Below, one piece after another: positions 1 through 64,000 of a DNA stretch of 64,000 nt; positions within the stretch are counted from its first letter, which is position 1, and every line of letters starts with the position of its first letter. The stretch comes from Marsupella aquatica (taxonomy: Eukaryota > Plantae > Marchantiophyta). The stretch is from the NCBI GenBank assembly GCA_973895155.1, contig OZ316896.1, forward strand, positions 10,776,695-10,840,694, given 5' to 3'. Under the pieces are notes generated by a model. It searched no databases. It worked only from the letters and a program-made list of their open reading frames with translations, and was not told where the DNA came from. Made by a program: the position numbers and the translations under genes.

Positions 1-3000
1 AAGGACTTGGAGGCCAAGGTGTGGGCATCTTGGAGAGGTGGGGGCTGGTCGGAGGCTCTATGTAAGGCGCAAAACAGGAAGAATGACCAAAATATAGAAA
101 ATGTTGAAAATTAAAATAGACGTTGTTGCGCTAGTACTATTCCAAAAATGGTCATGTTTGAATTCATTTTGAAGCCCTCAATGAGCCCCATGTGAAACTG
201 ACGTTCTCTAGTTGATTTTAGGTCTATATCAAACAGTGACATCTTGAGGGACCTCAACGTCTGTAAAACAACAAACTAGACAATCTTGGAGTAGTAATGG
301 TGGGAGGGCCTTAGAAGAAAGGGACTCCCACAATTTCCCTTCCTCAATCCGTAGTTTCCAACAATTTTCCTTCCCCACTACGTAGAAGGGGCACTCCATA
401 GAAGGGGCACTATGTAGAAGAACACATCCGTAGAAGGGGCCCCCACACTTTGTTCCTCCCATTTTTCTCTATTCTCATTTGTGAGTTTCTCACCCATTCC
501 TAAACCCTAAACTTTTTCCCTATTGTGCTTGCTTTCAACGTGTGTACAGACCTTGGTTGTACGAACATCAGTTTTTTGGCCATCTCAAAATCAGGAGTCT
601 ATGGGCTTGTTGGAAAGAGCTCGCCAAGATGAATCCAACAATGTGTCACACGGCCAAAACGGAGCTAAGATGGGAGAGATACAACAGATCGCGTTTTTTG
701 ATAATACGGGGGTTTTGAGGTCGTACGGACGTCCGTATTGCAGGAGGTCCCGGCTTTGCAAGGGAAGGAGGAGGTAGCAGCACATATGGGGAACCTTGAT
801 CCATGCTTTTCAAAGTTGGGGCCCCCTGGTGTTGTATGGACGAAACGGAGGGAGACGGTGCCCCGTAAAAACTTAAACGATCATATCTTGGCCGTTTGAC
901 CTCCGTTTTGTGCATCGTTTACGGAGCCGTGATCAGGAAGAGGAGAGCTCCTCAGATATGTTTTCAGAAGTGAATTCTGAGAAAATTTTAGTTTCGACAA
1001 TTGTAGGGGGCCCCTCCTTTTATGGCGGACCAGTGGTGGCGATCAGGAGGATTGAGGCTAGTAGGTAGGATAGATAGATAGGATAGGAGGTGGTGGACTC
1101 AAGTGAGTCCTTGTTTAGCGGGGTGGTATTCACTCAAGAAAGTGATGAGGATGCTAACTCACTGGGCTCAAGCCATGACACTGTGAGTGATGAGGAGGAA
1201 GAGTAGTATGGGCGTACGGACTTGGTCGTACGGCCTTTCAATTTTGAATTTTTTTGAAAGTTTGGGTACTCACAGGCTTGTTGGAAACAACTCGCGGAGC
1301 TGATTCCAACAAGAGGCGGCGCTCCTCAAATGGAGCCAGGACGAGAAAGTTAGAGCCCCACGAAGTTGGTCAGTACGGGATACTAAAATGGCCATAACTT
1401 GGTCGTCCGATGTCCGTTTCGGGAGAGGTTTGGTGATTCATGATCAGGAGGAGCAGGGCTACCCAGGAATGTGCTCAGAGGTGCAATCAGAGTGGCACCA
1501 AGTTTTGGGCAATTGTGGAGTCCCTTGTATTTTCGCGGTTTACGGAGTGATTTTGTGGGGCACCGTCAAAGGCACCATGGGCCCCTTGGTTAGGTAGGGT
1601 TTAGGGGTATGTGTGTGCCACATACCGCTAGGGTTTAGTTGACATTTATCTGTTGGTGATAGGATTTTAGGCGGCGCCGTTAGGAGAAAGTGGCAGCATC
1701 CAAGTGCCATCGGGGTGCTTGGGTGTTTTGGTTTGTGATATTTATGGGGGGAGCCCCGTAGTAGTTAGGGGGAAACTCAGTTTGAAGTTAGAGGGAGGAT
1801 AGCGGATAGCATTAGGAGCTTGAGAGTGTGTTCAGAGTAGTGAGGTGGAAGCCATACTCATTGTCCAGGGAGGCAGGAGTTGGGTAGACGGCAGGAGGCC
1901 GGGTTACTCATGCAATGTGTATCACTTTCACCAAAAGATATGGATCTGGACATTTTACTTGATGGATTTCTTTTGTGTGATTCCTCTCCCTCTGCCTTCT
2001 CCGTAGTTGTGTTCTCACTTGTATGATTTGAAGACACTTGCATGGTTTGGGTCGGCCTTGTGAGTAGGGGTGGTGACAACACCCTTTGGATGACCCTGAG
2101 TGGAAATGAGAAGAGAGTAGTCGGCAGGACTTGATCAAAAGCTGTGGGGTGGAGTAATCGGTAGACTTGATCAAAACGTACATTTCCGGGAGCGAAAACT
2201 AAACTACTCATCCTTGGTGTAAGAATAATCCAAATAGCGTCCCTCCGTCGTAACCCGTACACGATACAAATGATTTAGTAGAGAAAACCACGTAGTTGTC
2301 GTCTTAATCATTTGATAAGCAAGTGACACTTGACTTAGTGATACCTTGCGGCGGAATTCCATTTTGCAAGAGATTGTTATGGATGTTGGTGTACCTGTGT
2401 TGTGTGTTGTGTGATTATATTTTTCTTGTTTACATGGTGTGCCGCGATGTGAGTTGTGTATGGATGTGTGTCCACACGACTCCCCCATGCTTTCTCTTCC
2501 ACATGCTAAACTATTGATGGGGAGCAGCCCATGGTACATATTCAGCTCCCAAAAGCCTCTCTCTTCTTCATCTTAGTCTTCTTTATTGTCTGAGATCATT
2601 TTCTGGAAATTTGCAGTCTATTGCTCCATAGCATCCACTGAGGGAAATATCTCACAAATCCCTAAAATTCCACCATGTCCGATGAGCCTACACACTGGAA
2701 ATGGTCTGAATGAAACCAACCTACTATAAGCAGAGGCAATGGCACAAACAAAAAGGATCTTCAATGTTTGATAATACCAAAGATTAGAGTGATGGTTGCT
2801 TCTCATCAAAAGAAGCTTGCGCATGGGATGCCAACCAGGACAACTGAACACAGTTTGAACCAGTCCTGGATGCTTTGATTTTAGCTCATGTTAACCAATG
2901 TTCAAATAGTGGTCAACCGATGGTGATTCAAGCTTGAAATGGGGCTGAAATGGGGACACTGCTATCTTCTGACCTCCAAATGGGGAAGCAAATTTGCGGA

Positions 3001-5373
3001 TAGTGGTCATAGTTGGCCCTGGAGATGCTCTTAGAAGCTAAGCACTTATTTGATAGCAAAATGACAAGTGGGGAGGGCTTTAAAAGTGGTTGGGGCAACA
3101 CCTTGTTAGGCAATGAGCATTGGGAGGGCCATGCATGAACAATGAGGAGAGGGCACAGTCAGGTACCAAGCCACCAAAAACTAATTTATGGTTGTGTTAA
3201 GGTGATTCATAAAACATAATCTTAACTCAAAAAAGGAATGATTCATTATTCTTCTCAGCATCAAAAACTTTTTGAACGGGAAACACTAGAATTAACAAGC
3301 TAATTCACTCTCGTGTGTGGATCGTCAAAGCTTTAGTTCTCTTGAAAAAGAGTTTTGTTGATTCATCTAGATGGGATAACCTAAAATCTTTCTAACAAGA
3401 TTTGGGGAAGGTTGCCTGAATTTTGAGCAACCTTATAGAGAACCCATACCTGCTAGGAATGAACATTTTTTTTTTTTTAATTTTTAATTTTGGTTTTTTT
3501 TTTTTTTTTTTTTTTAATGTTTTGACTTGCCCAGGTCTTTCATTTGATTATCATTTTTTGATCTCGTGTTTCAAGTAACCCCTTCACAGTATTTTTGGAA
3601 CTTTTTGTCTTTCCCAGTCAGCCACTTATTTCTTAGTTTGAAATGGACACTGTCTAGAGGAGCACTCAAACACCCCTCAATAAAAATGTCCACAACACCT
3701 GTGCTTGCTTAGGACGGAACCTTCTACCTTTTGGTTGCCAACAACCATGCACACCACACCTTTTTGTTCCCAACAACTATGTATACCACGGTATTTTCTG
3801 GATGATTGTTAAAATTTTAACAATAAAAGAATTTAATGGAAAAATTAGTGTAAGAGTAGATTTGTATACATTATTCACATAATATCTTCAGTTGGTAGCA
3901 TTGATTATTACTTTCACAAGTTGACTTACAGTAGTTGGCCAGAAGCCAGCGCCAGAGCGTGCCCTTTTTTGTCACTATGCAATAATACATATATTATAGA
4001 CATTATTGTTCTCTTCAGGAATAATGCTATTATTCTATCTTATTGTATCATTAAGATAGAATAATCGCATGTTTAATTTGCTTTAGAACAAGATTCTGAA
4101 GCAAGTTCCAGGATTAACATGTTATTTCCATAGACACAACCTCTTTCCTATCTTGTGAATTTACTCAGCTAGAGGAGAGGCTGACTAGGTCCCGTATTAA
4201 TCCTCTGTCCCTTATAGCTAGAATGAAATTTGTTCTATTGGACTACTGTTTGGAATTCCCTCCAGACCTGAGCCTACTTTTCTGTTTTTTTAATTTAGTT
4301 TTAATTTGTTGCCTATTGTTCTGTAGTCCTCATATAATTTGTACTTTATCTTGCTAAGGTCTTGTTTCTGTTTTTTAAGAATCATCCATGTGAAATTTGA
4401 TGTTGACCCCCTTACACATTTTCAATTTTGTTTTTCCCCCAATTTTATGCCAACTTCCTAAAATTATTATTGGTTTTTTTCCATGACTAGCCCCGACTAC
4501 TTGTTCTTTGAACATGAATTTAATAAGTATACATGTCAAACCGTATGGCTTGCACGGTGGTAATCATAGTCGTAAATTTGACCAAGCCGCTCATTTTGGC
4601 GCATTCCAAACTATTTGTTTTAAAACTGTATTCGACATATTTTTCCGTTTGGTCTTTTTGGGACTTGATGTTTGAGGAGAGCGGAGGTTGGAGGAGAGCG
4701 CACAAATGAATGTGATGTGGAAAAGCACTGCCAGGACAAAGGGTTTGGGAGGAGCTAATGATGGCAAAGTTGAATCAAGGGAGTCTTGGTGTTTATTTTA
4801 ATTGTTGGAGGCATTGGGGGTTTGTTATGGGATCTTAATTGCAATTTTGAGTCATTGTTCTCCTTTGTCCATTGTATCTTAGAACAAATTTTGTCATTTT
4901 CTCCCCTTTGAATTCAAGACAGGGCTAGGCAATAGCATTTCAACTCTAGGCAATCACCATTATTTAGCTTAGACTCCAATTCAATCAAAATCAGATGTGA
5001 ACAATTCACCCCTATTGGCTGTTGGACTCCAATTAGACCTACTTGGAGCTGATGAGTCAGGGCCGAAGTAGTCAGATACCCCGTCAAACTCTCTTGTTGT
5101 GATGAACTTTTCTGTAGCAATGAGCACTTGAGTTTGTTTAAACCATAGTGACAACAAGTTTAGCAGCACATGTCAGGGAGGAGCAATTGCAATTCTACTT
5201 GAATGAAGTCTCAAATGGCAATGCTCCAACAATTTGAAATGGTGTGCAAATTTGGAAGGGTGTGTGCAGTTGGGTGCAATGTGCCATTTACCCCAAACAA
5301 ATGGCACCCTATTTGCAAATAACTACATTGCTGACAAATATGCTAAGTGTACGTAATCTGAAGACGACGTTCA

Positions 5374-5730
5374 CAATGTCTTCCAAAACCACCAGTGTTG
5401 ACCATTCACCCCTGCCCTAATGGTATGGGTGAGCAAAACATACTCTCACTAAGACTTGAGTATAAGTGTGATCTTGAGACAATATGGACATTGTCTTCTA
5501 AAACCACTAGTATTGGTTAGTCACCCCTGCCCTAACAGCACGGGTGAGCAAAAATTGTTCTTGCTGCTAAGTGTGATCTGAAGACAATATGGACATTGTC
5601 TTCCAAAAACACACAGGCGTTGGCCATTCCCCCCCCCCCCCCCGGCCATGCCCAAATGGCATGGGTGAGCAAAATTTGCTCTCGCTGCTAAGTGTGATTT
5701 GTGACATTGTGTTCCAAATCCACTAGTGTC
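5374..5730. repeat. Degenerate tandem repeat (~105-115 bp, ~3.5 copies)
   Basis: cattgtcttccaaaacc...cacccctgccctaa...gggtgagcaaaa recurs. Confidence 0.8.
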
Positions 5731-7259
5731 ACCGACATGACACAACGTATTGCCTCCTGACTTGTCAAACCCTAAACTCTGAAATAATTTGAATCCATAA
5801 TCCATAATGTCCTTACCCAAAACTGCATACATGCAGCCCCTGCATGCCACACTTAGTATTGTACCATGGGTTGTACTCCCTTAGGAAATAGTTGCTTTTT
5901 AGCCGGTTCTATTTTCCAACTCCCAGAAAAAAGTTCGATTCTATTCTTCTATGATCTTCTCATGCTGCACACTCTTGGGGCAAGGTTGATAGTTGTGTGC
6001 ACCTTTTGAACAATGGATATTGAGTCATGGTCTGGTTGTGTACATGGATGCGATTATTGTTGGGCAGAAGGTGGAATGAAATACTAGAACTCTGCAACTT
6101 GCTGCATCCTGTCAGCATGCTTATACAAATTTGCTTATTGGGGCTTTACAATGAGAGGACAAACAGTATACATTTGTTAGAATATAGCTTCCAAGCTTCT
6201 GAAGTACTGAGGGGCTTGGGTGGAGAAGGCAATAATGTATTTCAAGAGTTTGACAAGACAAACTATTATGATACCCTTGAGGTGGTCAAAATTTTGGCCA
6301 CAAAATAGTGTACAGGTCACCATTTTGGCATTACTCACCAGGACAAGGGCCATGTAGGTTCAGGCATACTAGTGTTGAAGTGACTACCATGAGTCTATTG
6401 TTTACAGTAAAGTATTGGTCAAACTTTGGATCAGCTCAATATGAAAGTTATTCTATGTTTTTACTAAAATTAGCAAAAACAAATTTCTTCTTAGGCTTTG
6501 AAGTGTATTAAGGTCCTGAAAACTACAAGGTCTACAGCATTACGGGCAATAATGTCCAGGCTACCTTATGGCCATTATGGGCAATAGCAGCCCCTCAGAA
6601 CTCCAGCCAGAGCTCCCTTGTTTTGGGGTATTATAGCACACAATGCCTCACTGTAAATATGACTTTACTACATACATAATGCCCTCATTCTAGGTGATTT
6701 TTTTATTTAGGAAAACCCTCTCAACCTTGAAGCAACCCAATGCCCTAGGTGTGGGACATCACCAAAAGTTAAAGCACCTTTGGCCAAAGCCATCTACACT
6801 GTTAATTGTGATTAGTGTTACTAACACTAATTCAAGGCAGAGATTAAATTATGCGCTCTACTTATGGATTAATATTACTCACACTGGTTCCTGACTTCTT
6901 TTCTTCCAAGGTAGCACATGTGAAGGTTTTTTGGGGGGGTTTAGCAAAAGAGTTAAACAAATTGTGGAAGAATATTAGGGGTGTTTGAATTCAGTTTTGA
7001 GAATTATGATAATTATAGGTTTTTCTTAAAAAAACATGAGAATATTCCAAAAAGTTTGGCGTAAAAATCCCCTTTTAAAAACTTTATTTTGTAAGTTTTA
7101 GGGGTTTTGTAGGCTCAATGTCAACCTTGCAGCAGCACAATCCAGCAGCTATGGCAGCAACACAGCATCATGATGAAGCGCCGATGCTGGGGCAGCAAGT
7201 AGCAAAGTGAAGCGGAGCTGAGGCAGCAAGGTCATCCAAAGCCACGGCAGCGATGACCC

Positions 7260-8905
7260 TGTTACTTACAAAGGTAGTGCAATGTGCCCTCATTTTCTTG
7301 TGAGAAAACGAGGCCCGATGCTCATCAGCGCCGTGAGCTCGACTGTGAGGACCCGTGATGCCTGGAAGGAGTCGCGGAACTCGACTACCTTAACACTTAG
7401 CTCCGGCGTCGTTGACTCTGACGCCAAGCTCCCTTATGGTCCAGGCCCGGATAGGCCATCTGGGGAGGACTTAGCATGGGGAGACATGTGGGCAATGAGA
7501 CGTGGCACTAGCGAAGGCAAGGCGCCGAACTGGTGACACACACTAAGGACTCAGACTAGATGGGAGCTGGTCGGTCAAGGGGAAAAGGGTCAGGCTCAAA
7601 GTTGACCGTTCGGACCCCTGGATGCACTTTGAGTTCTGAGGGCTTGAGTGAGAGCTCCTCTTGGGCCCAAGGCCAATGGAGTTGACGCCTGGGGCAACGG
7701 ATGCTTGGGGCGCTAGTTATGGCCCGATCCGAGTTTGGCCAATCGGGGGCCCTGAGCGGCGATGAGATCTGAGGGCCTAGGCATGAGCACTGGGTTGGCC
7801 CGATCATAACGGGCTAAGGCACTCTGCTTGCGAACGCCTAACTAGGAAGTTATGGGCGTTGCTAGTTGGTGGCGCGCCCAGACATGCGGGATAGGATCTG
7901 GGTTGCGGCCAAAAAAGTTGAGGACCAAAGTTGGTCCGGGGGTGGCAGGTCTCCAGAAGCATATATGAGGGAAGTGGTGTCTCCCTAGGGGCTAAGGGCG
8001 AGCCAAAGTCGTGAGCCGCGGTGGTCGCGACACTAAGGGAAAATGCCAAACGGAAACGACGATATCTTCCCAATGGTGCATTGGAAAGCTCTCAAGGAGG
8101 GCGACATACTCCTAAGCTCAGTTGGGTCTTGAGGAGCCATGGGTTCTCAAGGTTTGCGGGTGTTATCACGCCCGCTTGCCAAATCCTACCGAAACAGCAG
8201 CCAAGCCACGTTCAGTCCAAAGCTTGCGTTGGGGAGGCAAGGCCAAGTAGGTGTGGAGGTTGAGTTCCAAGGGCACTTGGCCCCTAGACCATCAGTGGGG
8301 CGAGAACCGGGAGTTGGTTGCTAGAGTCGGGGCCATTCTGGTCCCGACGTGTTGGGACAAGCTTGGGGCAAGCTTTAGGACAAGCTACGCTATTTGGGCC
8401 ATGAGCATGTCCTGGGGTCAGGGCGGTCAATTGGGGATGGATAGGTACAAGGGGGAACCCGGGCCGAGCCCAAGGAGGGAGTTGTTCCGGACAAACAGTG
8501 GGCGTTGGTTTGGTTCAGGCTTATGGCATCGGGAGGACCTATCGCTGACCTACTTACCAATGTCTGTTGAGCTTGAGTTAGGATGCTAGACTTGGGGATA
8601 TCTAGATCCTGAAGGGTTACTTACCGAGACGTTTGGTTGCTTGTGCACACAGTGAGGACCGTTGAGTAGCGGTCGTGTCGGAGAGCAAGTGCGGCTTCGT
8701 ATGGGAGGGGCCGCTGGTGGTGCTAGGGCACTAGGTTGCTTGCTCGAGGTATTCTGTGGAGACGTTCGAACACCAGGGGCACTTAGGCATAGGTGCTGGG
8801 ATTGGTGAAGGCGCCCGGTGGCTGGACTGCACAAACCTGCCAAATGAGGGCCGACCCAGGTTAGAGTGAGGGGAAGGGGGCCTGCTGGATTTTCCCCCAG
8901 AAACA
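7260..8905. mobile_element. Possible solo LTR or other non-coding repeat insertion
   Basis: A sharply bounded GC-rich block of about 1.65 kb beginning TGTT and ending AACA, with no credible ORF. No TSD, PBS or PPT found. Confidence 0.3.
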
Positions 8906-9287
8906 TTTTGGATTGTTGGATGATGCGTAGTTAACTAGGGGTGGTGAACTAAACTGGAGTCTGGAAAACAGTGGCATTGTAGTCAATACACTAAAAAGTG
9001 TGGCACATTGTGATATTCGGACTAATAAGGTGACAATCTAGTAAAAACCAGTTTTGAAAAATTCACAAGATTTAATGTTACTTTAAACTCAAGATCACCT
9101 ATTTTAGCTAGCGCCTGAAACCAAAGTGAAAAAAGTATTTTGGAAAACTGACAAGAATTAAGGTTACTTTTGACTCAAGATCACTTTCACCAAAATTAGT
9201 GTTAGTTACAATAACTTGGTAGTAGTGCTAATTTTTACATAATACTAATTAGTGTGAAGTGTTGCTTTGTTGGGGAGAACTGCTGTC

Positions 9288-9750
9288 AGTAGTGCCTTTG
9301 GCATCAGGGCCCTTTCTGGAGTATCTGCAGCCCCTCTCCACTGATTGAAAGCCCCTCTAGCTTTATTTGGGAGAACGAGTGCCTTTGGCATCAGGGTCAA
9401 TTTTTTTAGTATCTGCAGCCTCTTTCTCCACTGATTGAAGGCCCCTCTGGCTAAAGCCCTCAGTCGACAGTAGCTTTATTTGGGAAAACGAGTGCCCTTG
9501 GCATCAGGGTAATTTTTTTGGAGTATCTGGGGCACCTCTCTCCACTAGTTAAAAGCACCTTTGGGTAAAGCCTTTAGCTTTACGTGGGAGAACGAGAACC
9601 TTTGCCATGAGCGTCGCTTTTTTGGAGTATCTGCAGCCCTGTCGCCACTTATTGAAAGCCCCTTTTAAAGCCCTCCAACTTCATTTGGTCGACCAGTGCC
9701 TTCGGCATCAGGGTCGTTTTTTCGAGTACTTGTAGCCCCTCTCTCCACTA
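9288..9750. repeat. Degenerate tandem repeat (~90-110 bp, 5 copies)
   Basis: gtgcctttggcatcaggg...gtatctgcagcc...ctctccact...aaagcccct recurs at about 9291, 9379, 9491, 9595 and 9695. Confidence 0.82.
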
Positions 9751-12700
9751 CAGTAGAACCTCATAGATGCCCATCCCTGAAAATTTATAGTATCTCCAGC
9801 CAGTAGAATCTAGACCTCCTTCTCTCTACTGCATCCCTATGGATCCTCATGCTTGCCCATGCTGGTTCAACAAACTAAATATTCCCAACAAGAGCCAAAC
9901 TATAGGGATCGTAGCCCTGATCCTCCAATCATTCCCAGAGATGACTTTTCTCAAAATGATCTGCATAACTCATATCCAGCTAACTTACAATGTGAGCATT
10001 CATCTCAGATAGCCCCTTCCCAGCACTCAAACTTCGGTATTTTATATTATGGATGGATGTTCTCTTCACCGAACACAACATAAAGCAACAAATCAAAAAG
10101 GCATGTGTAGCATAAAGCAACGGATAGAGAAAACAGGAAAAAAAGACACGGCCCACCTTGGGGTTGAACAGGAAGAACACGCCATATCCCACTAGCCCCA
10201 CCTTGGAGGGGAAAAGGAAGAAAACCCAGTTTAGTACAACCGTACCTGTGGGGCACGGTGGCAGCTGGTGTGGGACCCTGGGTGTCAGGTGGACTAAGTG
10301 CCATACCAATGTACTCCAGATGGACCAGATGGATACTTTGAATAACACAAGCGCATTCCCAGGAATGTTTCTATATCTGACTGAGTCCTTACAAGAAGAC
10401 TGTCTCTCTAATGGTAGCCATTCAAATGGGGGAACAGGTCTTCAAGATTGGGGGACAATCTGGCAAACCAATACCAATCAATGTCACCTTCAAGTGGTGT
10501 TTTTTTTTTGCTGATGTTTACTTATAAAAAACTTAGACCAGCTCAATCTCTAAAGAATGGATAGCTTGGTCCATTTCTATTCATGGTCTTGCGTTTAGTA
10601 CCTCCAGTCCTGGCACATTTTGGCTCGGGCTTGTTGACTTCAGTGTATGCAATGGGTGAATGGCCACTATTTGTGCCTTAACGTTGTTGTAAAGCCCCCC
10701 TCAGAAAATGAGTGAGTGGCTAATTGAGGCTTTACCTGGCATTTATTTGAGCGGGGGATCAAGAGCTGCAGCACACAAACAGAGGCTCGTCCACATAGGT
10801 TCCCATTCATTTTCAATTTTATGAGGGCCCTTCAAGTCTCCTATGATGAGACAGTCCAAAGAAACAAGGGGATGGTGGAGGAGTTCCCCACACTGTCTTG
10901 CCTGCCAAGTCGATCTGGCATGCACAGAGCAAACTATGTGAGGCCCTGAGAACGGCTATAAAGGTGGAGCAATTTGGTCAAGATTCAAATCTAAATTGTC
11001 AAGGTCTGACTCCCTTATCTCGTCACCTGCCTGGGTGTCTACAATGCTGGTGGGAGTGCTCTAGGAACAGGAGAAGAAGAAGGAGGGGGAGGGTGAGGAG
11101 GGGGAGGAGGAGGAGGAGGAGGAGGGAAGAAAACTTTTACTAGGCCTTTCTCCAAACAAGTCTATCCCATTTTTCCATAGTGGGCATAAAATTGACAACT
11201 AAATCTTTGTCCTTAAATAGGCAAAACCAAGGGATGAGCAAAACAAAGGCTGGATTTTCCCCCCATTTTCAGCCTGTCCCTTGTGCCCAATCTATGGATA
11301 GATGGACCTGAGCTGATGATGAAGTGTATGATCCAAGTGCTAAGAGCATTCCCACCGGGGACGACATTGCTGACTATATCATCACATTGGTGATTCTAAA
11401 ACTAAGAATTTAGCTGCCATCAAGTGACTACATCTAGGTTCAAGGTAGGTTGGGATCACAGATCTAGTGACTACTATGAAAATTGCGGCAGATGTGATGC
11501 TTCCTTTATAGTCACTACTATTCATTTGTGATGTAAGTACTTGATAGCAGGCTTGATAGGGAAATCATTGAATGATGGAGGGCCATTCATTGAGGATTGA
11601 CTAGATTAGTTCTATTCTGGCACTTTATTTCCATTTTGGCACCATTTTGCCCTGCAGATGGAAGGAAGGACAAAAATATGAACCTATCCAGCTCGGTGTG
11701 AATCCTGCCATAGTTCCTTCCCCCTGTTTTGCCCTGTGGATAGAAGGAAGGAAATGCTGTGCTGAGCTTTCCTACAATCTTTTCCCCTGTTGCCCACCAT
11801 TTTGTTTAGTCCCTATTACCCCCTAGTTAGATGAAAGGAAGTGCTCTGCTGGGCCTTCATTCAATCCTTTGCCCAGATGCCCACCATTTGGCAACACTGC
11901 TGTAATCCCTATCACCCTTTATTTCCACAAAATCTTTAGTTTGCATAACAATATACTTTCTGCAATGATATATTTTTTTTCTCTTTGGCACAATGACCTC
12001 TTTATGAAATATATCCTCAATATAATCTTTTATGCAACGTCATCTTTTGGGTAACGATGTCTTTTACACAATAACATATTTTGTATAACAACATCTCTCG
12101 TGTAAGGCTTAGATATTGAGATACTTCTGCATAATGACCAATCACCCAAACCTTCAAATATGTTTTGTATAGCCCTTACTGGCTGATGGTAGGAATTATA
12201 AAACATTATCAAAAAATAAACTGAGAAATTAGTATCAACTAAGACTTTCCCCTCAAGTGCTTTCAATACTTAATGGTTCACCATTGGATCAATCCAAACT
12301 AGCCAGAGTTTCATCAACAGTGACAAAAAAGTCAAAATATCATGATTTAACACAAATAGTGACAAAGTATCCAATTCTATCCTTTTGGTGCCCCTCAACC
12401 CTATGATTGACCTAGGATGCGGTACACAACAAGAACACACAAGAATCTGTAAATCAGGTTGGACTTATCTAGACACAGGTTGGACTTATCTGGACAATCT
12501 CATAAACAAGTTGCTATAATGGTGAATCCACCTTTCAAATTTTGTCTTATCCATATTTTTTGTGTCATGTATTTTTATTTAAATGTGCCTTATCAAGGGG
12601 CAGCCTTTGTAACATATATATTTTCCATTGATTTTTAGACCCCTTTAATTTTAGGTATTCTAGAGTATTTTGAATTTATTTTGGCAGCCCCCTTCTAACT

Positions 12701-13444
12701 TTTAAAGTTTGGGATCTCTTAGAGATGAAACCAACGAGCTTTGAGCTCCTGTCTATAGGTTTTGAGCTCCTGGCCATGGAGTTCAGACTGTAGCACAGTT
12801 TTTGCGTCATTTTGACTACCCTCTCGCACTCAGTTTTTCTCGGAATCCATTTTTCTCAATTGCGTTAGCTTGCTCTTGCCGAGGCGCATCAAAATTGATA
12901 TAAAACACGTCAAAAACGGTGTCGTATCGACATACTTATGGTCACATTCGTTTTCGCTGTTTTTCAGCCATTTTTCTATGATTTTTGCCTTCCTTTCGAC
13001 GATCATATCTTGGTCAATCTTTCACGGATTTCAGATTTCTCAAGTGCTTTGTATAGCTCTTCTCCGGGAGAATCAGATTGATCCCAAGAGCGGTCCAATT
13101 GGTCTCATATTGCCCCGATTGGACTTTGATTAGCTTTCACATTTTTTTTCAAGTTCAACCGTACTCACTTTCAATTAGCTTTGGGGTCCTATAGCAGTTC
13201 CTCGTTCACGGAATCAGGCATTCTCATGTGATTTGGCCAGCTCTTGTCCAGGAGTGCAACATCTATCCCTACCGCGGTCCTTTTGGTGACATATCAACCA
13301 CTTTCGGCTCCGATTACGATTCTGATTTACTCCTCCATTTTTGGTGACGGTTTCCCTTGATCAACTTTGGAGCATTCTTGTATTGCCACGTTTCTCCTCC
13401 GATGGAGTGTGATTGCCCATCAACCAAGCAAAACTTGCTTGTGC

Positions 13445-14199
13445 ACTAAAGCTGACTAAGCCAACTTCATCATTTAGATCATTTTGTGCTGTCTAAATTC
13501 ATTTCTATTGCAATGGATACAAATAGCTGCAATGGATACAAATAGATGGTCTATTTTGGTGGAATCTTAGTACTAATGAAGGCCAAATTTGAGAATTAAA
13601 CAAATGTCAGTGAATGATTAGCTTTCCACATAAGATACATATTGGGACACAAATGCATTCTAAGCCAATTTACCTAAGCCGACTTTAAGCCAATTTGACC
13701 TAGGAAAATTAGACCTGAGCTGACCTCACCTACTCCAATCTGACCAGAGAAAACCTTGGCTAAGCCAAGTTGGCCTTTGCCAACCTAATCTATGTAAGCC
13801 AACTTCAAAATTTAGACCTGTCCAGCTTTGCGCATTTTTAATTTCATTTCTATTGGCTAAAAAGGTGTGAATTTATTGCCTGATAGTACAGACATAGCCG
13901 TGTACTCTGGTAAAAGATCAGTGCCACTAGAGCTTGAAGTTGAGAAATAAAAATGTACAAAGATATATAAAATAGACTCAAAAATAGACAAAGCTAACCA
14001 GTGATCAGTTTGCCGCACTATACACAAATGTCTTCTATGTAAGGCCAATGACACCTAAGATGATTTCACCTAAGGCAGCTGATTTACCTAAGTTGACCTT
14101 AAGTTAACCTGACCTAAGCAGATCTGACCTCAGCCAAAATTTATCTGGTTAGTTTGTCGCAAAAGACATGATTAATGCCTTCTAAGCTGATTTGACCTA
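13445..14199. repeat. Degenerate ~15-bp (gacctaagc-core) repeat that the transposon inserted into; continues at 35496-35560
   Basis: Many gacctaagc / ctaagcc / tgacct variants left of the element, and gcagatctgacctaagcc...tgatctgacctagg right of it. Confidence 0.7.
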
Positions 14200-14223
14200 A
14201 ACCCCAATTTAAGGAAAACCGAA
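14200..14223 (+). repeat. Left terminal inverted repeat (preceded by TSD CCTA 14196-14199)
   Basis: aaccccaatttaaggaaaaccgaa; inverted match to 35472-35495. Confidence 0.9.
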
Positions 14224-14469
14224 CTTTGGAAATTCCGAAAATCACTAAATATTATTATTTTAATAAAAAGGGGGCGACATGACGCGTGGCTGCACGTGAA
14301 ACCCTGAAAATGACTGCAACGTCACATTTTAACCAATCCAACTTGACGGGACCAAGAGACATGCTCACGCGAATAATAATAATAATAGAGAAATAAATCT
14401 TTGAGATCCTTTATATATGATAACCAGTATATAAGGAGTTTACAAATAGTTTCTAGAACGACATACAAA

Positions 14470-15198
14470 TTAATCTGATCTCATGTTGACTATTATTTTG
14501 GAAGCGTCCAAAATTGGGCGTTTGTTAAATTGCTCTACTAGATATCTATCTCCATGCCTCTGAATCACAGGGTCTTCCCATAGAGTATGATTATAATCAT
14601 AATCTCTAAAAATAGATTTAACTGACCAATCTGGATAATCTCTTCCATTGGCAATGACAAGCGGCTCACAAGAGTTTGCTAGCTTGCTAAGATACGGAAT
14701 CAGCAAGTTAATCAGGAAACTATCGTCGACCGACCCAAAATATTTGGGCGGAAATAATGATCCAACAACAGGATCTAAACAAGCATGAAATGCATTGGAT
14801 TCGATAAGCATTATATTTTGCTGCAGATACGCCTTCGTATAAATTCAAACCTTCTCAAAACACTTCAAAAATATCCGCTTATTTGATGTCACCCCATCGC
14901 ATAAGTAACAATGAGACTGATCCCAAATATACTTAAATGAGGCCATTTCTATCACAGTAAAAATAGATGCTAAAATCTGATCTAAATGGTTCTTCCCAAG
15001 AGAGGACCAGATCCCTACATCGAAATTCTCAAAACAGAATCTCAAGAATTCGTGAAGATGAGGCCTTGGAAAAACGTATATATTCCCAATCCGAATTCCA
15101 GTTGAGACCGCCATCAGTTGGGAATGCAGTGCACTGTAACAGAGTAGATGCTCCACGTCTAAAACTAAGAGCCCATTTTCTCTGCTGCAATGAATCTC
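14470..15198 (-). pseudogene. FCP1-homology (NIF/HAD) domain, cassette 3
   Basis: LLVLDVEHLL, PRPHLHEFLRFCFENFDVGIWSS, YIWDQSHC, FLKCFEKV, NIMLIES and LFPPKYFG. Preceded by acceptor tctctatag, with no ATG. A single in-frame TGA at 14845-14847 joins the two ORFs. Confidence 0.85.
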
Positions 15199-15266
15199 CT
15201 ATAGAGAAACACAAGAAGATGCATGAGCCCGTATGGATGTAGTCACGCGAATGGTCGCGTCACATA

Positions 15267-15991
15267 TTACAGAGAAAACATCCTCTACACTCTGGCCATT
15301 GATAAGTGACGTCTGTTGAAGTGCTTGATAAGAACTTGATCCGCATGTCTCTACACGTACAGATGCTCCCATATATCCTCGTTCAGATCCCAATCTCGAT
15401 GTAGATTTCTAATCGACCAGATGGGATAATCAAACTTGTTAGCGAACGCAAGACAAAGCCCTGAATTTGATAGCTTTCGTAAATATGGAATGAGGTCATC
15501 CCTCAAAAAGACATCATCCAACGATCCTTGAAACGACTTAGCGAACAATAATCCGCATACAGCTGTCTGGCATGTATGGGAAGGACAGGCATCAATCTGG
15601 ATTATATTCTCTGGTCGATAATCTTGAAAATATCACGTAGTCTCTCGATAGATTTGAAGACAATAGTCTTATAATTTTTTTTCACATAACCAAGATTCCA
15701 GCAATGATCCCGCGTGAACACATATATCAGCTGCGACAGGTCGGTGCTCGACAACACTTCTGAAAGTATCTGATAAACCAGTTTATCGTCGAGAATAGAC
15801 CAGACCATCACATCAAAATGATCATAACAGAATTTTATAAGATCATGAAGATGCGGCCTCGAAACGACACATAGAGATCCGATACGAATTCCGGGTGTCG
15901 ACTTGAGCTGAGGAGTATATTTTGAAACAGAGCACAGGAAGTTTTCCAGTCCTAAAACTAGAAGTTTACGCGACCTGCTCCACTTAGACAC
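15267..15991 (-). pseudogene. FCP1-homology (NIF/HAD) domain, cassette 2
   Basis: RKLLVLGLENFL, RPHLHDLIKFC, FDVMVWS, VFKSIERL, then after a frameshift (~15620) NIIQIDACP...LIPYL. Preceded by acceptor tttacag, with no ATG. In-frame TAG at 15351-15353. Confidence 0.8.
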
Positions 15992-16116
15992 CTGTAAATG
16001 AACAATTCGATTCTCATATTATGCAATTGCAAACAACCACGCGACCCGGCGCGTCACTCCCAAAAGTTCAATTTCAATCAATTTATAAATAATAATTGAT
16101 AATAAACAATAAACGT

Positions 16117-16704
16117 TTACTTATTGGACTTATCCCGGGCTTCTATAGCACGGTCTTTTTTGGCAGATAAGTATTTCATAAATTCGTCAAACTTTTCTAA
16201 ATGGTCTTTATTCCCCTGATTACGAATGATCACGTTTCTCCTCCAAAGATTCGTCTTATCAATATAATCTTTCTCAAGATTTTCTTGAGAGAACATTGGA
16301 ATCCCATATCCACTAAGGAGCTCGCGGAATGTCAACTTGTCAATTGACATGTCACATAGATATGGATATAGTTTCTTTCTAAAAAATAGGTCATCATCGA
16401 GCCCAGAATATGCATCGGGATACATCGATGAATAGAAGTCATTAAGGCTCGTCTTATATGCAGCGTCATCGATAAGAATGACATTCTCGATGTTGTAATC
16501 TTTAATATCGGCGACAATGTTCGAGAGACATTTGACAAATAAAGGGATGTCATTATTATTCTTCCCAATAAGTCGAGTTGATTCTTGTCCCCATATAAAT
16601 TTAATACATTTCAAAACTTCGGGTCAAAGTATCAGCCTTACACAAGATAGAATATTCAGTTTGAACATGCACGACCAGATCGCAATGTCGTATAGATCTG
16701 CCAC
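16117..16704 (-). pseudogene. FCP1-homology (NIF/HAD) domain, cassette 1, N-terminus missing
   Basis: YDIAIWS...FIWGQE...FVKCLS...NVILIDDAAYKTSLN...YPDAYSG...LYPYL; in-frame TGA at 16624-16626. Confidence 0.8.
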
Positions 16705-16942
16705 CTGGGATTAGGCGCCATCTGTACCTGTGATTTTTGTGCTGCAGGGTTTGGAGAACGTACTAGAACGGTCTGTTTGTTTCTCGCCTCCGGACGATCA
16801 CCGGACTTCCGGACTGGTGCCTTCGATACTCGATCAGGGGGTTTTGGGATAGGCTCTTGTAAAACATTAAGAAATGAAAATAAGTTTATAACGCAAACGG
16901 TCGCGTGACTACAAAGAGAGATACTGAAATGAAGTGTATTAC

Positions 16943-17731
16943 CTGTACAAGACGGTCGTTCAGTGCTGGAATTCCACCAAAAATGTCAATCATAGCAGCA
17001 TGGATCCCGGTAACTAGGTTACTTGCGGACGTCAGCTTGCGGAAGTCCATGTCAAATAACGACAAGACTATCTCCCTACGGAATTTCTCAATTTAATCCG
17101 CGGCTAAATTAATTCCGTTTCCTTGACACAAGCACTTGGCGTATCTCAAGATAAACACACCACAACTATGGTCGTCACTCTGGTGAGGAATATCATTCCG
17201 ATATATCCGTTCCCAACCTGAGAGATCCAAGTTGACACCAGTTCTCCAGCCAATTTTGTCGGCGTAGTACTTCCCAACAATATCTAGCACCCCAGGATTT
17301 TGTCGATTATGAACTAGAGAATCTAGGTACTCCAGCCGTTTCTCCTTCGGATACAAGACTACCAATGACCAATGTTCTTTCACAGCATTGTGTACTGGAA
17401 AGACCAGTTTCTCGTATTCACTGATTTTTAGCGGAAACTCCTTTGTCCAAGCTACTCTCTCCTCGTCGAAAATGGTAGGATCCATGGAGAGAAGCTCAAA
17501 ATGGTGTGTTTGGAAGAATTTGACAAGGTCTAACTTTCCAACTCTATCGAGAATCAGTTCGAGAAAACTCAAATAAGCGTTAATTATATCATCGGTGAGC
17601 AACTTGCGCGGTCTCAGACACATCATATGTTTCCTCTGGATCGAGTGTTGTAAGAACTTGGTCAATAGCTCTTCCATATCCTTAGAAGGATCAAGGCATT
17701 GATCTATTCGACTAGCCAAATTTTCAAAAAA
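16943..17731 (-). pseudogene. Ulp1/C48 SUMO-protease domain (part of the multidomain gene)
   Basis: LRPRKLLTDDIINAYL, LVFPVH, EHWSLVV, EYLDSL and IPHQSDDHSCGVFIL show the His/Asp/Gln/Cys catalytic set intact. The C-terminal helix (IEKFRREIV) continues past an in-frame TAA at 17093-17095. Confidence 0.92.
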
Positions 17732-18759
17732 CTGCAAAAAATAGAGATTTCAGTACGCCTTCAAATAACGTACTGAGGTTGTAGCCTAAGGGTTGTAGCC
17801 TCAGAAAACAGAAACAATAACAGATCAATAATAAAATAATGACGTCTATAATAGAAACTTTAAGCTTATAGCTTGCGAATGACCTTTGGATTGGGTGGAT
17901 CCGGCCTTTTCGCAGCTGATCTCTTGGGTGCCTCAATCGCAACAACATCCTTCAGCCCTCCTCGAGACCGCAGTGATCGCTCCACCTGACCAGTTTGCGA
18001 AGGTTGGAGCGATGAGGCGGGAAGACCTTCAAATGGTTGTGGCATTTGATTCAAATATTCCACAATCTGGGAATCCGATTCCAAAATATCCGCTGCCACA
18101 ATTTCTGCGCGAGTCATCTCTGCAATATATCGGGGTCGAGACCACGAACCCGGTCGGGTCAAGTCAGCTGTTAGTCTCTTAACGACTTGAGCCGAGTCTG
18201 GTGCCAAAAACGTTCCCATGTCTTGCACTCGATTCTCGGAAAAGCGGACATTATTGATGATTGTCTCCATTCTGGATGCAGTGGCAGTCTTCTCCTCGGT
18301 AATCAAAAGACCCTTCCAATATTGCAAAGCAAGGACTGCTTGGACTCGGAGCTGCTCCAGTGAATATTTATTCCAATCATCCAACGAGACCGTACTTAAG
18401 GGTGGATCATTAAATTCAAACTTCGGGTGAAGAAAATAGTCTAATATTTTCTTCTTAACTGCAACTGAGGGTGAAGAAGGCTTCTTCAAATTCAGCCTTA
18501 TTTTTGGTAGATGTTGTGCCTCAGGATTAAGCGAAAGATCCTTGGCCCTCTCGGCCTCCTTCCTCGCTGCCTCCAGTCTTGCGGCTTCTTCTCTCTCCAG
18601 TCTTGTGGAATCGACCTTTTCCGCCTCCAACTTCTCTACCTCCACCCTCTTTGGTCTTGCGGTCTCGTCCGCCATCCTCTCGGCCAGCAGCCTCTCAGCC
18701 GCCACACTCTCCGCCTTGGCCCTATTTTCCTCTGTCACTAAAAGGACTCTCGCAGCCTC

Positions 18760-19460
18760 CGCTTTCTCAGCCTGGGCTTTCTCAGCCTCAACATTCTCGG
18801 CCTCTACTTTCTCCGCCTGGGCTTTCTCAGCCTGGGCTTTCTCAGCCTGGGCTTTCTGAGCCTGGGCTTTCTAAGCCTGGGCTTTCTCGGCCTCCGCTTT
18901 CTCAGCCTCCGCTTTCTCAGCCTGGGCTTTCTGAGCCTGGGCTTTCTCAGCCTCCGCTTTCTCAGCCTCCGCTTTCTGAGCCTGGGCTTTCTGAGCCTGG
19001 GCTTCCTCAGCCTCCGCTTTCTCAGCCTGGGCTTTCTCAGCCTCCGCTTTCTCAGCCTGGGCTTTCTCAGCCTGGGCTTTCTCAACCTGGGCTTTCTCAG
19101 CCTGGGCTTTCTCGGCATCCGCTTTCTCCGCCTGGGCTTTCTTAGCCTGGGCTTTCTCAGCCTGGGCTTTCTCCTTCTTCTTCGCGGCAGTTGCTTTTCT
19201 AGTTGTTGCCTTTTTCTTCTTAACCTCCTTCTTTTGAAGCTCCTCTTGTCGGGCCGCCTCTTGTCGGGACGCCTTCTCTTGCCGGCCGCCTCCTTCTTTT
19301 GAAGCTCCTCTTGCCGGGCCGCCTCCTGCCGGGCCGCCTCCTTCTTTTGAAATTCCTCTTGCCGGGCCGCCTCCTGCCGGGCCTCCTCCAGCCTGGCCTC
19401 CTCCTGTCGGGCCGCCTCCTCTCTGGCCTTCTCCTGCCGAGCCGCCTCCTCTCGGTCCAC
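18760..19460 (-). repeat. Coding tandem repeats: (EEAARQ)n then a 15-bp unit encoding (AEKAQ/AEKAE)n coiled coil
   Basis: gctttctcagcctgg / gctttctcagcctcc units on the + strand. They read as a charged helical repeat in the frame of the multidomain gene. One unit carries CAG>TAG at 18871-18873. Confidence 0.85.
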
Positions 19461-20303
19461 CTCATGTCAAGGCTCCTGTGTGGCCTCTTCATCAGAGTCC
19501 TCAACGTCCTCGGAACCCTCCATCTCCTCGTCCTCTTCATCAGCGTCCTCAGCGTCCTTCATCTCCTCTCCGTCACTCTCTTCATCTCCTCTATTGTCGG
19601 AATCTCCGACGTCGTTCTGCGTATCGGTCATCCACTCTGGATCTTGGTCATTGACATCCCCATCCGCATCACCTTCCGCGTCACCTTCCCTCTCACCATC
19701 CGCATCACCATTTCTCCCTGCATCCTCAACATTGAAGCCGCAGTCGACTTGATCTGAATAAAATCAGATCATTTGATAAGAATGACTCACGTGCATATTC
19801 GCGTGAAAAGAAATGTTATGAATGTCCACGCGCATGTTCGCGTGACGCAATAAAAAGTAAGAGGTTTCAAAAGTAACTTACCTTGGATTGGCCCACTAGG
19901 GTACTCCGTTGGTCGAATGTACAATCAATCGGAATCTTCAGAGAGTGCATACTCTTGCAATAATTGATTACAAATATTATCAGGGATATGTTGTTCGTGG
20001 AGGACATCCAAAACATCAGCCCTGAGAGCTGTTACGGATGGACGGTACTTCATTAATTTATCTATACATTTTTCTATACTAGCCCGTATTGGGTCAATCA
20101 ATGACAGCATTGTATCAATTGTCGCCGTGGTGTGTTGCAAGAAACAAGACAACTCCCTATGCGTTGCCACAGGGCAGTAATATTTTACATTGGATTCAGC
20201 ATCCTGTAAAAAAAGCCGAAATTAGTTCACAATATTAATTGAGAATATAATAATCTAAATAATCTTAAAATCAAAACCCCAAAATATAAATCTCAAAACT
20301 TAC

Positions 20304-20846
20304 CATTAAGCACTGGATCAAGTTCGTTCCCTCACCGAAGCATATAGCCCATTCCCCACATTGGACGAATTGACTAACAATACTTTCAAAGAATGGAAGT
20401 ATCTTTTCTGGGGAAGGTGTCGTGAACTCGCCACTCTCTTCAAAATTGGCTATCTTCTCAATCTGATATTTGGAGACCAATTGGAACTCGAGGGCTTGTG
20501 GATCGCCCATTGTGCTGAAGGCCAAGCTGTGAAAAGCGTAGGTTACAATAAGCTTCTTCTCCTTCGGTCGCTTCTAAATATGATGGCTATCGATAGCAAC
20601 GTAGTGTGTGTACTTCCCTAATTCTCGTTTGATTAAGTAAGACTCAACGGGAGAGGCTACAATAATAACCACATGGTGTGGTTTTGTCCCTATCTCGCTA
20701 GTAGCACGAAATAACCCCTCATAGAATGAGCAATTTGGCGGACGCAAATCTCCCATTGATGAGGGATCAAAATAAATCAAGCTCACAAAGTTCTTGTCTT
20801 TACGTATGATACAGTCTGCAAACCCAGCATTTTGTATATCCTGCAA
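20304..20846 (-). pseudogene. Degenerate beta-class N6A/N4C DNA methyltransferase-like domain (part of the multidomain gene)
   Basis: VSLIYFDPSS resembles catalytic motif IV (vdLi.tDPPY). Downstream KILPFFESIVSQFVQCGEWAICFGEGT resembles motifs X-I (KP..l...li...s..Gd.VlD.F.GsG), in beta-class order. Both motifs are degenerate. Confidence 0.4.
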
Positions 20847-21706
20847 GGATCACAATTTCAGCCTCTCACCGACCGGCCGCACTAGTTGGTTTCCTTGACT
20901 ATCAACTGATTTCTGTATTCCTTCGACCAACCTGTAGAATATAGGGTCGATCTCCTTCAACAAATTATCATTACTAATATTTACATTTAAGCACTTCTTC
21001 AGATAACCACTCAACGCATCTCTCAACTGCTTCAGCACCATCTTGTCGAGCTTAAAGCGATCAATCATTCCTTTGACCCGCAATTTCCGCGTTGAATCTG
21101 TCAGAATTTTCAGCTCCGTCCGGGTGGATGTTTCCCCGTTGATTTTACTCAATAATAAAATCTCAAACTCAACTTTCATCTTCTTCTTTATACAGAATTG
21201 CTCCAAACTCATGCTGGTCGTTGACAACACTGGAGCCTCAGAGGACTTCCTCGCCTTCCCAGATTTCACTTTGATGCTTCGGTTTTTGAGTATAGACAGT
21301 CTTCCGCTCAACATATATTCCGCTGCCTTTCAAAGAACCGAGTCTGAGCACCCTTGACAAGAACGGAATGTCATCTTCAAAAGATGATAAGCACACGGAT
21401 TATCCGCAATTTTGACGGCGTCCCTCTGTAAAATTCCGTTGTAAATTACAAGCTCTCCTGTCCTTGATAGTTTGTAGACCTCCATCCACTTCTTGAATGT
21501 TTTGTCCTCCATTGTAAAGAGAAACGGAGCCAATTCTCCAAATTTCATCATTTTGTTCTTCCCCATTTGAGCCCATGGGCAAACAAAACTCGTAGCTCTC
21601 ATAAATACCTGAAAAACAATGGAAACATGACAATTTAAGCTTGACGCGACCGTTTGCATGACAAAAGTTTATACGATAATGTGATCGAAGAGGGTTATTT
21701 ATATAC

Positions 21707-22507
21707 CTTCCAATTTGGATGATGATAATGTGATCCAGGCCGCCCAAATGAGTTCCAGATATTACGACACTGTCGTACAATGGTGAGAAACTGTCCTTCT
21801 TCCATTGATGTTTGATGACAATGGTTCAGAGCTTTCGATAATCCCATCAAATGAACATTATTGTCGTTGTTGAGCGTTGCCCAAAACATTACAGCTTCTA
21901 CAGTACCGCAAGCGTCTCGTACAACTTGGTTGACTTTGTCGTCCTCTCTCAGCAATTTGTACGCCATTATTGTGTGCTGGCCTCTGAGTATCCAAAAATG
22001 ACTGGTCATAATGTCCTCCTCCTTTGGCAATGAATCGTAGGGCGTCCCATTGTAGTCGGGATCTCTGTCGGCCTCCGACTGAACCCACTTCACAGGGACT
22101 AAAAAGCAGCATCGCTTCTCGAAGTTTATAGCCGAATGAGAGAGGAGTGAATTCTTTAGCCTATCTGTGTAATCCTGATTCCACTCTCGGCACTTGATGT
22201 GGTCCGGTGCAAGATGACAACGTGATGTCTCAACAAAAAATGACTTGCTGTTAAATATATTCACAACACTATATTCTTTGAGGAAAGAATCGAACAGAGC
22301 CCCAACATTTGCTGAGGTAATTACTTTCGGAAGATTCTCCGTCGAGTATACTTCAACCTTGCTCACTGGCGGGGCCTTACCCAAGCGAAATCCCTGGTTG
22401 AAAGGAACTCTCTGGAACTCAAGTACGTCCATAATGTATTGACAAATCAAATCTCCCGTTGATGCCTCTGGATCGGAAGGATATCCCACACTAGTAACCT
22501 TTTCCAA
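21707..22507 (-). pseudogene. ParB/Srx-like domain (N-terminal part of the multidomain gene)
   Basis: IKCREWNQDYTDRLKNSL...CFLVPV...FWILRGQHTIMAYKLL resembles the ParB-type R...V..L...(I/L)xGxHR/T..A signature. Confidence 0.65.
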
Positions 22508-22781
22508 GGCGTGCCTTGCACCTAGAAGATCATTGATTCTGGGCTGATTGAAGGTTACATATTGCGTTCAATCCAAACAAATGCTTATTTTGTCTTCCTG
22601 CTGGTCGTCGCTGACTAGCAGAACCAATCCCTCTGTACACTCTTTAACTTTCATGTTCTTCTCAAAGAAACACCCGAGAATTTTTTATCTCTCCAAAACT
22701 GTAGCTTTATCATTTCTTGCCACCACAAGACGGACAGCCCCATTGCGAACGACTATTCCAAAATCGGATATCTCAGTCGAT

Positions 22782-23288
22782 TCAAAGAGATGGATACTCT
22801 TTTTCATCTAACCAAAACCAAAGGTTCCTAAACGTGTCAAGTTCAGATCCTTCAAATCCACCCAGAATGTCCAGCGGTGGGAGAGTTCTGATGGATTCTG
22901 TAAATCCTAATGCTACACTCCGTGAAGTCAAATGCCTTCGAAGCGATTCATATCCTGGTCTATCAGTGAAGTCGTAAGCTACCAAGGTGACCGTCGCCCA
23001 AGTACTACTATAAGTAACTATGTGGCACCACTTCTTACTGACTGTTCGAATGGTGATCAAGTCCATGACCCGATTTTTAATCGTAGTATCCGACAAATTC
23101 CCAAGATAGTGGAAAAACTCTTTGACTAATGGCCAAATATATTTCTCGACAATATCGTCCGGAAGACCGGGTATCAGGTCTTCAGCTTGACTCCATATCA
23201 TGTTTCGGTTCATAACCTTTGCACGTGCAATGCGCTCCATCATCATTTGACGATGAGATTTTTGATTCATGTCAAAGGATTGCAGCAT
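22782..23288 (-). CDS. F-box-like protein 1 (168 aa, intronless, transposon cargo)
   Basis: LIPGLPDDIVEKYIWPLV...LITIRTVSKKWCHIV is a plant F-box signature with an insertion. The reading frame is open. Confidence 0.75.
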   Translation of the reverse strand: MLQSFDMNQKSHRQMMMERIARAKVMNRNMIWSQAEDLIPGLPDDIVEKYIWPLVKEFFHYLGNLSDTTIKNRVMDLITIRTVSKKWCHIVTYSSTWATVTLVAYDFTDRPGYESLRRHLTSRSVALGFTESIRTLPPLDILGGFEGSELDTFRNLWFWLDEKEYPSL

Positions 23289-23322
23289 AATATGGAAAAG
23301 ATTAAGAACAAGAACCTATCCA

Positions 23323-23889
23323 TTAAGAACTTGGACCACCAAGATTCTGAGAAAATCTACCAAACCTTTCGATTAGGACATCTCGTTCTTCCTCATCTAA
23401 ATTGTTATATTTGTTCGTAAACAATGCGATTTCGTCAGAAGTAGTAGTCCCAAGAACAGATATTTCTGGAAGCATAGAAATATCCTGTCGAATAACTCGA
23501 CAGACTGAGTCAAACTCCAACTCGTCAGTTTCGGGTATGTCGTAAAGAGCATCATTTGCGACATCGACAATCCGGTTTGCTTGTTTGAGGATAGCCCATA
23601 ACTTTGTATTTGTAACTAAAAAGTTCCACTTCTTGCTACAAGCTCCAAGCCGAATAAGGTCTCGGACCCTATCGATAACCAAATTGTTATCGAGGTGTCG
23701 ATATCCACGCAATCTTTCAATTGAAATAAAGTGTTCATAGAGTATTGGCCAAATGTTTGAAATGACCAAAACATCTGGTATTCCTCCAATGAGACTAGAG
23801 GAGGTTTCATCCAGCGTATCCCATATTGTTTTCTGTTTCTTTTCATGAGTTGAAAGGAAATCTTGAGCCTCATTCAAAAGTTGGCTCAT
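23323..23889 (-). CDS. F-box-like protein 2 (188 aa, intronless, transposon cargo)
   Basis: LIGGIPDVLVISNIWPIL...LIRLGACSKKWNFLV; paralogous to its neighbours. Confidence 0.75.
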   Translation of the reverse strand: MSQLLNEAQDFLSTHEKKQKTIWDTLDETSSSLIGGIPDVLVISNIWPILYEHFISIERLRGYRHLDNNLVIDRVRDLIRLGACSKKWNFLVTNTKLWAILKQANRIVDVANDALYDIPETDELEFDSVCRVIRQDISMLPEISVLGTTTSDEIALFTNKYNNLDEEERDVLIERFGRFSQNLGGPSS

Positions 23890-23954
23890 CCTGCTTTTAT
23901 CATATCACAAAACATTGTTAGAAGACATACGACGCGCTTGGTCACGTAAGTTAA

Positions 23955-24506
23955 CTAGAATTCCTTAAAAGCATAGATGTCACCCTCAAGGTATCCAACT
24001 TCGTGGCATCTGATTGTAAATTTCCATTTTTCAAGAGGGTGAAGAGCATCGTAAGTCTTTGTGAAGAGTTCCCTAAGATCTCTGGACATTGACCCCATGA
24101 ATTTAATTCTTGGGTATTTTTGGAAGAAACTTTGAACTGTCGATGAGAGAGACTCATTTCCGATCGGTTTAGTAGGATTTCCTGGGAAAGCCAAATCTAA
24201 TAAACTCAACTTGATTACACCCAGAAGATAGGTATTCCCAACAAGGTGACGCCATCTGCGACACACCGAAGATAGTCCTACAAACTCATCCAATTCCTTT
24301 ATTGAGAAATTTCCTGCATTAGCCGAGGAATTAAAAGTCTCCTGGATCCGAGGCCATATCAATTCCGCGACAATGAAATCTGGAAGTCCAGGTAGTAGTG
24401 TTTCAATAAATACAGAATATCCCGCCAGTAGACCATCTTGGCTTCTGTCCAAAACGTCAAATATTGGGCATAGATATCTGAAGCTCTTCAGACCAGGTTT
24501 GCCCAT
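23955..24506 (-). CDS. F-box-like protein 3 (183 aa, intronless, transposon cargo)
   Basis: LLPGLPDFIVAELIWPRI...VGLSSVCRRWRHLV; paralogous to its neighbours. Confidence 0.75.
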   Translation of the reverse strand: MGKPGLKSFRYLCPIFDVLDRSQDGLLAGYSVFIETLLPGLPDFIVAELIWPRIQETFNSSANAGNFSIKELDEFVGLSSVCRRWRHLVGNTYLLGVIKLSLLDLAFPGNPTKPIGNESLSSTVQSFFQKYPRIKFMGSMSRDLRELFTKTYDALHPLEKWKFTIRCHEVGYLEGDIYAFKEF

Positions 24507-24639
24507 GACTCTTTTCAGCCAAATGATATATCCTAGAGATTATTTTCACGCGACTGGTCGCGTCTACAAATCAGAATGCATAAACAATTCTTTGAGAGAC
24601 TAATTTTTTCGGGTCACAACGTGAAAAATCATAAATGTT

Positions 24640-25505
24640 GCTTCGTCCTCTAACAGAACCAGTCAATGAGAGAGCAACCTCAGACGCGACTGGTCGCGTC
24701 AACTGAACCTAAACAACTATATCCACTGAACCTTCTGTGGAGATTTGGATATGGTACGCGCTCAGTAAATCTATCCAGTTTCCTTCTCACACGCGACTGG
24801 TCGCGTCAACTGGTCCTAAAAGGAACCTTACCTCCTCTAACAGAACCAGTCAATGAGAGATCTACATCAGACGCGACTAGTCACGTCAACTGGTCCTAAA
24901 AGGAACCTTACCTCCTCTAACAGAACCAGTCAATGAGAGAGCTACCTCAGACGCGACTGGTCGCGTCAACTGAACCTAAACAGCTATATCCATTGAACCT
25001 TCCTTGTGGAGATTTGGATATGGTACGCGCTCAGTAAATCTATCCAGTTTCCTTCTCACAGCGACTAGTCGCGTCAACTCGTCTTAAAAGGAACCTTATC
25101 TCCTCTAACAGAACCAGTCAATGAGAGAGCTACCTCAGACACGACTGGTCGCATCAACTGAACCTAAAGAACTATATCCACTAAACCTTCCTTGTGGAGA
25201 TTTGGATATGGTACGCGTTCAGTAAATCTATCCTGTTTCCTTCTGACACGCGACTGGTCGCGTCAACTGGTCCTAAAAGGAACCTTACCTCCTCTAACAA
25301 AACCAGTCAATGAGAGAGCTACCTGACGCGACTGGTCGCGTCAACTAAACCTAAACAACTATATCCACTGAACCTTCCTTGTGGAGATTTGGATATGGTA
25401 CGCGCTCAGTAAAATCTATCCAGTTTCCTTCTCACACGCGACTGGTCGCGTCAACTGGTCCTAAAAGGAACCTCACAATATTTTCACGTGACTGGTCGCG
25501 TCAAC
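24640..25505. repeat. Internal tandem array (~187-bp unit plus an ~80-bp partial) rich in ACGCGACTGGTCGCGT palindromes
   Basis: cctctaacagaaccagtcaatgag recurs at about 24647, 24834, 24914, 25102 and 25291, with two palindromes per full unit. The array lies upstream of the F-box/ParB cluster. Confidence 0.92.
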
Positions 25506-28044
25506 AGCTCAAACAACTTTTGGACAATAGGATAATACAGTGATACAACTGTGATTACTGACCCGTACGGACAAGGAAATCCGAGTAAGCATGATTTCAT
25601 TCATTTGTATTCATTCATGAACTTTACAATAATTCAGATGTTTGAGCTCTGTCATTGTGAAACTATTATATATCAGAAGTTTAGAGAATGATCCAGTTAA
25701 GATGATTCAATTTAGCAGTCTACTGGTTGTATTCGTCAATTAAAGGATTCAGTGTAATGAGATTCACATAACATGAGAGTTTATATGATTAAATTCACAG
25801 CGTGCAAGTTTGTAATGACTTACTTAAGACGATTTAGGTTGTATTTTAATTAGTGAGTTTGTATGATTCACACATATTTGAGTTTACAAACAAACCGCAT
25901 TATGAAAACTGTGCTTAACAATCAAGAGAAATTTTAGCAAACCACAATCAACACCAGCAGAAAATGTAGAAATTACACCTGAATTCTGAAAAATTGATGT
26001 AATCGTTTGAGAGATTGACATCCAAGCACTTGAAGACCTTGCTGCGGCATTCCAGAAAGTAAATATAAGATTGAAGATATTAATATGCTAAGCAACAACA
26101 ACACAGCTTCTATACTTCTATACATAGAGCTTCGCTGCCACCAATTGAATAACATGTGCTTAATGCTAAGGAGCTCATTATGTCGAGTTAAAAAGACTCT
26201 TTCAAAAGTACAATCAAAGCTGTGGATAGGCAAACTGAGCATGAATAAAAGCGCACTAAACCTGAAGATTCAAAGAGATGAAACAAACCTGAATGCTGAA
26301 TGGAAGGAGCTAAAACAAGCTGCCAAAAAGTAGTTCGAGCTGCTGAAACACGTTGATCGAGCTGATATGAGCTTAAAATTGGCTGACACGAGCTGATACA
26401 AGCACTCCCAAAAAGCTAGCTGCAACGAACTAGCAAACTAGAAGTGAATACGAGTTGTAAATGCGAGCTGCAATGCGCCAACGAGCTCCTGGTCGAAACG
26501 ATGGACAACTACTAAGAGCTGCAACGCGCCGACAAGCACCTGACCACAACGAACAAGCTGCAACGACAAAAATGAAATCCAGGGCAGGAGCAAGAGCGAG
26601 AGCGACGAGAGTGAGAGAGAGAGCGACGAGAGCAGGCACGCGAAAGTCTAGGGAGCAAGAAACAACAACAATGAACAATGAACTCGAGACCGTGGGCGCC
26701 GACACTAAGAAAGGACTAATTAGGGTATTGTTTTAGCATAACCCTAATAACAGCCTAGCGACAGGAAGGTTCCAAATGATCTTCGTACACTCCACCATCG
26801 ACTGAACAAACTATGCAATCGTGAAAAAAAGATTACCAGATTCCTTTTGATTTGCCGTACTAAAGGAGATTTCTATTTGATCGCCAATTTGAAATTTAAA
26901 CCGGTAATTATGCAACTGCGAAAGATTGTTAGTGGGGACCCCCGGATCCGTATCTTCACTATATCTGCCAATTCAAATCCAAAATGTGAACGAATGACAA
27001 CTTTCTCACGATTGTTCCATCACGTAGTGGAGGCGAACTTCAAAATCATTCCATTTTGGTAGTGGAGACCGTCGGATCCGGATCCGTACTCCACTCTCTA
27101 TCTTGCCAATTCAAACCCTTACTCTAAACAACGTAAAACGATTCTCACGGTCGGGGAGAACCGATATTCAAAATCAATCTTATACAATGATTCTCACGAC
27201 TGGAGACTCAACCAATTTTCAAAATCAAAATCGAGTCCAGATGAACACATCCTCCATGGAGTCAATAGACTGATCTCATTGCTCACGGATCATTCTTAAT
27301 TTTCAATTTCTCCTGACCAAGATACTAGGCTCTCAGCGGAGGCTGATCCAAGGCACATTTGAGGTGGAGCAGATTGGATCATTCAACTATTCCAGTCGGA
27401 GGCGGAGCTCATTCAAGCAACGATGGCGCAGTTCTTGTAGTATCACCTTCAATCTTGGGGAGAGCACATCCGATCAAGCAGGAGAGTTGCGACGAAGCGA
27501 GACGACAAACATTTAGAACCTCCATAGTCTGCCTCATTCATCAAAGCATTCTAGCGGACCAACAAAGAGCGGCTATTCTGAAATCACAGTCTGGTCAAGG
27601 ATTTTGATCTTGATACGATCAACAAGTTGTCATTCTCTGGTGGTGGGATTCGATCATGATACTCAAGGAAATTGGAGTTCGAAGGAGGAGGCTTAGTTGG
27701 CTGGGACGAGGAGGCTACGCTGGAAGGAAGAGGCTTGGCTGGGAGGAGGGTTTCCGCCAACATCGGAGGGTTGCCACCAACATTTGCTCAGACCACACGC
27801 AACTGAATAACTTGTAAGTATCAATCAGCATTAATTCCGCAATAAATGAGGAGAGTAGTTGCCTTAAATCACGCATTCAATGCATGAATTGAGTCAATGA
27901 AGTTATGGTCCAATTTCTCACTCCGATTTTGATCAATCCGTGTTTCAAGTCCAATACAGAAGCAATGTATCAAAAGTACTAGTAGAGGATCCGAATGAAT
28001 TCTCTAGTCTAAAATTGTATGGCGTACGCGTATAGTTGTCCGTA

Positions 28045-29000
28045 CGTTTTGCTATTGTTTATTGTAGTCGACGACCTAGCAAAACGAAACATAATCGAGG
28101 TCCATTTTTGAGATCTTCCTAATCTCAACTTGTTAGTAGGATGACCTGTTTTTTGGTTACACATGTAGTTTGTCACGTGCACAGTCGCTTGAACCAATTT
28201 ATCTCGTGTCTTTTGATATTGTTTATTGTAGTCGACAGCCTAGCGAATTGGCCAGCAATCTATTTTAAAACCAACGTCTTCGTTTCATCACGCGCACGGT
28301 CGCGTTAATTTTTTAGAGGTCAGCGAAAGCTCTGCACTCTTAGACGTAATCGCCCTTTATTTCTCAGATCTTCCTGATCTCAACTTGTTAGTAGGATGAC
28401 CTATTTTTTGGTTACACATGTAGTTCATCATGCGCACAGTCGCGTGAACCAATTTATCTCGTGTCTTTTGATATTGTTTATTGTAGTCGAAAGCCTAGCG
28501 AATTGGCCAGAAATCTATTTTGAAACCGAGTTCTGATTCACGCAACCGGTCGCGTTAATGTTTTAGAGGTCAGCAAAAGCTCTGCACTCTTAGACGTAAT
28601 CGCCCTTTATTTCTCAGATCTGCCTTATCTCAACTTGTTAGTAGGATGACCTGTTTTTTGGGTTACACATGTAGTTCATCAGGCGCACAGTCGCGTGAAC
28701 CAATTTATTTTGATATTGTTTATTGTAGTCGACTGCCCAGCGAATTGGCCAGAAATATATTTTAAAACCGAGGTCTTCGTTTCATCACGCGCCCAGTCGC
28801 GTTAATGTTTTAGAGGTCAGCGAAAGCTCTGCACTCTTAGACATAATCGCCCTTTATTTCTCAGATCTGCCTGATCTCAACTTGTTAGTAGGATGACCTG
28901 TTTTTGGTTACACATGTAGTTCATCACGCGCACAGTCGCGTGAACCAATTTATCTCAGGTCTTTTTGATATTGTTTATTGTAGTCGACAGCCTAGCGAAT
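28045..29000. repeat. Internal tandem array (~250-bp unit, ~4 copies) with ACGCG-N6-CGCGT motifs
   Basis: tctcaacttgttagtaggatgacc occurs at about 28123, 28377, 28628 and 28875. Motif copies such as acgcgcacagtcgcgt and acgcgcacggtcgcgt are in each unit. Confidence 0.92.
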
Positions 29001-29205
29001 TGTCAGTCAGAGGAATCTTGATTTTTCCTTGATTGCAAAAATGGTTACATCCATCCCAAAGGACTTCGGATGTGGAATCCATATCCACTAGCACTATCCA
29101 GGAATTTAAGCTACACAATATCTATAACAAGTTCTAACTTGAACTACTCTTGAATCTGTAGTTCTAATCTTCGACTACTCAAAATATTTGTTGACTTCGA
29201 TCGAG

Positions 29206-29748
29206 TCAGTCATTCCAAGATGAAGGCATCCACTCATCGGTGTCTGGTGTGGATTCCCTTGAATCCAAAAATTCTTCCTTTGCCCAAGTCCTAACGTCCA
29301 TAGATTTTCTCGGCTTTCTCTTTCTGTAATACAAATCAGAATCTTCGTTCATCTCTAATTGCCTTTTCTTCGGTGCGTCCACTTTCTTGGCCTCCTTCTT
29401 GACTGTCTTAGCGTCTGCTGCTGCTTCCCCCAAAATGGATTCGACGCATGCTCTGGCCTTCAACTTTTCCCCCCTCGAAATAGATTCCACGAGGGCTTTG
29501 CCCTTTAACTTCTCCCCTGATGCCATCTTTGTAGTCATCTCTGTCGGATTGGTCTCCATCTGATCTTCCATCAACAAATGTGGCGAACAATGTCGTCTCT
29601 CACAAAACATTTGACCCGATTTAGTCATCGTAAACATTATATTACATCGCTGACACATTCTGTAAGGAATACCATGAATTTGATACGTCAAACCTTCTAA
29701 ATTGTCCGTCGGAACATCCTCATTCTTCGAGCTCAGCGGAGTAGTCAT
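29206..29748 (-). CDS. Small Cys4 (putative zinc-binding) protein with basic NLS-like patch, 180 aa, transposon cargo
   Basis: Intact ATG-to-stop ORF with CQRC-x13-CERRHC, YYRKRKPRK and an acidic tail. A TATAAA lies on the minus strand about 130 bp upstream (~29878-29883). The ORF is divergent from the transposase. Confidence 0.6.
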   Translation of the reverse strand: MTTPLSSKNEDVPTDNLEGLTYQIHGIPYRMCQRCNIMFTMTKSGQMFCERRHCSPHLLMEDQMETNPTEMTTKMASGEKLKGKALVESISRGEKLKARACVESILGEAAADAKTVKKEAKKVDAPKKRQLEMNEDSDLYYRKRKPRKSMDVRTWAKEEFLDSRESTPDTDEWMPSSWND

Positions 29749-30064
29749 CGCCCTTCAAACAAGAGATGCTGACCGAGACTAAGAATTGGAAATGAGAGAG
29801 CTGATGTGCGAATAGATTATCCAGTAGCCAGAAAGTGGAATGCGTGGGGGAATGAGCAATAGGGATCATCTCAATGCTTTATACTGTTTAGTCTCCACTA
29901 GTCATTGTACATAGTGGTTTCTAGAAGAGGGTGCGCGTTTGACTGGCGCGTATTAGAATTGGCGGGAAGTTCAGTTGTCCTCTAATTATGGCTTTAATTT
30001 CACGTTTGGCGACCGCCCCGGGAATACTGATTGCTAGTGAAGTACTGAGATTTCTTATGAAGGT

Positions 30065-30800
30065 CAGTAGTTACTAACTGTCCGGTGTCCACTCATTGGT
30101 AAACTGGTATTGTCCACTCATTTTTCCTGAGTGGAGTTGAAATGATTGTTCGGTAATCAATTGTAGTCGTTCTCATTCACTTGAAATGACTGATGGACCA
30201 TGCATTATCTTTACCGGTATGTGTGATGCCTTTAGATCCGTAATTGTATCTTCCTGTCTCACGCGCAATCGTATCTTACTTATGAAGTACCAATTACGAG
30301 CTAGAGTTTGGGCCTAGCCTTCTAGCTTCTACGTCGTAGACCTTGTACCCTCTGACTAAGGTCACGCGACATACCTTTAGATCCGTAATTGTATCTTCCT
30401 GTCTCACGTGCAATCGTATCTTACTTATGAAGTACCAAGTACGAGCTAGAGTTTGGGCCTAGCCTTCTAGCTTCTACGTCGTAGACCCTGTTATCCCTAC
30501 ACCCTCTGACTAAGGTCACGCGACTAGTCGCGTGCAAGGCAGTGCATAATTGACTATATTCTGCCTACTTATTGACGGTTGTGACAGGACAATGCAGTTC
30601 ACAGACATTTTACTGGCGCTTATTAGCACTACTGTCCTCAGTAGTTACTGACTGTCCACTCATTTGTTCTAAGTGGATGTGAAATGATTGATCGTAATCG
30701 ATTGTGGTCATTCTCATTCATTTGACATGACTGATGGACCATGCATAGTCTGTTGCCGGTATGTGTGGTACCTCTAGGGTCACGCGACCAGTCGCGTGCA
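30065..30800. repeat. Direct duplications in the divergent promoter region upstream of the transposase
   Basis: An ~145-bp unit occurs twice (30229-30370, 30374-30525). 30065-30225 resembles 30640-30765. The perfect palindrome cacgcgactagtcgcgtg is at 30517-30534 and a near-perfect copy at 30781-30798. Confidence 0.85.
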
Positions 30801-30924
30801 GCGCAGTGCATTAACTACATTCTGTTTATTGACCGACGTGATAGGACAGTGCAGTGAAATTGACGGACGTGACAGGACTGTACGCTTACAGTGATATTCT
30901 CTGATGTGCAGGATCATAATTATT

Positions 30925-33900
30925 ATGGTGACATCGACAGTCTGGATCAGGGAAGGCGGACAAGTTATTATAGGCATACGTGAGAAATAGGTTGGAAAAG
31001 GTCGCGTGATAAGTCTTGATCCTTCTAGGGTTTGTCACAATGTTCCTCTTGGGGCGGACAGAGTTATTCTTCTATTGGAGGAAGTTTTTGACGAGACCAT
31101 TCTATGCGAAGATGGCGAACTTTTGAAGGACATGATTGGGGGTTACCTTGTATGGGAAAGGAATCAGCTTTTTCGAGCTCCCATGGAATTGGAGGATGTG
31201 TTTGGCACTGTTGGTGATGATCAGGATCCAGTCAATCAAAATTCTGATGGGAACAACCATAATGAGAGTCGGTCTGGTGTGGAAGTAGTTTTACCAAAGG
31301 CCTTGTGGATGGGCATGCCTGTAAAGGTGGTGGATGAGAACAAGTTGATTTTTGCAGTGGCAACTATACATGTTCTAGATCCTATAGTGAAGCTTGGGGA
31401 TGTCACCCTTGGGAATACACATGTGGGAATTCTGATCAACGATTTTGTCGAGGGAGCTACCATAGATCATCTGAAGCATAGAGATTGCTTAAAAGCTTGG
31501 TCGATGGACCAACTCATTGCCAAGGATGGCAACTTGTTGTCTTTCCACAACATCAGGCAAGCTGTGGGAGGGAACACATCTCCAACAAGTGGCAAGCGGT
31601 CCTACATCCATAAAAGTAGGAAAAGAAAGAGTCCATCTTCCCAGACATCTAGAAGAGACACATCTTTGGCACGTCAAGATGTGTTGTTGATAAACACTAA
31701 GGACTGTTGTAGTGAACATTGTTGCCAATATTTGGACCGCAACTTGGCTATGGCAATTAGGCAAAAGTGGTGGTCAAAATCTTTTGCGGAGCGCAAGGAG
31801 GAGGAAATCAAGGCTATTAAAAATACAATACACTTGGGTACTTGAGAAAGGATTCTAGCAGTGGAGGGCAAAGTATTGTGCTTGGAGGCATGGAGAATCA
31901 TTCATTCAAGAGGAAAGACTCAATTTTATGCCTTGAAGAAGACTGTGATGGCTGGAATGAACATAGGTACCCATGGTAATGCTGGAAAAAGGCGTATGTC
32001 CGAGAAAGTATCTCAAGCGTTCATGTTAATGAAAGAGATTATTGAGGAGGCAGCTGATCATCATCCAGCCAAGTTGAGAACCATGGCAGATAATACAAGG
32101 ATGGTTTTGAGGGAATTGCCAACAAATCTTACTTGGGAGAATATTAGAAACAGGGTTAATGTTGTCAACCAGGAGGCTGGTCTTCCTCCAATTTCCCAAC
32201 CCACCTTGGGTCATCTACATCAGATGTATTTCAGGGAGTTCTCACGTCACAAAAAGGGCACCAACTTTTCAAAGTGTACAACTTGTAGTGAGTTGCTTCA
32301 ACGGAAAGCAAACCTTACAGGAGCTAAGGAAGAGTTAGAGGGCCTAAGGCGTGACGAGGAGGAACATCACCAAGACCACACACAACAAAGAATGTGCTAT
32401 CATACCTGGAGATATGAGTCCATCCATCGTCCAAAGGAAGTGTTATGCCTTATTCATGATAAGATGGATCATTCAAAGACAGCCTTCCAAGAATGCCCTT
32501 CAATCCTAAGCATGTGGATGGTGCCCAAAAGTTCCCAATTACTGTCACTGGTATCCTTACTCATGGTCATGGTCCCAAGGCCATAGCCCAATATCATGTT
32601 GGAGTGTGGCCAGGTGATGTCAACATCACTATTGGGTCAATTGATTCAATACTAAGGATGTTGGAAAACCCAAATCCAATGATCAAATCACTTGTGGAGG
32701 GGCCAGACTCGACAAGTCTTTTTAAAGACCTCCTTTTTGGGAGAGCAGATATCTTGGAGGCAAGTGTCCTTAGAGCATTTGAGGATGACATTACCTACAT
32801 CTCAAGCCTAGGTACTTTACTCACAATCCTTTAATTTATTATTATTTAATAATATAAGCTCACACACACACTGACACTCTACTTTGTGTAGTTGTTGCTC
32901 CTCCTAGCCAAGGTTTCATTAATAGGGTTTAAACCCTAAACCCTAAATTGGGGTTTAGAGTCTGACTAGGGTTTTATTTAAAAGCATTCTGAGATTGTTA
33001 CATTGTGATGCAGTACCTGAGGCACCAAAGTTCAGGCCCCTTCCACGAGTATTGAAGCTACAACTGGATAATTGTGCCTCAGACAACAAGAACAGATATA
33101 TGATGGCTTATTTGTCATTGTTGACGGCAAGGGAGGTGTTTGAAGAGGTTCATCTTGGTTTTATGGTGGTTGGGCATACTCATCTCGGGGGTTTCACTTC
33201 CACAAAAATGGCATATCACGTGCGACGAAGTATAGGGTCATTTTATTGGTTCAAAGGGAAGACTTAAGAATTTTCTGAGAAGAACAATAGGGTCTTTTAA
33301 ATCCAATTTTGAGACTTATAAGAACATTAGGGTCCTTATAACCAAAATTTTGGAATATTCCAAGAATATTCCAACTTTATAGGGGTTGAAAAAATAAAAA
33401 AAATTATTATATTTTAGGGGGTCCGAGGCCTAAAAACGTCGCAAGTGATAGGGAGGCATCCGTATAGTGAGACCCCTGAGATACTCATGAGGACGTTGAC
33501 GGTATGTTCGGGCATTTTTCAGAGTCTATGATGCATAACCCCACATACTCATTGCCTGAGTTAATGTCCTTGTTCATGAGAGCAAGGGCACCCAATGCAG
33601 TCCCACATTTTCTACAGGAGGTCCCAGATTTCAAAAACTACTTAGCTCCATTCATGTTGAAGGGCCCTGAGGCATTGGTGGGGCATTTAAAACCCAGGCT
33701 GTTTAGGTTCTATGTTCGTCATGATAGTATGCCATGCTTCCAATACAAAATGAAGTCAACTGATCAGGGATGGTTACCCAAGGAAGGTATTGAAATGTGG
33801 TCATGGAAAGATGACAAAAGTCCTCACATCCCAATTGGGGTGCCCAAACGGCTACCAATGATGGAGTTGAAAATGCTTCCTGAAGTGCTGACAGGGTTGA

Positions 33901-34607
33901 AGAAGCATGTGTCATTCTTTGAGTTTATTCTAAAGCAAACAAAAGAGGAAGAACCAAAGCGACATTGGACAACTCTCATCAATTATTGGAATGACATTGT
34001 AGATACTCTACAGGGTGAGCAGGTGCAATATGAACCTGAAGGTGCACACAACTTGGAATACGGGTTTTGGCCTTTATCAATATGGAGAGAGCACGTTCCA
34101 CCAGAATATCGAAATGTGGCATGTGAGTTGGAGGCAACAGTGGATTATGTGGGACCAGCAAAAGATAAACCTCCTGAGAGTTTTAACCCTAGGGTTGATG
34201 TTGTGAAGGGCTGTTATGTGTTGGTACGGCCGGACGACTCAGACCTGGATGTTTATCCTGTCCATATGGGGTTAGTTGTTACAGATGTGGTAGAAGGACC
34301 AGTGAATGAACAAAACCTTCTTACTCATGTATGTGGCGTTGAGTGGTTTAGACCATTTATGGCAAAGAAGCAACGTGGTCAATCAGACTGGCAGCCAAGA
34401 GAGCGGTGGGCAGATTCTTGGGATAAGAAATGGGAACGTGATCCATCTCCCATATACAAGGAAGCTGAGACAATAGATGTTTCCTCTGCCTTGTGGTGTT
34501 TCAAAGCACGCAAAGGACCAGTGACAGGGCTGGTAGGAATTCCAAAGAATGTTGTTGTCGAGGCAAGAGACTATCTCTTGACATGCATAGCAAGTGACAA
34601 ATCCTAG
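30925..34607 (+). pseudogene. DDD transposase (Sola-like / DUF7869-type), disrupted
   Basis: Stitched from ORFs 31006-31845, 31861-32586, 32493-32834, 32995-33267 and 33504-34607. Catalytic-type motifs are LCLIHDKMDHSKT, VTGILTHG, LQLDNCASDNKN and VGHTH|EDVDGMF. Cys/His motifs are CCSEHCC, LCLEAW and FSKCTTC. ATG is at 30925. Lesions: TAG 30988, TGA 31843, a 1-bp deletion near 32485 (KTAF-PRMP) and the MITE at 33184-33480. A GT-AG intron runs 32812-33013, possibly containing a 21-nt mini-exon at 32892-32912. Confidence 0.85.
33184..33480. mobile_element. 297-bp MITE with 8-bp TSD (ATACTCAT), hAT/P-type TSD length
   Basis: TSD atactcat at 33176-33183 and 33481-33488. TIRs ctcgggggtttcact / agtgagacccctgag match 13/15. 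A subterminal inverted pair tatcacgtgcgacg / cgtcgcaagtgata is present. The interior is AT-rich and non-coding. Removing the MITE restores VGHTHEDVDGMF. Confidence 0.92.
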
Positions 34608-34699
34608 ACAGTAATGAAGCATGTAGTTTAGCATACAGTTTAAAAGGCAACTCAGAATTGTAGTAGCCAGAGAACTCAAGTTTAGACAAGTCTTATCGT

Positions 34700-35277
34700 C
34701 TAAGTTAGTTAGTTGGTTAGTTTATTTAAGATATAATATTAGTTAGTGGGGCCTTAGTTTGGTGATATTAAGGCATGATATTATTGACATTCAAATGAAT
34801 GTCCAGTAGACATTGTAATATACAACAATCCTATTAATAAATAATAATTATAGTTACACCCTCAAGTGAACTCAACTTTCAATGATTTCTGATTTTATAT
34901 GGTTCCATGCCTGATTGAGTCAAAGCAATAGAAACTAACTAATTAAAGGGTGATACTATAATTGTAGGTCACGCACCTTGGTGCATGTCAATCTTTTTTG
35001 TATTCAACCCTATAGTAATTAAATAGACAAGTTAGTTAGTTGGTTAGTTTATTTAAGATATAATATTAGTTAGTGGGCCCTTAGTTTGGTGATATTAAGG
35101 CATGATATTATTGACATTCAAATGAATGTCCAGTAGACATTGTAATATACAACAATCCTATTAATTGTTGTAAATAAACTAATTAATTAAAGGGTGGTAC
35201 TTACTATGATTGTAGGTCACGCACCCTGGTGCGTGTCAATCTTTTTTGTATTCAACCCTATAATAATTAAATAGACA
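34700..35277. repeat. Subterminal direct repeat (~325-bp period, 2 copies) near the right TIR
   Basis: agttagttagttggttagtttatttaagatataatattag...atcctattaa and gtaggtcacgcacc...aaatagacaa each occur twice. Confidence 0.88.
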
Positions 35278-35471
35278 ATTGAAACAATGAATGATAGTTT
35301 AATTAAGGATTTGTGTATGGATCAAGAGGTACTTGATGTCATTTAGTGATGCATTGTTATAAAGATCTTGCAACAAAACATTTGAAGTTTTTGACTATCC
35401 CACCAAATGTTAAAGAGGTTGATCATTCATTAACTAATAATATTTAGATAAAATTGAAATTAATCTAATAC

Positions 35472-35495
35472 TTCAGTATTCCTTAAATTGGGGTT
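35472..35495 (-). repeat. Right terminal inverted repeat (followed by TSD CCTA 35496-35499)
   Basis: ttcagtattccttaaattggggtt; reverse complement aaccccaatttaaggaatactgaa. Confidence 0.9.
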
Positions 35496-37449
35496 CCTAG
35501 GCAGATCTGACCTAAGCCAAGCTCATCTAACGTGATCTGACCTAGGAAGTCGGACTTAAAAAAACATTTTTATTATGGGAGTGCTTGCGCTCTTGTTTGT
35601 TTAGGTTTGATTGGTCCTCACCTTCTTCCCCCCTTTATTCTTAAACAAAAGGATTTTCAGGGTTAAAAAGAAAACAATTCATAAATCTAGGAATTGATGT
35701 GGCATGGAAGAATTAGTAAAAAAGTAAACCTAACAACTGTTTCCATGGTATGTGAAGTGAATCAATGTCTTTTTGCATATGGATGGACATTCTTATTGCT
35801 AGTTGTGTTGATACACATGTATGAAGGAACCAGTGTACAACATACAAGCTATGTTGACTTAGAGATGTAGGGTGTGTCCATGACCAAAATGAAAATTTCA
35901 CTACATACTAACACCATACATTGGCCATAGTTTTGGCAAGTCACAAGCTGAGCTCTGTGACACAATAAATTCTCTCTCCACTCTCCAACTCTTGACCATT
36001 GATATCTAGTGTGAGCACAATGAAGTGTTCCTCCAAGGTATAGGCCCTCTCCACTAGTCTAACCTCAGCAGCACTTAAACATGGTTAAGTTTTGCTCAAA
36101 CAGTTAACTTATTTAGCTACTTGCTAGAGTTAAGTATCAACAAGTTGTTAACACTTTCTACTTTCAACAATGTTGTAATGGATGGGGCACTTGTACAAGA
36201 ACCCTACACCCTAATTCTCCCCTGCCCCCCACCCCCTTCCCCTAATCACATCAAACAACTTTACTAATTTTTTAGCACCAAACAGATTTTGCCTTTAATT
36301 TGGTAGAGTTCATTTGATAGAAAAGTGGTTGGAAAATGAAAGGTCAAGGTTACTAACAAATCCCAACTAGACCCACATACTGGTTATCCCTGTGAATGTA
36401 AGAAATGAAGTAATGTGCTGGGCTTTCACTCAATCCTGTCCCCTTTTGCCTACCCTTTTGCCATTCAAACAGGGGGAGGAAATATGGAAATTGGGATGGA
36501 AACATTCTTCCCACAAGAGCCCTCAGAAAAGTAGCGGTCAATCTAAACACTTTAATATAAAATTTGGCTCTTTTGCATGGTCTGGTTACAAGATATGATT
36601 TTGGCGGGAGGCCTCCCTGGTTGGTCGATTAGAGTGATATTTTTTCCTACCCAGGAGATGGACGTATAGGTGCCACTGAGCACATTTCCAACGCCCAACC
36701 CGTCACTCTTTCACAGCTCAGACCTCATTGAGATCCTCTTGCCAAGCCGCTCTATTGTAACATCCTTGTGTCCGGCCATGCTTGACCATCTCACTTATAT
36801 TTTGACAACACTTCCGCTCAACATCACATGATGAATGGATATACTCTTTGGCAAGAGCACTCACAAATAATAATGGTTAATTTAGACTATAATTTGCAAT
36901 TGATATCTACCCTTCATGCGCTATGCATTCTCGAGTGAAACTATAGGCCTTAAATTTCTTTGGTAGGATAAAATTTTGATTAGAGGACCCAATGGCAAGC
37001 CCATTAAAAACTGATGGTACTTTAAGTAAGTTAGTTGTTCTTTTTGGATAATTATTCTTAGGATGTTGTTTGTGTGTGACTTGGTACATAAGCATCCTAA
37101 GCTGCATCAAAAGAGTTTTTAGCCATAATTTTATGGTCTCAAGCCATTTTGGGCTGAGAATTTCTTACAATGGTAATTAGCTTGGGGAACTATTTCCAAT
37201 TTTTCTTAAGAAAATGGACATCCCAAAACTTTCTGACCGCCCTCATCAAACCAATCAGATGAAAGAGATTGAAGAAACAACTACAACTAAAAAATGGGTT
37301 GTTAGGATTTGGGGACAAACTTAAGAAAGAAATAAAATGGGTGGAATGTTTGGGTGGGCAAGGAGGGGGAAAGAAACATGGGGTTGCATATAGCATCAGA
37401 AAGCAGGAGAACATGTGTTAGGTTGACAGGTATTAAACCATAGGGTACA

Positions 37450-38165
37450 CAAACTAATTTTGATATTAAGGTATGTCTTTTTGTGAGTGCATGATTCTCA
37501 TTGAGGCTATGGAAGCAAGAAATGACTAAATTTGATATTTAGACTATCCGTTTGTGAGTCATGATTCTCATTGAGACTATGGAAGCAACACCTTACTAAT
37601 TTTGATATTTAGACTATCCTTTTGTGAGTCATGATTCACATTGAAGCTATGAAATCAAAACCCTGACTAATTTGATGTTTAGACTATAATTTTGATATTT
37701 AGACCATCGTTTTGTGTTGTGAGTCATGATTTGCATTGAAGCTTTGAAAGCAAAACCAGACTAATTTTGTTATTTAGACTATCGTTTTGTGTTGTGAGTC
37801 ATGATTCGCATTGAAGCTATGAAAGCAAAACCTGACTAATTTTGATATTTAAACTATCTTTTTGTGTTGTGAGTCATGATTCGCATTGAAGCTATGAAAG
37901 CAAAACCTGACTAATTTTGATATTTAGACTATAATTTTAATATTTAGACAGTTTGTGAGTCATGATTCGCATTGAAGCTATGGAAGCAACACCTGACTAA
38001 ACACCTGACTAATTTGATATTTAGACGATTATCCTTTCGTAAGTCATGATTCGCATTGAAGCTATGGAAGCAACACCTGACTAAACACCTGACTAATTTG
38101 ATATTTAGACGATTATTATCCTTTCGTGAGTCATGATTCGCATTGAAGCTATGGAAGCGACACAT
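37450..38165. repeat. Tandem array of ~60-80-bp units (~10 copies) directly upstream of oxidoreductase 1
   Basis: gtgagtcatgattcgcattgaagctatggaagcaa...ctgactaattttgatatttagac is repeated head to tail. Confidence 0.92.
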
Positions 38166-39168
38166 GACACATGAGGTAGCAAGCAGGCAGGCAGGCAGGG
38201 GAAGGCGAAGCGAGAAAGTGGGCAGTCACAGAAAACAGCTTCTTCTGTGAATTCGATCGCAGGAATAGTACAGTGGTGGCGGATTAGCGAGCCGTGGTCG
38301 AAGCGCAGTAGTGCCGGCTTGATCTGGGATTCGTGTGGACCGTGCGTAACATTTCATTTTGTTCACCACGTTTCGCGAAGTGGGTGCAGCTGCTGTCGCC
38401 ATTCGGTGGCCCTTCTTCCCCTGTTCTGGCACAGCCGTGTCGGTATGTATGTCCCGATCAGAATTAATCAATCATATGTTTGGATGGTATCCTCATATTG
38501 CTCTGGAGCTGTTTCCTGATCGGAGATGGATGATTGTGTTGCATTGCATTGCATTGTTTTGATTGATTGATTTATGGATTGATGAATGAATCCGGAATGA
38601 GGTTGATTCATCCCCGTCGTTCGTTCTGTTCTCCGTCAGTCAGGATTGGGCATTTCGTACATTGGTCGTTAGATGTCACAGTTTACAAAGACCCTTACAA
38701 ACTTTTGGGGTTCACCTTTGTATCTTTCAATGAGAATGTGCTTCTGGAGAGATGTTTCTGGGTATGACGACAGCATTTCTTATGCTCGAGGCAATGCCAT
38801 ACCGTTTCCTGTAGTGTAGTGATTGAAAAGGAACGAAATCTGTGAACGAATTTGAAAATTGGACAGCATTGATTTGGACCGGAAGGATAATGCTGCAATG
38901 TAGATAGATTCTGGCCGTGGTACGAGTGAATGCTGGATGCGAAGGGATGGTTTTGGTGGAACTTATTGAGTTTTCAGGAGACGTCAAGATGGAGATCTGA
39001 GATTTGGTGCCGTTGGTGGGTCGTGCATGTGTTGAGGGGGGGAATGCTACCTTGATGGCCTGGGTTGTTTCTCGTTCGCTGGCTGACAAGCGTCCAATTG
39101 TTTTCCACCACTCTTCGCTGTTGTGAAGTCTGGGACGTACTCTCTGACCTTATGCAGGGTAGGCAGCA

Positions 39169-42100
39169 ATGGTAGAAAAGGTCGGATTGGCTTTGCTCGG
39201 AGCGGGCGTGTTTGCATGTGCACAGTATGTGCCCAACTTCAGAGATCTGTCTGAAATAGTGACTCTGCGAGCTGTGTGGAGTCGATCACAGGTTCGTTCC
39301 TGTGTATCTCCTCTTCGAATCCTCTTCAATGTAGTCTACAAAACTATGAGCACGAGTGAGGTTTTTTGCAATTATGTTGATCTAGTCATCGGCGACACTT
39401 TCAGGAAATTATTTTTATAGCGTGACACAATGAGTTCTGAAGCTAATGCGAGGAGCCACCAACATTCTGGCAATGGTGTTTCACTGTTGTGACTTAGCAA
39501 GCCTCTTGAATCAGGGGAATTCTGCGTGCCAGTCTGTTGTTTGGTGACCGTTTGCCCTCTGGCGATTACAGGAAGTTGCTTTAGAGGGAGCAACTCTGGT
39601 TAAGGATTTTTCCCCGGACGTTAAAGCAAAGTGGGGAGATGAAGGACTGGAGGACATCCTCGCAGATGAGAACATCCATGGAGTGGCCGTGGTTCTTCCT
39701 GCACAAGTCCAGGTTCATCTTCAAAACTCCATATGCAGTAAACACAGTTAAAAGCAGGTGCTTGATGTTTGGAGCAAGAAATGCTGCAGGATGCTAACCT
39801 GATAAGCACAATTGTGATTCGTTTATCATCATGGGACTTGACTTGTTTACACTCAGTTACTTAAACTTGTCAACAACAGGGGACTCTGAAACTTAATCTA
39901 ATACTTTGAGATGACATACTGGTCAGGTGCTTCTTGGTATAAGCTTTAATCCCAAAGCAAGTTGAATGTTTGTTTACATTTGAAATATTCAATGCTGCAG
40001 TTGAAGTTTGTTTTAAAGGCGCTCGAAGCGGGAAAGCACGTGCTACAAGGTAGCATACTATTTGACTCGTCCTCCGTTTGTCGCCATTTTACGACAACGT
40101 TTTGCGATTTTGGTATCTACCTTGGGTCTAGGCCTTGTCTAGAGGAAGAATATCTAGAGAAATCGAAATTTCCAGCTCCGGTATTAGTGTATTTTCAGAT
40201 AACTTATTTTTGTAAAAGCTGAATCAACTTGTGTTTTGCGTGGAAAAGGATTGATAGTAGGCATTCTGGCCCCTGAAATTCACTCTTAAAATCAAATAGA
40301 TATGCCTTTGCTGCTATACGAGATTTGTTGCATGCCGTTATTGATAACTGCGTTTGTCGTTGTGCGATTTCAACACGGTTACCTCGCTGTGGATGATGAA
40401 GAAAAACCTGCTGGTACAAGTGAGTGTTCTAATACTGGTATACAGATGCCCTATTTGATTTGAATGTAAAGGAGATTAATTAAGCAGCAAGTAGCTGTGC
40501 TGGATTTCTCGAAAAGGCCGAATGCTTGTCGATGAGTTTCATCCTACGTGACGCTCAAAAATCTTGTGTGTAGTGTCACTGCCCTAAGGTAGGTGTGCAT
40601 GTAGAATCACTCGAACGTTTCCCATACATTTGCGGAGTACATTTTTTAAAGACACCAAGGATTCCTCCACTGCTTTATATGTGCTCTGTGGTCAAGTCCA
40701 TGTCTCTTAGGGGTTTTATTTCTCCACTCTTTGTGTCATTCTCTTTGCATACTTGGGCACAATGGAGTTAAGGATAGCTGATTGGAATATGTTCTCAGAT
40801 GTAATGGAAGTGAAAAAAGCGTTGGCAAAATATGCGGCCCTATCTGCATCTGGTGCCAAGTTGCCCATCTGGGCGGTTGCTGAGAACTATCGGTTTGAGC
40901 CCGCGCTGTTGGAGGTAAGCTGCCGGATCTCCCTGTAAAGAAAAAAATGTATCCATTCGAATAGGATGCGAGAATTTCTGGCATTTTCACCTCCTATTCA
41001 AATGCTTGCACTGTAGCTACTTGAATTTGTTTGAAGAATTTCGTCGCAGACGACTCAATCTAGTGCTGTTACCAAGGACCATGTTTCGCCAAAATGAGAC
41101 GATGGACAAAGAGAAACACCATTCTCATTTTGACTGAATGTTATGTTAGGCTGCAAAATGGGTTAAGGAGGCTGGAGATGTGTGTGCAATTCACGTGACT
41201 GCTGAAGCTGCAATGAACAGTGCCAACCCGTACTTTCATAGTGCGTGGCGGCGGGATCCAGGTTTGAAGGTTAAGCATTACATTCGTGAACTCTTTTGAA
41301 ATCGGCCTGAAATTTGTAAGAGATACGGTATTTAGTAACATTGTCCAATGATGCGTAATCTTTTAGCTCGCTTGAATTTGGATCTTCAAAGAACCCCTCT
41401 ACTAAGTGCCTTAAAATTTGAGCTTTGCGTATTTTAAAGAAGAATTGCAGCTATCATGCGTTTCTCAACCATAATTAACGTAGCTGTCAAATGGGTTGAA
41501 TGCAGGGTGGGTTTGTGCTAGATGGAGGAGTCCATTTTGTTGCCGGCTTGAGACTGGTAGTATCTTCAATCCAAATTTCCATGATTCTCCCCTCTGGTCT
41601 GTGCTGCTTCCACTGGCAAATGCATTGTCACCATTTGATGAATTATGGCCAAGTTCCTCGCTTCAGCTCAGATCAAGACCCTCTCTACCTCTGACGGATT
41701 GATCAGATATAAAAGTTTTATCATAAGGAATCCTCCTCCTTCCCTCCGTACTTATGGTCATGACCTCTCCTCCCGACCAGAAAATAACAAACTGCAAGCA
41801 GTTGATGATTACCCCTGATATGAGCGAAGCTGTGCCTTTAAGGACACAAGCCTGCAAGGGCTTGTCGTAGAAAATGCAATACTGGCTTCCTAAAATTTCT
41901 CATTCTGAGATTCTTGTTTCATTGTGTTCGTAGTAAGCACAAATCTCCAGAATCCTTCTATATTCACAGACCTCTGGTATTTCTATATGACAACTCTCGT
42001 TGAGAATTTGAATATATTGTTAGATCAATGGTCTTGCTCAAATAAGGCTTCTGAGCGGTACCTGATCCTTGGTTGGACGGTGTTTTAGTGAGTGATTTAC

Positions 42101-43903
42101 GTAATGCATCCGGTCAGGTCTCTTCGTGCCCTTCAAAAGTTATGTGCTGAGTTGGTTTTACGTCCGATGCCAATATGGTATTATGGTACAGATAACTGGT
42201 GCTGAAGTGACCTCGGTGTCAGCAATAGCCAGGCATCTTGATTCTGGATTACCTCCCCCGGACAATGTCTCTGCACTGTTGTAAGCTCGCACTCTCGTCA
42301 AGACAGTGTTGAATATTTTCGCCAATGATCTTTCTGCAAATGCCTGCTTCGCTTTTTCAAAGATAAATTATCCGCTTGCCATTTGCTGCTTGCATCTGAT
42401 TGAAAACGTTTGAGTTATTGATATTTTGTCTACAGAACTCTCTTCTTTAGGAAATGAGTTCATGTTTGGCTGGACACTATGCGAGAAGCTTTTTTGGAAA
42501 CAGTAAGAAGTCACAATGTCTGTACCAGCCACTCCAGCATACCGAGTCAATAGTGAAACTCTTAGAATTGCATAACCATCAGTTATAGGGTCCTTATCAT
42601 TGAAATCGGGGTAGAGTCCATTGGCTGCCATGTGTTTCCTTCTTCACTGAAGTGACACGTGTTAACATATGATAATCCTTTCCGATGCTTATTTCTAAGA
42701 TCAATGATACGAAGAAATATTTCCATGTGTGGTTGACTTGTCTTTGGATTGGTGCAGCCAAATGAACAATGGATGCACAGGAACGTTAGTGATGTCCTTT
42801 TCAGCCATCACCAAAAAGGTTATTTTCATAATGACTGACTATGGATTCCTTGGCTTCTGTTTCGTAACTTCCCGACTTCCCCTTTGGAATGACAGCCATC
42901 TGGGTATAGTCTCAAAGATGTACTGCATTCTATTCCCATGATCAGACATATTTTACCGGTCATATTTGTTGTGTTACAACGTCCGTCTCCTAGGAGCTTT
43001 GCTGATACTCATATCTGATCCTAAAACTCCCCTGAACAGGTGGGCTGGCGGGTACTGTGCTCAAAGGGGACAGTTGAAGTTGAACGTAGTACACAGGATG
43101 CAAAACATGGTTACTTGGTGGGCCCTTCTCTCTTATGCGAATATCTATCTCATGTCTAGTCAAGAATCATCAGGTTATTATCAGTCTAGGTTGTCATCTG
43201 GTTCACGTCATCAATGGTGAGGGTTACAAAATTTCAGAAATAAACTGCCGCCCAGATTCCTGTGCGCACTAATTGTTTTTCGGCTCGTAGTTTGTACAAC
43301 TGCATTCGTTGTTCCATGTCTGTAGACAAGTTTAGCTGATCACTTTTGTTGTCATCTTATTTTTTCCCGTCTTGAGAGAGGTATTAGCGCCATGAAGTCT
43401 CTCTAACCAAAGCAGAAATTTTATATTTACTTTTTTTCACACCCTGCATGCAAATGTGGGGTATGTTGCAGGTAACCTTTTTTCCTGTAGCGGGAAAGGC
43501 CAAGAAGTTCTTTGGCGCTTTTGCTGGGGTGCACGAGGAAATAAAAACCTTTGCATTAGATGTCGCTAAGGTGGTGCACGAGGTGAGTCTATTATTTCAG
43601 GAAAAGCTGGGGATCTTTCCCACTTATAAACGATCTGAACTAGAAGGACAATTGTTCATAGTTTGGCCAGGTAAAGACTGCTCACCTCATCAAGCCGAGA
43701 TCTCTGTCGTATCTTTCGCTCTACTAAGCTTCTGCGTGGGGATTCTGTTCCAGGGAAAGGATGCGAATTCGGCAGACAACCGAAGTTCAATACCAGAGGC
43801 ATTGTGCGACGTAGCCGTCATAGAGGCATTTTTGAACTCAAGTGATGCTCAAGGGAGTTTCGTGCGTGTTGAGGGAGTACAGCAGATTGAGGCTTCGTGC
43901 TAA
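39169..43903 (+). CDS. Gfo/Idh/MocA-family NAD(P)-dependent oxidoreductase, paralogue 1 (12 coding exons)
   Basis: Motifs LALLGAGVFA (Rossmann), ALEAGKHVLQEKP, WAVAENYRFEP and GGFVLDGGVHFVAGLR. Approximate GT-AG exons: 39169-39291, 39572-39712, 40001-40049, 40402-40419, 40799-40914, 41150-41269, 41506-41556, 42192-42280, 42758-42818, 43040-43117, 43472-43582, 43754-43903. The frame is continuous. A probable 5'UTR intron spans about 38443-39157. Confidence 0.93.
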
Positions 43904-46133
43904 GCTATGAATTGCCCATAGTTCACTGGGTCTTTGTTTGAGATGAATTGCATCAACTCCTAGTGCTGCACCTTGGAGATTTTAGGAATGACGGAACAAC
44001 ACCATCGAGCCGTGAGAATTGCAGCTTGGGCCACCAATGCTGTAAACTTTCCAGTCATGCTTGTTGCGTGTAACATAACATTCTTCTCCTAAAAGGCGAG
44101 GTTCAATTTTGAGCAGGCTGCAAGTGATTTGCAATCAGGTCCTTCCATTGAGGGTTAAACTGACTTTACAGAGGGGATGGAGATACAGGTAGCGAAGTTC
44201 GGCACGAATTGAGCCATTTCCTTGCACGCAACCGTGGATGTTATTGTTATCCAGACATAAAAGCCCTATGCTTTACTACAGCGTAACTGTGCAGCTGCAG
44301 GACTTTTCTGTTGTGTATCATTCCTGTTCATGTTGAAGACCTTAAATTGAAGAATGTTGAAAACTGTATTCGATTTTCTTTGCATTGTCCTACCGTTTGA
44401 GATCAACTTAAAAACTCACGCCAAAGGATCTCCGCGATCCGTGTCTGGCATGCCATGAACAGTTGGAACTGGTAAACACATGAAACTTGCACTATATTTC
44501 CGTTTGTCAAAGGCCAGATTCACATTTAATTCAGCTACAGACTCCTTATCCCACCGCAAATGATCCCCTCTAAAAACAAATCTCGCAAATATATCTAAGG
44601 GACCTACTAACTTGTCCAATCCATGCTCCACACTTGCTTTATTTGAGATACTACTGGGCAAAATCCATGCTCGCAGGCGGTTGTAAACATCTGCGTCCTT
44701 CTTGGAGGACTATATGTTCAACATCTTGCACCACCTTGACAAAGACAGCATCCTCTTAAAGATCTGCTAAAAATTGTAGGCTCCCTGGTCACTTCTCTTG
44801 CCATTGCTATTGCCATTGCTATTGCCTCCTAGCTTGTCTGTTAAATATGAAGAGATAGAGTGTTCGAATCCAATTTGTGAAAGTGCAATGCCAAGCCTCG
44901 CCAAATTGTCGACCAGCAACATTCAGTCAGGGCTCCCGGCATGAGTTGCAGTTAAAACATTTCTTTCCCAATAAGCCAACGCCTTGTTGACCGAAATGAG
45001 AAGGGGGCAGATCCCGTCTGTGGACTTGTCGAGCAGAAGGAACGGTGGCGCAATGTAGGGGGCCTGGAGCTCTCGCTTGGAGGAGAGACTAGTGAGGACA
45101 GCGTTCCTAGCACTTATTAGAATTCAGTAATGGCCTCCTTGAAGGTGACCCGGCATGATCTTTTTTCAAGGTCAGCACGACAATTTAGCTCTTGTCAGTG
45201 GCGGCTGGACTTGTTCAGCCCCCTATATTCACAGATAGTGAGATAGAGCTGACGGTCTCAAAGTCCTGATGGTACTCAGTTAGACTTGTCATCGGCTCCG
45301 TTCCCTGCTTCCCTTGCCTATGATCCTTGTCGGGGGAAACACTCGTTCTGAGTATTTTATTGTTTCCAGTGAAGACCTTCCAAGGTAACTTTTTGAGACA
45401 AAAGACTGATTGATGTAGGGTGACTTTCCCACCTGCAGGCTTCTATTGTGGGACCAGGATGTGGTCGCACCAGAAATTTGAGCCGATGATTGATCCTTAA
45501 GTTCCTTTTGATCGAGATAACCGGGGCTCACGCTTTTTACTTTTGCCTTGGATGTAAGATCCCTAGGTATCCTCATCCTTAGTTGGCTGGCCAACTGGGT
45601 TGCATACTCCAAAACGATGGTCGTTACATGCTCCGAAGGTGATCGTCTACTACTGATAGGTGTATCTTCTTTCGGTTTCAAGGAGATACAGTAGGAGGGC
45701 AGCCACGTCGGACCAACCCAGGGGCCCAAAGAGGACCGATACGGCTCTCATTTTTACGCCCCTCTCTCGCTGTGGAATCGTGTCTTTGATCATCAATAGA
45801 GTTTACAGAGCCATTGCTAGTATTTTGAGCAGGTAGGGCAGGTGTGCCAGGTGTTTGCTTTTGGTAACAGAGTGCATGCAATAATGTTGAAATTCAATGA
45901 TATCAAGACTTCGACAGCTCCTTTATTGTTGAATGTAGATGTATATGTGTGTGGAGTCATGTGTTTGGACCGGTCACTAGGAATTGAAATGTTTGGAAGT
46001 GTTCGTTGCCTTGCTCCCGTTCTCGTTCTCGTAAGAGGATAAGATTTGAATGTGCCTCGCAGCACTCTCAGGATTTTAGAGGAGGAGCTGATATTTCTTT
46101 CGCTTGATTCCCCTTTTGCTCTGGAAGGTTGAG

Positions 46134-49100
46134 ATGCCAGAGAAAAAGCCTACCATAGCATTGCTGGGTGCTGGCCTGTTTGTGCGCTCCGATTATGTCC
46201 CCTGCCTACGAGAGCTCTCCGAGATTGTATCGTTGCGAGCAATCTGGAGTCGGTCTGAGGTTCAGCCCTGCCAGCTTTGTTTATTCTCTGCTATGCCTAT
46301 TAATTATTGCCAAAGAAATACAGAATTGAGAAACCAAAGAGAAGGTAGAATGTGATTTCAGTTTGCACAAAAGTTTGCTAGGCAATGGTGACCACATCTA
46401 CAAAGTCACATCGTCTCTAACTATTCCAAGGAGTACGATACGTCGTACGCCTCATGTATTGGTTTGAACAGTAATCACGTCATTCGGGTACAATTACTGT
46501 AGTTATCCCAATCTGCTTACGATATTATCTACTTCCCTGCTTGCAAACAGGAATCTGCAACAGCGACGGCAGATCTGGTGAAAGACTTTGCCTCGGATGT
46601 GTTAGTGAAATGGGGAGAACCTGGATTGAATGAGATATTTGTCGATGAGAGCATTGACTCTGTTGCAATTGTGCTTTCTGCGACAATTCAGGTTTCGAAC
46701 GTCTAGTTTAAGTATTTTCTCTAAATTGCAGTTTCTAGGTGCAGAATTGAACTTGACCTTTTTCTTTCCTGAGTAATTGAACAGTCAACGAAATGTAAAC
46801 AGTGCATCTTAGATTTCAGGGCGTGATAGCAGCCGCATACAAGATACAGTCATTGTGGATCGTCCATTAGATGCAGCTCATGCCTTGGTGTCCTTTGGTG
46901 ATGTCAGCTGGATATCGTACTCAGAGCCCTTGAGGCAGGAAAGCATGTGCTACAAGGTCGGTCACCCAAGTGATCATTTATGTCATGATCGTTTTTGATC
47001 TTCAACAACTCGGAATTTTTTTGTTTAACATATGAAGGCTTTTGTGCCACATCTGGTCTTGTACAGACATGGCAGTGCCCAGGTTCACGGGGACACTGAA
47101 TGGCAGTGCAACTGAGTAGAAGAATAGGGAAATTGCGTATTTCTTCTTTTTGGTTTCTAATCAATGTAAATGTCATGAGGGATCACGTTTATCGTCTTCG
47201 TGTGAACTTACTTTCACCTCGAAAAAGTTGCTTATTTTTCTACTGGTTTGTGACTGTGATCCTCTACATCAACTGCCGGCGATGAAGAAAAACCTGTTGG
47301 AACGTGTAAGTGGTTTCAAAGGTTCATCTTTCTTGAATCAGCATGCTACTATGTCGAGAAGTCAATCGTGCGTACATAGTGTGAGTGTAGATGTATTATT
47401 ACTTCGCGTGTTCATTTTGTCTTTCAAATAGTGCCATGCCTCTTGAACGCGTGCTGTCTTACAGCTGTCCATCAAGTGCGTGATGTGTTTGCCACCTATG
47501 AATCCCTGTCTTTGTCCGGAGGGAAGCCAATATGGGCAGTTGCTGAAAATTACCGGTTCGAAACAGCCTTTAATGAGGTAATTAAACTCCTGTAAATGGA
47601 AGTAATGGTGATTGTTACCTTTACTAAAGAGCAGTGTATTTGGATTTCCTTTTGCCTTGCAACCTACCCACCTAGCTTACCAACCTTGTGTAGTATTATT
47701 TCATATAGTGAGCGGATTGTGTCATAGGGACTACCCCTTGGCTGGGGTTGGCAATTTGATTGTACCTGGACCAAAGGTGGCAATGTCAGGGGCCGAGTCG
47801 TAGTTCCTTGGCTGGTATGAGAAACTATATTCTCTTATGTGCCTCTTGTTACGTCTCTTCACTGCAGGCAGCTAATTGGGTGAAAGAGATCGGAGAGCTC
47901 ACAGCTGTCCATGTGACAGCCTATTGCCCAATGAATGAAGAAAACATGTATTTTGAAAATGCAACCACTTCTTGGCGAAAAGATTTCAAGGTTAGTATAG
48001 TAGTGGAAGCTTGTTATTAAATAACTCAGTGATGATTATAGGAACGATATAACCTCATGAACCTCTCTATGCCTAAAACTTTGCTTGTCAGACCCTTCCA
48101 ATCAGAGTTTATGGGAAGTTTCAATGAGATATTCTGATCCATGTATCGACACAGGGCGGTCTTCCACTGGATGGAGGAGTGCACTTTGTGGCTGCCACGA
48201 AGCTGGTAATTCCTTACATCTACACACATTGATTCTTTGGCCTGTAACTTATTTTGTGCTTCTAATAGCAGCTTAGTACTCCGTGTCACCTATTGAAACA
48301 TGTTTTAAAGAACATTGCTTGTCATTAAATGGAGATAAGATGATCACTTGGATTGTGCGAGAGTGTAATCTGTGGCTAAAATTTGCAAGTATTTCGCAGA
48401 TGACTGGGTCTGGGATCAAGTCCGTGGCAGCCATTGTCAGACATACTGACTCTAAGTTGTCCCAAGCAGATACAGTGGCGACACTTATGTAAGTATGAAG
48501 CCCTCACACTTATGGTTATTGGGATGTCAGTGGAAGGAGCTTTTGGACAACATCGATGCAAGGCTGCCCTCATGTTTGAGATTTGTACTAACTGCTAAAA
48601 GCAATATTGCTAAATGCATGAGTTGCCCTAGTTAAACCCTAAAATCTACGAGGCTCGTTGAAAAAACTGATGCCCTTTCAGAAAAATGGCAATTTGCTCT
48701 CCCTATGGAAGGATACGTATGGGGGTTTTGGAAGCTGCTTGGTCGTTTTGAGAGAAGAGCCGCGAGAAAGATAAACTCATGACACCCTCTTTTGTAATGC
48801 TTTGCAGGCAATTCACCAATGGATCTGCAGGCGTGCTTATGATGTCCTGGAATGGTTCCCTCAGATTGGAGGTTGTTCTACAACAGAAAATGTTTTTTGC
48901 TTTGAATACTCGTAAATTGACCGCGTCTTGCGCGATATCGGAATGACTTTTATGCTTATTACTGGTCTCTGATAGGACTCTTAACAGCGTTTCTCTTTTA
49001 AGCTCGTGATGCACGCTTTATGCAGGTCGTCTGGCGTTTCTTGGGTTCCAAGGGAGAGGTTAGAGTTGAAACGGAAACCCAAAATGGCAAGTGGGGCTAC

Positions 49101-49809
49101 CAGGTGGAGTTGTTATCTTCTACGTTCTTCCCCCCCTCATAGATCTGAAGACGTTTGCTTGCCTTCGTAGTCTTGAATTACCATTCTTCGTTGCTCGCAG
49201 TTTTGCATTGCGATGGCTTGGACTGAGGTGTGTGATCACGATTGCTGGTTGGTGGCCTTACCTTGGTGACAATATAGTTCTGTGAATCATCAGGTCCGAC
49301 TCATTCCTGTTAACGGCAGTGATCGAAGATCAAATTTTCATCCTACTTCTGGGGTTTTGGAAGAGTTGAGAACCTTTGCAGGGAATGTCTCAAAATTTGT
49401 TTTCGAGGTAACGAATATTTACCTTCTTGATGAAATCATCCCATTGGGATATAAACCCACGTGGCCCCTACGAGACTGAAAAGTGTACAGAAAAAGGGGA
49501 CAAATTGAGGTCAAAATGGTGCAATATTAGGAGTTGTCAATTGGATTTCTATTCGAAGTTCTCTGCTAAAGATCAGGTTTATGAGTTAATGAGCCTGTTA
49601 GTGGCTGACAAGGAAGTCAATAAAACATTTTGCTATATCTAGACCACCTGCTTGTTTGATTTGTGGACATTCTGTTTGTCTTGCAGGGAAAGGATGCCAG
49701 TATAGCTGATCCACGAGGCTCAGTGCGGGAGGCTATCAACGATGTAGCTATCATTGAGGCCATTTTCAAATCAAGTGCGATGGAGAGCTTTACTCATGTG
49801 GAGGAGTAA
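46134..49809 (+). CDS. Gfo/Idh/MocA-family NAD(P)-dependent oxidoreductase, paralogue 2 (12 coding exons)
   Basis: Motifs IALLGAGLFV, ALEAGKHVLQEKP, WAVAENYRFET and GGLPLDGGVHFVAATK. Exon pattern matches paralogue 1 (approximately 46134-46259, 46551-46691, 46908-46956, 47288-47305, 47465-47577, 47868-47990, 48155-48205, 48400-48488, 48808-48871, 49026-49103, 49294-49407, 49687-49809). Confidence 0.92.
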
Positions 49810-52800
49810 GCCCTGACTTGCCAAAACCTCTGCTTTGTTACCGAAGTACACAAGGAGAACATGGCTTTGAGCCCGGACTTGCTAGTCATTAAACTTCTAC
49901 TTCAATGACGTTCGAAGTGAAAGAGACGTATTCTCAGGGTTTGCACTTCGCACCTATGGGTCTTACCGTTTGCTGAATAGCCTGTTTTGTTATACAAAGA
50001 CTCGTACAGAGTACTAACAGTAGTTTTCATGTAATGAGTGGTGAGCGGACGTTAGATTGCTTGGATCCTCGTCGTGATCAACATCAAGGAGTACTTCCAT
50101 GGTTGGTCCCATAGTCTAGTCCCGACATAAACCTTAAAGCACCATTTCATCCAAGATCCTTTAACACAACCCCATTTTACCCACTTTGTTACTTTCATAG
50201 GTACATTTTTAACAGATTATGGTAACCTCATATTATCAGGTCTTGAGGAGGAGTGACAATGGTGGTTTGTGAAGTCAGTACATATGGGTTTAAAGAGTTT
50301 ATATACTCACGCTGGTGTGCGAATTTGAGGCATTTGTCCCCACCAAGAGTTAGAAAACACATCCAGACTTCTCAGGACAAAGGGCGACATCAGAGCCCCA
50401 GCTCTTGTAAGTTTTATCAGTCCCGGACGCCCCATAAACATTCCTATGGCAGCAACACTGAATCTGCTGAGGCAAGTAGAGAGACTAGAAATGTCTTCCT
50501 GATTTTCAGTGGATTTATTGATTTAAATAAACTCCATGAATGTGGATGATATGAATGTTTGGGACATACAACAACTTTGCGTACCTCCGGGAAGACGAGG
50601 TCGGTGCGTAAGCCTCCCGTTCAATTTGATCAATTTCTCCATCGATTTCTGATTTACGTTCGGCTATTGGTTGGAACATGAGTATGGAGATGAAAGACTG
50701 ACATGTGCATTACGTGTTCTCAATGGGCAATCTCCCATTTTCAGTTTCGCCGTATGGTCGTCGGTATAAACAATTCTAGTAACTGTTAATTCCCACAGCT
50801 TCAAGGCGATAATAACAGACCTACCTGCGCCTATCTGCACCAAAACAAATACAACTGGACAATTGTAATAGGAGTATGTTGGATGGACTTCAAAACTGTC
50901 AAGTGGCAGGAGTGATGACGGATTGTCGAACACTTAGTTTCTCGACACAAGAAACCAACTCAAGCTTACCTGTTTCTTAGGGCCCGAAGAATGTGAAGCA
51001 AGATGGATCCAGCATCCTCAGGACTGAGATGCTGCACATGAACTAAAAACTAGCGCAGATCAAACCCAGTTTAGATCTGAAAACAATCCAACTGCTCTCG
51101 TGTGCTCACTCAGCGGACATGCAGTAACCTGCTGACAATCTTGAAGTCAGAAGTGAAGGTCTAAGGCAGCGGCTGCTCACCAGAGTTACATCTTCACTCA
51201 GGACAATTTCCATCGAACTTTTAAAACAACTCACCAAAGCCCTCGTCTCATGCCTAGCTGTCTAGTTGAGAGTGGATCAATCTTCCGGCAGGAGTTCTTT
51301 CCAAAACTTTCTGTCTTACAAGAGGATAGAGTTTTTGCAGGTAACACTGTCTGAAAATGTGGCTTCTCTCAACTTGGTTCCACTACTAGTGAGGAGATGT
51401 AGATGAAAGACCTCAGCTTCCTGGGAGATGTTCCTTCTCTAAACTTCGTCTTTCTCCATGGCGAGGAGATGCACGAAAGAAAAACCTTTCACACTTCCCT
51501 CAAGATGTTCTACTCTAAATTTGGTCCCAACAATGCTGAGGATATGCATAATAGACAAGACCTTTCGAGCTCCGCCGTTGAAAGTCGGAACATCTTCTGA
51601 CAGGAGCCCTCTGAAAACTCCGAAAACTTTACGCCCGACCGACCTAACGGCAGAGTTACAAAAGTGTCGCTCTTGGCAATTGTTCCTCCTCACAATTTGC
51701 TTCTATACTGGTTTAAGAGAAGTTCAACAGAAACGACCTGTCATTACGTGTAACAAATTTTGCACAAGTTGCCGAGATCATGCATAGCCCGGATCCAGGG
51801 CAAGGTACTACCAAGTAACCAACCCTGGACGTAAAGCTCTTCCAATACTGGCGGCTCGAGATAATGCGTTCAAGCACCACCAAGCAATTCATCCGTTTCG
51901 CCCAAATTCGTCAGCTCATTCGAACTTGCACCCGCAAACTTGAAACCACGAACATCTCCATACAGCAGTCGCTTCGAACTGGGCGACATCTCAGCATTAC
52001 ACTCGTCGAAGGGACCCCTGTTTGAAAATGTTCCTCATCCCAACCTGATGGTGCAGCGAGAAACTCGACCATGAAAACCTTTTAACGAAGTGGAGGGTCG
52101 AAGTCATCATCAATCGACATCCCACCACGATGTGACCCTGAAGACCTTGTCAGCAAGGCAGCCCACATAATATCTGAGCGCCATCGCCTGCTCACAGAGT
52201 TGCAGCAAACAACACTATCCAGAAAAGAAATTTTGGGGAAGCAATTCGCTCAACTCTGGTAGCCATTCAACGAAGTTACAGAGAATAATGTGGATCTTGA
52301 CGCTCATGGGAACTAAGGATGACCTCAAGATTATGGATAATGGGGTCTGTGATTAGGTGTGATAATGGGGAATTGGCGAGTGGACAAGGAAAGTCTAGCA
52401 AATTTGTGCCAAAAGTGGGCTAAAACTTTCTACAGAGGTGGAATCTAGCAAATTATAGCAGCAAAATAATGTGGTGGAGTACTAAACAACGATTCAGGAT
52501 TCAGATAATTTAGGTGATACTGACATATATTGAATTGTCAATTTATTTTTTCTGAGATTACTTACTTTGTCAAGCTGAATAAGCAGAGTAACTTTGGTTA
52601 ACTTGGAGTGATGCAAAAGAATGGTCAACATCCTGTTAGTTTTTGAACAATTATCAATATCCTCAATTTAACCAACCTCAACACCCTCGCCCAACCTCAA
52701 CCCAGGGGGATGGGGGAGTAGGACAGCCAATCAGTGGCGGTTAAAGTGGGTTAGGTCGGAGCAAAGCAATAGTCCCAACTGAACGTAGAGGGGTGGAAAA

Positions 52801-54273
52801 GGTATCTCATAAGGGTAGAGGAATGACCATCTGATTGCTGTCAGAGTGTTCAAGCTATCAAGAGTTAAGCCCAAAGAGACATGGTTCTGTGTTAGCTCAC
52901 TTGAGTAGAGACTCACTTGAGTAGAGACTGAGAGGTATTGGGATCAATTGTTGGGACTGATTGTTCACTTTGTATGGGGTTTCACAGATTTCGAGATAAG
53001 TTACGTGACTAGTACCGAAAAACTGGGAAAATAGTACATAACAAACCAGATTTTAGTGCCCCCAAAAAAAGTTCTTAAAAAAAAGCCTAATTGGAAACTT
53101 GCTTAACCATGACTGGTGGCTCTTTCTTGACAGAAAGCTGCAGGAAATGACAGAAGCAGCATAACATGAAAATTTTATTGGCAACCAAATCAGCATGAAA
53201 GCATTTTTCAAAGTTTTCAAAACCAGCACCAACACATACAATAGTCATGAGTTTACGAACAAGTCTAATGTAGTAAATAGCAGTTGAGTTGCAGAGTATG
53301 TATACAATGATGCTCTAATAATAGGGCATTATGGGCCATAGAGCCCCCCAAATGAGTGTTGTAGCACAAGTTTTGAAGGGCTATTGTTGCCCTACTAATA
53401 GTGCATTAATGCACTAGAGACTATTTAGTAAAAATAGAGAAGACATTTCATAATGCCAGATCCAATTCTGGATTGAATTAGTCTCCACAAAGCACCCTAA
53501 AATTACAAAGCAAAAATTCAAGAAGGGCATTAAGTATATAGTAAAGTACTGTTTACACTACATTGTGGGATATAACGCCCCTGAAAACAAGAGCTTAAGC
53601 TTGAGTTTTGAGGAGCTGTGATTTTCCATTATGCTCCAGTAACCGGACCATAATAGACTTAAAGGCCTAAGACATTTTGATGTTTACTAATTCTAGTAAA
53701 AGTAGAGGAGACTCTTCTTCATGATAAAAGTTTTGTATATGCCTTCTTCTCCCACTATGCCCTCAAAATTACAGTTAAAACTCAGGGAAGGCGTTCAGTA
53801 GCCACTAATTTTACCGTCTCAATCTTTCCTTATGAACCTCCCCTTTTGCTGGGTAACTCCCATTTCTGGCTCAAACATCTCACCCTCGTCTTTCAAGGGG
53901 AGACTTATGGTTAAAATTGGAAAAATAACTAGCACAAATTATGGTTTTATTCTAAAATAATTTAAAGGGGAATTCCAATACCTCCGGTAGAAGAACACGA
54001 AGAAGACCAGCAACTACACTTTGCTATTCTCTGCTGACTGATGCTAATGACCCCTCGCTTGGAAAGAGAATGAACAACGCTGTGTGTTCCTGGGTAGCTA
54101 AAGTATGAAGTGGAACTTTAGCTGGGTTGATTCCTGTGGACGGGATGCAGCAGTCTGCTGGGCACGGCAAGGGCTGTTCCTTCTTTTTATGTTGAGAGGC
54201 CGTTCTCAGTTTGCTCAAGCACAGAGTGCAGTACATAATTATTCATGCTGATTCGTATGCTCAAATTTAAGCC

Positions 54274-56857
54274 ATGGCGCTGGTGATCTTACCAGCAACT
54301 CGTTCGCTTCCTCCTGCTCCACCTGCTCTCCCGTGCCCACCTCTGCGATCCTGCAGATCCACGAGAAAATTGTATTACTGCTGTCCAGGTGCAAGATGCC
54401 AGAGGAGCGTCCACCGCAGCACAGACCTCCAGATTCAAGGGGTGAATGAGAGATCACCAGCAGCGCTTGAGAAGCAGAAGAACAGCAGCAGCCGAAGACG
54501 ATTTCTAGCACTGTTGTTAAGCGGCACTGCTACCCAACCCCTGGCCCAACTTTTCCTCAGCTGTAACAATGACGCTGCCGCTGCTGCTGTGGCGGATGTG
54601 AAGGTTGGATCATCCTCTGGTGGGTTTGCTCGGCTAGTCTTGGTATTTCTGTGGTGATCTAATGGCTGGATCCGCTATATTCCATGGACATGACTCTCTG
54701 ATTAGTTTTGTTTCTAGGAATTATTCTGTGCCTTGACAGCAGGATGGTTGGCTGGCTGGCACGACCTGATTCTCGATTTGGATGGGCTTCGGTTTATCCC
54801 ACCAAGATTGGGTTATTCCTTGCCAATTCTCACCCTGCAGTGGTTGCATCACGAGAATTGCAAATTGTCATACTGCAGTTGCATCATTTGGGAATCCGTT
54901 CTGAGAGTTCATGGAATGGATTTCCATTCTTTCTTTGCCACGGTCATACTAAGAGTTAGGGCTAAATAAATGCATCAATTGTGGATTGTAGAATTGAACC
55001 TAGCTCGTTTCAGAAATATGTTAATTGCTGCGATTGGTCATAATTGGTAAGCTCGTTAGATGAATTTCAGCACTTTGTTCCCCACAAGCTGCTTACTTGT
55101 AGGGTTACAATGGAGCAGCAGATAGAATTAGCCGATCCGAGAATCCTGGTGACAGGTCGCCGGTCTTTGAGTTTCCTCACGTTGGGAAAAAGTTGTTTTC
55201 TTGAGAACCTCGATTCTGGGTGAAGGGGATGATTCCGATATTTCTTTTAGTTACGAAGTATAATTTGTTCTTGATAATTGTGCAATTCAATATGTAATGT
55301 TCATGACGCCTGCGCGCAATTCACGAAACGCTTTTGCAGGATGCTAACTGGGTGTATTTCCTCGGGATTTGGACTCTGTGGTGGGCGGAGCAGATGAACT
55401 GCAGGATAAGAAGACAGTTGAAGGACCGATCATCGGAGATCTTTTCGGTTTCGATGGGCTCGGAAAGACTCCCGAGGAGTATGTCCTTGGAAAAGTCGTA
55501 GCGCTGGCACAAGCTGGAGATGGAGCGGTTCTGTTTCTCGGGTAAACTTTCCTTAATAACTCCTCTGGTTTGAACTAGAAGTAACAATTAGATGAGTAGA
55601 TCTCTGTCGTGACCCGCTTTGTTCGTTGTTTAATTATCAATTTCAAGTTAAACAATCTGTCTATCTCATTCCGTCACCTGAAGAGCCCCTCTCCCTCTCC
55701 CCGTCAGCCAATTTCGTTTTTTCCTTCGATAAGCTGACTTGAAAGGCTACTCAAGTTGCCAAAATGGGGGGTGATGATCTTCTCTTCAGGTGTCACATGT
55801 TTCGCACTCTTTGGATTATCCGCGGGAGTTTGTTTTTTTTTTGCCGTACTAGTTTTTGTGTAGAAATGCAATTTTGAAACCAACGCATAGGAAATAAATA
55901 TGACCAACTTGGATTGAGAGCAACAAGGAAGGGAGTGCTTGAGTCAATTTTGTAGTGGTCAACAATGGGTCCAATGTAAGTAAATTATCTTGACGTCATT
56001 AGTTTGAGCATTGATTCGTTATCAAAATGTAATTCCATGTTTAGCCGCAAGAAATTTTCACAAAATCCTTTTTCTAACATGAATTATTCGTCTATGAATT
56101 TAGGGTGGATGGCTTTGAACTTCCTCTGCAGCTTGTCGTGGGGCCGGCTGAGGCTATGGCTGTCCTTACTGCTGTCCAAGAACGGAAGAGTAGAAGGCCT
56201 TTGACTCATGAAGCCTGGGGTTTGTCCCTTGCTGCAGTCGGATGGAAGGTAAGATTGACACAGACGTTAGCAATATCGTTGACATTTCCTCCTTTTACTT
56301 TTGTTTCAACAGGTTCTGCATGTAGGAAGAAAGTGACGATGAAGGCCACCCTTCTGGATGGATGCTGAGCATTCTAAGAATCGTCCAAGTTGCCCACTCC
56401 ATGTAGCTAGTCTTCTCTGCACTCTCGTTACCTTCTTGGCAGTCCTGAAAAACGATGGCATTGTATATTGAACTGGTTCCAGGTGGATCGGGTGGTCATC
56501 ACTGCAAATGAAAAGGATGTCTTCTACAGCAGTGTGGTCCTTTCAAATCTTTCTCAGCTGCTCTCAAATGCCGCTATTTTGAAGAAAAGTGTTGACATGC
56601 GACCATCAGACGGAATTGCATTGGCTCTTAGATGCAGAGCACCACTTTTTGTCCGCAGAAAAGTTGCAGAGGACCTACTGAGCCAGAAAGATGAATTAGC
56701 AAAAAAGACCCAGGTTGATCCTTTGAACCAACCTGGTTTGCAAGCCAATGCTGGAACCCTCCCGGTGTTTGTTGAGAGCCTGGTAGCTTCTGGTATTGAG
56801 TGTAAGCCTGATTGCACTGTATATTCCTCTTGGATGAGGAGACTTCAAAGTGTTTAG
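54274..56857 (+). CDS. Bifunctional nuclease (BFN/DUF151) domain protein with plastid-type N-terminal extension
   Basis: LPLQLVVGPAEAMAV...RRPLTHEAW and DMRPSDGIALALRCRAPLFV are DUF151 signatures. Approximate exons: 54274-54619, 55394-55541, 56104-56248, 56483-56857. Confidence 0.88.
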
Positions 56858-58579
56858 GAACTTTCCTCTAGAAAGAGCGTGTAGTCTGTTGCTATCTCTG
56901 TAGACCAACGGAACTCTTTTATAGGAATCGTGACTATTGTAAAGTTTGTATGGATATTACTATGTTGGTAGACTGTAAATACGGAATTGGTAGATTTGAT
57001 ATCACTTCTATCAGACAATCAATATACATGAAAGTACACTTGTTGAGATGCCTCCATTTTTCTTCAGAAATATGTCATGATGCAGCCTTGTACCAAACGA
57101 CATATTACAACCGCTTTAACTGACTAATATCTAGGTTTGTCTTTCTGATTTGGGAGGTGAGAATTGCCCGACCATCATATTATATGCTTAGGGGTTCAGC
57201 ACCTTTTGAATGGAATATCCGTTGTACTCTAGAATGTGTGATATGACTTTCAAGTCAATGGGATTGTAGAATTCAAAGTAAATGACACTTGCTTGAACGT
57301 AATGATAATTGGGAACGCGAGATTCAATTTTCAGTCTTCTGACTTGAAAGCGTGTATCCTTATGGTTTCTTTTGGCCCGTGGACGTCAGGTTCATGATTC
57401 TGATTGTTCACTCTATGCCTTAATGACTAGCGATGAGATTTGAGAGGAGGTGCTTGCTGTTACTGAATTAGAAGCTAACCGTAGTGCACTACGATATCGG
57501 TATTTTGATACCGGAGTGAATTACAAGAATGCAGAGAACACAGCACTGAGATTTGTCCCTGCTCGAGTGGGGGAAGCAGGAAGCAAAGGATTTTAGTATT
57601 GTGAGATGGATTAGTAACATTCCCTTTGAAATCCTTGCATAATCAATTGGTTCCTTACCACTTGGCTGTTGAGCTACTTCGAATCTAACACTATGACGTT
57701 TTCAGGCTTCAAAGTGGATCACAAAGAGCAGTGAGGGTAGATGCATGACGTCAAGAAAGTGACTGCTTAATTAAGTTACTCTGCTGAAGTACTCGGTTCT
57801 CAGGTCTCGCCTTACTGATTACTCAGTCACCCCTTCTTCAAAGATAGCCGAAGGATGCCCCTTTTCCTTCCTGGACAGAGGTTCTGGCTCTCGAATCTCC
57901 AGCACATCGGCGCTGTTACACGTCTAGTGAACTGTTATTCGCTTTTATGTCACCCACTCGTTCGAGTTCCACTTTCAAGCTGTCAGTGCTCTGCTGACGT
58001 GATTCTATCCCACCAACGACTTTATGATTGTGAAGGGTTCTGCTCGATCGTCTTGGCAGCTTTTCTCCACATGGCAGCTCCTGTGCGAGTGTGAGGGGAT
58101 TGTGCCTCCAGCTGTGCGGAATTGTTGCCATCCCCCTGTGGCAGCTTGAAAACCAGCGAATGGCTTCAGCTTTCGTCTTTGGCCCCCTTGTGCTCTTCCT
58201 TTCCCCCTCTATTGGGTCTTTGGGCTTGGGATCCTGTCTCCAGGTTTGGGGTTTCTCTGCTAAGCTTCCCTCTTTGGCCCTCTTGTGGTCTTTTGTTTTT
58301 GCCCCTTAATTGGGTCTTGGGCCTTTGGGATCCTTACGGCTTGGGATTTTTGATCGTTGGCACCCTGGTATATGTATGTGGGGTGTACTGATTGAGCTTC
58401 CCTCTTGTGTAGCTTGGGCGTCCATTTTTCTGAAGCTCACAAAAATGTATCTATCACCAAGCAAGTAGCGAGTTTCAAATCTTGGGCTTGCTGGTCATAT
58501 GTACTCTTTGAATTCTGAGTGTTCACCTGTCTGAGGAGATCAAACAAAATACAATAACTGGTATGTCAGTGGGCCCAAC

Positions 58580-58830
58580 TAATTACCAATTCAATGGGAT
58601 GGAGGAAAGGTTCTAATTAGTGAGTTATATATTTTTTTTTCCAATTACCAATTCAATGGGATGGAGGAAAGGTTATAATTTTTTTTTCCAATTACCAATT
58701 CAATGGGATGGAGGAAAGGTTCTAGTTAGTGAGTTATAATTAACTTCATACCAAAGCGTGCAGCTGTTGAGTGTGTGCCATTCACCAATCCAATGCAATG
58801 GAGGAAAGGTCCTAAGTAAGGAGTTATGGT
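58580..58830. repeat. Short tandem direct repeat (~50-60 bp, 3 copies plus a diverged fourth)
   Basis: aattaccaattcaatgggatggaggaaaggtt at about 58581, 58643 and 58690; variant at about 58785. Confidence 0.8.
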
Positions 58831-61535
58831 TAACTAGCTTTATGACAAAGCATACAACTGTTGGCTATAAAGTCCAAAGTGTGACTTGCTTAGTACTCCC
58901 TATTAGAGTAGAATTGTAGTTGTGAGAACGCCGAGGGCCAAGGTTGAAGGTAACTGAGTTTAGCTGCCTAGTCTAAATATTAATCCTTCAATGATACTCA
59001 GTGACAAGGTATTTTGCAACCTTAGCAAGACATGTCCTCTGCAGGTTATAAGCTTAGGCAATGAATACATTTATTAGCAACCTTCGCTGTTCACTGGAAA
59101 TGTGAAAATAATAAAACCGTAACGATGGAAAAGGAAATCAATATATATTTTCAATGGTGGCATATAAGCTAATCAAGGCTTGCCAGCCCTGGTTAAAAGA
59201 ATATTTACCAATCTTTGATAATAATGATACTTAGGTTGAATGTGTGAACCAAATCTTGGCTACATAACAAAAGTTATTCATACTTTAATTTTTTTAATTA
59301 ATATTAGGCAACCTCGTAGACAACTAGGATAGGTAATGTGAACTAACCCTGAGTTACGGAATGCTTTCCAACCATGGTGAGTCAGTTTGGTTAAGTAGGA
59401 TGAGTAATGCAAACCAAACCTGGTTACGTTATATTAGCAACTAATCTCTTAATTCTCTTAATTACAAAAGAATATTTTCTTTAGCCTAACACAAGGGTTT
59501 CAAACATGTATGAATTTTGAGATAAGACCTTTCAGAATGGTAGTTCGCTGTTTCTTAAACCACAATTGCCCATAAAAAGGGGACTTGTCCAAGACTTCTC
59601 CCTTTTTCCACATTCCACTTGCTTATTTCCTCTAAGGTGCCAATCTGCTCCACAAATTTGGGAAAAAATTACTGTTCATAGTGAAATTTGGATCCTTCAG
59701 GTACAACCGGTAGCTCTTGAAGGGGCAGTTGTGATTGAACCATCCTTACTCATTACATGGATCCATACAAACACGTCAAAGTTCTTAGAATTGATACAAA
59801 AACTTTGGTTTTTGGTTATTAAGTTGCTTAACGTAAGGGACTACAATGTTAGGCATTTACTCTTGGACTAGAGTTTTAATTAATTAGGTTAGTCCTGACC
59901 ACATTATATACACAAGGAGTGTTTGCTTATGGAGAGGAACTCAAGCTCATTGTTATGAAACCAGTTGAGAGATAGGGAAAACTTGTGTGGCAAAGACTCA
60001 ATATGCCCAACGGGCCCAGAGTGCTGTATAGTTCTTGTGTGTTCCCATGAACATAGCCTCATTTGAGGTGAACCACATATCTCTCAATGTCAATTACTTG
60101 TTTGTTGAATGGTCATGGGCATGCCATTGTGAATGTTGCGGGGAATGTTGTCTTTGTCCAACATGCAATTAGCCAACCTAGAGCATAATGGAGGGTTCAC
60201 ACCCACAAAGTGTGATTGTTTTCCTCAACTAAACAGCAAACCTACAACCTAATTAGAATTTAGATTCAATGGATGTGTATACTGATTGATAGAAACCAAT
60301 GTCAATGTCTTGTGAAAATGACTAGTTTGTATTTTATTTTAACTAAAGACAATGTTGCACCAAATGAATTCCAAGTCACCTGCAGCAAAACCACAGCAAA
60401 GCAAAGAAAAAAAAACTCATGGGGCTAGAAGCCACAACCACGAACTGCCATACTGCCACCAACCAACCCAAGGGAAAACCCTTGGGCCAGGAATGAATCA
60501 TGGTCAGCCACCTAGAGATGCTAAGCTCATGCCTTATAATTTGAAAGGAACAATTATTAACTTTTCACTCAGGGCATGTTGTGCCATCCTAATCATCCCT
60601 ATAGTATGTCAGTTACAGACCACAAGCATTACACTTATAAACATAAACTCTGCAAGATGTTTGAAAGCTTTGCGTTTATCTATAGTTAGTACTATCTATG
60701 ATCTAAGTCTACAACTCCTGACCTACTCCATAGAGCAAAGCCATAGGCCATAAGTTCTTGAGTAAGAGCGAATTTTGATATTTAGACTCTGTGCCTAAGG
60801 AGGGACATGAGGAATCTGGGTACTATGATCATTCCTGTTTCTAGTTCCACCCCCAACAATAGCTATGCCCCTAAAGTACCTGTGCCCCACAGTCATGGTC
60901 TAGAGGATTCGCTCTAGACAGTAAGGCTCTTGTTTTAGTTATTGCACATCATTAGATACACTAACTTGATTACCAGTTCCTTGAACTTAAATAGATGTGA
61001 CAGCCAAAAAAGTGCCTTTTGTTTTACCTTATCCAAATTTTCCACTCATCTGCCTATCCTTGTTTTTTTTTCCTCCACCCTCCCTTTCAATTATGTTCTT
61101 AGAGACATTATTTTTTGTCTGCACTTTCACTTTCAATTATGTATTAGGAGGCAGAATCTAGAGACTTCACTATAGATAATAGGGCAAGGTAGTAGCTTTT
61201 GATTGCAATTATATACTTGTAAATAAATAGATAGATAGATTATGGCTAGCAACTCAGGAAAGGGAAGTAAGGGACAAAGTCACCACTCATGGCCTTCATA
61301 GATGGCACCCGCCAAGTCGCGCCAAACCATGCTGAAACCTGGCCCCAGTCAAGAATGAGAACAACAACCCCCTAGTTGTATTGAGAACAACAACCCCCGC
61401 CCCCCCCCCTCCCCCGCACCCCCCGCCCCCCCCCCTCCCCCGCACCCCCGCCCCCTCTCCCCCCACCTCTCCCCCCCCGTCTCCTCTCACATCCACGCGT
61501 ACAGTAGAGGAACCTCGAGCGTATGGCACATTCAG

Positions 61536-61556
61536 TTAGGGTTAGGGTTAGGGTTT
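61536..61556 (+). repeat. Short interstitial telomere-like repeat (TTAGGG)3 next to a poly-C tract (61394-61490)
   Basis: gttagggttagggttagggttt; preceded by long C runs. Confidence 0.6.
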
Positions 61557-64000
61557 GCTCTCCTGGTGTGTCCTCCGCTGTGCTCCTTCTTTGGTGTTGC
61601 GCGAGAAGACTTATAATTCACTGCCTCCGAAATCCGCATTTGTGGAGGCGGTCCTATGGCCGTCGTCACGGTTGCGTCTCGTCGTATTTAAACTCGTTCT
61701 CCACTCGCAGGTGTGTTGCTCTTTGGTGGTGCACATGGAGACCCTAAAAATTTGCTGTGTAGACCGAATTCCGAACAGGTGGATGCGGTGCTGTGGCTGT
61801 CTCCACGGTTGCCCTTGTCTTACTTAAGCTCGTTCTCTAGTTGTGGGCTCGGAATTCGTCGCTGATACATGTTGATTGGTGTTCGCTTGTTGAACCACTG
61901 GAGAATGTCGAGAGAAGGTTGGAGCATTCGACGCTGGCTTCGTCGAAATGCTGAATCAGTCTCACTGGGCGTGCCGGTGCAGACACGACTCGCACTGTGT
62001 GATTGTTGTTTTGCTTTGTCGGGAAGAATGCCTTCGGCTAAGATGCTACATTGTGGCTTGTCTTCTTGCTTCCAGCTCCTGTATATGCTGCCTCCGTGGG
62101 AGTTCCGCGAGTTTTGTAGTCGGTGGAGGTCGTGCCGCCACTCTTCTGTTGCGTCGGGTTTATCCTTTCCTATGCGAACCTTCAAGGTTGGACGTCTTCC
62201 GTAGGACCGTGTCTTTAGACGCAGCTTCGTGTCAACCGTCGTGTCAACCCAATCTGTGATCAAGTAGCTGAAGTGCTGTATCCTCTTCTGATCTTGTGTG
62301 AGGCTTCCGACACTTTTGAGTCTCTTGCGTGTAGAAACTTACGATTTGTATTAGAATGAACGGCCCACGGTATCTGGTGATGGTAGCATACCGGTCTCCG
62401 GAGTGACATTGACCATCTCCTCGATGTTGGGCCTAGACAAATGCACGGGCTATTGCGACATGGATTGGAGTTCTGAATCTCCTTAAGCCATTACTGAAGC
62501 CGGTCGACACTGACCATCAAATCAGTTTCCAGATAGATCTGGGAGGATCTCTATAGAGCTGCAGCATTCAAAAGGTCTTTCATCGCCAGTGCTCATGTGA
62601 TGTTGTGGTCACGGGATTGATGACTGAGAGAACTATTTTATTCGATTTTGCTCCAGTACACTGAATCTGAACAGACTGGTGGCTGAGAACGTTTGGTTTT
62701 CGATTCTTCTCCTGTACATTGAATCTAAAGTTAATGGTTCCAGACTGCCCTGTGCCAGAGGTGGCAGATCTCGGACACCCGCAGGTGTTTTGAGGTACAT
62801 CCTAAGGCTGGCAAACGTTTCGTACACGATATTCATTAGGATTGTTTATCCATTTCGGAATCCGAGGTTTAGGCAATCAGCCTGAATGGCCTGGAAGTTT
62901 CCATATGGCAAGTTCAAGCCTGCTGGATCAGTTTAGTGTAGACTCGCCAGATGAGTAAAACTTTTGTTGAATGGTCTCTTTGTCTTCTTTATGTTTTGTA
63001 CTCTATTTGTTGGTTCGGTGTTTTGTACTTTTCTAGCTGTAGTATAGTTTGGTAGCGTGGATCAGGTCGAGTCTCAAAAAGATCTCTGTCGTAAAGGAGA
63101 CAACGATACGTTTTCTAGTGTGGATCGTGATATATTAAACTAGTTTTGCGAAAAGGAAGATCTCTTCCGTAAAGAACAACCACTAATGACATACCTTCCA
63201 GATCTTGAATTGGGATATCATTACATGTCGAGCGTAATCCACCAGAGGCCGATTGGGCCCACGCTATCTTATTACGAGTTGGCACCCACAAAAGTGATCA
63301 ATACTATCACAATCATTATCCAATTCAAAATTTTATTCTGCTGGCTCGCGTTCCGGACTTCTAACTGAAGGGGCTCTATGTTGGCACTTGACAGGCTTGC
63401 CAACTCTTTCCCTTCCAAGTCCCAACACGTTGGACTATCAGGTAAACGAGGGTGGTTCTTATGACCGTCTAATTCAGAAAAACGACAGTCCATTCTGATT
63501 GAAGAAAATTAATTTTCTATGATGAAATGTGACTAGTACAGGTGTAAGGATCCAAGGTGTCAGACGAAGCAGAAGTTAGAAAGCAAAGCTTGAGAAGAAG
63601 CAAGATCAAAATGCACATGATTAAACATCTATGATATGATAAACAAATGTTGCAAAGATTGAAAGAGTACAATGGGTTGTAGAGTACTAAGACTTCAGAG
63701 AGGTGCAAACTGTTCAAACACGTTGAAGAGTTCACATTTCACAATAGTGTATCACAATTATGTTGAATAGATTGAAAGACTGGGCACGAGAGGGCAGAGC
63801 GGATGAGCCGCAACGCATCTAAAACTTCAGAAAGATGCAAACAATTCCAACACTATGGGGCGTCGGGATTTTACAAGGAGTGTATTACAGCCTGGAAGGA
63901 AATGATCACGAAGTGGCAGATACTCTGCCCAAGAGCAGGCTCCAAATGTCATAAGAACGTGTTCAAGATTTCAGTAGACGAACGTGTCTAAAATTCCATT

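Follow-up and report, generated by a model that had tools for sequence, protein, structure and literature searches.

Gapped palindromes in the introns and gene gaps of a giant Sola-1-like transposon of Marsupella aquatica: candidate sites for a ParB-like protein

Why would a transposon carry about 30 copies of one gapped palindrome, ACGCG-N6-CGCGT, and which protein would read them? The question arises from an element of 21,296 bp (TIR to TIR) in the liverwort Marsupella aquatica, lying in a window of 64,000 nucleotides of contig OZ316896.1, the whole stretch of DNA that was analysed. The reading we favor, with a probability of about one half, is that the palindrome is a label placed in the element's non-coding niches, and that these sites are bound by the element's own ParB-like protein, which would shield the accessory genes from silencing methylation. 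The parts of this reading differ in strength. Judging from the sequence, the motif is almost certainly a selected protein-binding site; its binder is probably the ParB-like protein; and for an anti-silencing effect of the binding we see roughly even odds.

The element and its palindrome

With its AACCC termini, its 4-bp target-site duplication (TSD) and its DUF7869 transposase, the element resembles a giant DNA transposon of the Sola-1 group. The definition of Sola includes a 4-bp TSD (PMC10741241), here CCTA on both sides. The TIRs read AACCC...GGGTT, compared with AACCG-CGGTT in the accessible text on Sola1-1_Ec32 from Ectocarpus (PMC12477816), and the DDD transposase was recognized by eye from HDKMD, QLDNC and GHTH..EDVD in the DUF7869 pieces. 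Contig depth rises at 14200, where four contigs with dissimilar flanks end. The transposon family appears to be young and multi-copy in related organisms, and the present copy looks like a dead member of it. The transposase gene is broken by one stop, one frameshift and one insertion (Table 1). Moreover, 40 of the 44 losses listed fall in CG or CHG; this copy is not protected at present and is deaminating at both. The 42.7 kb of flank in the window hold at least one host gene fragment.

Table 1. Features of the element and their positions in the window
Feature	Position	Strand	Basis or remark
TSD, CCTA	left 14196..14199; right 35496-35499	.	identical on both sides
Left TIR, AACCC terminus	14200..14268	+	perfect over its first 17 nt, imperfect match of about 70 nt
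Motif copy near left end	14282..14297	.	1 mismatch
Three NIF/FCP1-like phosphatase-domain repeats, broken	14470..16856	-	Pfam PF03031 E 4e-12 and 7e-08 (two ORFs); third copy by eye
Predicted 92-nt GT-AG intron, exact motif 15245	15199..15290	-	in-frame junction
Gene gap or predicted intron with uncertain acceptor, exact motif 16039	15975..16120	-	frame kept only if the farther acceptor is used
Predicted 86-nt intron, motif 16891	16857..16942	-	junction analysis
Ulp1/SENP SUMO-protease domain	17093..17731	-	PF02902 E 9e-16; SENP1 alignment E 1.9e-13
Exon with acidic stretch and 15-bp (AQAEK) repeat	17866..19753	-	broken by stops and frameshift
Predicted 128-nt GT-AG intron, motifs 19789 and 19828	19754..19881	-	junction analysis
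Exon 2: helical region, then methyltransferase-like stretch (DPSS, FGEG) by eye	20304..21608	-	three stops in this copy
Predicted 98-nt GT-AG intron, motif 21644	21609..21706	-	position conserved in homologs
Exon 1: ParB/Srx-fold domain, GQHT instead of GxxR P-motif	21707..22807	-	predicted structure; two stops in this copy
Three tightly packed ORFs, weak F-box similarity below Pfam cut-off	22782..24506	-	motif 23932 in a gap of <30 nt
Tandem array 1, 80- and 188-bp periods	24606..25505	.	10 motif copies at 24684-25501
Tandem array 2, unit of about 250 bp, two sites per unit	28047..29002	.	7 motif copies at 28175-28941
Small ORF, four cysteines and basic stretch	29206..29748	-	no family found
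Two exact motifs (30518, 30782) 264 bp apart	30518..30797	.	local duplication upstream of transposase
DUF7869 (Sola-like, D-D-D) transposase	30991..34607	+	PF25273 E 1.6e-20, 1e-10, 6e-4
Two decayed motifs (34971, 35219)	34971..35234	.	3 and 2 C>T/G>A changes; local duplication near right end
Right TIR, GGGTT terminus	35426..35495	-	inverted-repeat match

We found 15 exact copies of the motif in the 64-kb window, all within 15245-30797, and none in any of 100 shuffles. Allowing one mismatch, 24 copies lie between the TIRs and none elsewhere in the window; allowing two, the numbers are 30 between the TIRs and two outside (40026 and 61307), which are chance-level matches, the expectation for the whole window being 3.9 +/- 2.0. 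The match at 14272, overlapping the one at 14282, is probably a chance match as well, and the copy at 34971 has three mismatches, so it stands beyond the count of 30. In agreement with these numbers, the initial annotation had located about 30 copies correctly, had seen none outside the TIRs, and had proposed a test of enrichment in the family over background, which within this window gives 15 exact copies inside the element to none outside. When spacers of 0-20 were tried with exact arms, matches occurred at a spacer of 6 only. With the arrays masked, the motif continues to rank first among the element's gapped palindromes (seven copies), and ranks 2-4 of that list are shifted forms of it. 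The spacer and shuffle controls rule out chance, an origin from simple repeats and an artefact of CpG richness as its source.

The motif had been described as two conserved arms around a variable spacer. The spacing is indeed fixed, but only half of the roughly 30 copies are exact, 18 of the 22 arm mismatches being C>T or G>A, and the spacer letters are biased: across 16 non-redundant sites, oriented on the better half, they follow [A/C][A/C]-Y-R-G-T, with G in 13 and T in 14 of the 16, while TC precedes the motif and [C/G]A follows it. Because spacer and flanks are biased, the site is closer to an imperfect palindrome of 18-20 bp with a strong ACGCGAC half. The two tandem arrays already recognized do amplify the motif (ten and seven copies), and motif-bearing local duplications number four altogether; owing to such duplications, the 30 or so copies represent about 13-16 independent placements.

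All motif sites are non-coding under the predicted gene model, which was drawn from the sequence. In the gene-dense block 14470-24506, gaps make up 6.3% of positions and hold 7 of 7 sites (P 4e-9), or P 6e-8 for six independent placements. Placement in introns and gaps had already been seen, although with three introns, where we count six sites in five predicted ones. In a divergent relative, the sequence to either side of the intron at 15199..15290 can be aligned, and the stretch that differs is 15214-15284. Family majority letters restore a canonical acceptor and a perfect motif arm in the intron at 16857..16942 and repair the motif arms at 16895, 19792 and 21658; in some family copies an intron motif site is tandemly duplicated. 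Outside the introns, motif 24548 lies directly upstream of the F-box-like trio. Because of the fixed spacing, the non-coding placement and the absence outside the element, the earlier suggestion that the motif is a site for a dimeric protein, specific to this element, appears well supported at the sequence level.

The ParB-like gene and its companions

The accessory gene lies on the strand opposite to the transposase. In a structure search with the predicted domain of exon 1, the top 8 of 48,161 representatives were all ParB/Srx-fold proteins, led by PadC (Z 8.6, rmsd 2.9, 98 aligned) and KorB (Z 8.3), both values being for the predicted model, and Foldseek concurred (best E 2.6e-3). The ParB/Srx fold of this domain is thus confirmed at the level of predicted structure. 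Searches of Pfam, NCBIfam, PHROGs and PDB sequences gave no ParB or methyltransferase match for the window protein and its homologs, tblastn against phages returned only noise, and ESM Atlas gave no usable match with P0037 as the query; with the homolog P0016, 28 of 30 matches were unnamed clusters and the other two carry ParB_N in 18% of members. Neither for the ParB exon nor for the transposase exon were longer homologs found at E 0.001, which is weak evidence, and searches of viral and metagenome contigs returned no DNA of divergent relatives. Nucleotide binding in ParB folds needs the P-motif arginine, according to the literature; every family member covering this position has T or S instead (GQHT/GQHS), so a CTP-driven clamp is doubtful.

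Exon 2 is harder to place. It is intact in the homolog P0037 (50% identical), but against a profile of 34 beta-class methyltransferases the HMM score, obtained with a spliced query bearing one extra residue, was below that of shuffles. HHalign, also with one extra residue in the query, scored 19.5 and was exceeded by one of 40 shuffles. Local alignments land on the expected motif I region without significance, and the single-sequence structure model has a pLDDT of 34. No PPY-type motif occurs at the candidate position in the window protein or P0037, and an active 4mC/6mA writer behind the CpG retention described below was set aside on that ground. Neither a central HTH nor a C-terminal dimerization domain was demonstrated in the accessory protein; the region concerned lies mostly in exon 2, which had no profile match. 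The SUMO-protease domain looks intact, with His, Asp, Gln and Cys all in place, while the two clearly readable DxDxT positions of the NIF-like repeats are degenerate (DVEHL, GLENF). The ORFs scanned in the window include no ParA.

Under the favored reading, the accessory protein would bind each palindrome as a dimer, and the attached SUMO protease, together with the degenerate methyltransferase-like and phosphatase-like modules, would counter host silencing. Since coding sequence cannot accommodate the sites, they would have arisen in introns and gene gaps, and local duplication would then have multiplied them. Each site contains four CpGs, so its methylation would probably block or erode the site, which could act as an on/off switch. 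The present copy has lost the protein and is decaying at CG and CHG.

CpG retention and competing readings

With motifs masked, the CpG observed/expected ratio is 0.81 over 14200-31100 (0.82-0.87 in its non-coding parts) and falls to 0.29 over 31101-35495, the transposase end; the two flanks have 0.43 and 0.58. The best change point is 31150. Synonymous CpG use differs likewise when the NIF2 ORF is left out (NCG codons 64/359 versus 5/170; C-G codon junctions 92/270 versus 16/111). The retaining domain, of about 17 kb, covers the intact motifs and ends at the transposase. This pattern fits protection from methylation, of which the sharp boundary may be an indirect sign over the long term. The transposase start fits the boundary no less well than the last motif does, so the contrast could stem from different histories of the two modules. 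Additionally, the CpG level is not raised near motifs (0.72 within 150 bp, 0.81-0.89 beyond).

This flat profile suits an explanation we regard as unlikely, in which the ParB-like protein would bind the sites as a KorB-like autoregulator or repressor of the accessory genes, and the CpG contrast would only reflect that the cassette was added to a transposase which is older and methylated. KorB, the second-best structural match, controls plasmid genes at long range, and accessory cassettes pass from one algal transposon family to another, according to the accessible text of 10.1101/2025.02.11.637652. Against it, non-coding DNA and the left end retain CpG as well, and the plant-type introns, at positions common to homologs of 38-50% identity and to relatives 80-90% identical, suggest that the cassette has long resided in intron-bearing genomes. 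In a bolder reading, which we consider improbable and put forward only tentatively, a bacterial ParB-parS system would have become a load-and-spread anti-silencing machine in a land plant, loading at parS-like intron and gap sites and spreading over 17 kb, with the SUMO protease and decoy enzyme domains excluding CG methylation and the transposase gene left methylated as a brake.

The earlier proposal that an element-encoded protein recognizes the motif has gained a candidate in the ParB-like protein with its predicted fold, beside which the transposase and host factors stand as alternatives. The transposase or a spliced derivative might bind the motif for end synapsis or self-activation, like Spm TnpA and the AtMu1 transposase. 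Motif copies are found at a distance of 82 bp from the left end, some 260 bp from the right end and immediately upstream of the transposase gene, and transposases can activate cognate copies sequence-specifically, as the accessible text of 10.64898/2026.08.24.746577 reports. Most sites, however, are 1-17 kb from the ends and inside the accessory gene, the two right-end motifs are among the most decayed, and the transposase gene itself is without motifs and CpG-depleted, which makes this idea improbable. Somewhat less probable still is that the motif pairs two sites of a host transcription factor, for instance a CGCG-box binder like CAMTA or FHY3/FAR1, and serves the element as an enhancer or CpG-protecting mark. 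Each half-site does contain CGCG, and intronic and upstream placement would suit enhancers, but the strict inverted geometry with a single spacing and the lack of exact or one-mismatch copies in the 42.7 kb of flank (in this window) speak against it. The small four-cysteine protein, whose ORF lies between array 2 and the sites at 30518 and 30782, has cysteine pairs, a basic stretch and motifs on both sides; our searches found no family, structure or DNA-binding evidence for it, and we consider it a very improbable binder.

Comparison with known self-binding systems

The design of a ParB-like gene with self-binding has already been proposed for the Ectocarpus Sola1-1 and red-algal Plavaka elements, as far as the accessible texts of both reports go. 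Sola1-1_Ec32 is of similar size (21,549 bp), has a 4-bp TSD biased to A at its end, and, as here, carries an accessory gene opposite the transposase with the ParB-like domain first; its authors propose self-binding and self-modification (PMC12477816). The authors label its second domain an N4C/N6A methyltransferase (PMC12477816), whereas ours is only methyltransferase-like and without the PPY-type motif, and the SUMO-protease, NIF-like and F-box-like modules are extra here. The accessible text names no palindrome or site (PMC12477816), and the likeness was drawn from its description. Plavaka PAG3 of Bostrychia and other red algae is likewise described as a giant DNA transposon with a ParB-like N-terminal domain, tandem inverted-repeat arrays beside the gene and proposed self-binding; unlike our element, it belongs to the EnSpm superfamily and joins ParB to a putative 2OG oxygenase, and the accessible text describes nothing but arrays, mentioning neither intronic sites nor a CpG footprint (10.1101/2025.02.11.637652). 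From the traits of ParB-bearing giant transposons, we found here the predicted N-terminal ParB-like domain and internal arrays of inverted-repeat units. New with respect to these published elements, as far as their accessible texts go, are a candidate site defined to the base and a statistically clear intron placement; new here is also that CpG is retained over 17 kb with intact motifs and collapsed in the transposase end.

Bacterial ParB-parS, KorB, Noc and PadC share with the present protein the ParB/Srx fold, predicted here, and parS, 16 bp long, also has a palindromic core of that length in multiple copies. In contrast to canonical ParB, the GxxR arginine is replaced, and the gene is eukaryotic and intron-containing.

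VANDAL elements of Arabidopsis are Mutator-type. Mutator-type elements have a 7-12-bp TSD (PMC10741241), which differs from the 4-bp TSD and DUF7869 transposase found here, and no VANC-like domain was reported among the 24 ORFs scanned in the window. VANDAL/VANC is described in the accessible text of 10.1101/2025.02.11.637652 as the only tested self-binding anti-silencing system. As here, a short motif occupies introns, gene gaps and terminal regions and is multiplied by tandem repeats; according to the accessible texts, VANC motifs are non-palindromic and of 8-9 bp, against a 16-letter palindrome here, and CG loss is local, whereas CpG retention here is flat over 17 kb (PMC5735166, PMC10398659). 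VANDAL/VANC is an analogy only. If our reading is true, plants would have a second, unrelated anti-silencing system, of bacterial descent, in the liverwort element, and it might serve as a tool for targeted de-silencing.

Number, form and placement of the palindrome

A rescan of the window recovered ACGCG-N6-CGCGT at the coordinates listed in the initial annotation, with the same copy numbers in both arrays. We found 15 exact copies, all within 15245-30797, and none in 100 shuffles. Up to one mismatch gave 24 copies inside the element vs 0 in the rest of the window, and up to two gave 30 inside and 2 outside, with 3.9 expected by chance for the whole window. When spacers of 0-20 were tried with exact arms, only spacer 6 yielded exact matches, and in an unbiased scan with the arrays masked the motif ranked first among all gapped palindromes with 5-bp arms. 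The pattern is real and non-random, as had been proposed; the spacer, previously described as variable, is in fact biased, and most sites carry a single strong ACGCGAC half. C>T or G>A changes constitute 18 of the 22 arm mismatches. Very probably, the motif is a protein-binding site of the element, as predicted.

None of the 31 listed sites falls in coding sequence of the predicted gene model, which was drawn with the motif positions known and whose boundaries follow homologs, splice signals and reading frames. In the gene-dense block, 7/7 sites fall in gaps representing 6.3% of positions (P 4e-9; 6e-8 when the two sites of one intron are counted once). Six sites lie within five of the seven introns predicted for the long accessory gene, at donor distances of 30-77 nt and acceptor distances of 34-74 nt, and one motif occupies a gap of less than 30 nt separating two ORFs. 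The motif is contained in four local duplications, and the intron segment 21636-21666 is duplicated in tandem in other family copies. In an alignment of 19 homologs, similarity stops in all 12 that reach the end of exon 1 directly past one shared W-K-V position, in support of the intron with site 21644; P0037, an intact homolog 50% identical to exon 2, terminates at the next donor.

Six exact ACGCGACWGGTCGCGT copies, several between ORFs, also occur at 602-3203 of an unrelated AT-rich, phage-like contig (L086, G001) with a terminase-like ORF. This fragment has no ParB_N or N6_N4_Mtase match and its first 3 kb no DNA similarity to the window; these copies are probably convergence.

Features of the window (accessory strand, minus)
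Feature	Position	Strand	Remarks
Array 1	24606-25505		10 motifs
Array 2	28047-29002		7 motifs
Three packed ORFs	22782-24506	-	weak F-box similarity; ahead of long accessory gene; with the ParB-like gene, gaps ~30 nt or short overlap, tighter packing than is usual at plant loci
Accessory exon 1	21707-22807	-	ParB/Srx-fold domain (predicted structure)
Accessory exon 2	20304-21608	-	
Acidic and AQAEK repeats		-	after exon 2
SUMO-protease domain		-	after AQAEK repeats; catalytic residues present
Three NIF-like domains		-	after SUMO-protease domain
DUF7869 transposase		+	three Pfam-matching pieces
Insertion, ~300 bp	33184-33487		between GHTH and EDVD of transposase; 8-bp duplication, short inverted ends; looks like a MITE
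AAACCCT units	32900-32960		telomere-like; in transposase intron
Element segment	25520-28040		2.5 kb, no motif or recognised ORF; CpG O/E 0.87; promoters or a decayed gene may lie here
Flank repeat	14040-14199, 35496-35560		insertion target, another repeat, rich in ACCTAAG units; likewise multi-copy in related runs
Separate tandem array	37452-38203		outside element; 70-95-bp units repeating TGAGTCATGA; possibly another element's binding-site array
Host gene fragment	56411-56857		bifunctional nuclease domain (PF02577, E 2.5e-12)

Decay and CpG content of the element

The element measures 21,296 bp, with inverted repeats at 14200 and 35495 and CCTA flanking both. The summed depth of contigs from related runs rises at the left end from 525 to 3726 (set X1) and from 210 to 1450 (set X2), and four contigs with unlike flanks end at 14200. 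In X2, contigs about 1% from the window reach depths of 430-520 vs 13-50 for relatives 80-90% identical, depth not being equal to copy number. We read these depths only as suggesting a recent multi-copy family accompanied by older relatives. The transposase is disrupted by a stop, a frameshift and the insertion. The family majority letters depart from the window at three accessory-strand stops; therefore, the window copy is a decayed one. Among the best-supported 80 of 691 differences, 46 are A>G or T>C from window to family. The lost C of 44 of these (two without clear majority were omitted) was in CG in 22 cases, CHG in 18 and CHH in 4, out of 830, 791 and 2867 available, respectively. Methylation of both CG and CHG sites is characteristic of plants, which makes the host probably a land plant.

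After masking of the motif bases, 14200-31100 has a CpG O/E of 0.81 (589 observed) vs 0.29 (51) for 31101-35495; the two flanks are at 0.43 and 0.58. CpG is likewise retained in the non-coding stretches of the left domain (0.87, 0.82), synonymous CpG use gives the same contrast, and the level is independent of distance to a site (0.72, 0.89, 0.82, 0.81). Such a pattern agrees with protection acting over a long time and across the whole motif-bearing part; it is also compatible with two modules of different history, the best change point (31150) being at the transposase start, about 350 bp beyond the last exact site.

Candidate binding proteins

Exon 1 has 26 matches among 1.84 billion representatives, at least two of them (P0005, P0026) unrelated repeat proteins. 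Its AlphaFold model (pLDDT 72.6, core above 90) matches ParB, Noc, PadC, KorB and sulfiredoxin in a structure search. The P-motif reads GQHT or GQHS and lacks the arginine that the available text of 10.1101/2025.10.10.680097 describes as required for nucleotide binding. The end of exon 2 resembles a permuted amino-methyltransferase by eye only, the similarity not being significant in statistical tests, and this stretch has no PPY-type motif in the window or in P0037. At the junction 17871-17732 the window copy misses the GT donor, and the single-polyprotein layout is a model only. Judged from its residues, the SUMO protease looks like the sole accessory module still catalytically intact.

Most likely, the accessory ParB-like protein would grip the palindrome as a dimer and bring in activities opposing silencing. 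The flat 17-kb CpG domain would suit a load-and-slide version, which the absent arginine makes less likely. A ParB-like partner in phages still activates a DNA-modifying enzyme when its NTP residues are mutated (PMC13229309, available text), so the protein could remain functional without the arginine. Transposases can act as sequence-specific activators of cognate copies according to the accessible part of 10.64898/2026.08.24.746577; here, we consider it unlikely that the transposase is the binder, and similarly unlikely that the ParB-like protein works by KorB-like autoregulation. A host CGCG-binding factor seems slightly less probable than either, and the product of the four-cysteine ORF a very improbable binder.

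Comparison with known systems

In size, termini and TSD the element is like Ectocarpus Sola1-1_Ec32 (21,549 bp, AACCG-CGGTT termini, 4-bp TSD with a bias for a final A; supplement row of PMC12477816), the 4-bp TSD of Sola being defined in the accessible text of PMC10741241. As far as their available texts go, the Ectocarpus paper (PMC12477816) cites Iyer et al. 2011 for similar proteins in green-algal transposons, PMC4738411 describes phage-derived methyltransferases linked to ParB in algae and chytrids, 10.1101/2025.02.11.637652 presents Plavaka giant transposons of red algae with a ParB-like gene, and PMC5735166 and PMC10398659 deal with VANDAL/VANC; the available portion of 10.64898/2026.05.21.726589 does not mention ParB. 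From this comparison, we take the general design, a ParB-bearing giant transposon with proposed self-binding, as already known. Our literature searches, whose coverage excluded most subscription papers and Repbase, found neither an account of the ACGCG-N6-CGCGT motif nor a land-plant ParB-bearing Sola element. New relative to that design are the probable land-plant host, a site dispersed through introns of the predicted gene model, the added SUMO-protease and phosphatase-like modules, and the CpG footprint.

Follow-up and report, generated by a model that had tools for sequence, protein, structure and literature searches.

The accessory gene of a Sola1-type transposon in a plant-like host encodes a protein that probably goes back to a fusion of ParB with a methyltransferase. 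Both parts have lost their catalytic letters, and the protein probably binds palindromes within the element's own DNA; to this combined reading we give about an even chance of being right. Giant transposons with ParB-methyltransferase helpers have so far been described from algae, where they were proposed to methylate their own DNA; the plant-like case suggests that the enzyme chemistry is dispensable and that DNA binding is retained. What is new here is a palindrome set confined to the non-coding DNA of the element, together with retention of CpG in the palindrome-bearing arm only.

The element lies within a 64-kb window (the whole stretch of DNA that was analysed) and is 21,296 bp long, delimited by 17-bp perfect terminal inverted repeats (14200-14216 and 35479-35495) and by a 4-bp target duplication, CCTA/CCTA, at 14196-14199 on the left and directly following the right repeat, up to 35499. 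Its termini read AACCC. A broken, CpG-depleted transposase gene (30991-34607, plus strand; QLDNCASDNKN...GHT|HEDVDG) matches the Pfam family DUF7869, which we take to be the Sola transposase, at 42 bits against a cut-off of 26, and the DN..DNKN and GHTHED motifs are present. Based on termini, target duplication, transposase and layout, the element is classed as a Sola1-type DNA transposon. The accessory gene is located on the minus strand, opposite the transposase, and the proposal of the first-pass annotation that it belongs to a transposon is thus confirmed by the repeats, the duplication and the opposite-strand transposase, which also set the limits of the element. A miniature element of 297 bp with an 8-bp target duplication (33184-33480), hAT-like by the length of that duplication, sits inside the GHTHED motif of the transposase, and short plant-telomere-like TAAACCC repeats occupy 32920-32990 in an apparent transposase intron. 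Both flanks of the element (13600-14199 and 35496-35560) consist of a loose GACCTA(A/G)-containing repeat, the source of the CCTA target.

The remaining cargo is also carried on the minus strand. It comprises NIF/FCP1-like phosphatase-domain genes in tandem (14470-16623; Pfam NIF on two of the four pieces scanned), an Ulp1 (Peptidase_C48) protease domain (17093-17749; E 9e-16) that retains the H, D, Q and C motif residues, and three tandem F-box-like ORFs (22782-24539; Pfam E 0.002-0.015, under the curated cut-off). Upstream of the cargo arm, a 182-aa minus-strand ORF (29206-29754) contains CxxC and Cx4C pairs, a possible zinc ribbon; a family search with this ORF gave no match above cut-off.

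Three motifs had been reported in the accessory gene, and all were found at their place on the minus strand: RGQHTIMA (21985-21962), VSLIYFDPSS (20786-20757) and KILPFF...FGEGT (20405-20325). They had been assigned to one reading frame, which does not hold, as the frame of RGQHTIMA differs from that of the other two and the gene is spliced. Exon 1 (21707-22807) encodes the ParB/DUF3723-like domain and has two stops. A predicted phase-0 intron (21706-21609; GTATAT..TCAG), which contains one decayed palindrome at 21643, would join the two frames in phase. Exon 2 (20304-21608), with three stops, encodes a basic, helical middle region followed by the methyltransferase-like region (around 20880-20304), in which VSLIYFDPSS corresponds to the motif IV strand and FGEGT (20339-20325) to motif I. 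A second predicted phase-0 intron (20303-20204; GTAAGT..ACAG) follows motif I, and exon 3 (19882-20203) contains a TGA at 19927-19925, after which the frame has no stop as far as a GTAAGT donor (19881). We infer the splice sites from consensus sites, phase and the matches to two homologues, P0004 and P0005, which end at the predicted donors.

The gene is probably longer than 19882-22807, since the frame continues past the TGA at 19927 and, through an intron at 19881-19754 that holds two palindromes, joins in-frame a likely further exon (17866-19753, minus strand) with an acidic tract and 15-nt KAE-type repeats, which is broken in this copy. P0005 extends 42 residues beyond exon 1 on the 5' side, and the real 5' end may lie upstream of 22807. 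The 15-nt repeats form long arrays (17866-19466, minus strand) that encode KAQAE, KAEAE and EAARQ units, and contigs of the family carry a 1-base insertion behind 19283 relative to the window copy.

The spliced product from 22807 comprises 894 codons and has five internal in-frame stops, at 22687 (TAA), 22570, 21332, 20852 (TGA) and 20576 (TAG). That this is nevertheless a real coding sequence is argued by the two stop-free homologues, of which P0005 matches exon 1 (49% over 358 aa) and P0004 matches exon 2 (50% over 446 aligned columns). The word-based search for homologues returned one match per exon, and none among longer proteins. No relatives were found in metagenome, prokaryote and viral contigs or among phages and plasmids, and we found no land-plant description of such a gene in the literature, where coverage of subscription papers was thin.

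The family form of the gene was read from contigs of public sequencing runs, labelled as several organisms, that cover the region, by comparing their majority letters with the window copy. Only 18-19 places differ across 19900-21345 in each of three runs, and the majority letters open four of the five stops (22687, 22570, 20852 and 20576); for the stops at 21332 and 19927, close to the end of a contig or stretch, there is no comparison row. In the dominant family contigs there is no majority change in DPSS or FGEGT, and P0004 is equally degenerate, with IYLDCSV and FSEGK at the corresponding positions. Motif loss therefore belongs to a coding-competent family. The first-pass annotation had offered a dead binder or post-insertion decay as the reason for DPSS, and had proposed a family consensus in which DPP(Y/F/W) and FxGxG might be restored; with the stops opened and both motifs unchanged in the dominant form, decay is ruled out as the cause and the dead binder is favoured. 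In one run (X2), the main contigs have a depth of 410-510 compared with 28-50 for divergent contigs which, although depth is not copy number, suggests that the family was recently amplified.

The N-terminal part is supported as ParB-like by its nearest clusters in the ESM Atlas and by the counterpart published for an element of this kind, described below. Residues 195-418 of P0005 scored 0.96 with DUF3723 clusters (183 of 256 features) and 0.91 with a ParB_N cluster, on a scale that is uncalibrated for parts of proteins. Searches of Pfam, PHROG, NCBIfam and PDB sequences gave no ParB match, HMMER found no match between the domain and PF12520, and a first AlphaFold model, built from an input of 2-3 sequences, had a pLDDT of 31. 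In both the window copy and P0005, the GxxR position reads GQHT (21985-21962 in the window), so that the arginine is missing. According to the accessible part of a study that covers phage ParB-N6_N4_Mtase fusions, this arginine is required for NTP binding (PMC12704722). The ParB-likeness proposed at first pass thus has support, with the GxxR motif absent.

The closest published system is Sola1-1_Ec32 of Ectocarpus, a 21,549-bp element whose termini read AACCG and whose 4-bp target duplications show a bias towards a final A. Opposite the transposase it encodes a 1104-aa protein with ParB-like and N4C/N6A methyltransferase domains that was proposed to bind and modify its own element, as given in the accessible part of the report (PMC12477816). 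Compared by layout and description rather than by protein sequence, our element agrees with it in its length of about 21 kb, AACC- termini, 4-bp target duplication ending in A and a ParB/methyltransferase-like gene opposite the transposase. As far as that description extends, our element differs in its plant-like host, its degenerate catalytic motifs, the mapped internal palindromes and the Ulp1, NIF and F-box-like cargo. The accessory system is a plant-like, motif-degenerate variant of the published Sola1 accessory system; the architecture was therefore already known, and the precedent raises the prior for methyltransferase descent. The fusion of ParB with a beta-class methyltransferase had also been noted at first pass as a known architecture, and phage ParB-N6_N4_Mtase fusions with the same domain pairing and the beta motif order do exist in the accessible part of the literature on them (PMC12704722), with no sequence link to the accessory gene found. 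A suggested connection to the N4C methyltransferases of Marchantia did not hold up: MpDN4MT1, in the accessible part of its description (bioRxiv 10.1101/2021.02.12.428880), is a stand-alone host enzyme that keeps TSPPY, and no sequence link to it was found.

Largely on this precedent and on the order of its motifs, we lean towards descent of the C-terminal part from a methyltransferase. The catalytic (D/N/S)PP(Y/F/W) is absent: the window copy reads DPSS, as does the dominant family form, and P0004 reads DCSV. The SAM-binding FxGxG is degenerate as well (FGEGT in the first two, FSEGK in P0004). Motif I is also shortened, and in a 37-sequence profile alignment the acidic residue that should follow it is missing, the strand in exon 3 reading VKYYC. 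Profile comparisons used two beta-class methyltransferase profiles, of 11 and 37 sequences, the 11-sequence test following removal of a single alpha-class row from alignment A3, and an accessory family alignment of two sequences per exon. The best local hhalign match to the 11-sequence profile aligned the DPPY strand with VSLIYFDPSS (P 0.023, probability 2%), and that to the 37-sequence profile placed EKILPFF...FGEGT on motif I. A lax hhalign path was colinear over 193 columns with motifs IV and I in register, but was not significant, as 41 of 150 shuffles reached the score; in the glocal profile test only one shuffle in 150 did so, yet reversing the sequence gave a higher score than the real one.

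It is possible, if improbable, that the ParB-like binder is real but that DPSS and FGEG are chance look-alikes in an unrelated C-terminal alpha/beta domain. Consistent with this, searches of Pfam, PHROG, NCBIfam and PDB sequences gave no methyltransferase match, the ESM Atlas returned scores of 0.81 or less only, no significant match in sequence or structure connects the region to any methyltransferase, and the DP and FG letters are unconserved in P0004. A second AlphaFold model (pLDDT 32.7) has predicted strands and helices that, in our reading, follow the beta-class order; Foldseek and VIA listed no methyltransferase for it, with a best Z of 6.0 to STAS domains, a result that is uninformative at such confidence. 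The chance reading is opposed by the published gene with ParB and methyltransferase domains, which occupies the equivalent place in an element of this kind, and by two separate local alignments in register on motifs IV and I, with the beta order and a fitting spacing. Methyltransferase descent, as put forward at first pass, thus retains the support of motif order and precedent, while the profile tests for it were non-significant.

The candidate binding site of the protein is a palindrome, CACGCG-N6-CGCGTG, which occurs 24 times with up to two mismatches compared with 0.30 expected. All 24 occurrences fall within the element and outside any ORF, though ORFs cover 12.5 of its 21.3 kb; with three mismatches allowed, 29 lie inside the element and three outside. 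The sites are found within accessory-gene introns, in the gaps separating cargo genes and in two tandem arrays, one palindrome-rich with a unit of about 188 bp (24547-25502) and one with a unit of about 250 bp (28174-28942); two perfect palindromes lie directly upstream of the transposase (30517-30798).

The palindrome-bearing arm also differs in composition. CpG observed/expected is 0.85 in cargo coding DNA versus 0.30 in transposase coding DNA (p 1e-7), is 0.82 in the cargo arm with palindromes masked, and is 0.43 and 0.58 in the flanking DNA. The change is a sharp step at the transposase start, with values of about 0.85-0.9 over 14200-30900 and about 0.3 over 30901-35495. This step could mean that the cargo arm was protected over a long time, or that the element is of chimeric origin. 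The first-pass idea that the module shields its own DNA is not borne out for the window copy, in which CG and CHG sites account for 12 of the 14 C-to-T type changes and for 220 of 602 cytosines (p 2e-4); this bias indicates that the copy was methylated after insertion. The decay in CHG context, together with a BFN-domain gene at 56.4 kb, makes the host look like a plant.

Binding of the palindromes might instead fall to the transposase or to a host factor, with the ParB-like protein acting, for example, as a scaffold or as an Ulp1-linked de-SUMOylation partner, which we consider unlikely. Perfect palindromes cluster directly upstream of the transposase, the gene appears to run through acidic, coiled-coil repeats toward the Ulp1 domain, and neither an HTH nor any other domain for reading DNA was recognised, all of which would suit such an arrangement. 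The distribution of the sites, which are in accessory-gene introns and between cargo genes and are not packed at both termini, argues against it, as does the fact that an unrelated red-algal element pairs ParB genes with inverted repeats. Catalysis by the protein, as an N4C or N6A methyltransferase that marks the element through a non-canonical active site, is very improbable, because although the Ectocarpus counterpart is predicted as such an enzyme and CpG is kept in the palindrome-bearing arm, both sequences lack (D/N/S)PP(Y/F/W), motif I has been shortened with loss of its next acidic residue, and replacing the Ser and Tyr of SPPY in rotifer N4CMT abolishes activity; the earlier suggestion that the module marks its own DNA by methylation is accordingly disfavoured, the catalytic letters being missing in the dominant form and P0004 alike.

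On the best reading, the accessory protein is a catalytically dead self-binder that would help to keep the element expressed, with a possible anti-silencing role proposed by analogy with VANC. In the proposed mechanism, dimers of the protein would bind the 18-bp palindrome, with the methyltransferase-like part serving as a DNA-gripping or dimerising scaffold rather than as an enzyme. The bound sites would be those in the introns of its own gene, in the gaps between cargo genes and in the tandem arrays upstream of the transposase, a placement from which binding would be expected to leave these CG-rich sites transcriptionally accessible along with the cargo genes near them, much as VANC acts on VANDAL elements. 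Against the self-binder, the window copy was unshielded after insertion, the transposase could bind the palindrome, and the CpG contrast could be chimeric. Since a candidate site is specified and the family seems to have spread recently, the self-binding idea is directly testable. A bolder version, which we regard as doubtful, is that a disarmed ParB/parS-like pair serves as the transposon's anti-silencing system, sparing the cargo arm from CG methylation across evolutionary timescales, as an independent VANC-like invention from a phage-type fusion, possibly with Ulp1 on the same polypeptide.

VANC and KIU of Arabidopsis VANDAL elements bind a short motif in the introns and tandem repeats of their own element and lower methylation, and some VANDAL anti-silencing members carry Ulp1, according to the accessible parts of the reports (PMC5735166, PMC13317346). 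The resemblance is an analogy in how the systems might work, in that a short motif is enriched in the non-coding DNA and tandem repeats of the element. As described there, VANC and KIU differ in belonging to Mutator-like elements, in recognising a non-palindromic 9-bp motif and in their proven activity, whereas activity is conjectural here and there is no sign of homology.

ParB-like genes that adjoin inverted-repeat arrays have also been described in PAG3 and PAG2, the giant Plavaka DNA transposons of Bostrychia (bioRxiv 10.1101/2025.02.11.637652). In the accessible part of that account, these differ from our element in belonging to the EnSpm superfamily, in having ParB fused to a putative 2OG oxygenase and in encoding the methylase as a separate gene. 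Fungal DUF3723 (PF12520), to which the nearest Atlas clusters of the N-terminal domain belong, is likewise mobile-element cargo, but is carried by tyrosine-recombinase elements. It is a conserved Starship cargo of unknown function in the accessible part of its description (PMC9156397), and the accessory gene studied here could hint at the function of this related gene.

Outside the element, the window contains a tandem array of 70-95-bp units at 37450-38200 and, on the plus strand, a host-type exon with a bifunctional nuclease (BFN) domain at 56411-56854 (Pfam E 2.5e-12).

Follow-up and report, generated by a model that had tools for sequence, protein, structure and literature searches.

Sequence-specific counter-silencing by plant transposons has been worked out mainly for the VANDAL elements, in which VANC proteins bind a motif located in non-coding repeats and introns of the element (PMC5735166 and PMC10398659, accessible sections); the action on host factors is left open in the same sections of PMC5735166. 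Some VANCs carry an Ulp1 domain, according to the sections of PMC13317346 at hand, and no F-box cargo of VANDALs is named in the corresponding sections of PMC5735166, PMC10398659 and PMC13317346. Ubiquitin- and SUMO-pathway domains have also been reported in other mobile elements. An F-box is cited for a Zisupton isoform in the available part of PMC12062965, and Helitron-like elements carry FBA_3, OTU, UCH and Ulp1 domains (PMC11417382, excerpt), while the screen performed in PMC12062965 itself gave, in the same part, no evidence of F-box capture by transposons. Among viral proteins, the polerovirus P0 shows the consensus LPxx(L/I)x10-13P, and P0 of Brassica yellows virus binds SKP1 for protein stability and not for silencing suppression (PMC6593998, available portion).

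The locus described here, from the liverwort Marsupella aquatica, carries what its sequence indicates to be a conserved transposon-borne family of F-box variants in an element of VANDAL-like architecture. Neither the family nor the element was found in the literature searched, with most subscription papers and Repbase reports outside that search, and the accessible sections of PMC5751038, PMC4455052 and PMC13182070 contain nothing on either. Set beside the screen of PMC12062965, whose accessible part reports no evidence of F-box capture, the triplet is a concrete case: its genes are small and conserved, and 43 relatives of them were identified. The features of the element are collected in Table 1.

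Table 1. Features of the element and of its F-box triplet, in positions of the window (the whole 64-kb stretch of DNA analysed).
Feature	Position	Strand	Basis or remark
Left CCTA target duplication (14196-14199) and 24-nt TIR (14200-14223)	14196-14223	+	
Second triplet, degenerate NIF/FCP1-phosphatase-like repeats	14470-16800	-	Pfam NIF E 7e-8 and 4e-12 (two of three)
Giant multi-exon accessory gene with Ulp1 domain	16946-22802	-	Peptidase_C48 E 7e-16; exon joins inferred
Probable deletion junction, 3' part of FB1 to inside of giant gene	22802-22804		Loose contig ends
FB1, split mini F-box gene, 168 aa	22782-23288	-	Some 20 codons probably missing at the 3' end
FB2, split mini F-box gene, 188 aa	23323-23889	-	ORF, Pfam and clade comparison
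FB3, split mini F-box gene, 183 aa	23955-24506	-	ORF, Pfam and clade comparison
80/188-nt tandem array directly upstream of triplet	24541-25511		11 copies of CG-rich motif
255-nt tandem array	28104-29002		4 more motif copies
180-aa ORF, divergent from transposase	29206-29748	-	No family match
DUF7869 transposase gene, broken	30991-34607	+	Pfam PF25273 E 1.6e-20
297-nt insertion in transposase gene	33184-33480		8-nt target duplication; short imperfect inverted ends
Right TIR (35472-35495) and CCTA target duplication (35496-35499)	35472-35499	-	

The element spans 21.3 kb (14200-35495); its terminal inverted repeats (TIRs) are identical at 22 of 24 nt and CCTA stands on both sides. It is inserted in a short-period degenerate host repeat (13660-14199) that resumes at 35496-35560, and this continuation on both sides supports the called ends. 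The triplet lies inside these TIRs and target duplications, in agreement with the transposon location proposed by the first-pass annotation, and is cargo of a multicopy TIR DNA transposon. Over the triplet and the beginning of the giant gene, all 30 bins contain variant contigs, of 80-100% likeness over the triplet, in the sequencing runs of two organisms (X1 and X3; 709 and 610 contigs), contig depth being no measure of copy number. No contig spans the distance from the triplet to a TIR, and two further runs (X5 and X6), with small shares and low depth, were excluded as evidence of host range.

The transposase gene encodes acidic motifs of the D..D..H/E type, as expected of a transposase-like protein, and is interrupted by one stop, one frameshift and the 297-nt insertion, which occupies 33176-33488 when its 8-nt target duplications are included. 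We take that insertion, from the length of its duplication, to be hAT-like, and the DUF7869 element itself, with its 4-nt duplication, may resemble the Sola superfamily; DUF7869 was not mentioned in the literature searched. The left arm bears, on the minus strand, the 180-aa ORF, the two tandem arrays, the triplet, the giant gene and the NIF-like repeats. The giant gene, of about 1,800 codons, comprises an N-terminal half, an acidic tract, a coiled region with 28 copies of a 15-nt repeat and the Ulp1 domain; an interpretation of its N-terminal half as ParB-like and methyltransferase-like was abandoned, as searches against Pfam, PHROGs, NCBIfam, PDB and phage sequences did not bear it out. The third NIF-like repeat was assigned by visible similarity. 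The motif DxDxT, which we take to be the catalytic one, is absent from both recognisable repeats, and these may be pseudo-phosphatases or decayed.

The three paralogous ORFs of 168-188 aa that had been noticed at first inspection are all present on the minus strand, separated by 65 nt (FB3-FB2) and 34 nt (FB2-FB1). Their paralogy is supported by BLASTP (E 5e-15 and 2e-12), with 34% and 25% identity of the other two to FB1 (overall range 25-34%), and no fourth paralogue was found in the window. As judged from sequence, an intronless structure fits their continuous homology. FB3 is full length compared with its own clade (P0003, P0005 and P0009), and the insert of FB2 exceeds that of its own relatives (clade P0002, P0004 and P0006) by 6 aa.

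Profile comparison placed the three proteins closest to F-boxes. For each of them the top Pfam family was F-box or F-box-like, with E-values of 0.002-0.013 and scores of 15.8-18.3 bits, below the curated cut-off of 20.5 (PF00646/PF12937), and the match covered only the C-terminal half of the domain. The N-terminal half is recognisable by motif and is separated from the C-terminal half by an insert. The distance from the LP motif to the final W is 46, 52 and 45 residues in FB1, FB2 and FB3, compared with 28 in the canonical F-box of P0027, counted by hand, which gives an insert of 17-24 aa and agrees with the split F-box with an insert of about 20 aa read by the first-pass annotation. A PDB search with the three-sequence profile returned a single match, the Skp2 F-box (E 0.58), and with a 46-sequence profile the Skp2 F-box supplied the top 4 of 15 matches (E 0.13-0.26). 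The LP motif, the helix 2-3 signature with its closing W, and the W-x-x-L linker of Skp2 and other SCF F-box proteins align with the triplet, whereas the conserved insert between the F-box halves sets the triplet apart from them. A structure model built from the three-sequence alignment had a mean pLDDT of 43 and was unusable. Taken together, motif and profile similarities indicate that FB1-FB3 are F-box-derived. The insert could block SKP1; we consider it fairly probable, because both F-box halves are the best-kept positions of the family, that it extends the helix 1-2 hairpin and leaves the F-box unbroken. A constant insert of this kind would widen what an F-box is known to tolerate, and it also explains why the family was missed by profile searches: among the 43 relatives, 10 match an F-box at E<=0.05, one of the 43 exceeds the cut-off and 33 give no match.

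C-terminal to the F-box, no substrate-binding domain was recognised in Pfam, PHROGs or NCBIfam, in agreement with the first-pass annotation. In contrast to SCF F-box proteins with LRR, kelch or FBA domains, the triplet carries a module of about 60 residues in which F, LP, LG and W are kept, so the C-termini are not mutually unrelated, as the initial description of them as short and unrecognised might suggest. Shuffling supported their similarity for FB1-FB2 and FB2-FB3 (0/1000 in both) and for FB1 and a metagenomic relative (L001; 2/1000), and gave no significance in three of the six pairs. The metagenomic relative, a single ORF of about 250 aa (L001:187-941 on a contig of 1,079 nt), has one frameshift in the insert, an acidic tail and no DNA match to the window. 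A C-terminal substrate domain is not obligatory for every F-box protein.

The relatives were obtained by a full profile search over 1.84 billion representatives, which yielded 49 matches, of which 43 were kept as family members. Six long repeat proteins (P0015, P0020, P0027, P0033, P0035 and P0038) were dropped; what similarity they have to the C-terminal module is noise added up over repeats and identifies no domain, and P0027 is a tandem canonical F-box protein. Word-based searches with FB2, with the three-sequence alignment and with a fragment of the giant gene returned no matches, because of their low sensitivity, since the full profile search did find relatives. None was found in the viral contig collection. 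Conservation, counted in matches selected by that same profile, is highest in the F-box core, with P43 in 39/43 and W87 in 42/42 relatives and hydrophobic residues at L42, I46, V47 and I51 in all 43; the insert shows hydrophobic periodicity throughout, and in the C-terminal module P137 is kept in 28/34 and an aromatic residue at 157 in 33/33. The span from LP to W is 44-49 residues in 27 of the 29 properly measured rows, three further rows being pattern mis-hits and 14 of the 46 having no pattern match.

In a tree restricted to the 36 rows that reach 140 aa or more, FB1 groups with P0001 (support 99/96), FB2 with its three relatives (99/96) and FB3 with its own three (100/100), and a constraint joining FB1, FB2 and FB3 in one clade was rejected (p-AU 7e-53). 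Each paralogue thus clusters with outside relatives, and the subtypes must be older than the split from those relatives. Between paralogues, synonymous sites are saturated (pS 0.79-0.82; pN 0.40-0.53) and no match was detected at the DNA level. The possibility, raised together with the initial description, that the genes are near-identical recent captures evolving neutrally therefore fails. Variation among element copies was also informative: in a 166-nt stretch of FB2, all variants at a 2% share number 20, of which 10 are synonymous compared with 22-28% expected (P 0.006-0.03), with no stop and no indel at that share, while across the three ORFs 9 of 29 variants are synonymous, close to neutral, among the best-supported 40 of 139 rows; linked changes within codons may blur both counts. 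These data point to the triplet being old genes that were under past protein-level constraint, and not recent neutral captures.

The open frames of this particular copy tell a different story. The first-pass annotation had contrasted the stop-free triplet with a neighbour carrying about 10 stops. The triplet is indeed open. The giant gene, whose exons were deduced from GT-AG borders and reading frame and amount to about 1,794 codons, has 9 internal stops and one frameshift, a tenth stop preceding the first ATG. At the rate of the neighbour, about 2.7 stops would be expected in the 539 codons of the triplet, and the probability of finding none is about 0.07 (0.05 if the neighbour is counted with 10 stops), so that their absence lies within chance. 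Two stops of the giant gene are private to this copy, with 88-97% of the depth in runs X1 and X3 showing the sense codon, and the triplet has 11 private changes among the best 40 of 139 variant rows, 7 of them non-synonymous, which is what neutral decay would give. This copy of the element is dead and decaying neutrally, and together with the probability above this means that open frames here are no evidence of present function. FB1, moreover, is probably not intact. Its tail after the F-box W measures 81 aa, compared with 102 aa, 21 more, in its closest relative, P0001. Loose contig ends lie on either side of 22802-22804 in three of the four runs (X1, X3 and X6), which indicates that other copies of the element have extra DNA at this point, and the letters of these ends, read by hand in the FB1 frame, give an acidic stretch with W and Y spaced as in the P0001 tail. 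This copy has therefore probably lost the end of FB1 and the start of the giant gene by deletion. The junction at 22802 is bridged by none of the contigs listed, most pieces being outside that listing. FB1 appears to overlap the first part of the giant gene; this overlap was rejected, the deletion having probably created it.

The resemblance to VANDAL elements concerns the architecture of the whole. As in the VANDAL/VANC/KAONASHI systems, a short motif has amassed in the non-coding tandem repeats and introns of a large multi-gene DNA transposon, and an accessory gene combines internal repeats with an Ulp1 domain, as described for VANDALs in the available sections of PMC13317346. The motif is a CG-rich palindromic 16-mer, all 20 matches of which at two or fewer mismatches fall inside the element (chance 0.01); at three mismatches 26 of 27 do so, none of them in coding intervals, these intervals having been drawn after the motif had been seen and 11 copies belonging to the array that supplied it. 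The remaining copies are spread over the second array, the region upstream of the transposase and probable introns. The copies range from 14272 to 30797, with single ones at 15245, 16039, 16891, 19828, 21644, 23932, 30518 and 30782. The observed/expected CpG ratio is 0.82-1.04 in the accessory arm, whereas the transposase has only 0.32 and the flanks 0.43-0.58, and this high ratio suggests that the accessory arm long escaped methylation. The 16-mer and the high CpG of the accessory arm may be more striking than the triplet itself. In contrast, VANDALs are non-TIR Mutator-like elements, whereas the present element ends in TIRs, is flanked by a 4-nt duplication and encodes a DUF7869 transposase; no VANC homology was found, and the motif is different. 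By analogy, the natural counterpart of VANC, and the better candidate for a sequence-specific factor, would be the giant Ulp1 gene and not the F-boxes. A counter-silencing setting for the whole element is supported only indirectly, through these features, and such a setting does not identify the F-boxes as silencing suppressors. At FB3 and FB2, a motif copy and then an AG shortly precede the ATG (24533, 23891 and 23932), as in the motif-bearing introns, and the arrangement of the sequence makes alternative splicing of the F-box genes from one shared leader possible.

The reading that we prefer, and hold tentatively, is that the triplet encodes old SCF adaptors of the element that recruit host proteins, likeliest chromatin or silencing regulators, to ubiquitination. 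The F-box genes would in that case let the element hijack the protein-degradation machinery of the host, which is likely. From what is known of F-box proteins, FB1-FB3 would contact host SKP1 by way of an F-box whose helical hairpin is lengthened, and the context of the genes suggests that the short C-terminal module would bring host proteins to ubiquitination and that the three subtypes would differ in target. The Ulp1 SUMO protease, the phosphatase-like repeats and the F-boxes could together constitute a kit for altering host protein modification. The same context makes silencing or chromatin factors the likeliest class of target, an identification that we regard as doubtful. The comparison with polerovirus P0 put forward by the first-pass annotation found no support in the sequence: the P0 consensus is absent from all three proteins. 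The likeness lies in a small parasite-encoded protein and in the LPxx(L/I) start of FB1 and FB3, whereas no FWR block is visible in FB1-FB3 and no search detected homology. Compared with the cargo of Zisupton and Helitrons, the triplet shares the association of a mobile element with ubiquitin/SUMO-pathway domains and differs in its stand-alone genes, its three stable subtypes and its DUF7869 transposase. The boldest extension, that giant DUF7869 transposons of liverworts independently evolved a VANDAL-like counter-silencing arm in which a motif-binding Ulp1 protein is accompanied by three stable F-box subtypes, each sending a different host silencing factor to degradation, is speculative and, taken whole, improbable. 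Were it true, stand-alone F-box genes would for the first time have been shown to serve a transposon in the way that P0 serves viruses.

Several other explanations bear on the same evidence. The proteins are very small and have no known substrate-binding domain, as would be expected if they were decoys that bind SKP1/CUL1 without a substrate and damp host SCF, or that use SKP1 for their own stability, for which P0 of Brassica yellows virus provides a precedent. A decoy has little need of the conserved C-terminal module or of three retained subtypes, and we consider this unlikely. Equally unlikely is a helical scaffold, remodelled by the insert and free of SKP1 binding, with the transposase or the giant Ulp1 protein as partners. 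The constant amphipathic insert and the weak F-box scores speak for it, but the best-kept positions are precisely those of the two F-box halves, the LP motif and the final W included. The origin of the genes raises a separate question, namely whether a tandem cluster of a liverwort host F-box family was captured as a passenger, the signal of selection being inherited from the donors. Plant transposons often capture host genes, which mostly end as pseudogenes (PMC13317346, available sections), the count over the three ORFs is near neutral, and some of the 43 relatives, known without genomic context, may be host genes. Against capture stand the synonymous excess among element copies in FB2 and the lack of ORF indels there, the very short gaps, with a copy of the element's motif in the one that separates FB3 from FB2, and the dispersed near-identical copies in Calypogeia fissa, and on balance it seems rather unlikely. 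This liverwort is the only organism named among the relatives, in 4 of 28 family clusters examined, and CAM6125138.1 and CAM6118169.1 are full-length family members among its annotated proteins; one of its clusters has five members of at least 90% identity on five contigs, two of them shortened, and such dispersal is what a mobile gene would give.

It is very improbable that the triplet belongs to a toxin-antidote or spore-killer module in which the F-boxes remove a poison encoded by the element, an arrangement favoured by the haploid-dominant life of liverworts. F-box genes are mentioned in nematode toxin-antidote systems (PMC12062965, available part), but no toxin-like gene was identified in the element, which decays here without visible constraint. 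The substrates of the F-boxes would indicate which host proteins are most important for a transposon, and liverworts have a tractable model in Marchantia.

Outside the element, the window contains spliced, plant-like host genes. Two of them, in tandem and with multiple exons, lie at 39150-43903 and 46140-49810, and we presume from their appearance that they encode Gfo/Idh/MocA oxidoreductases.
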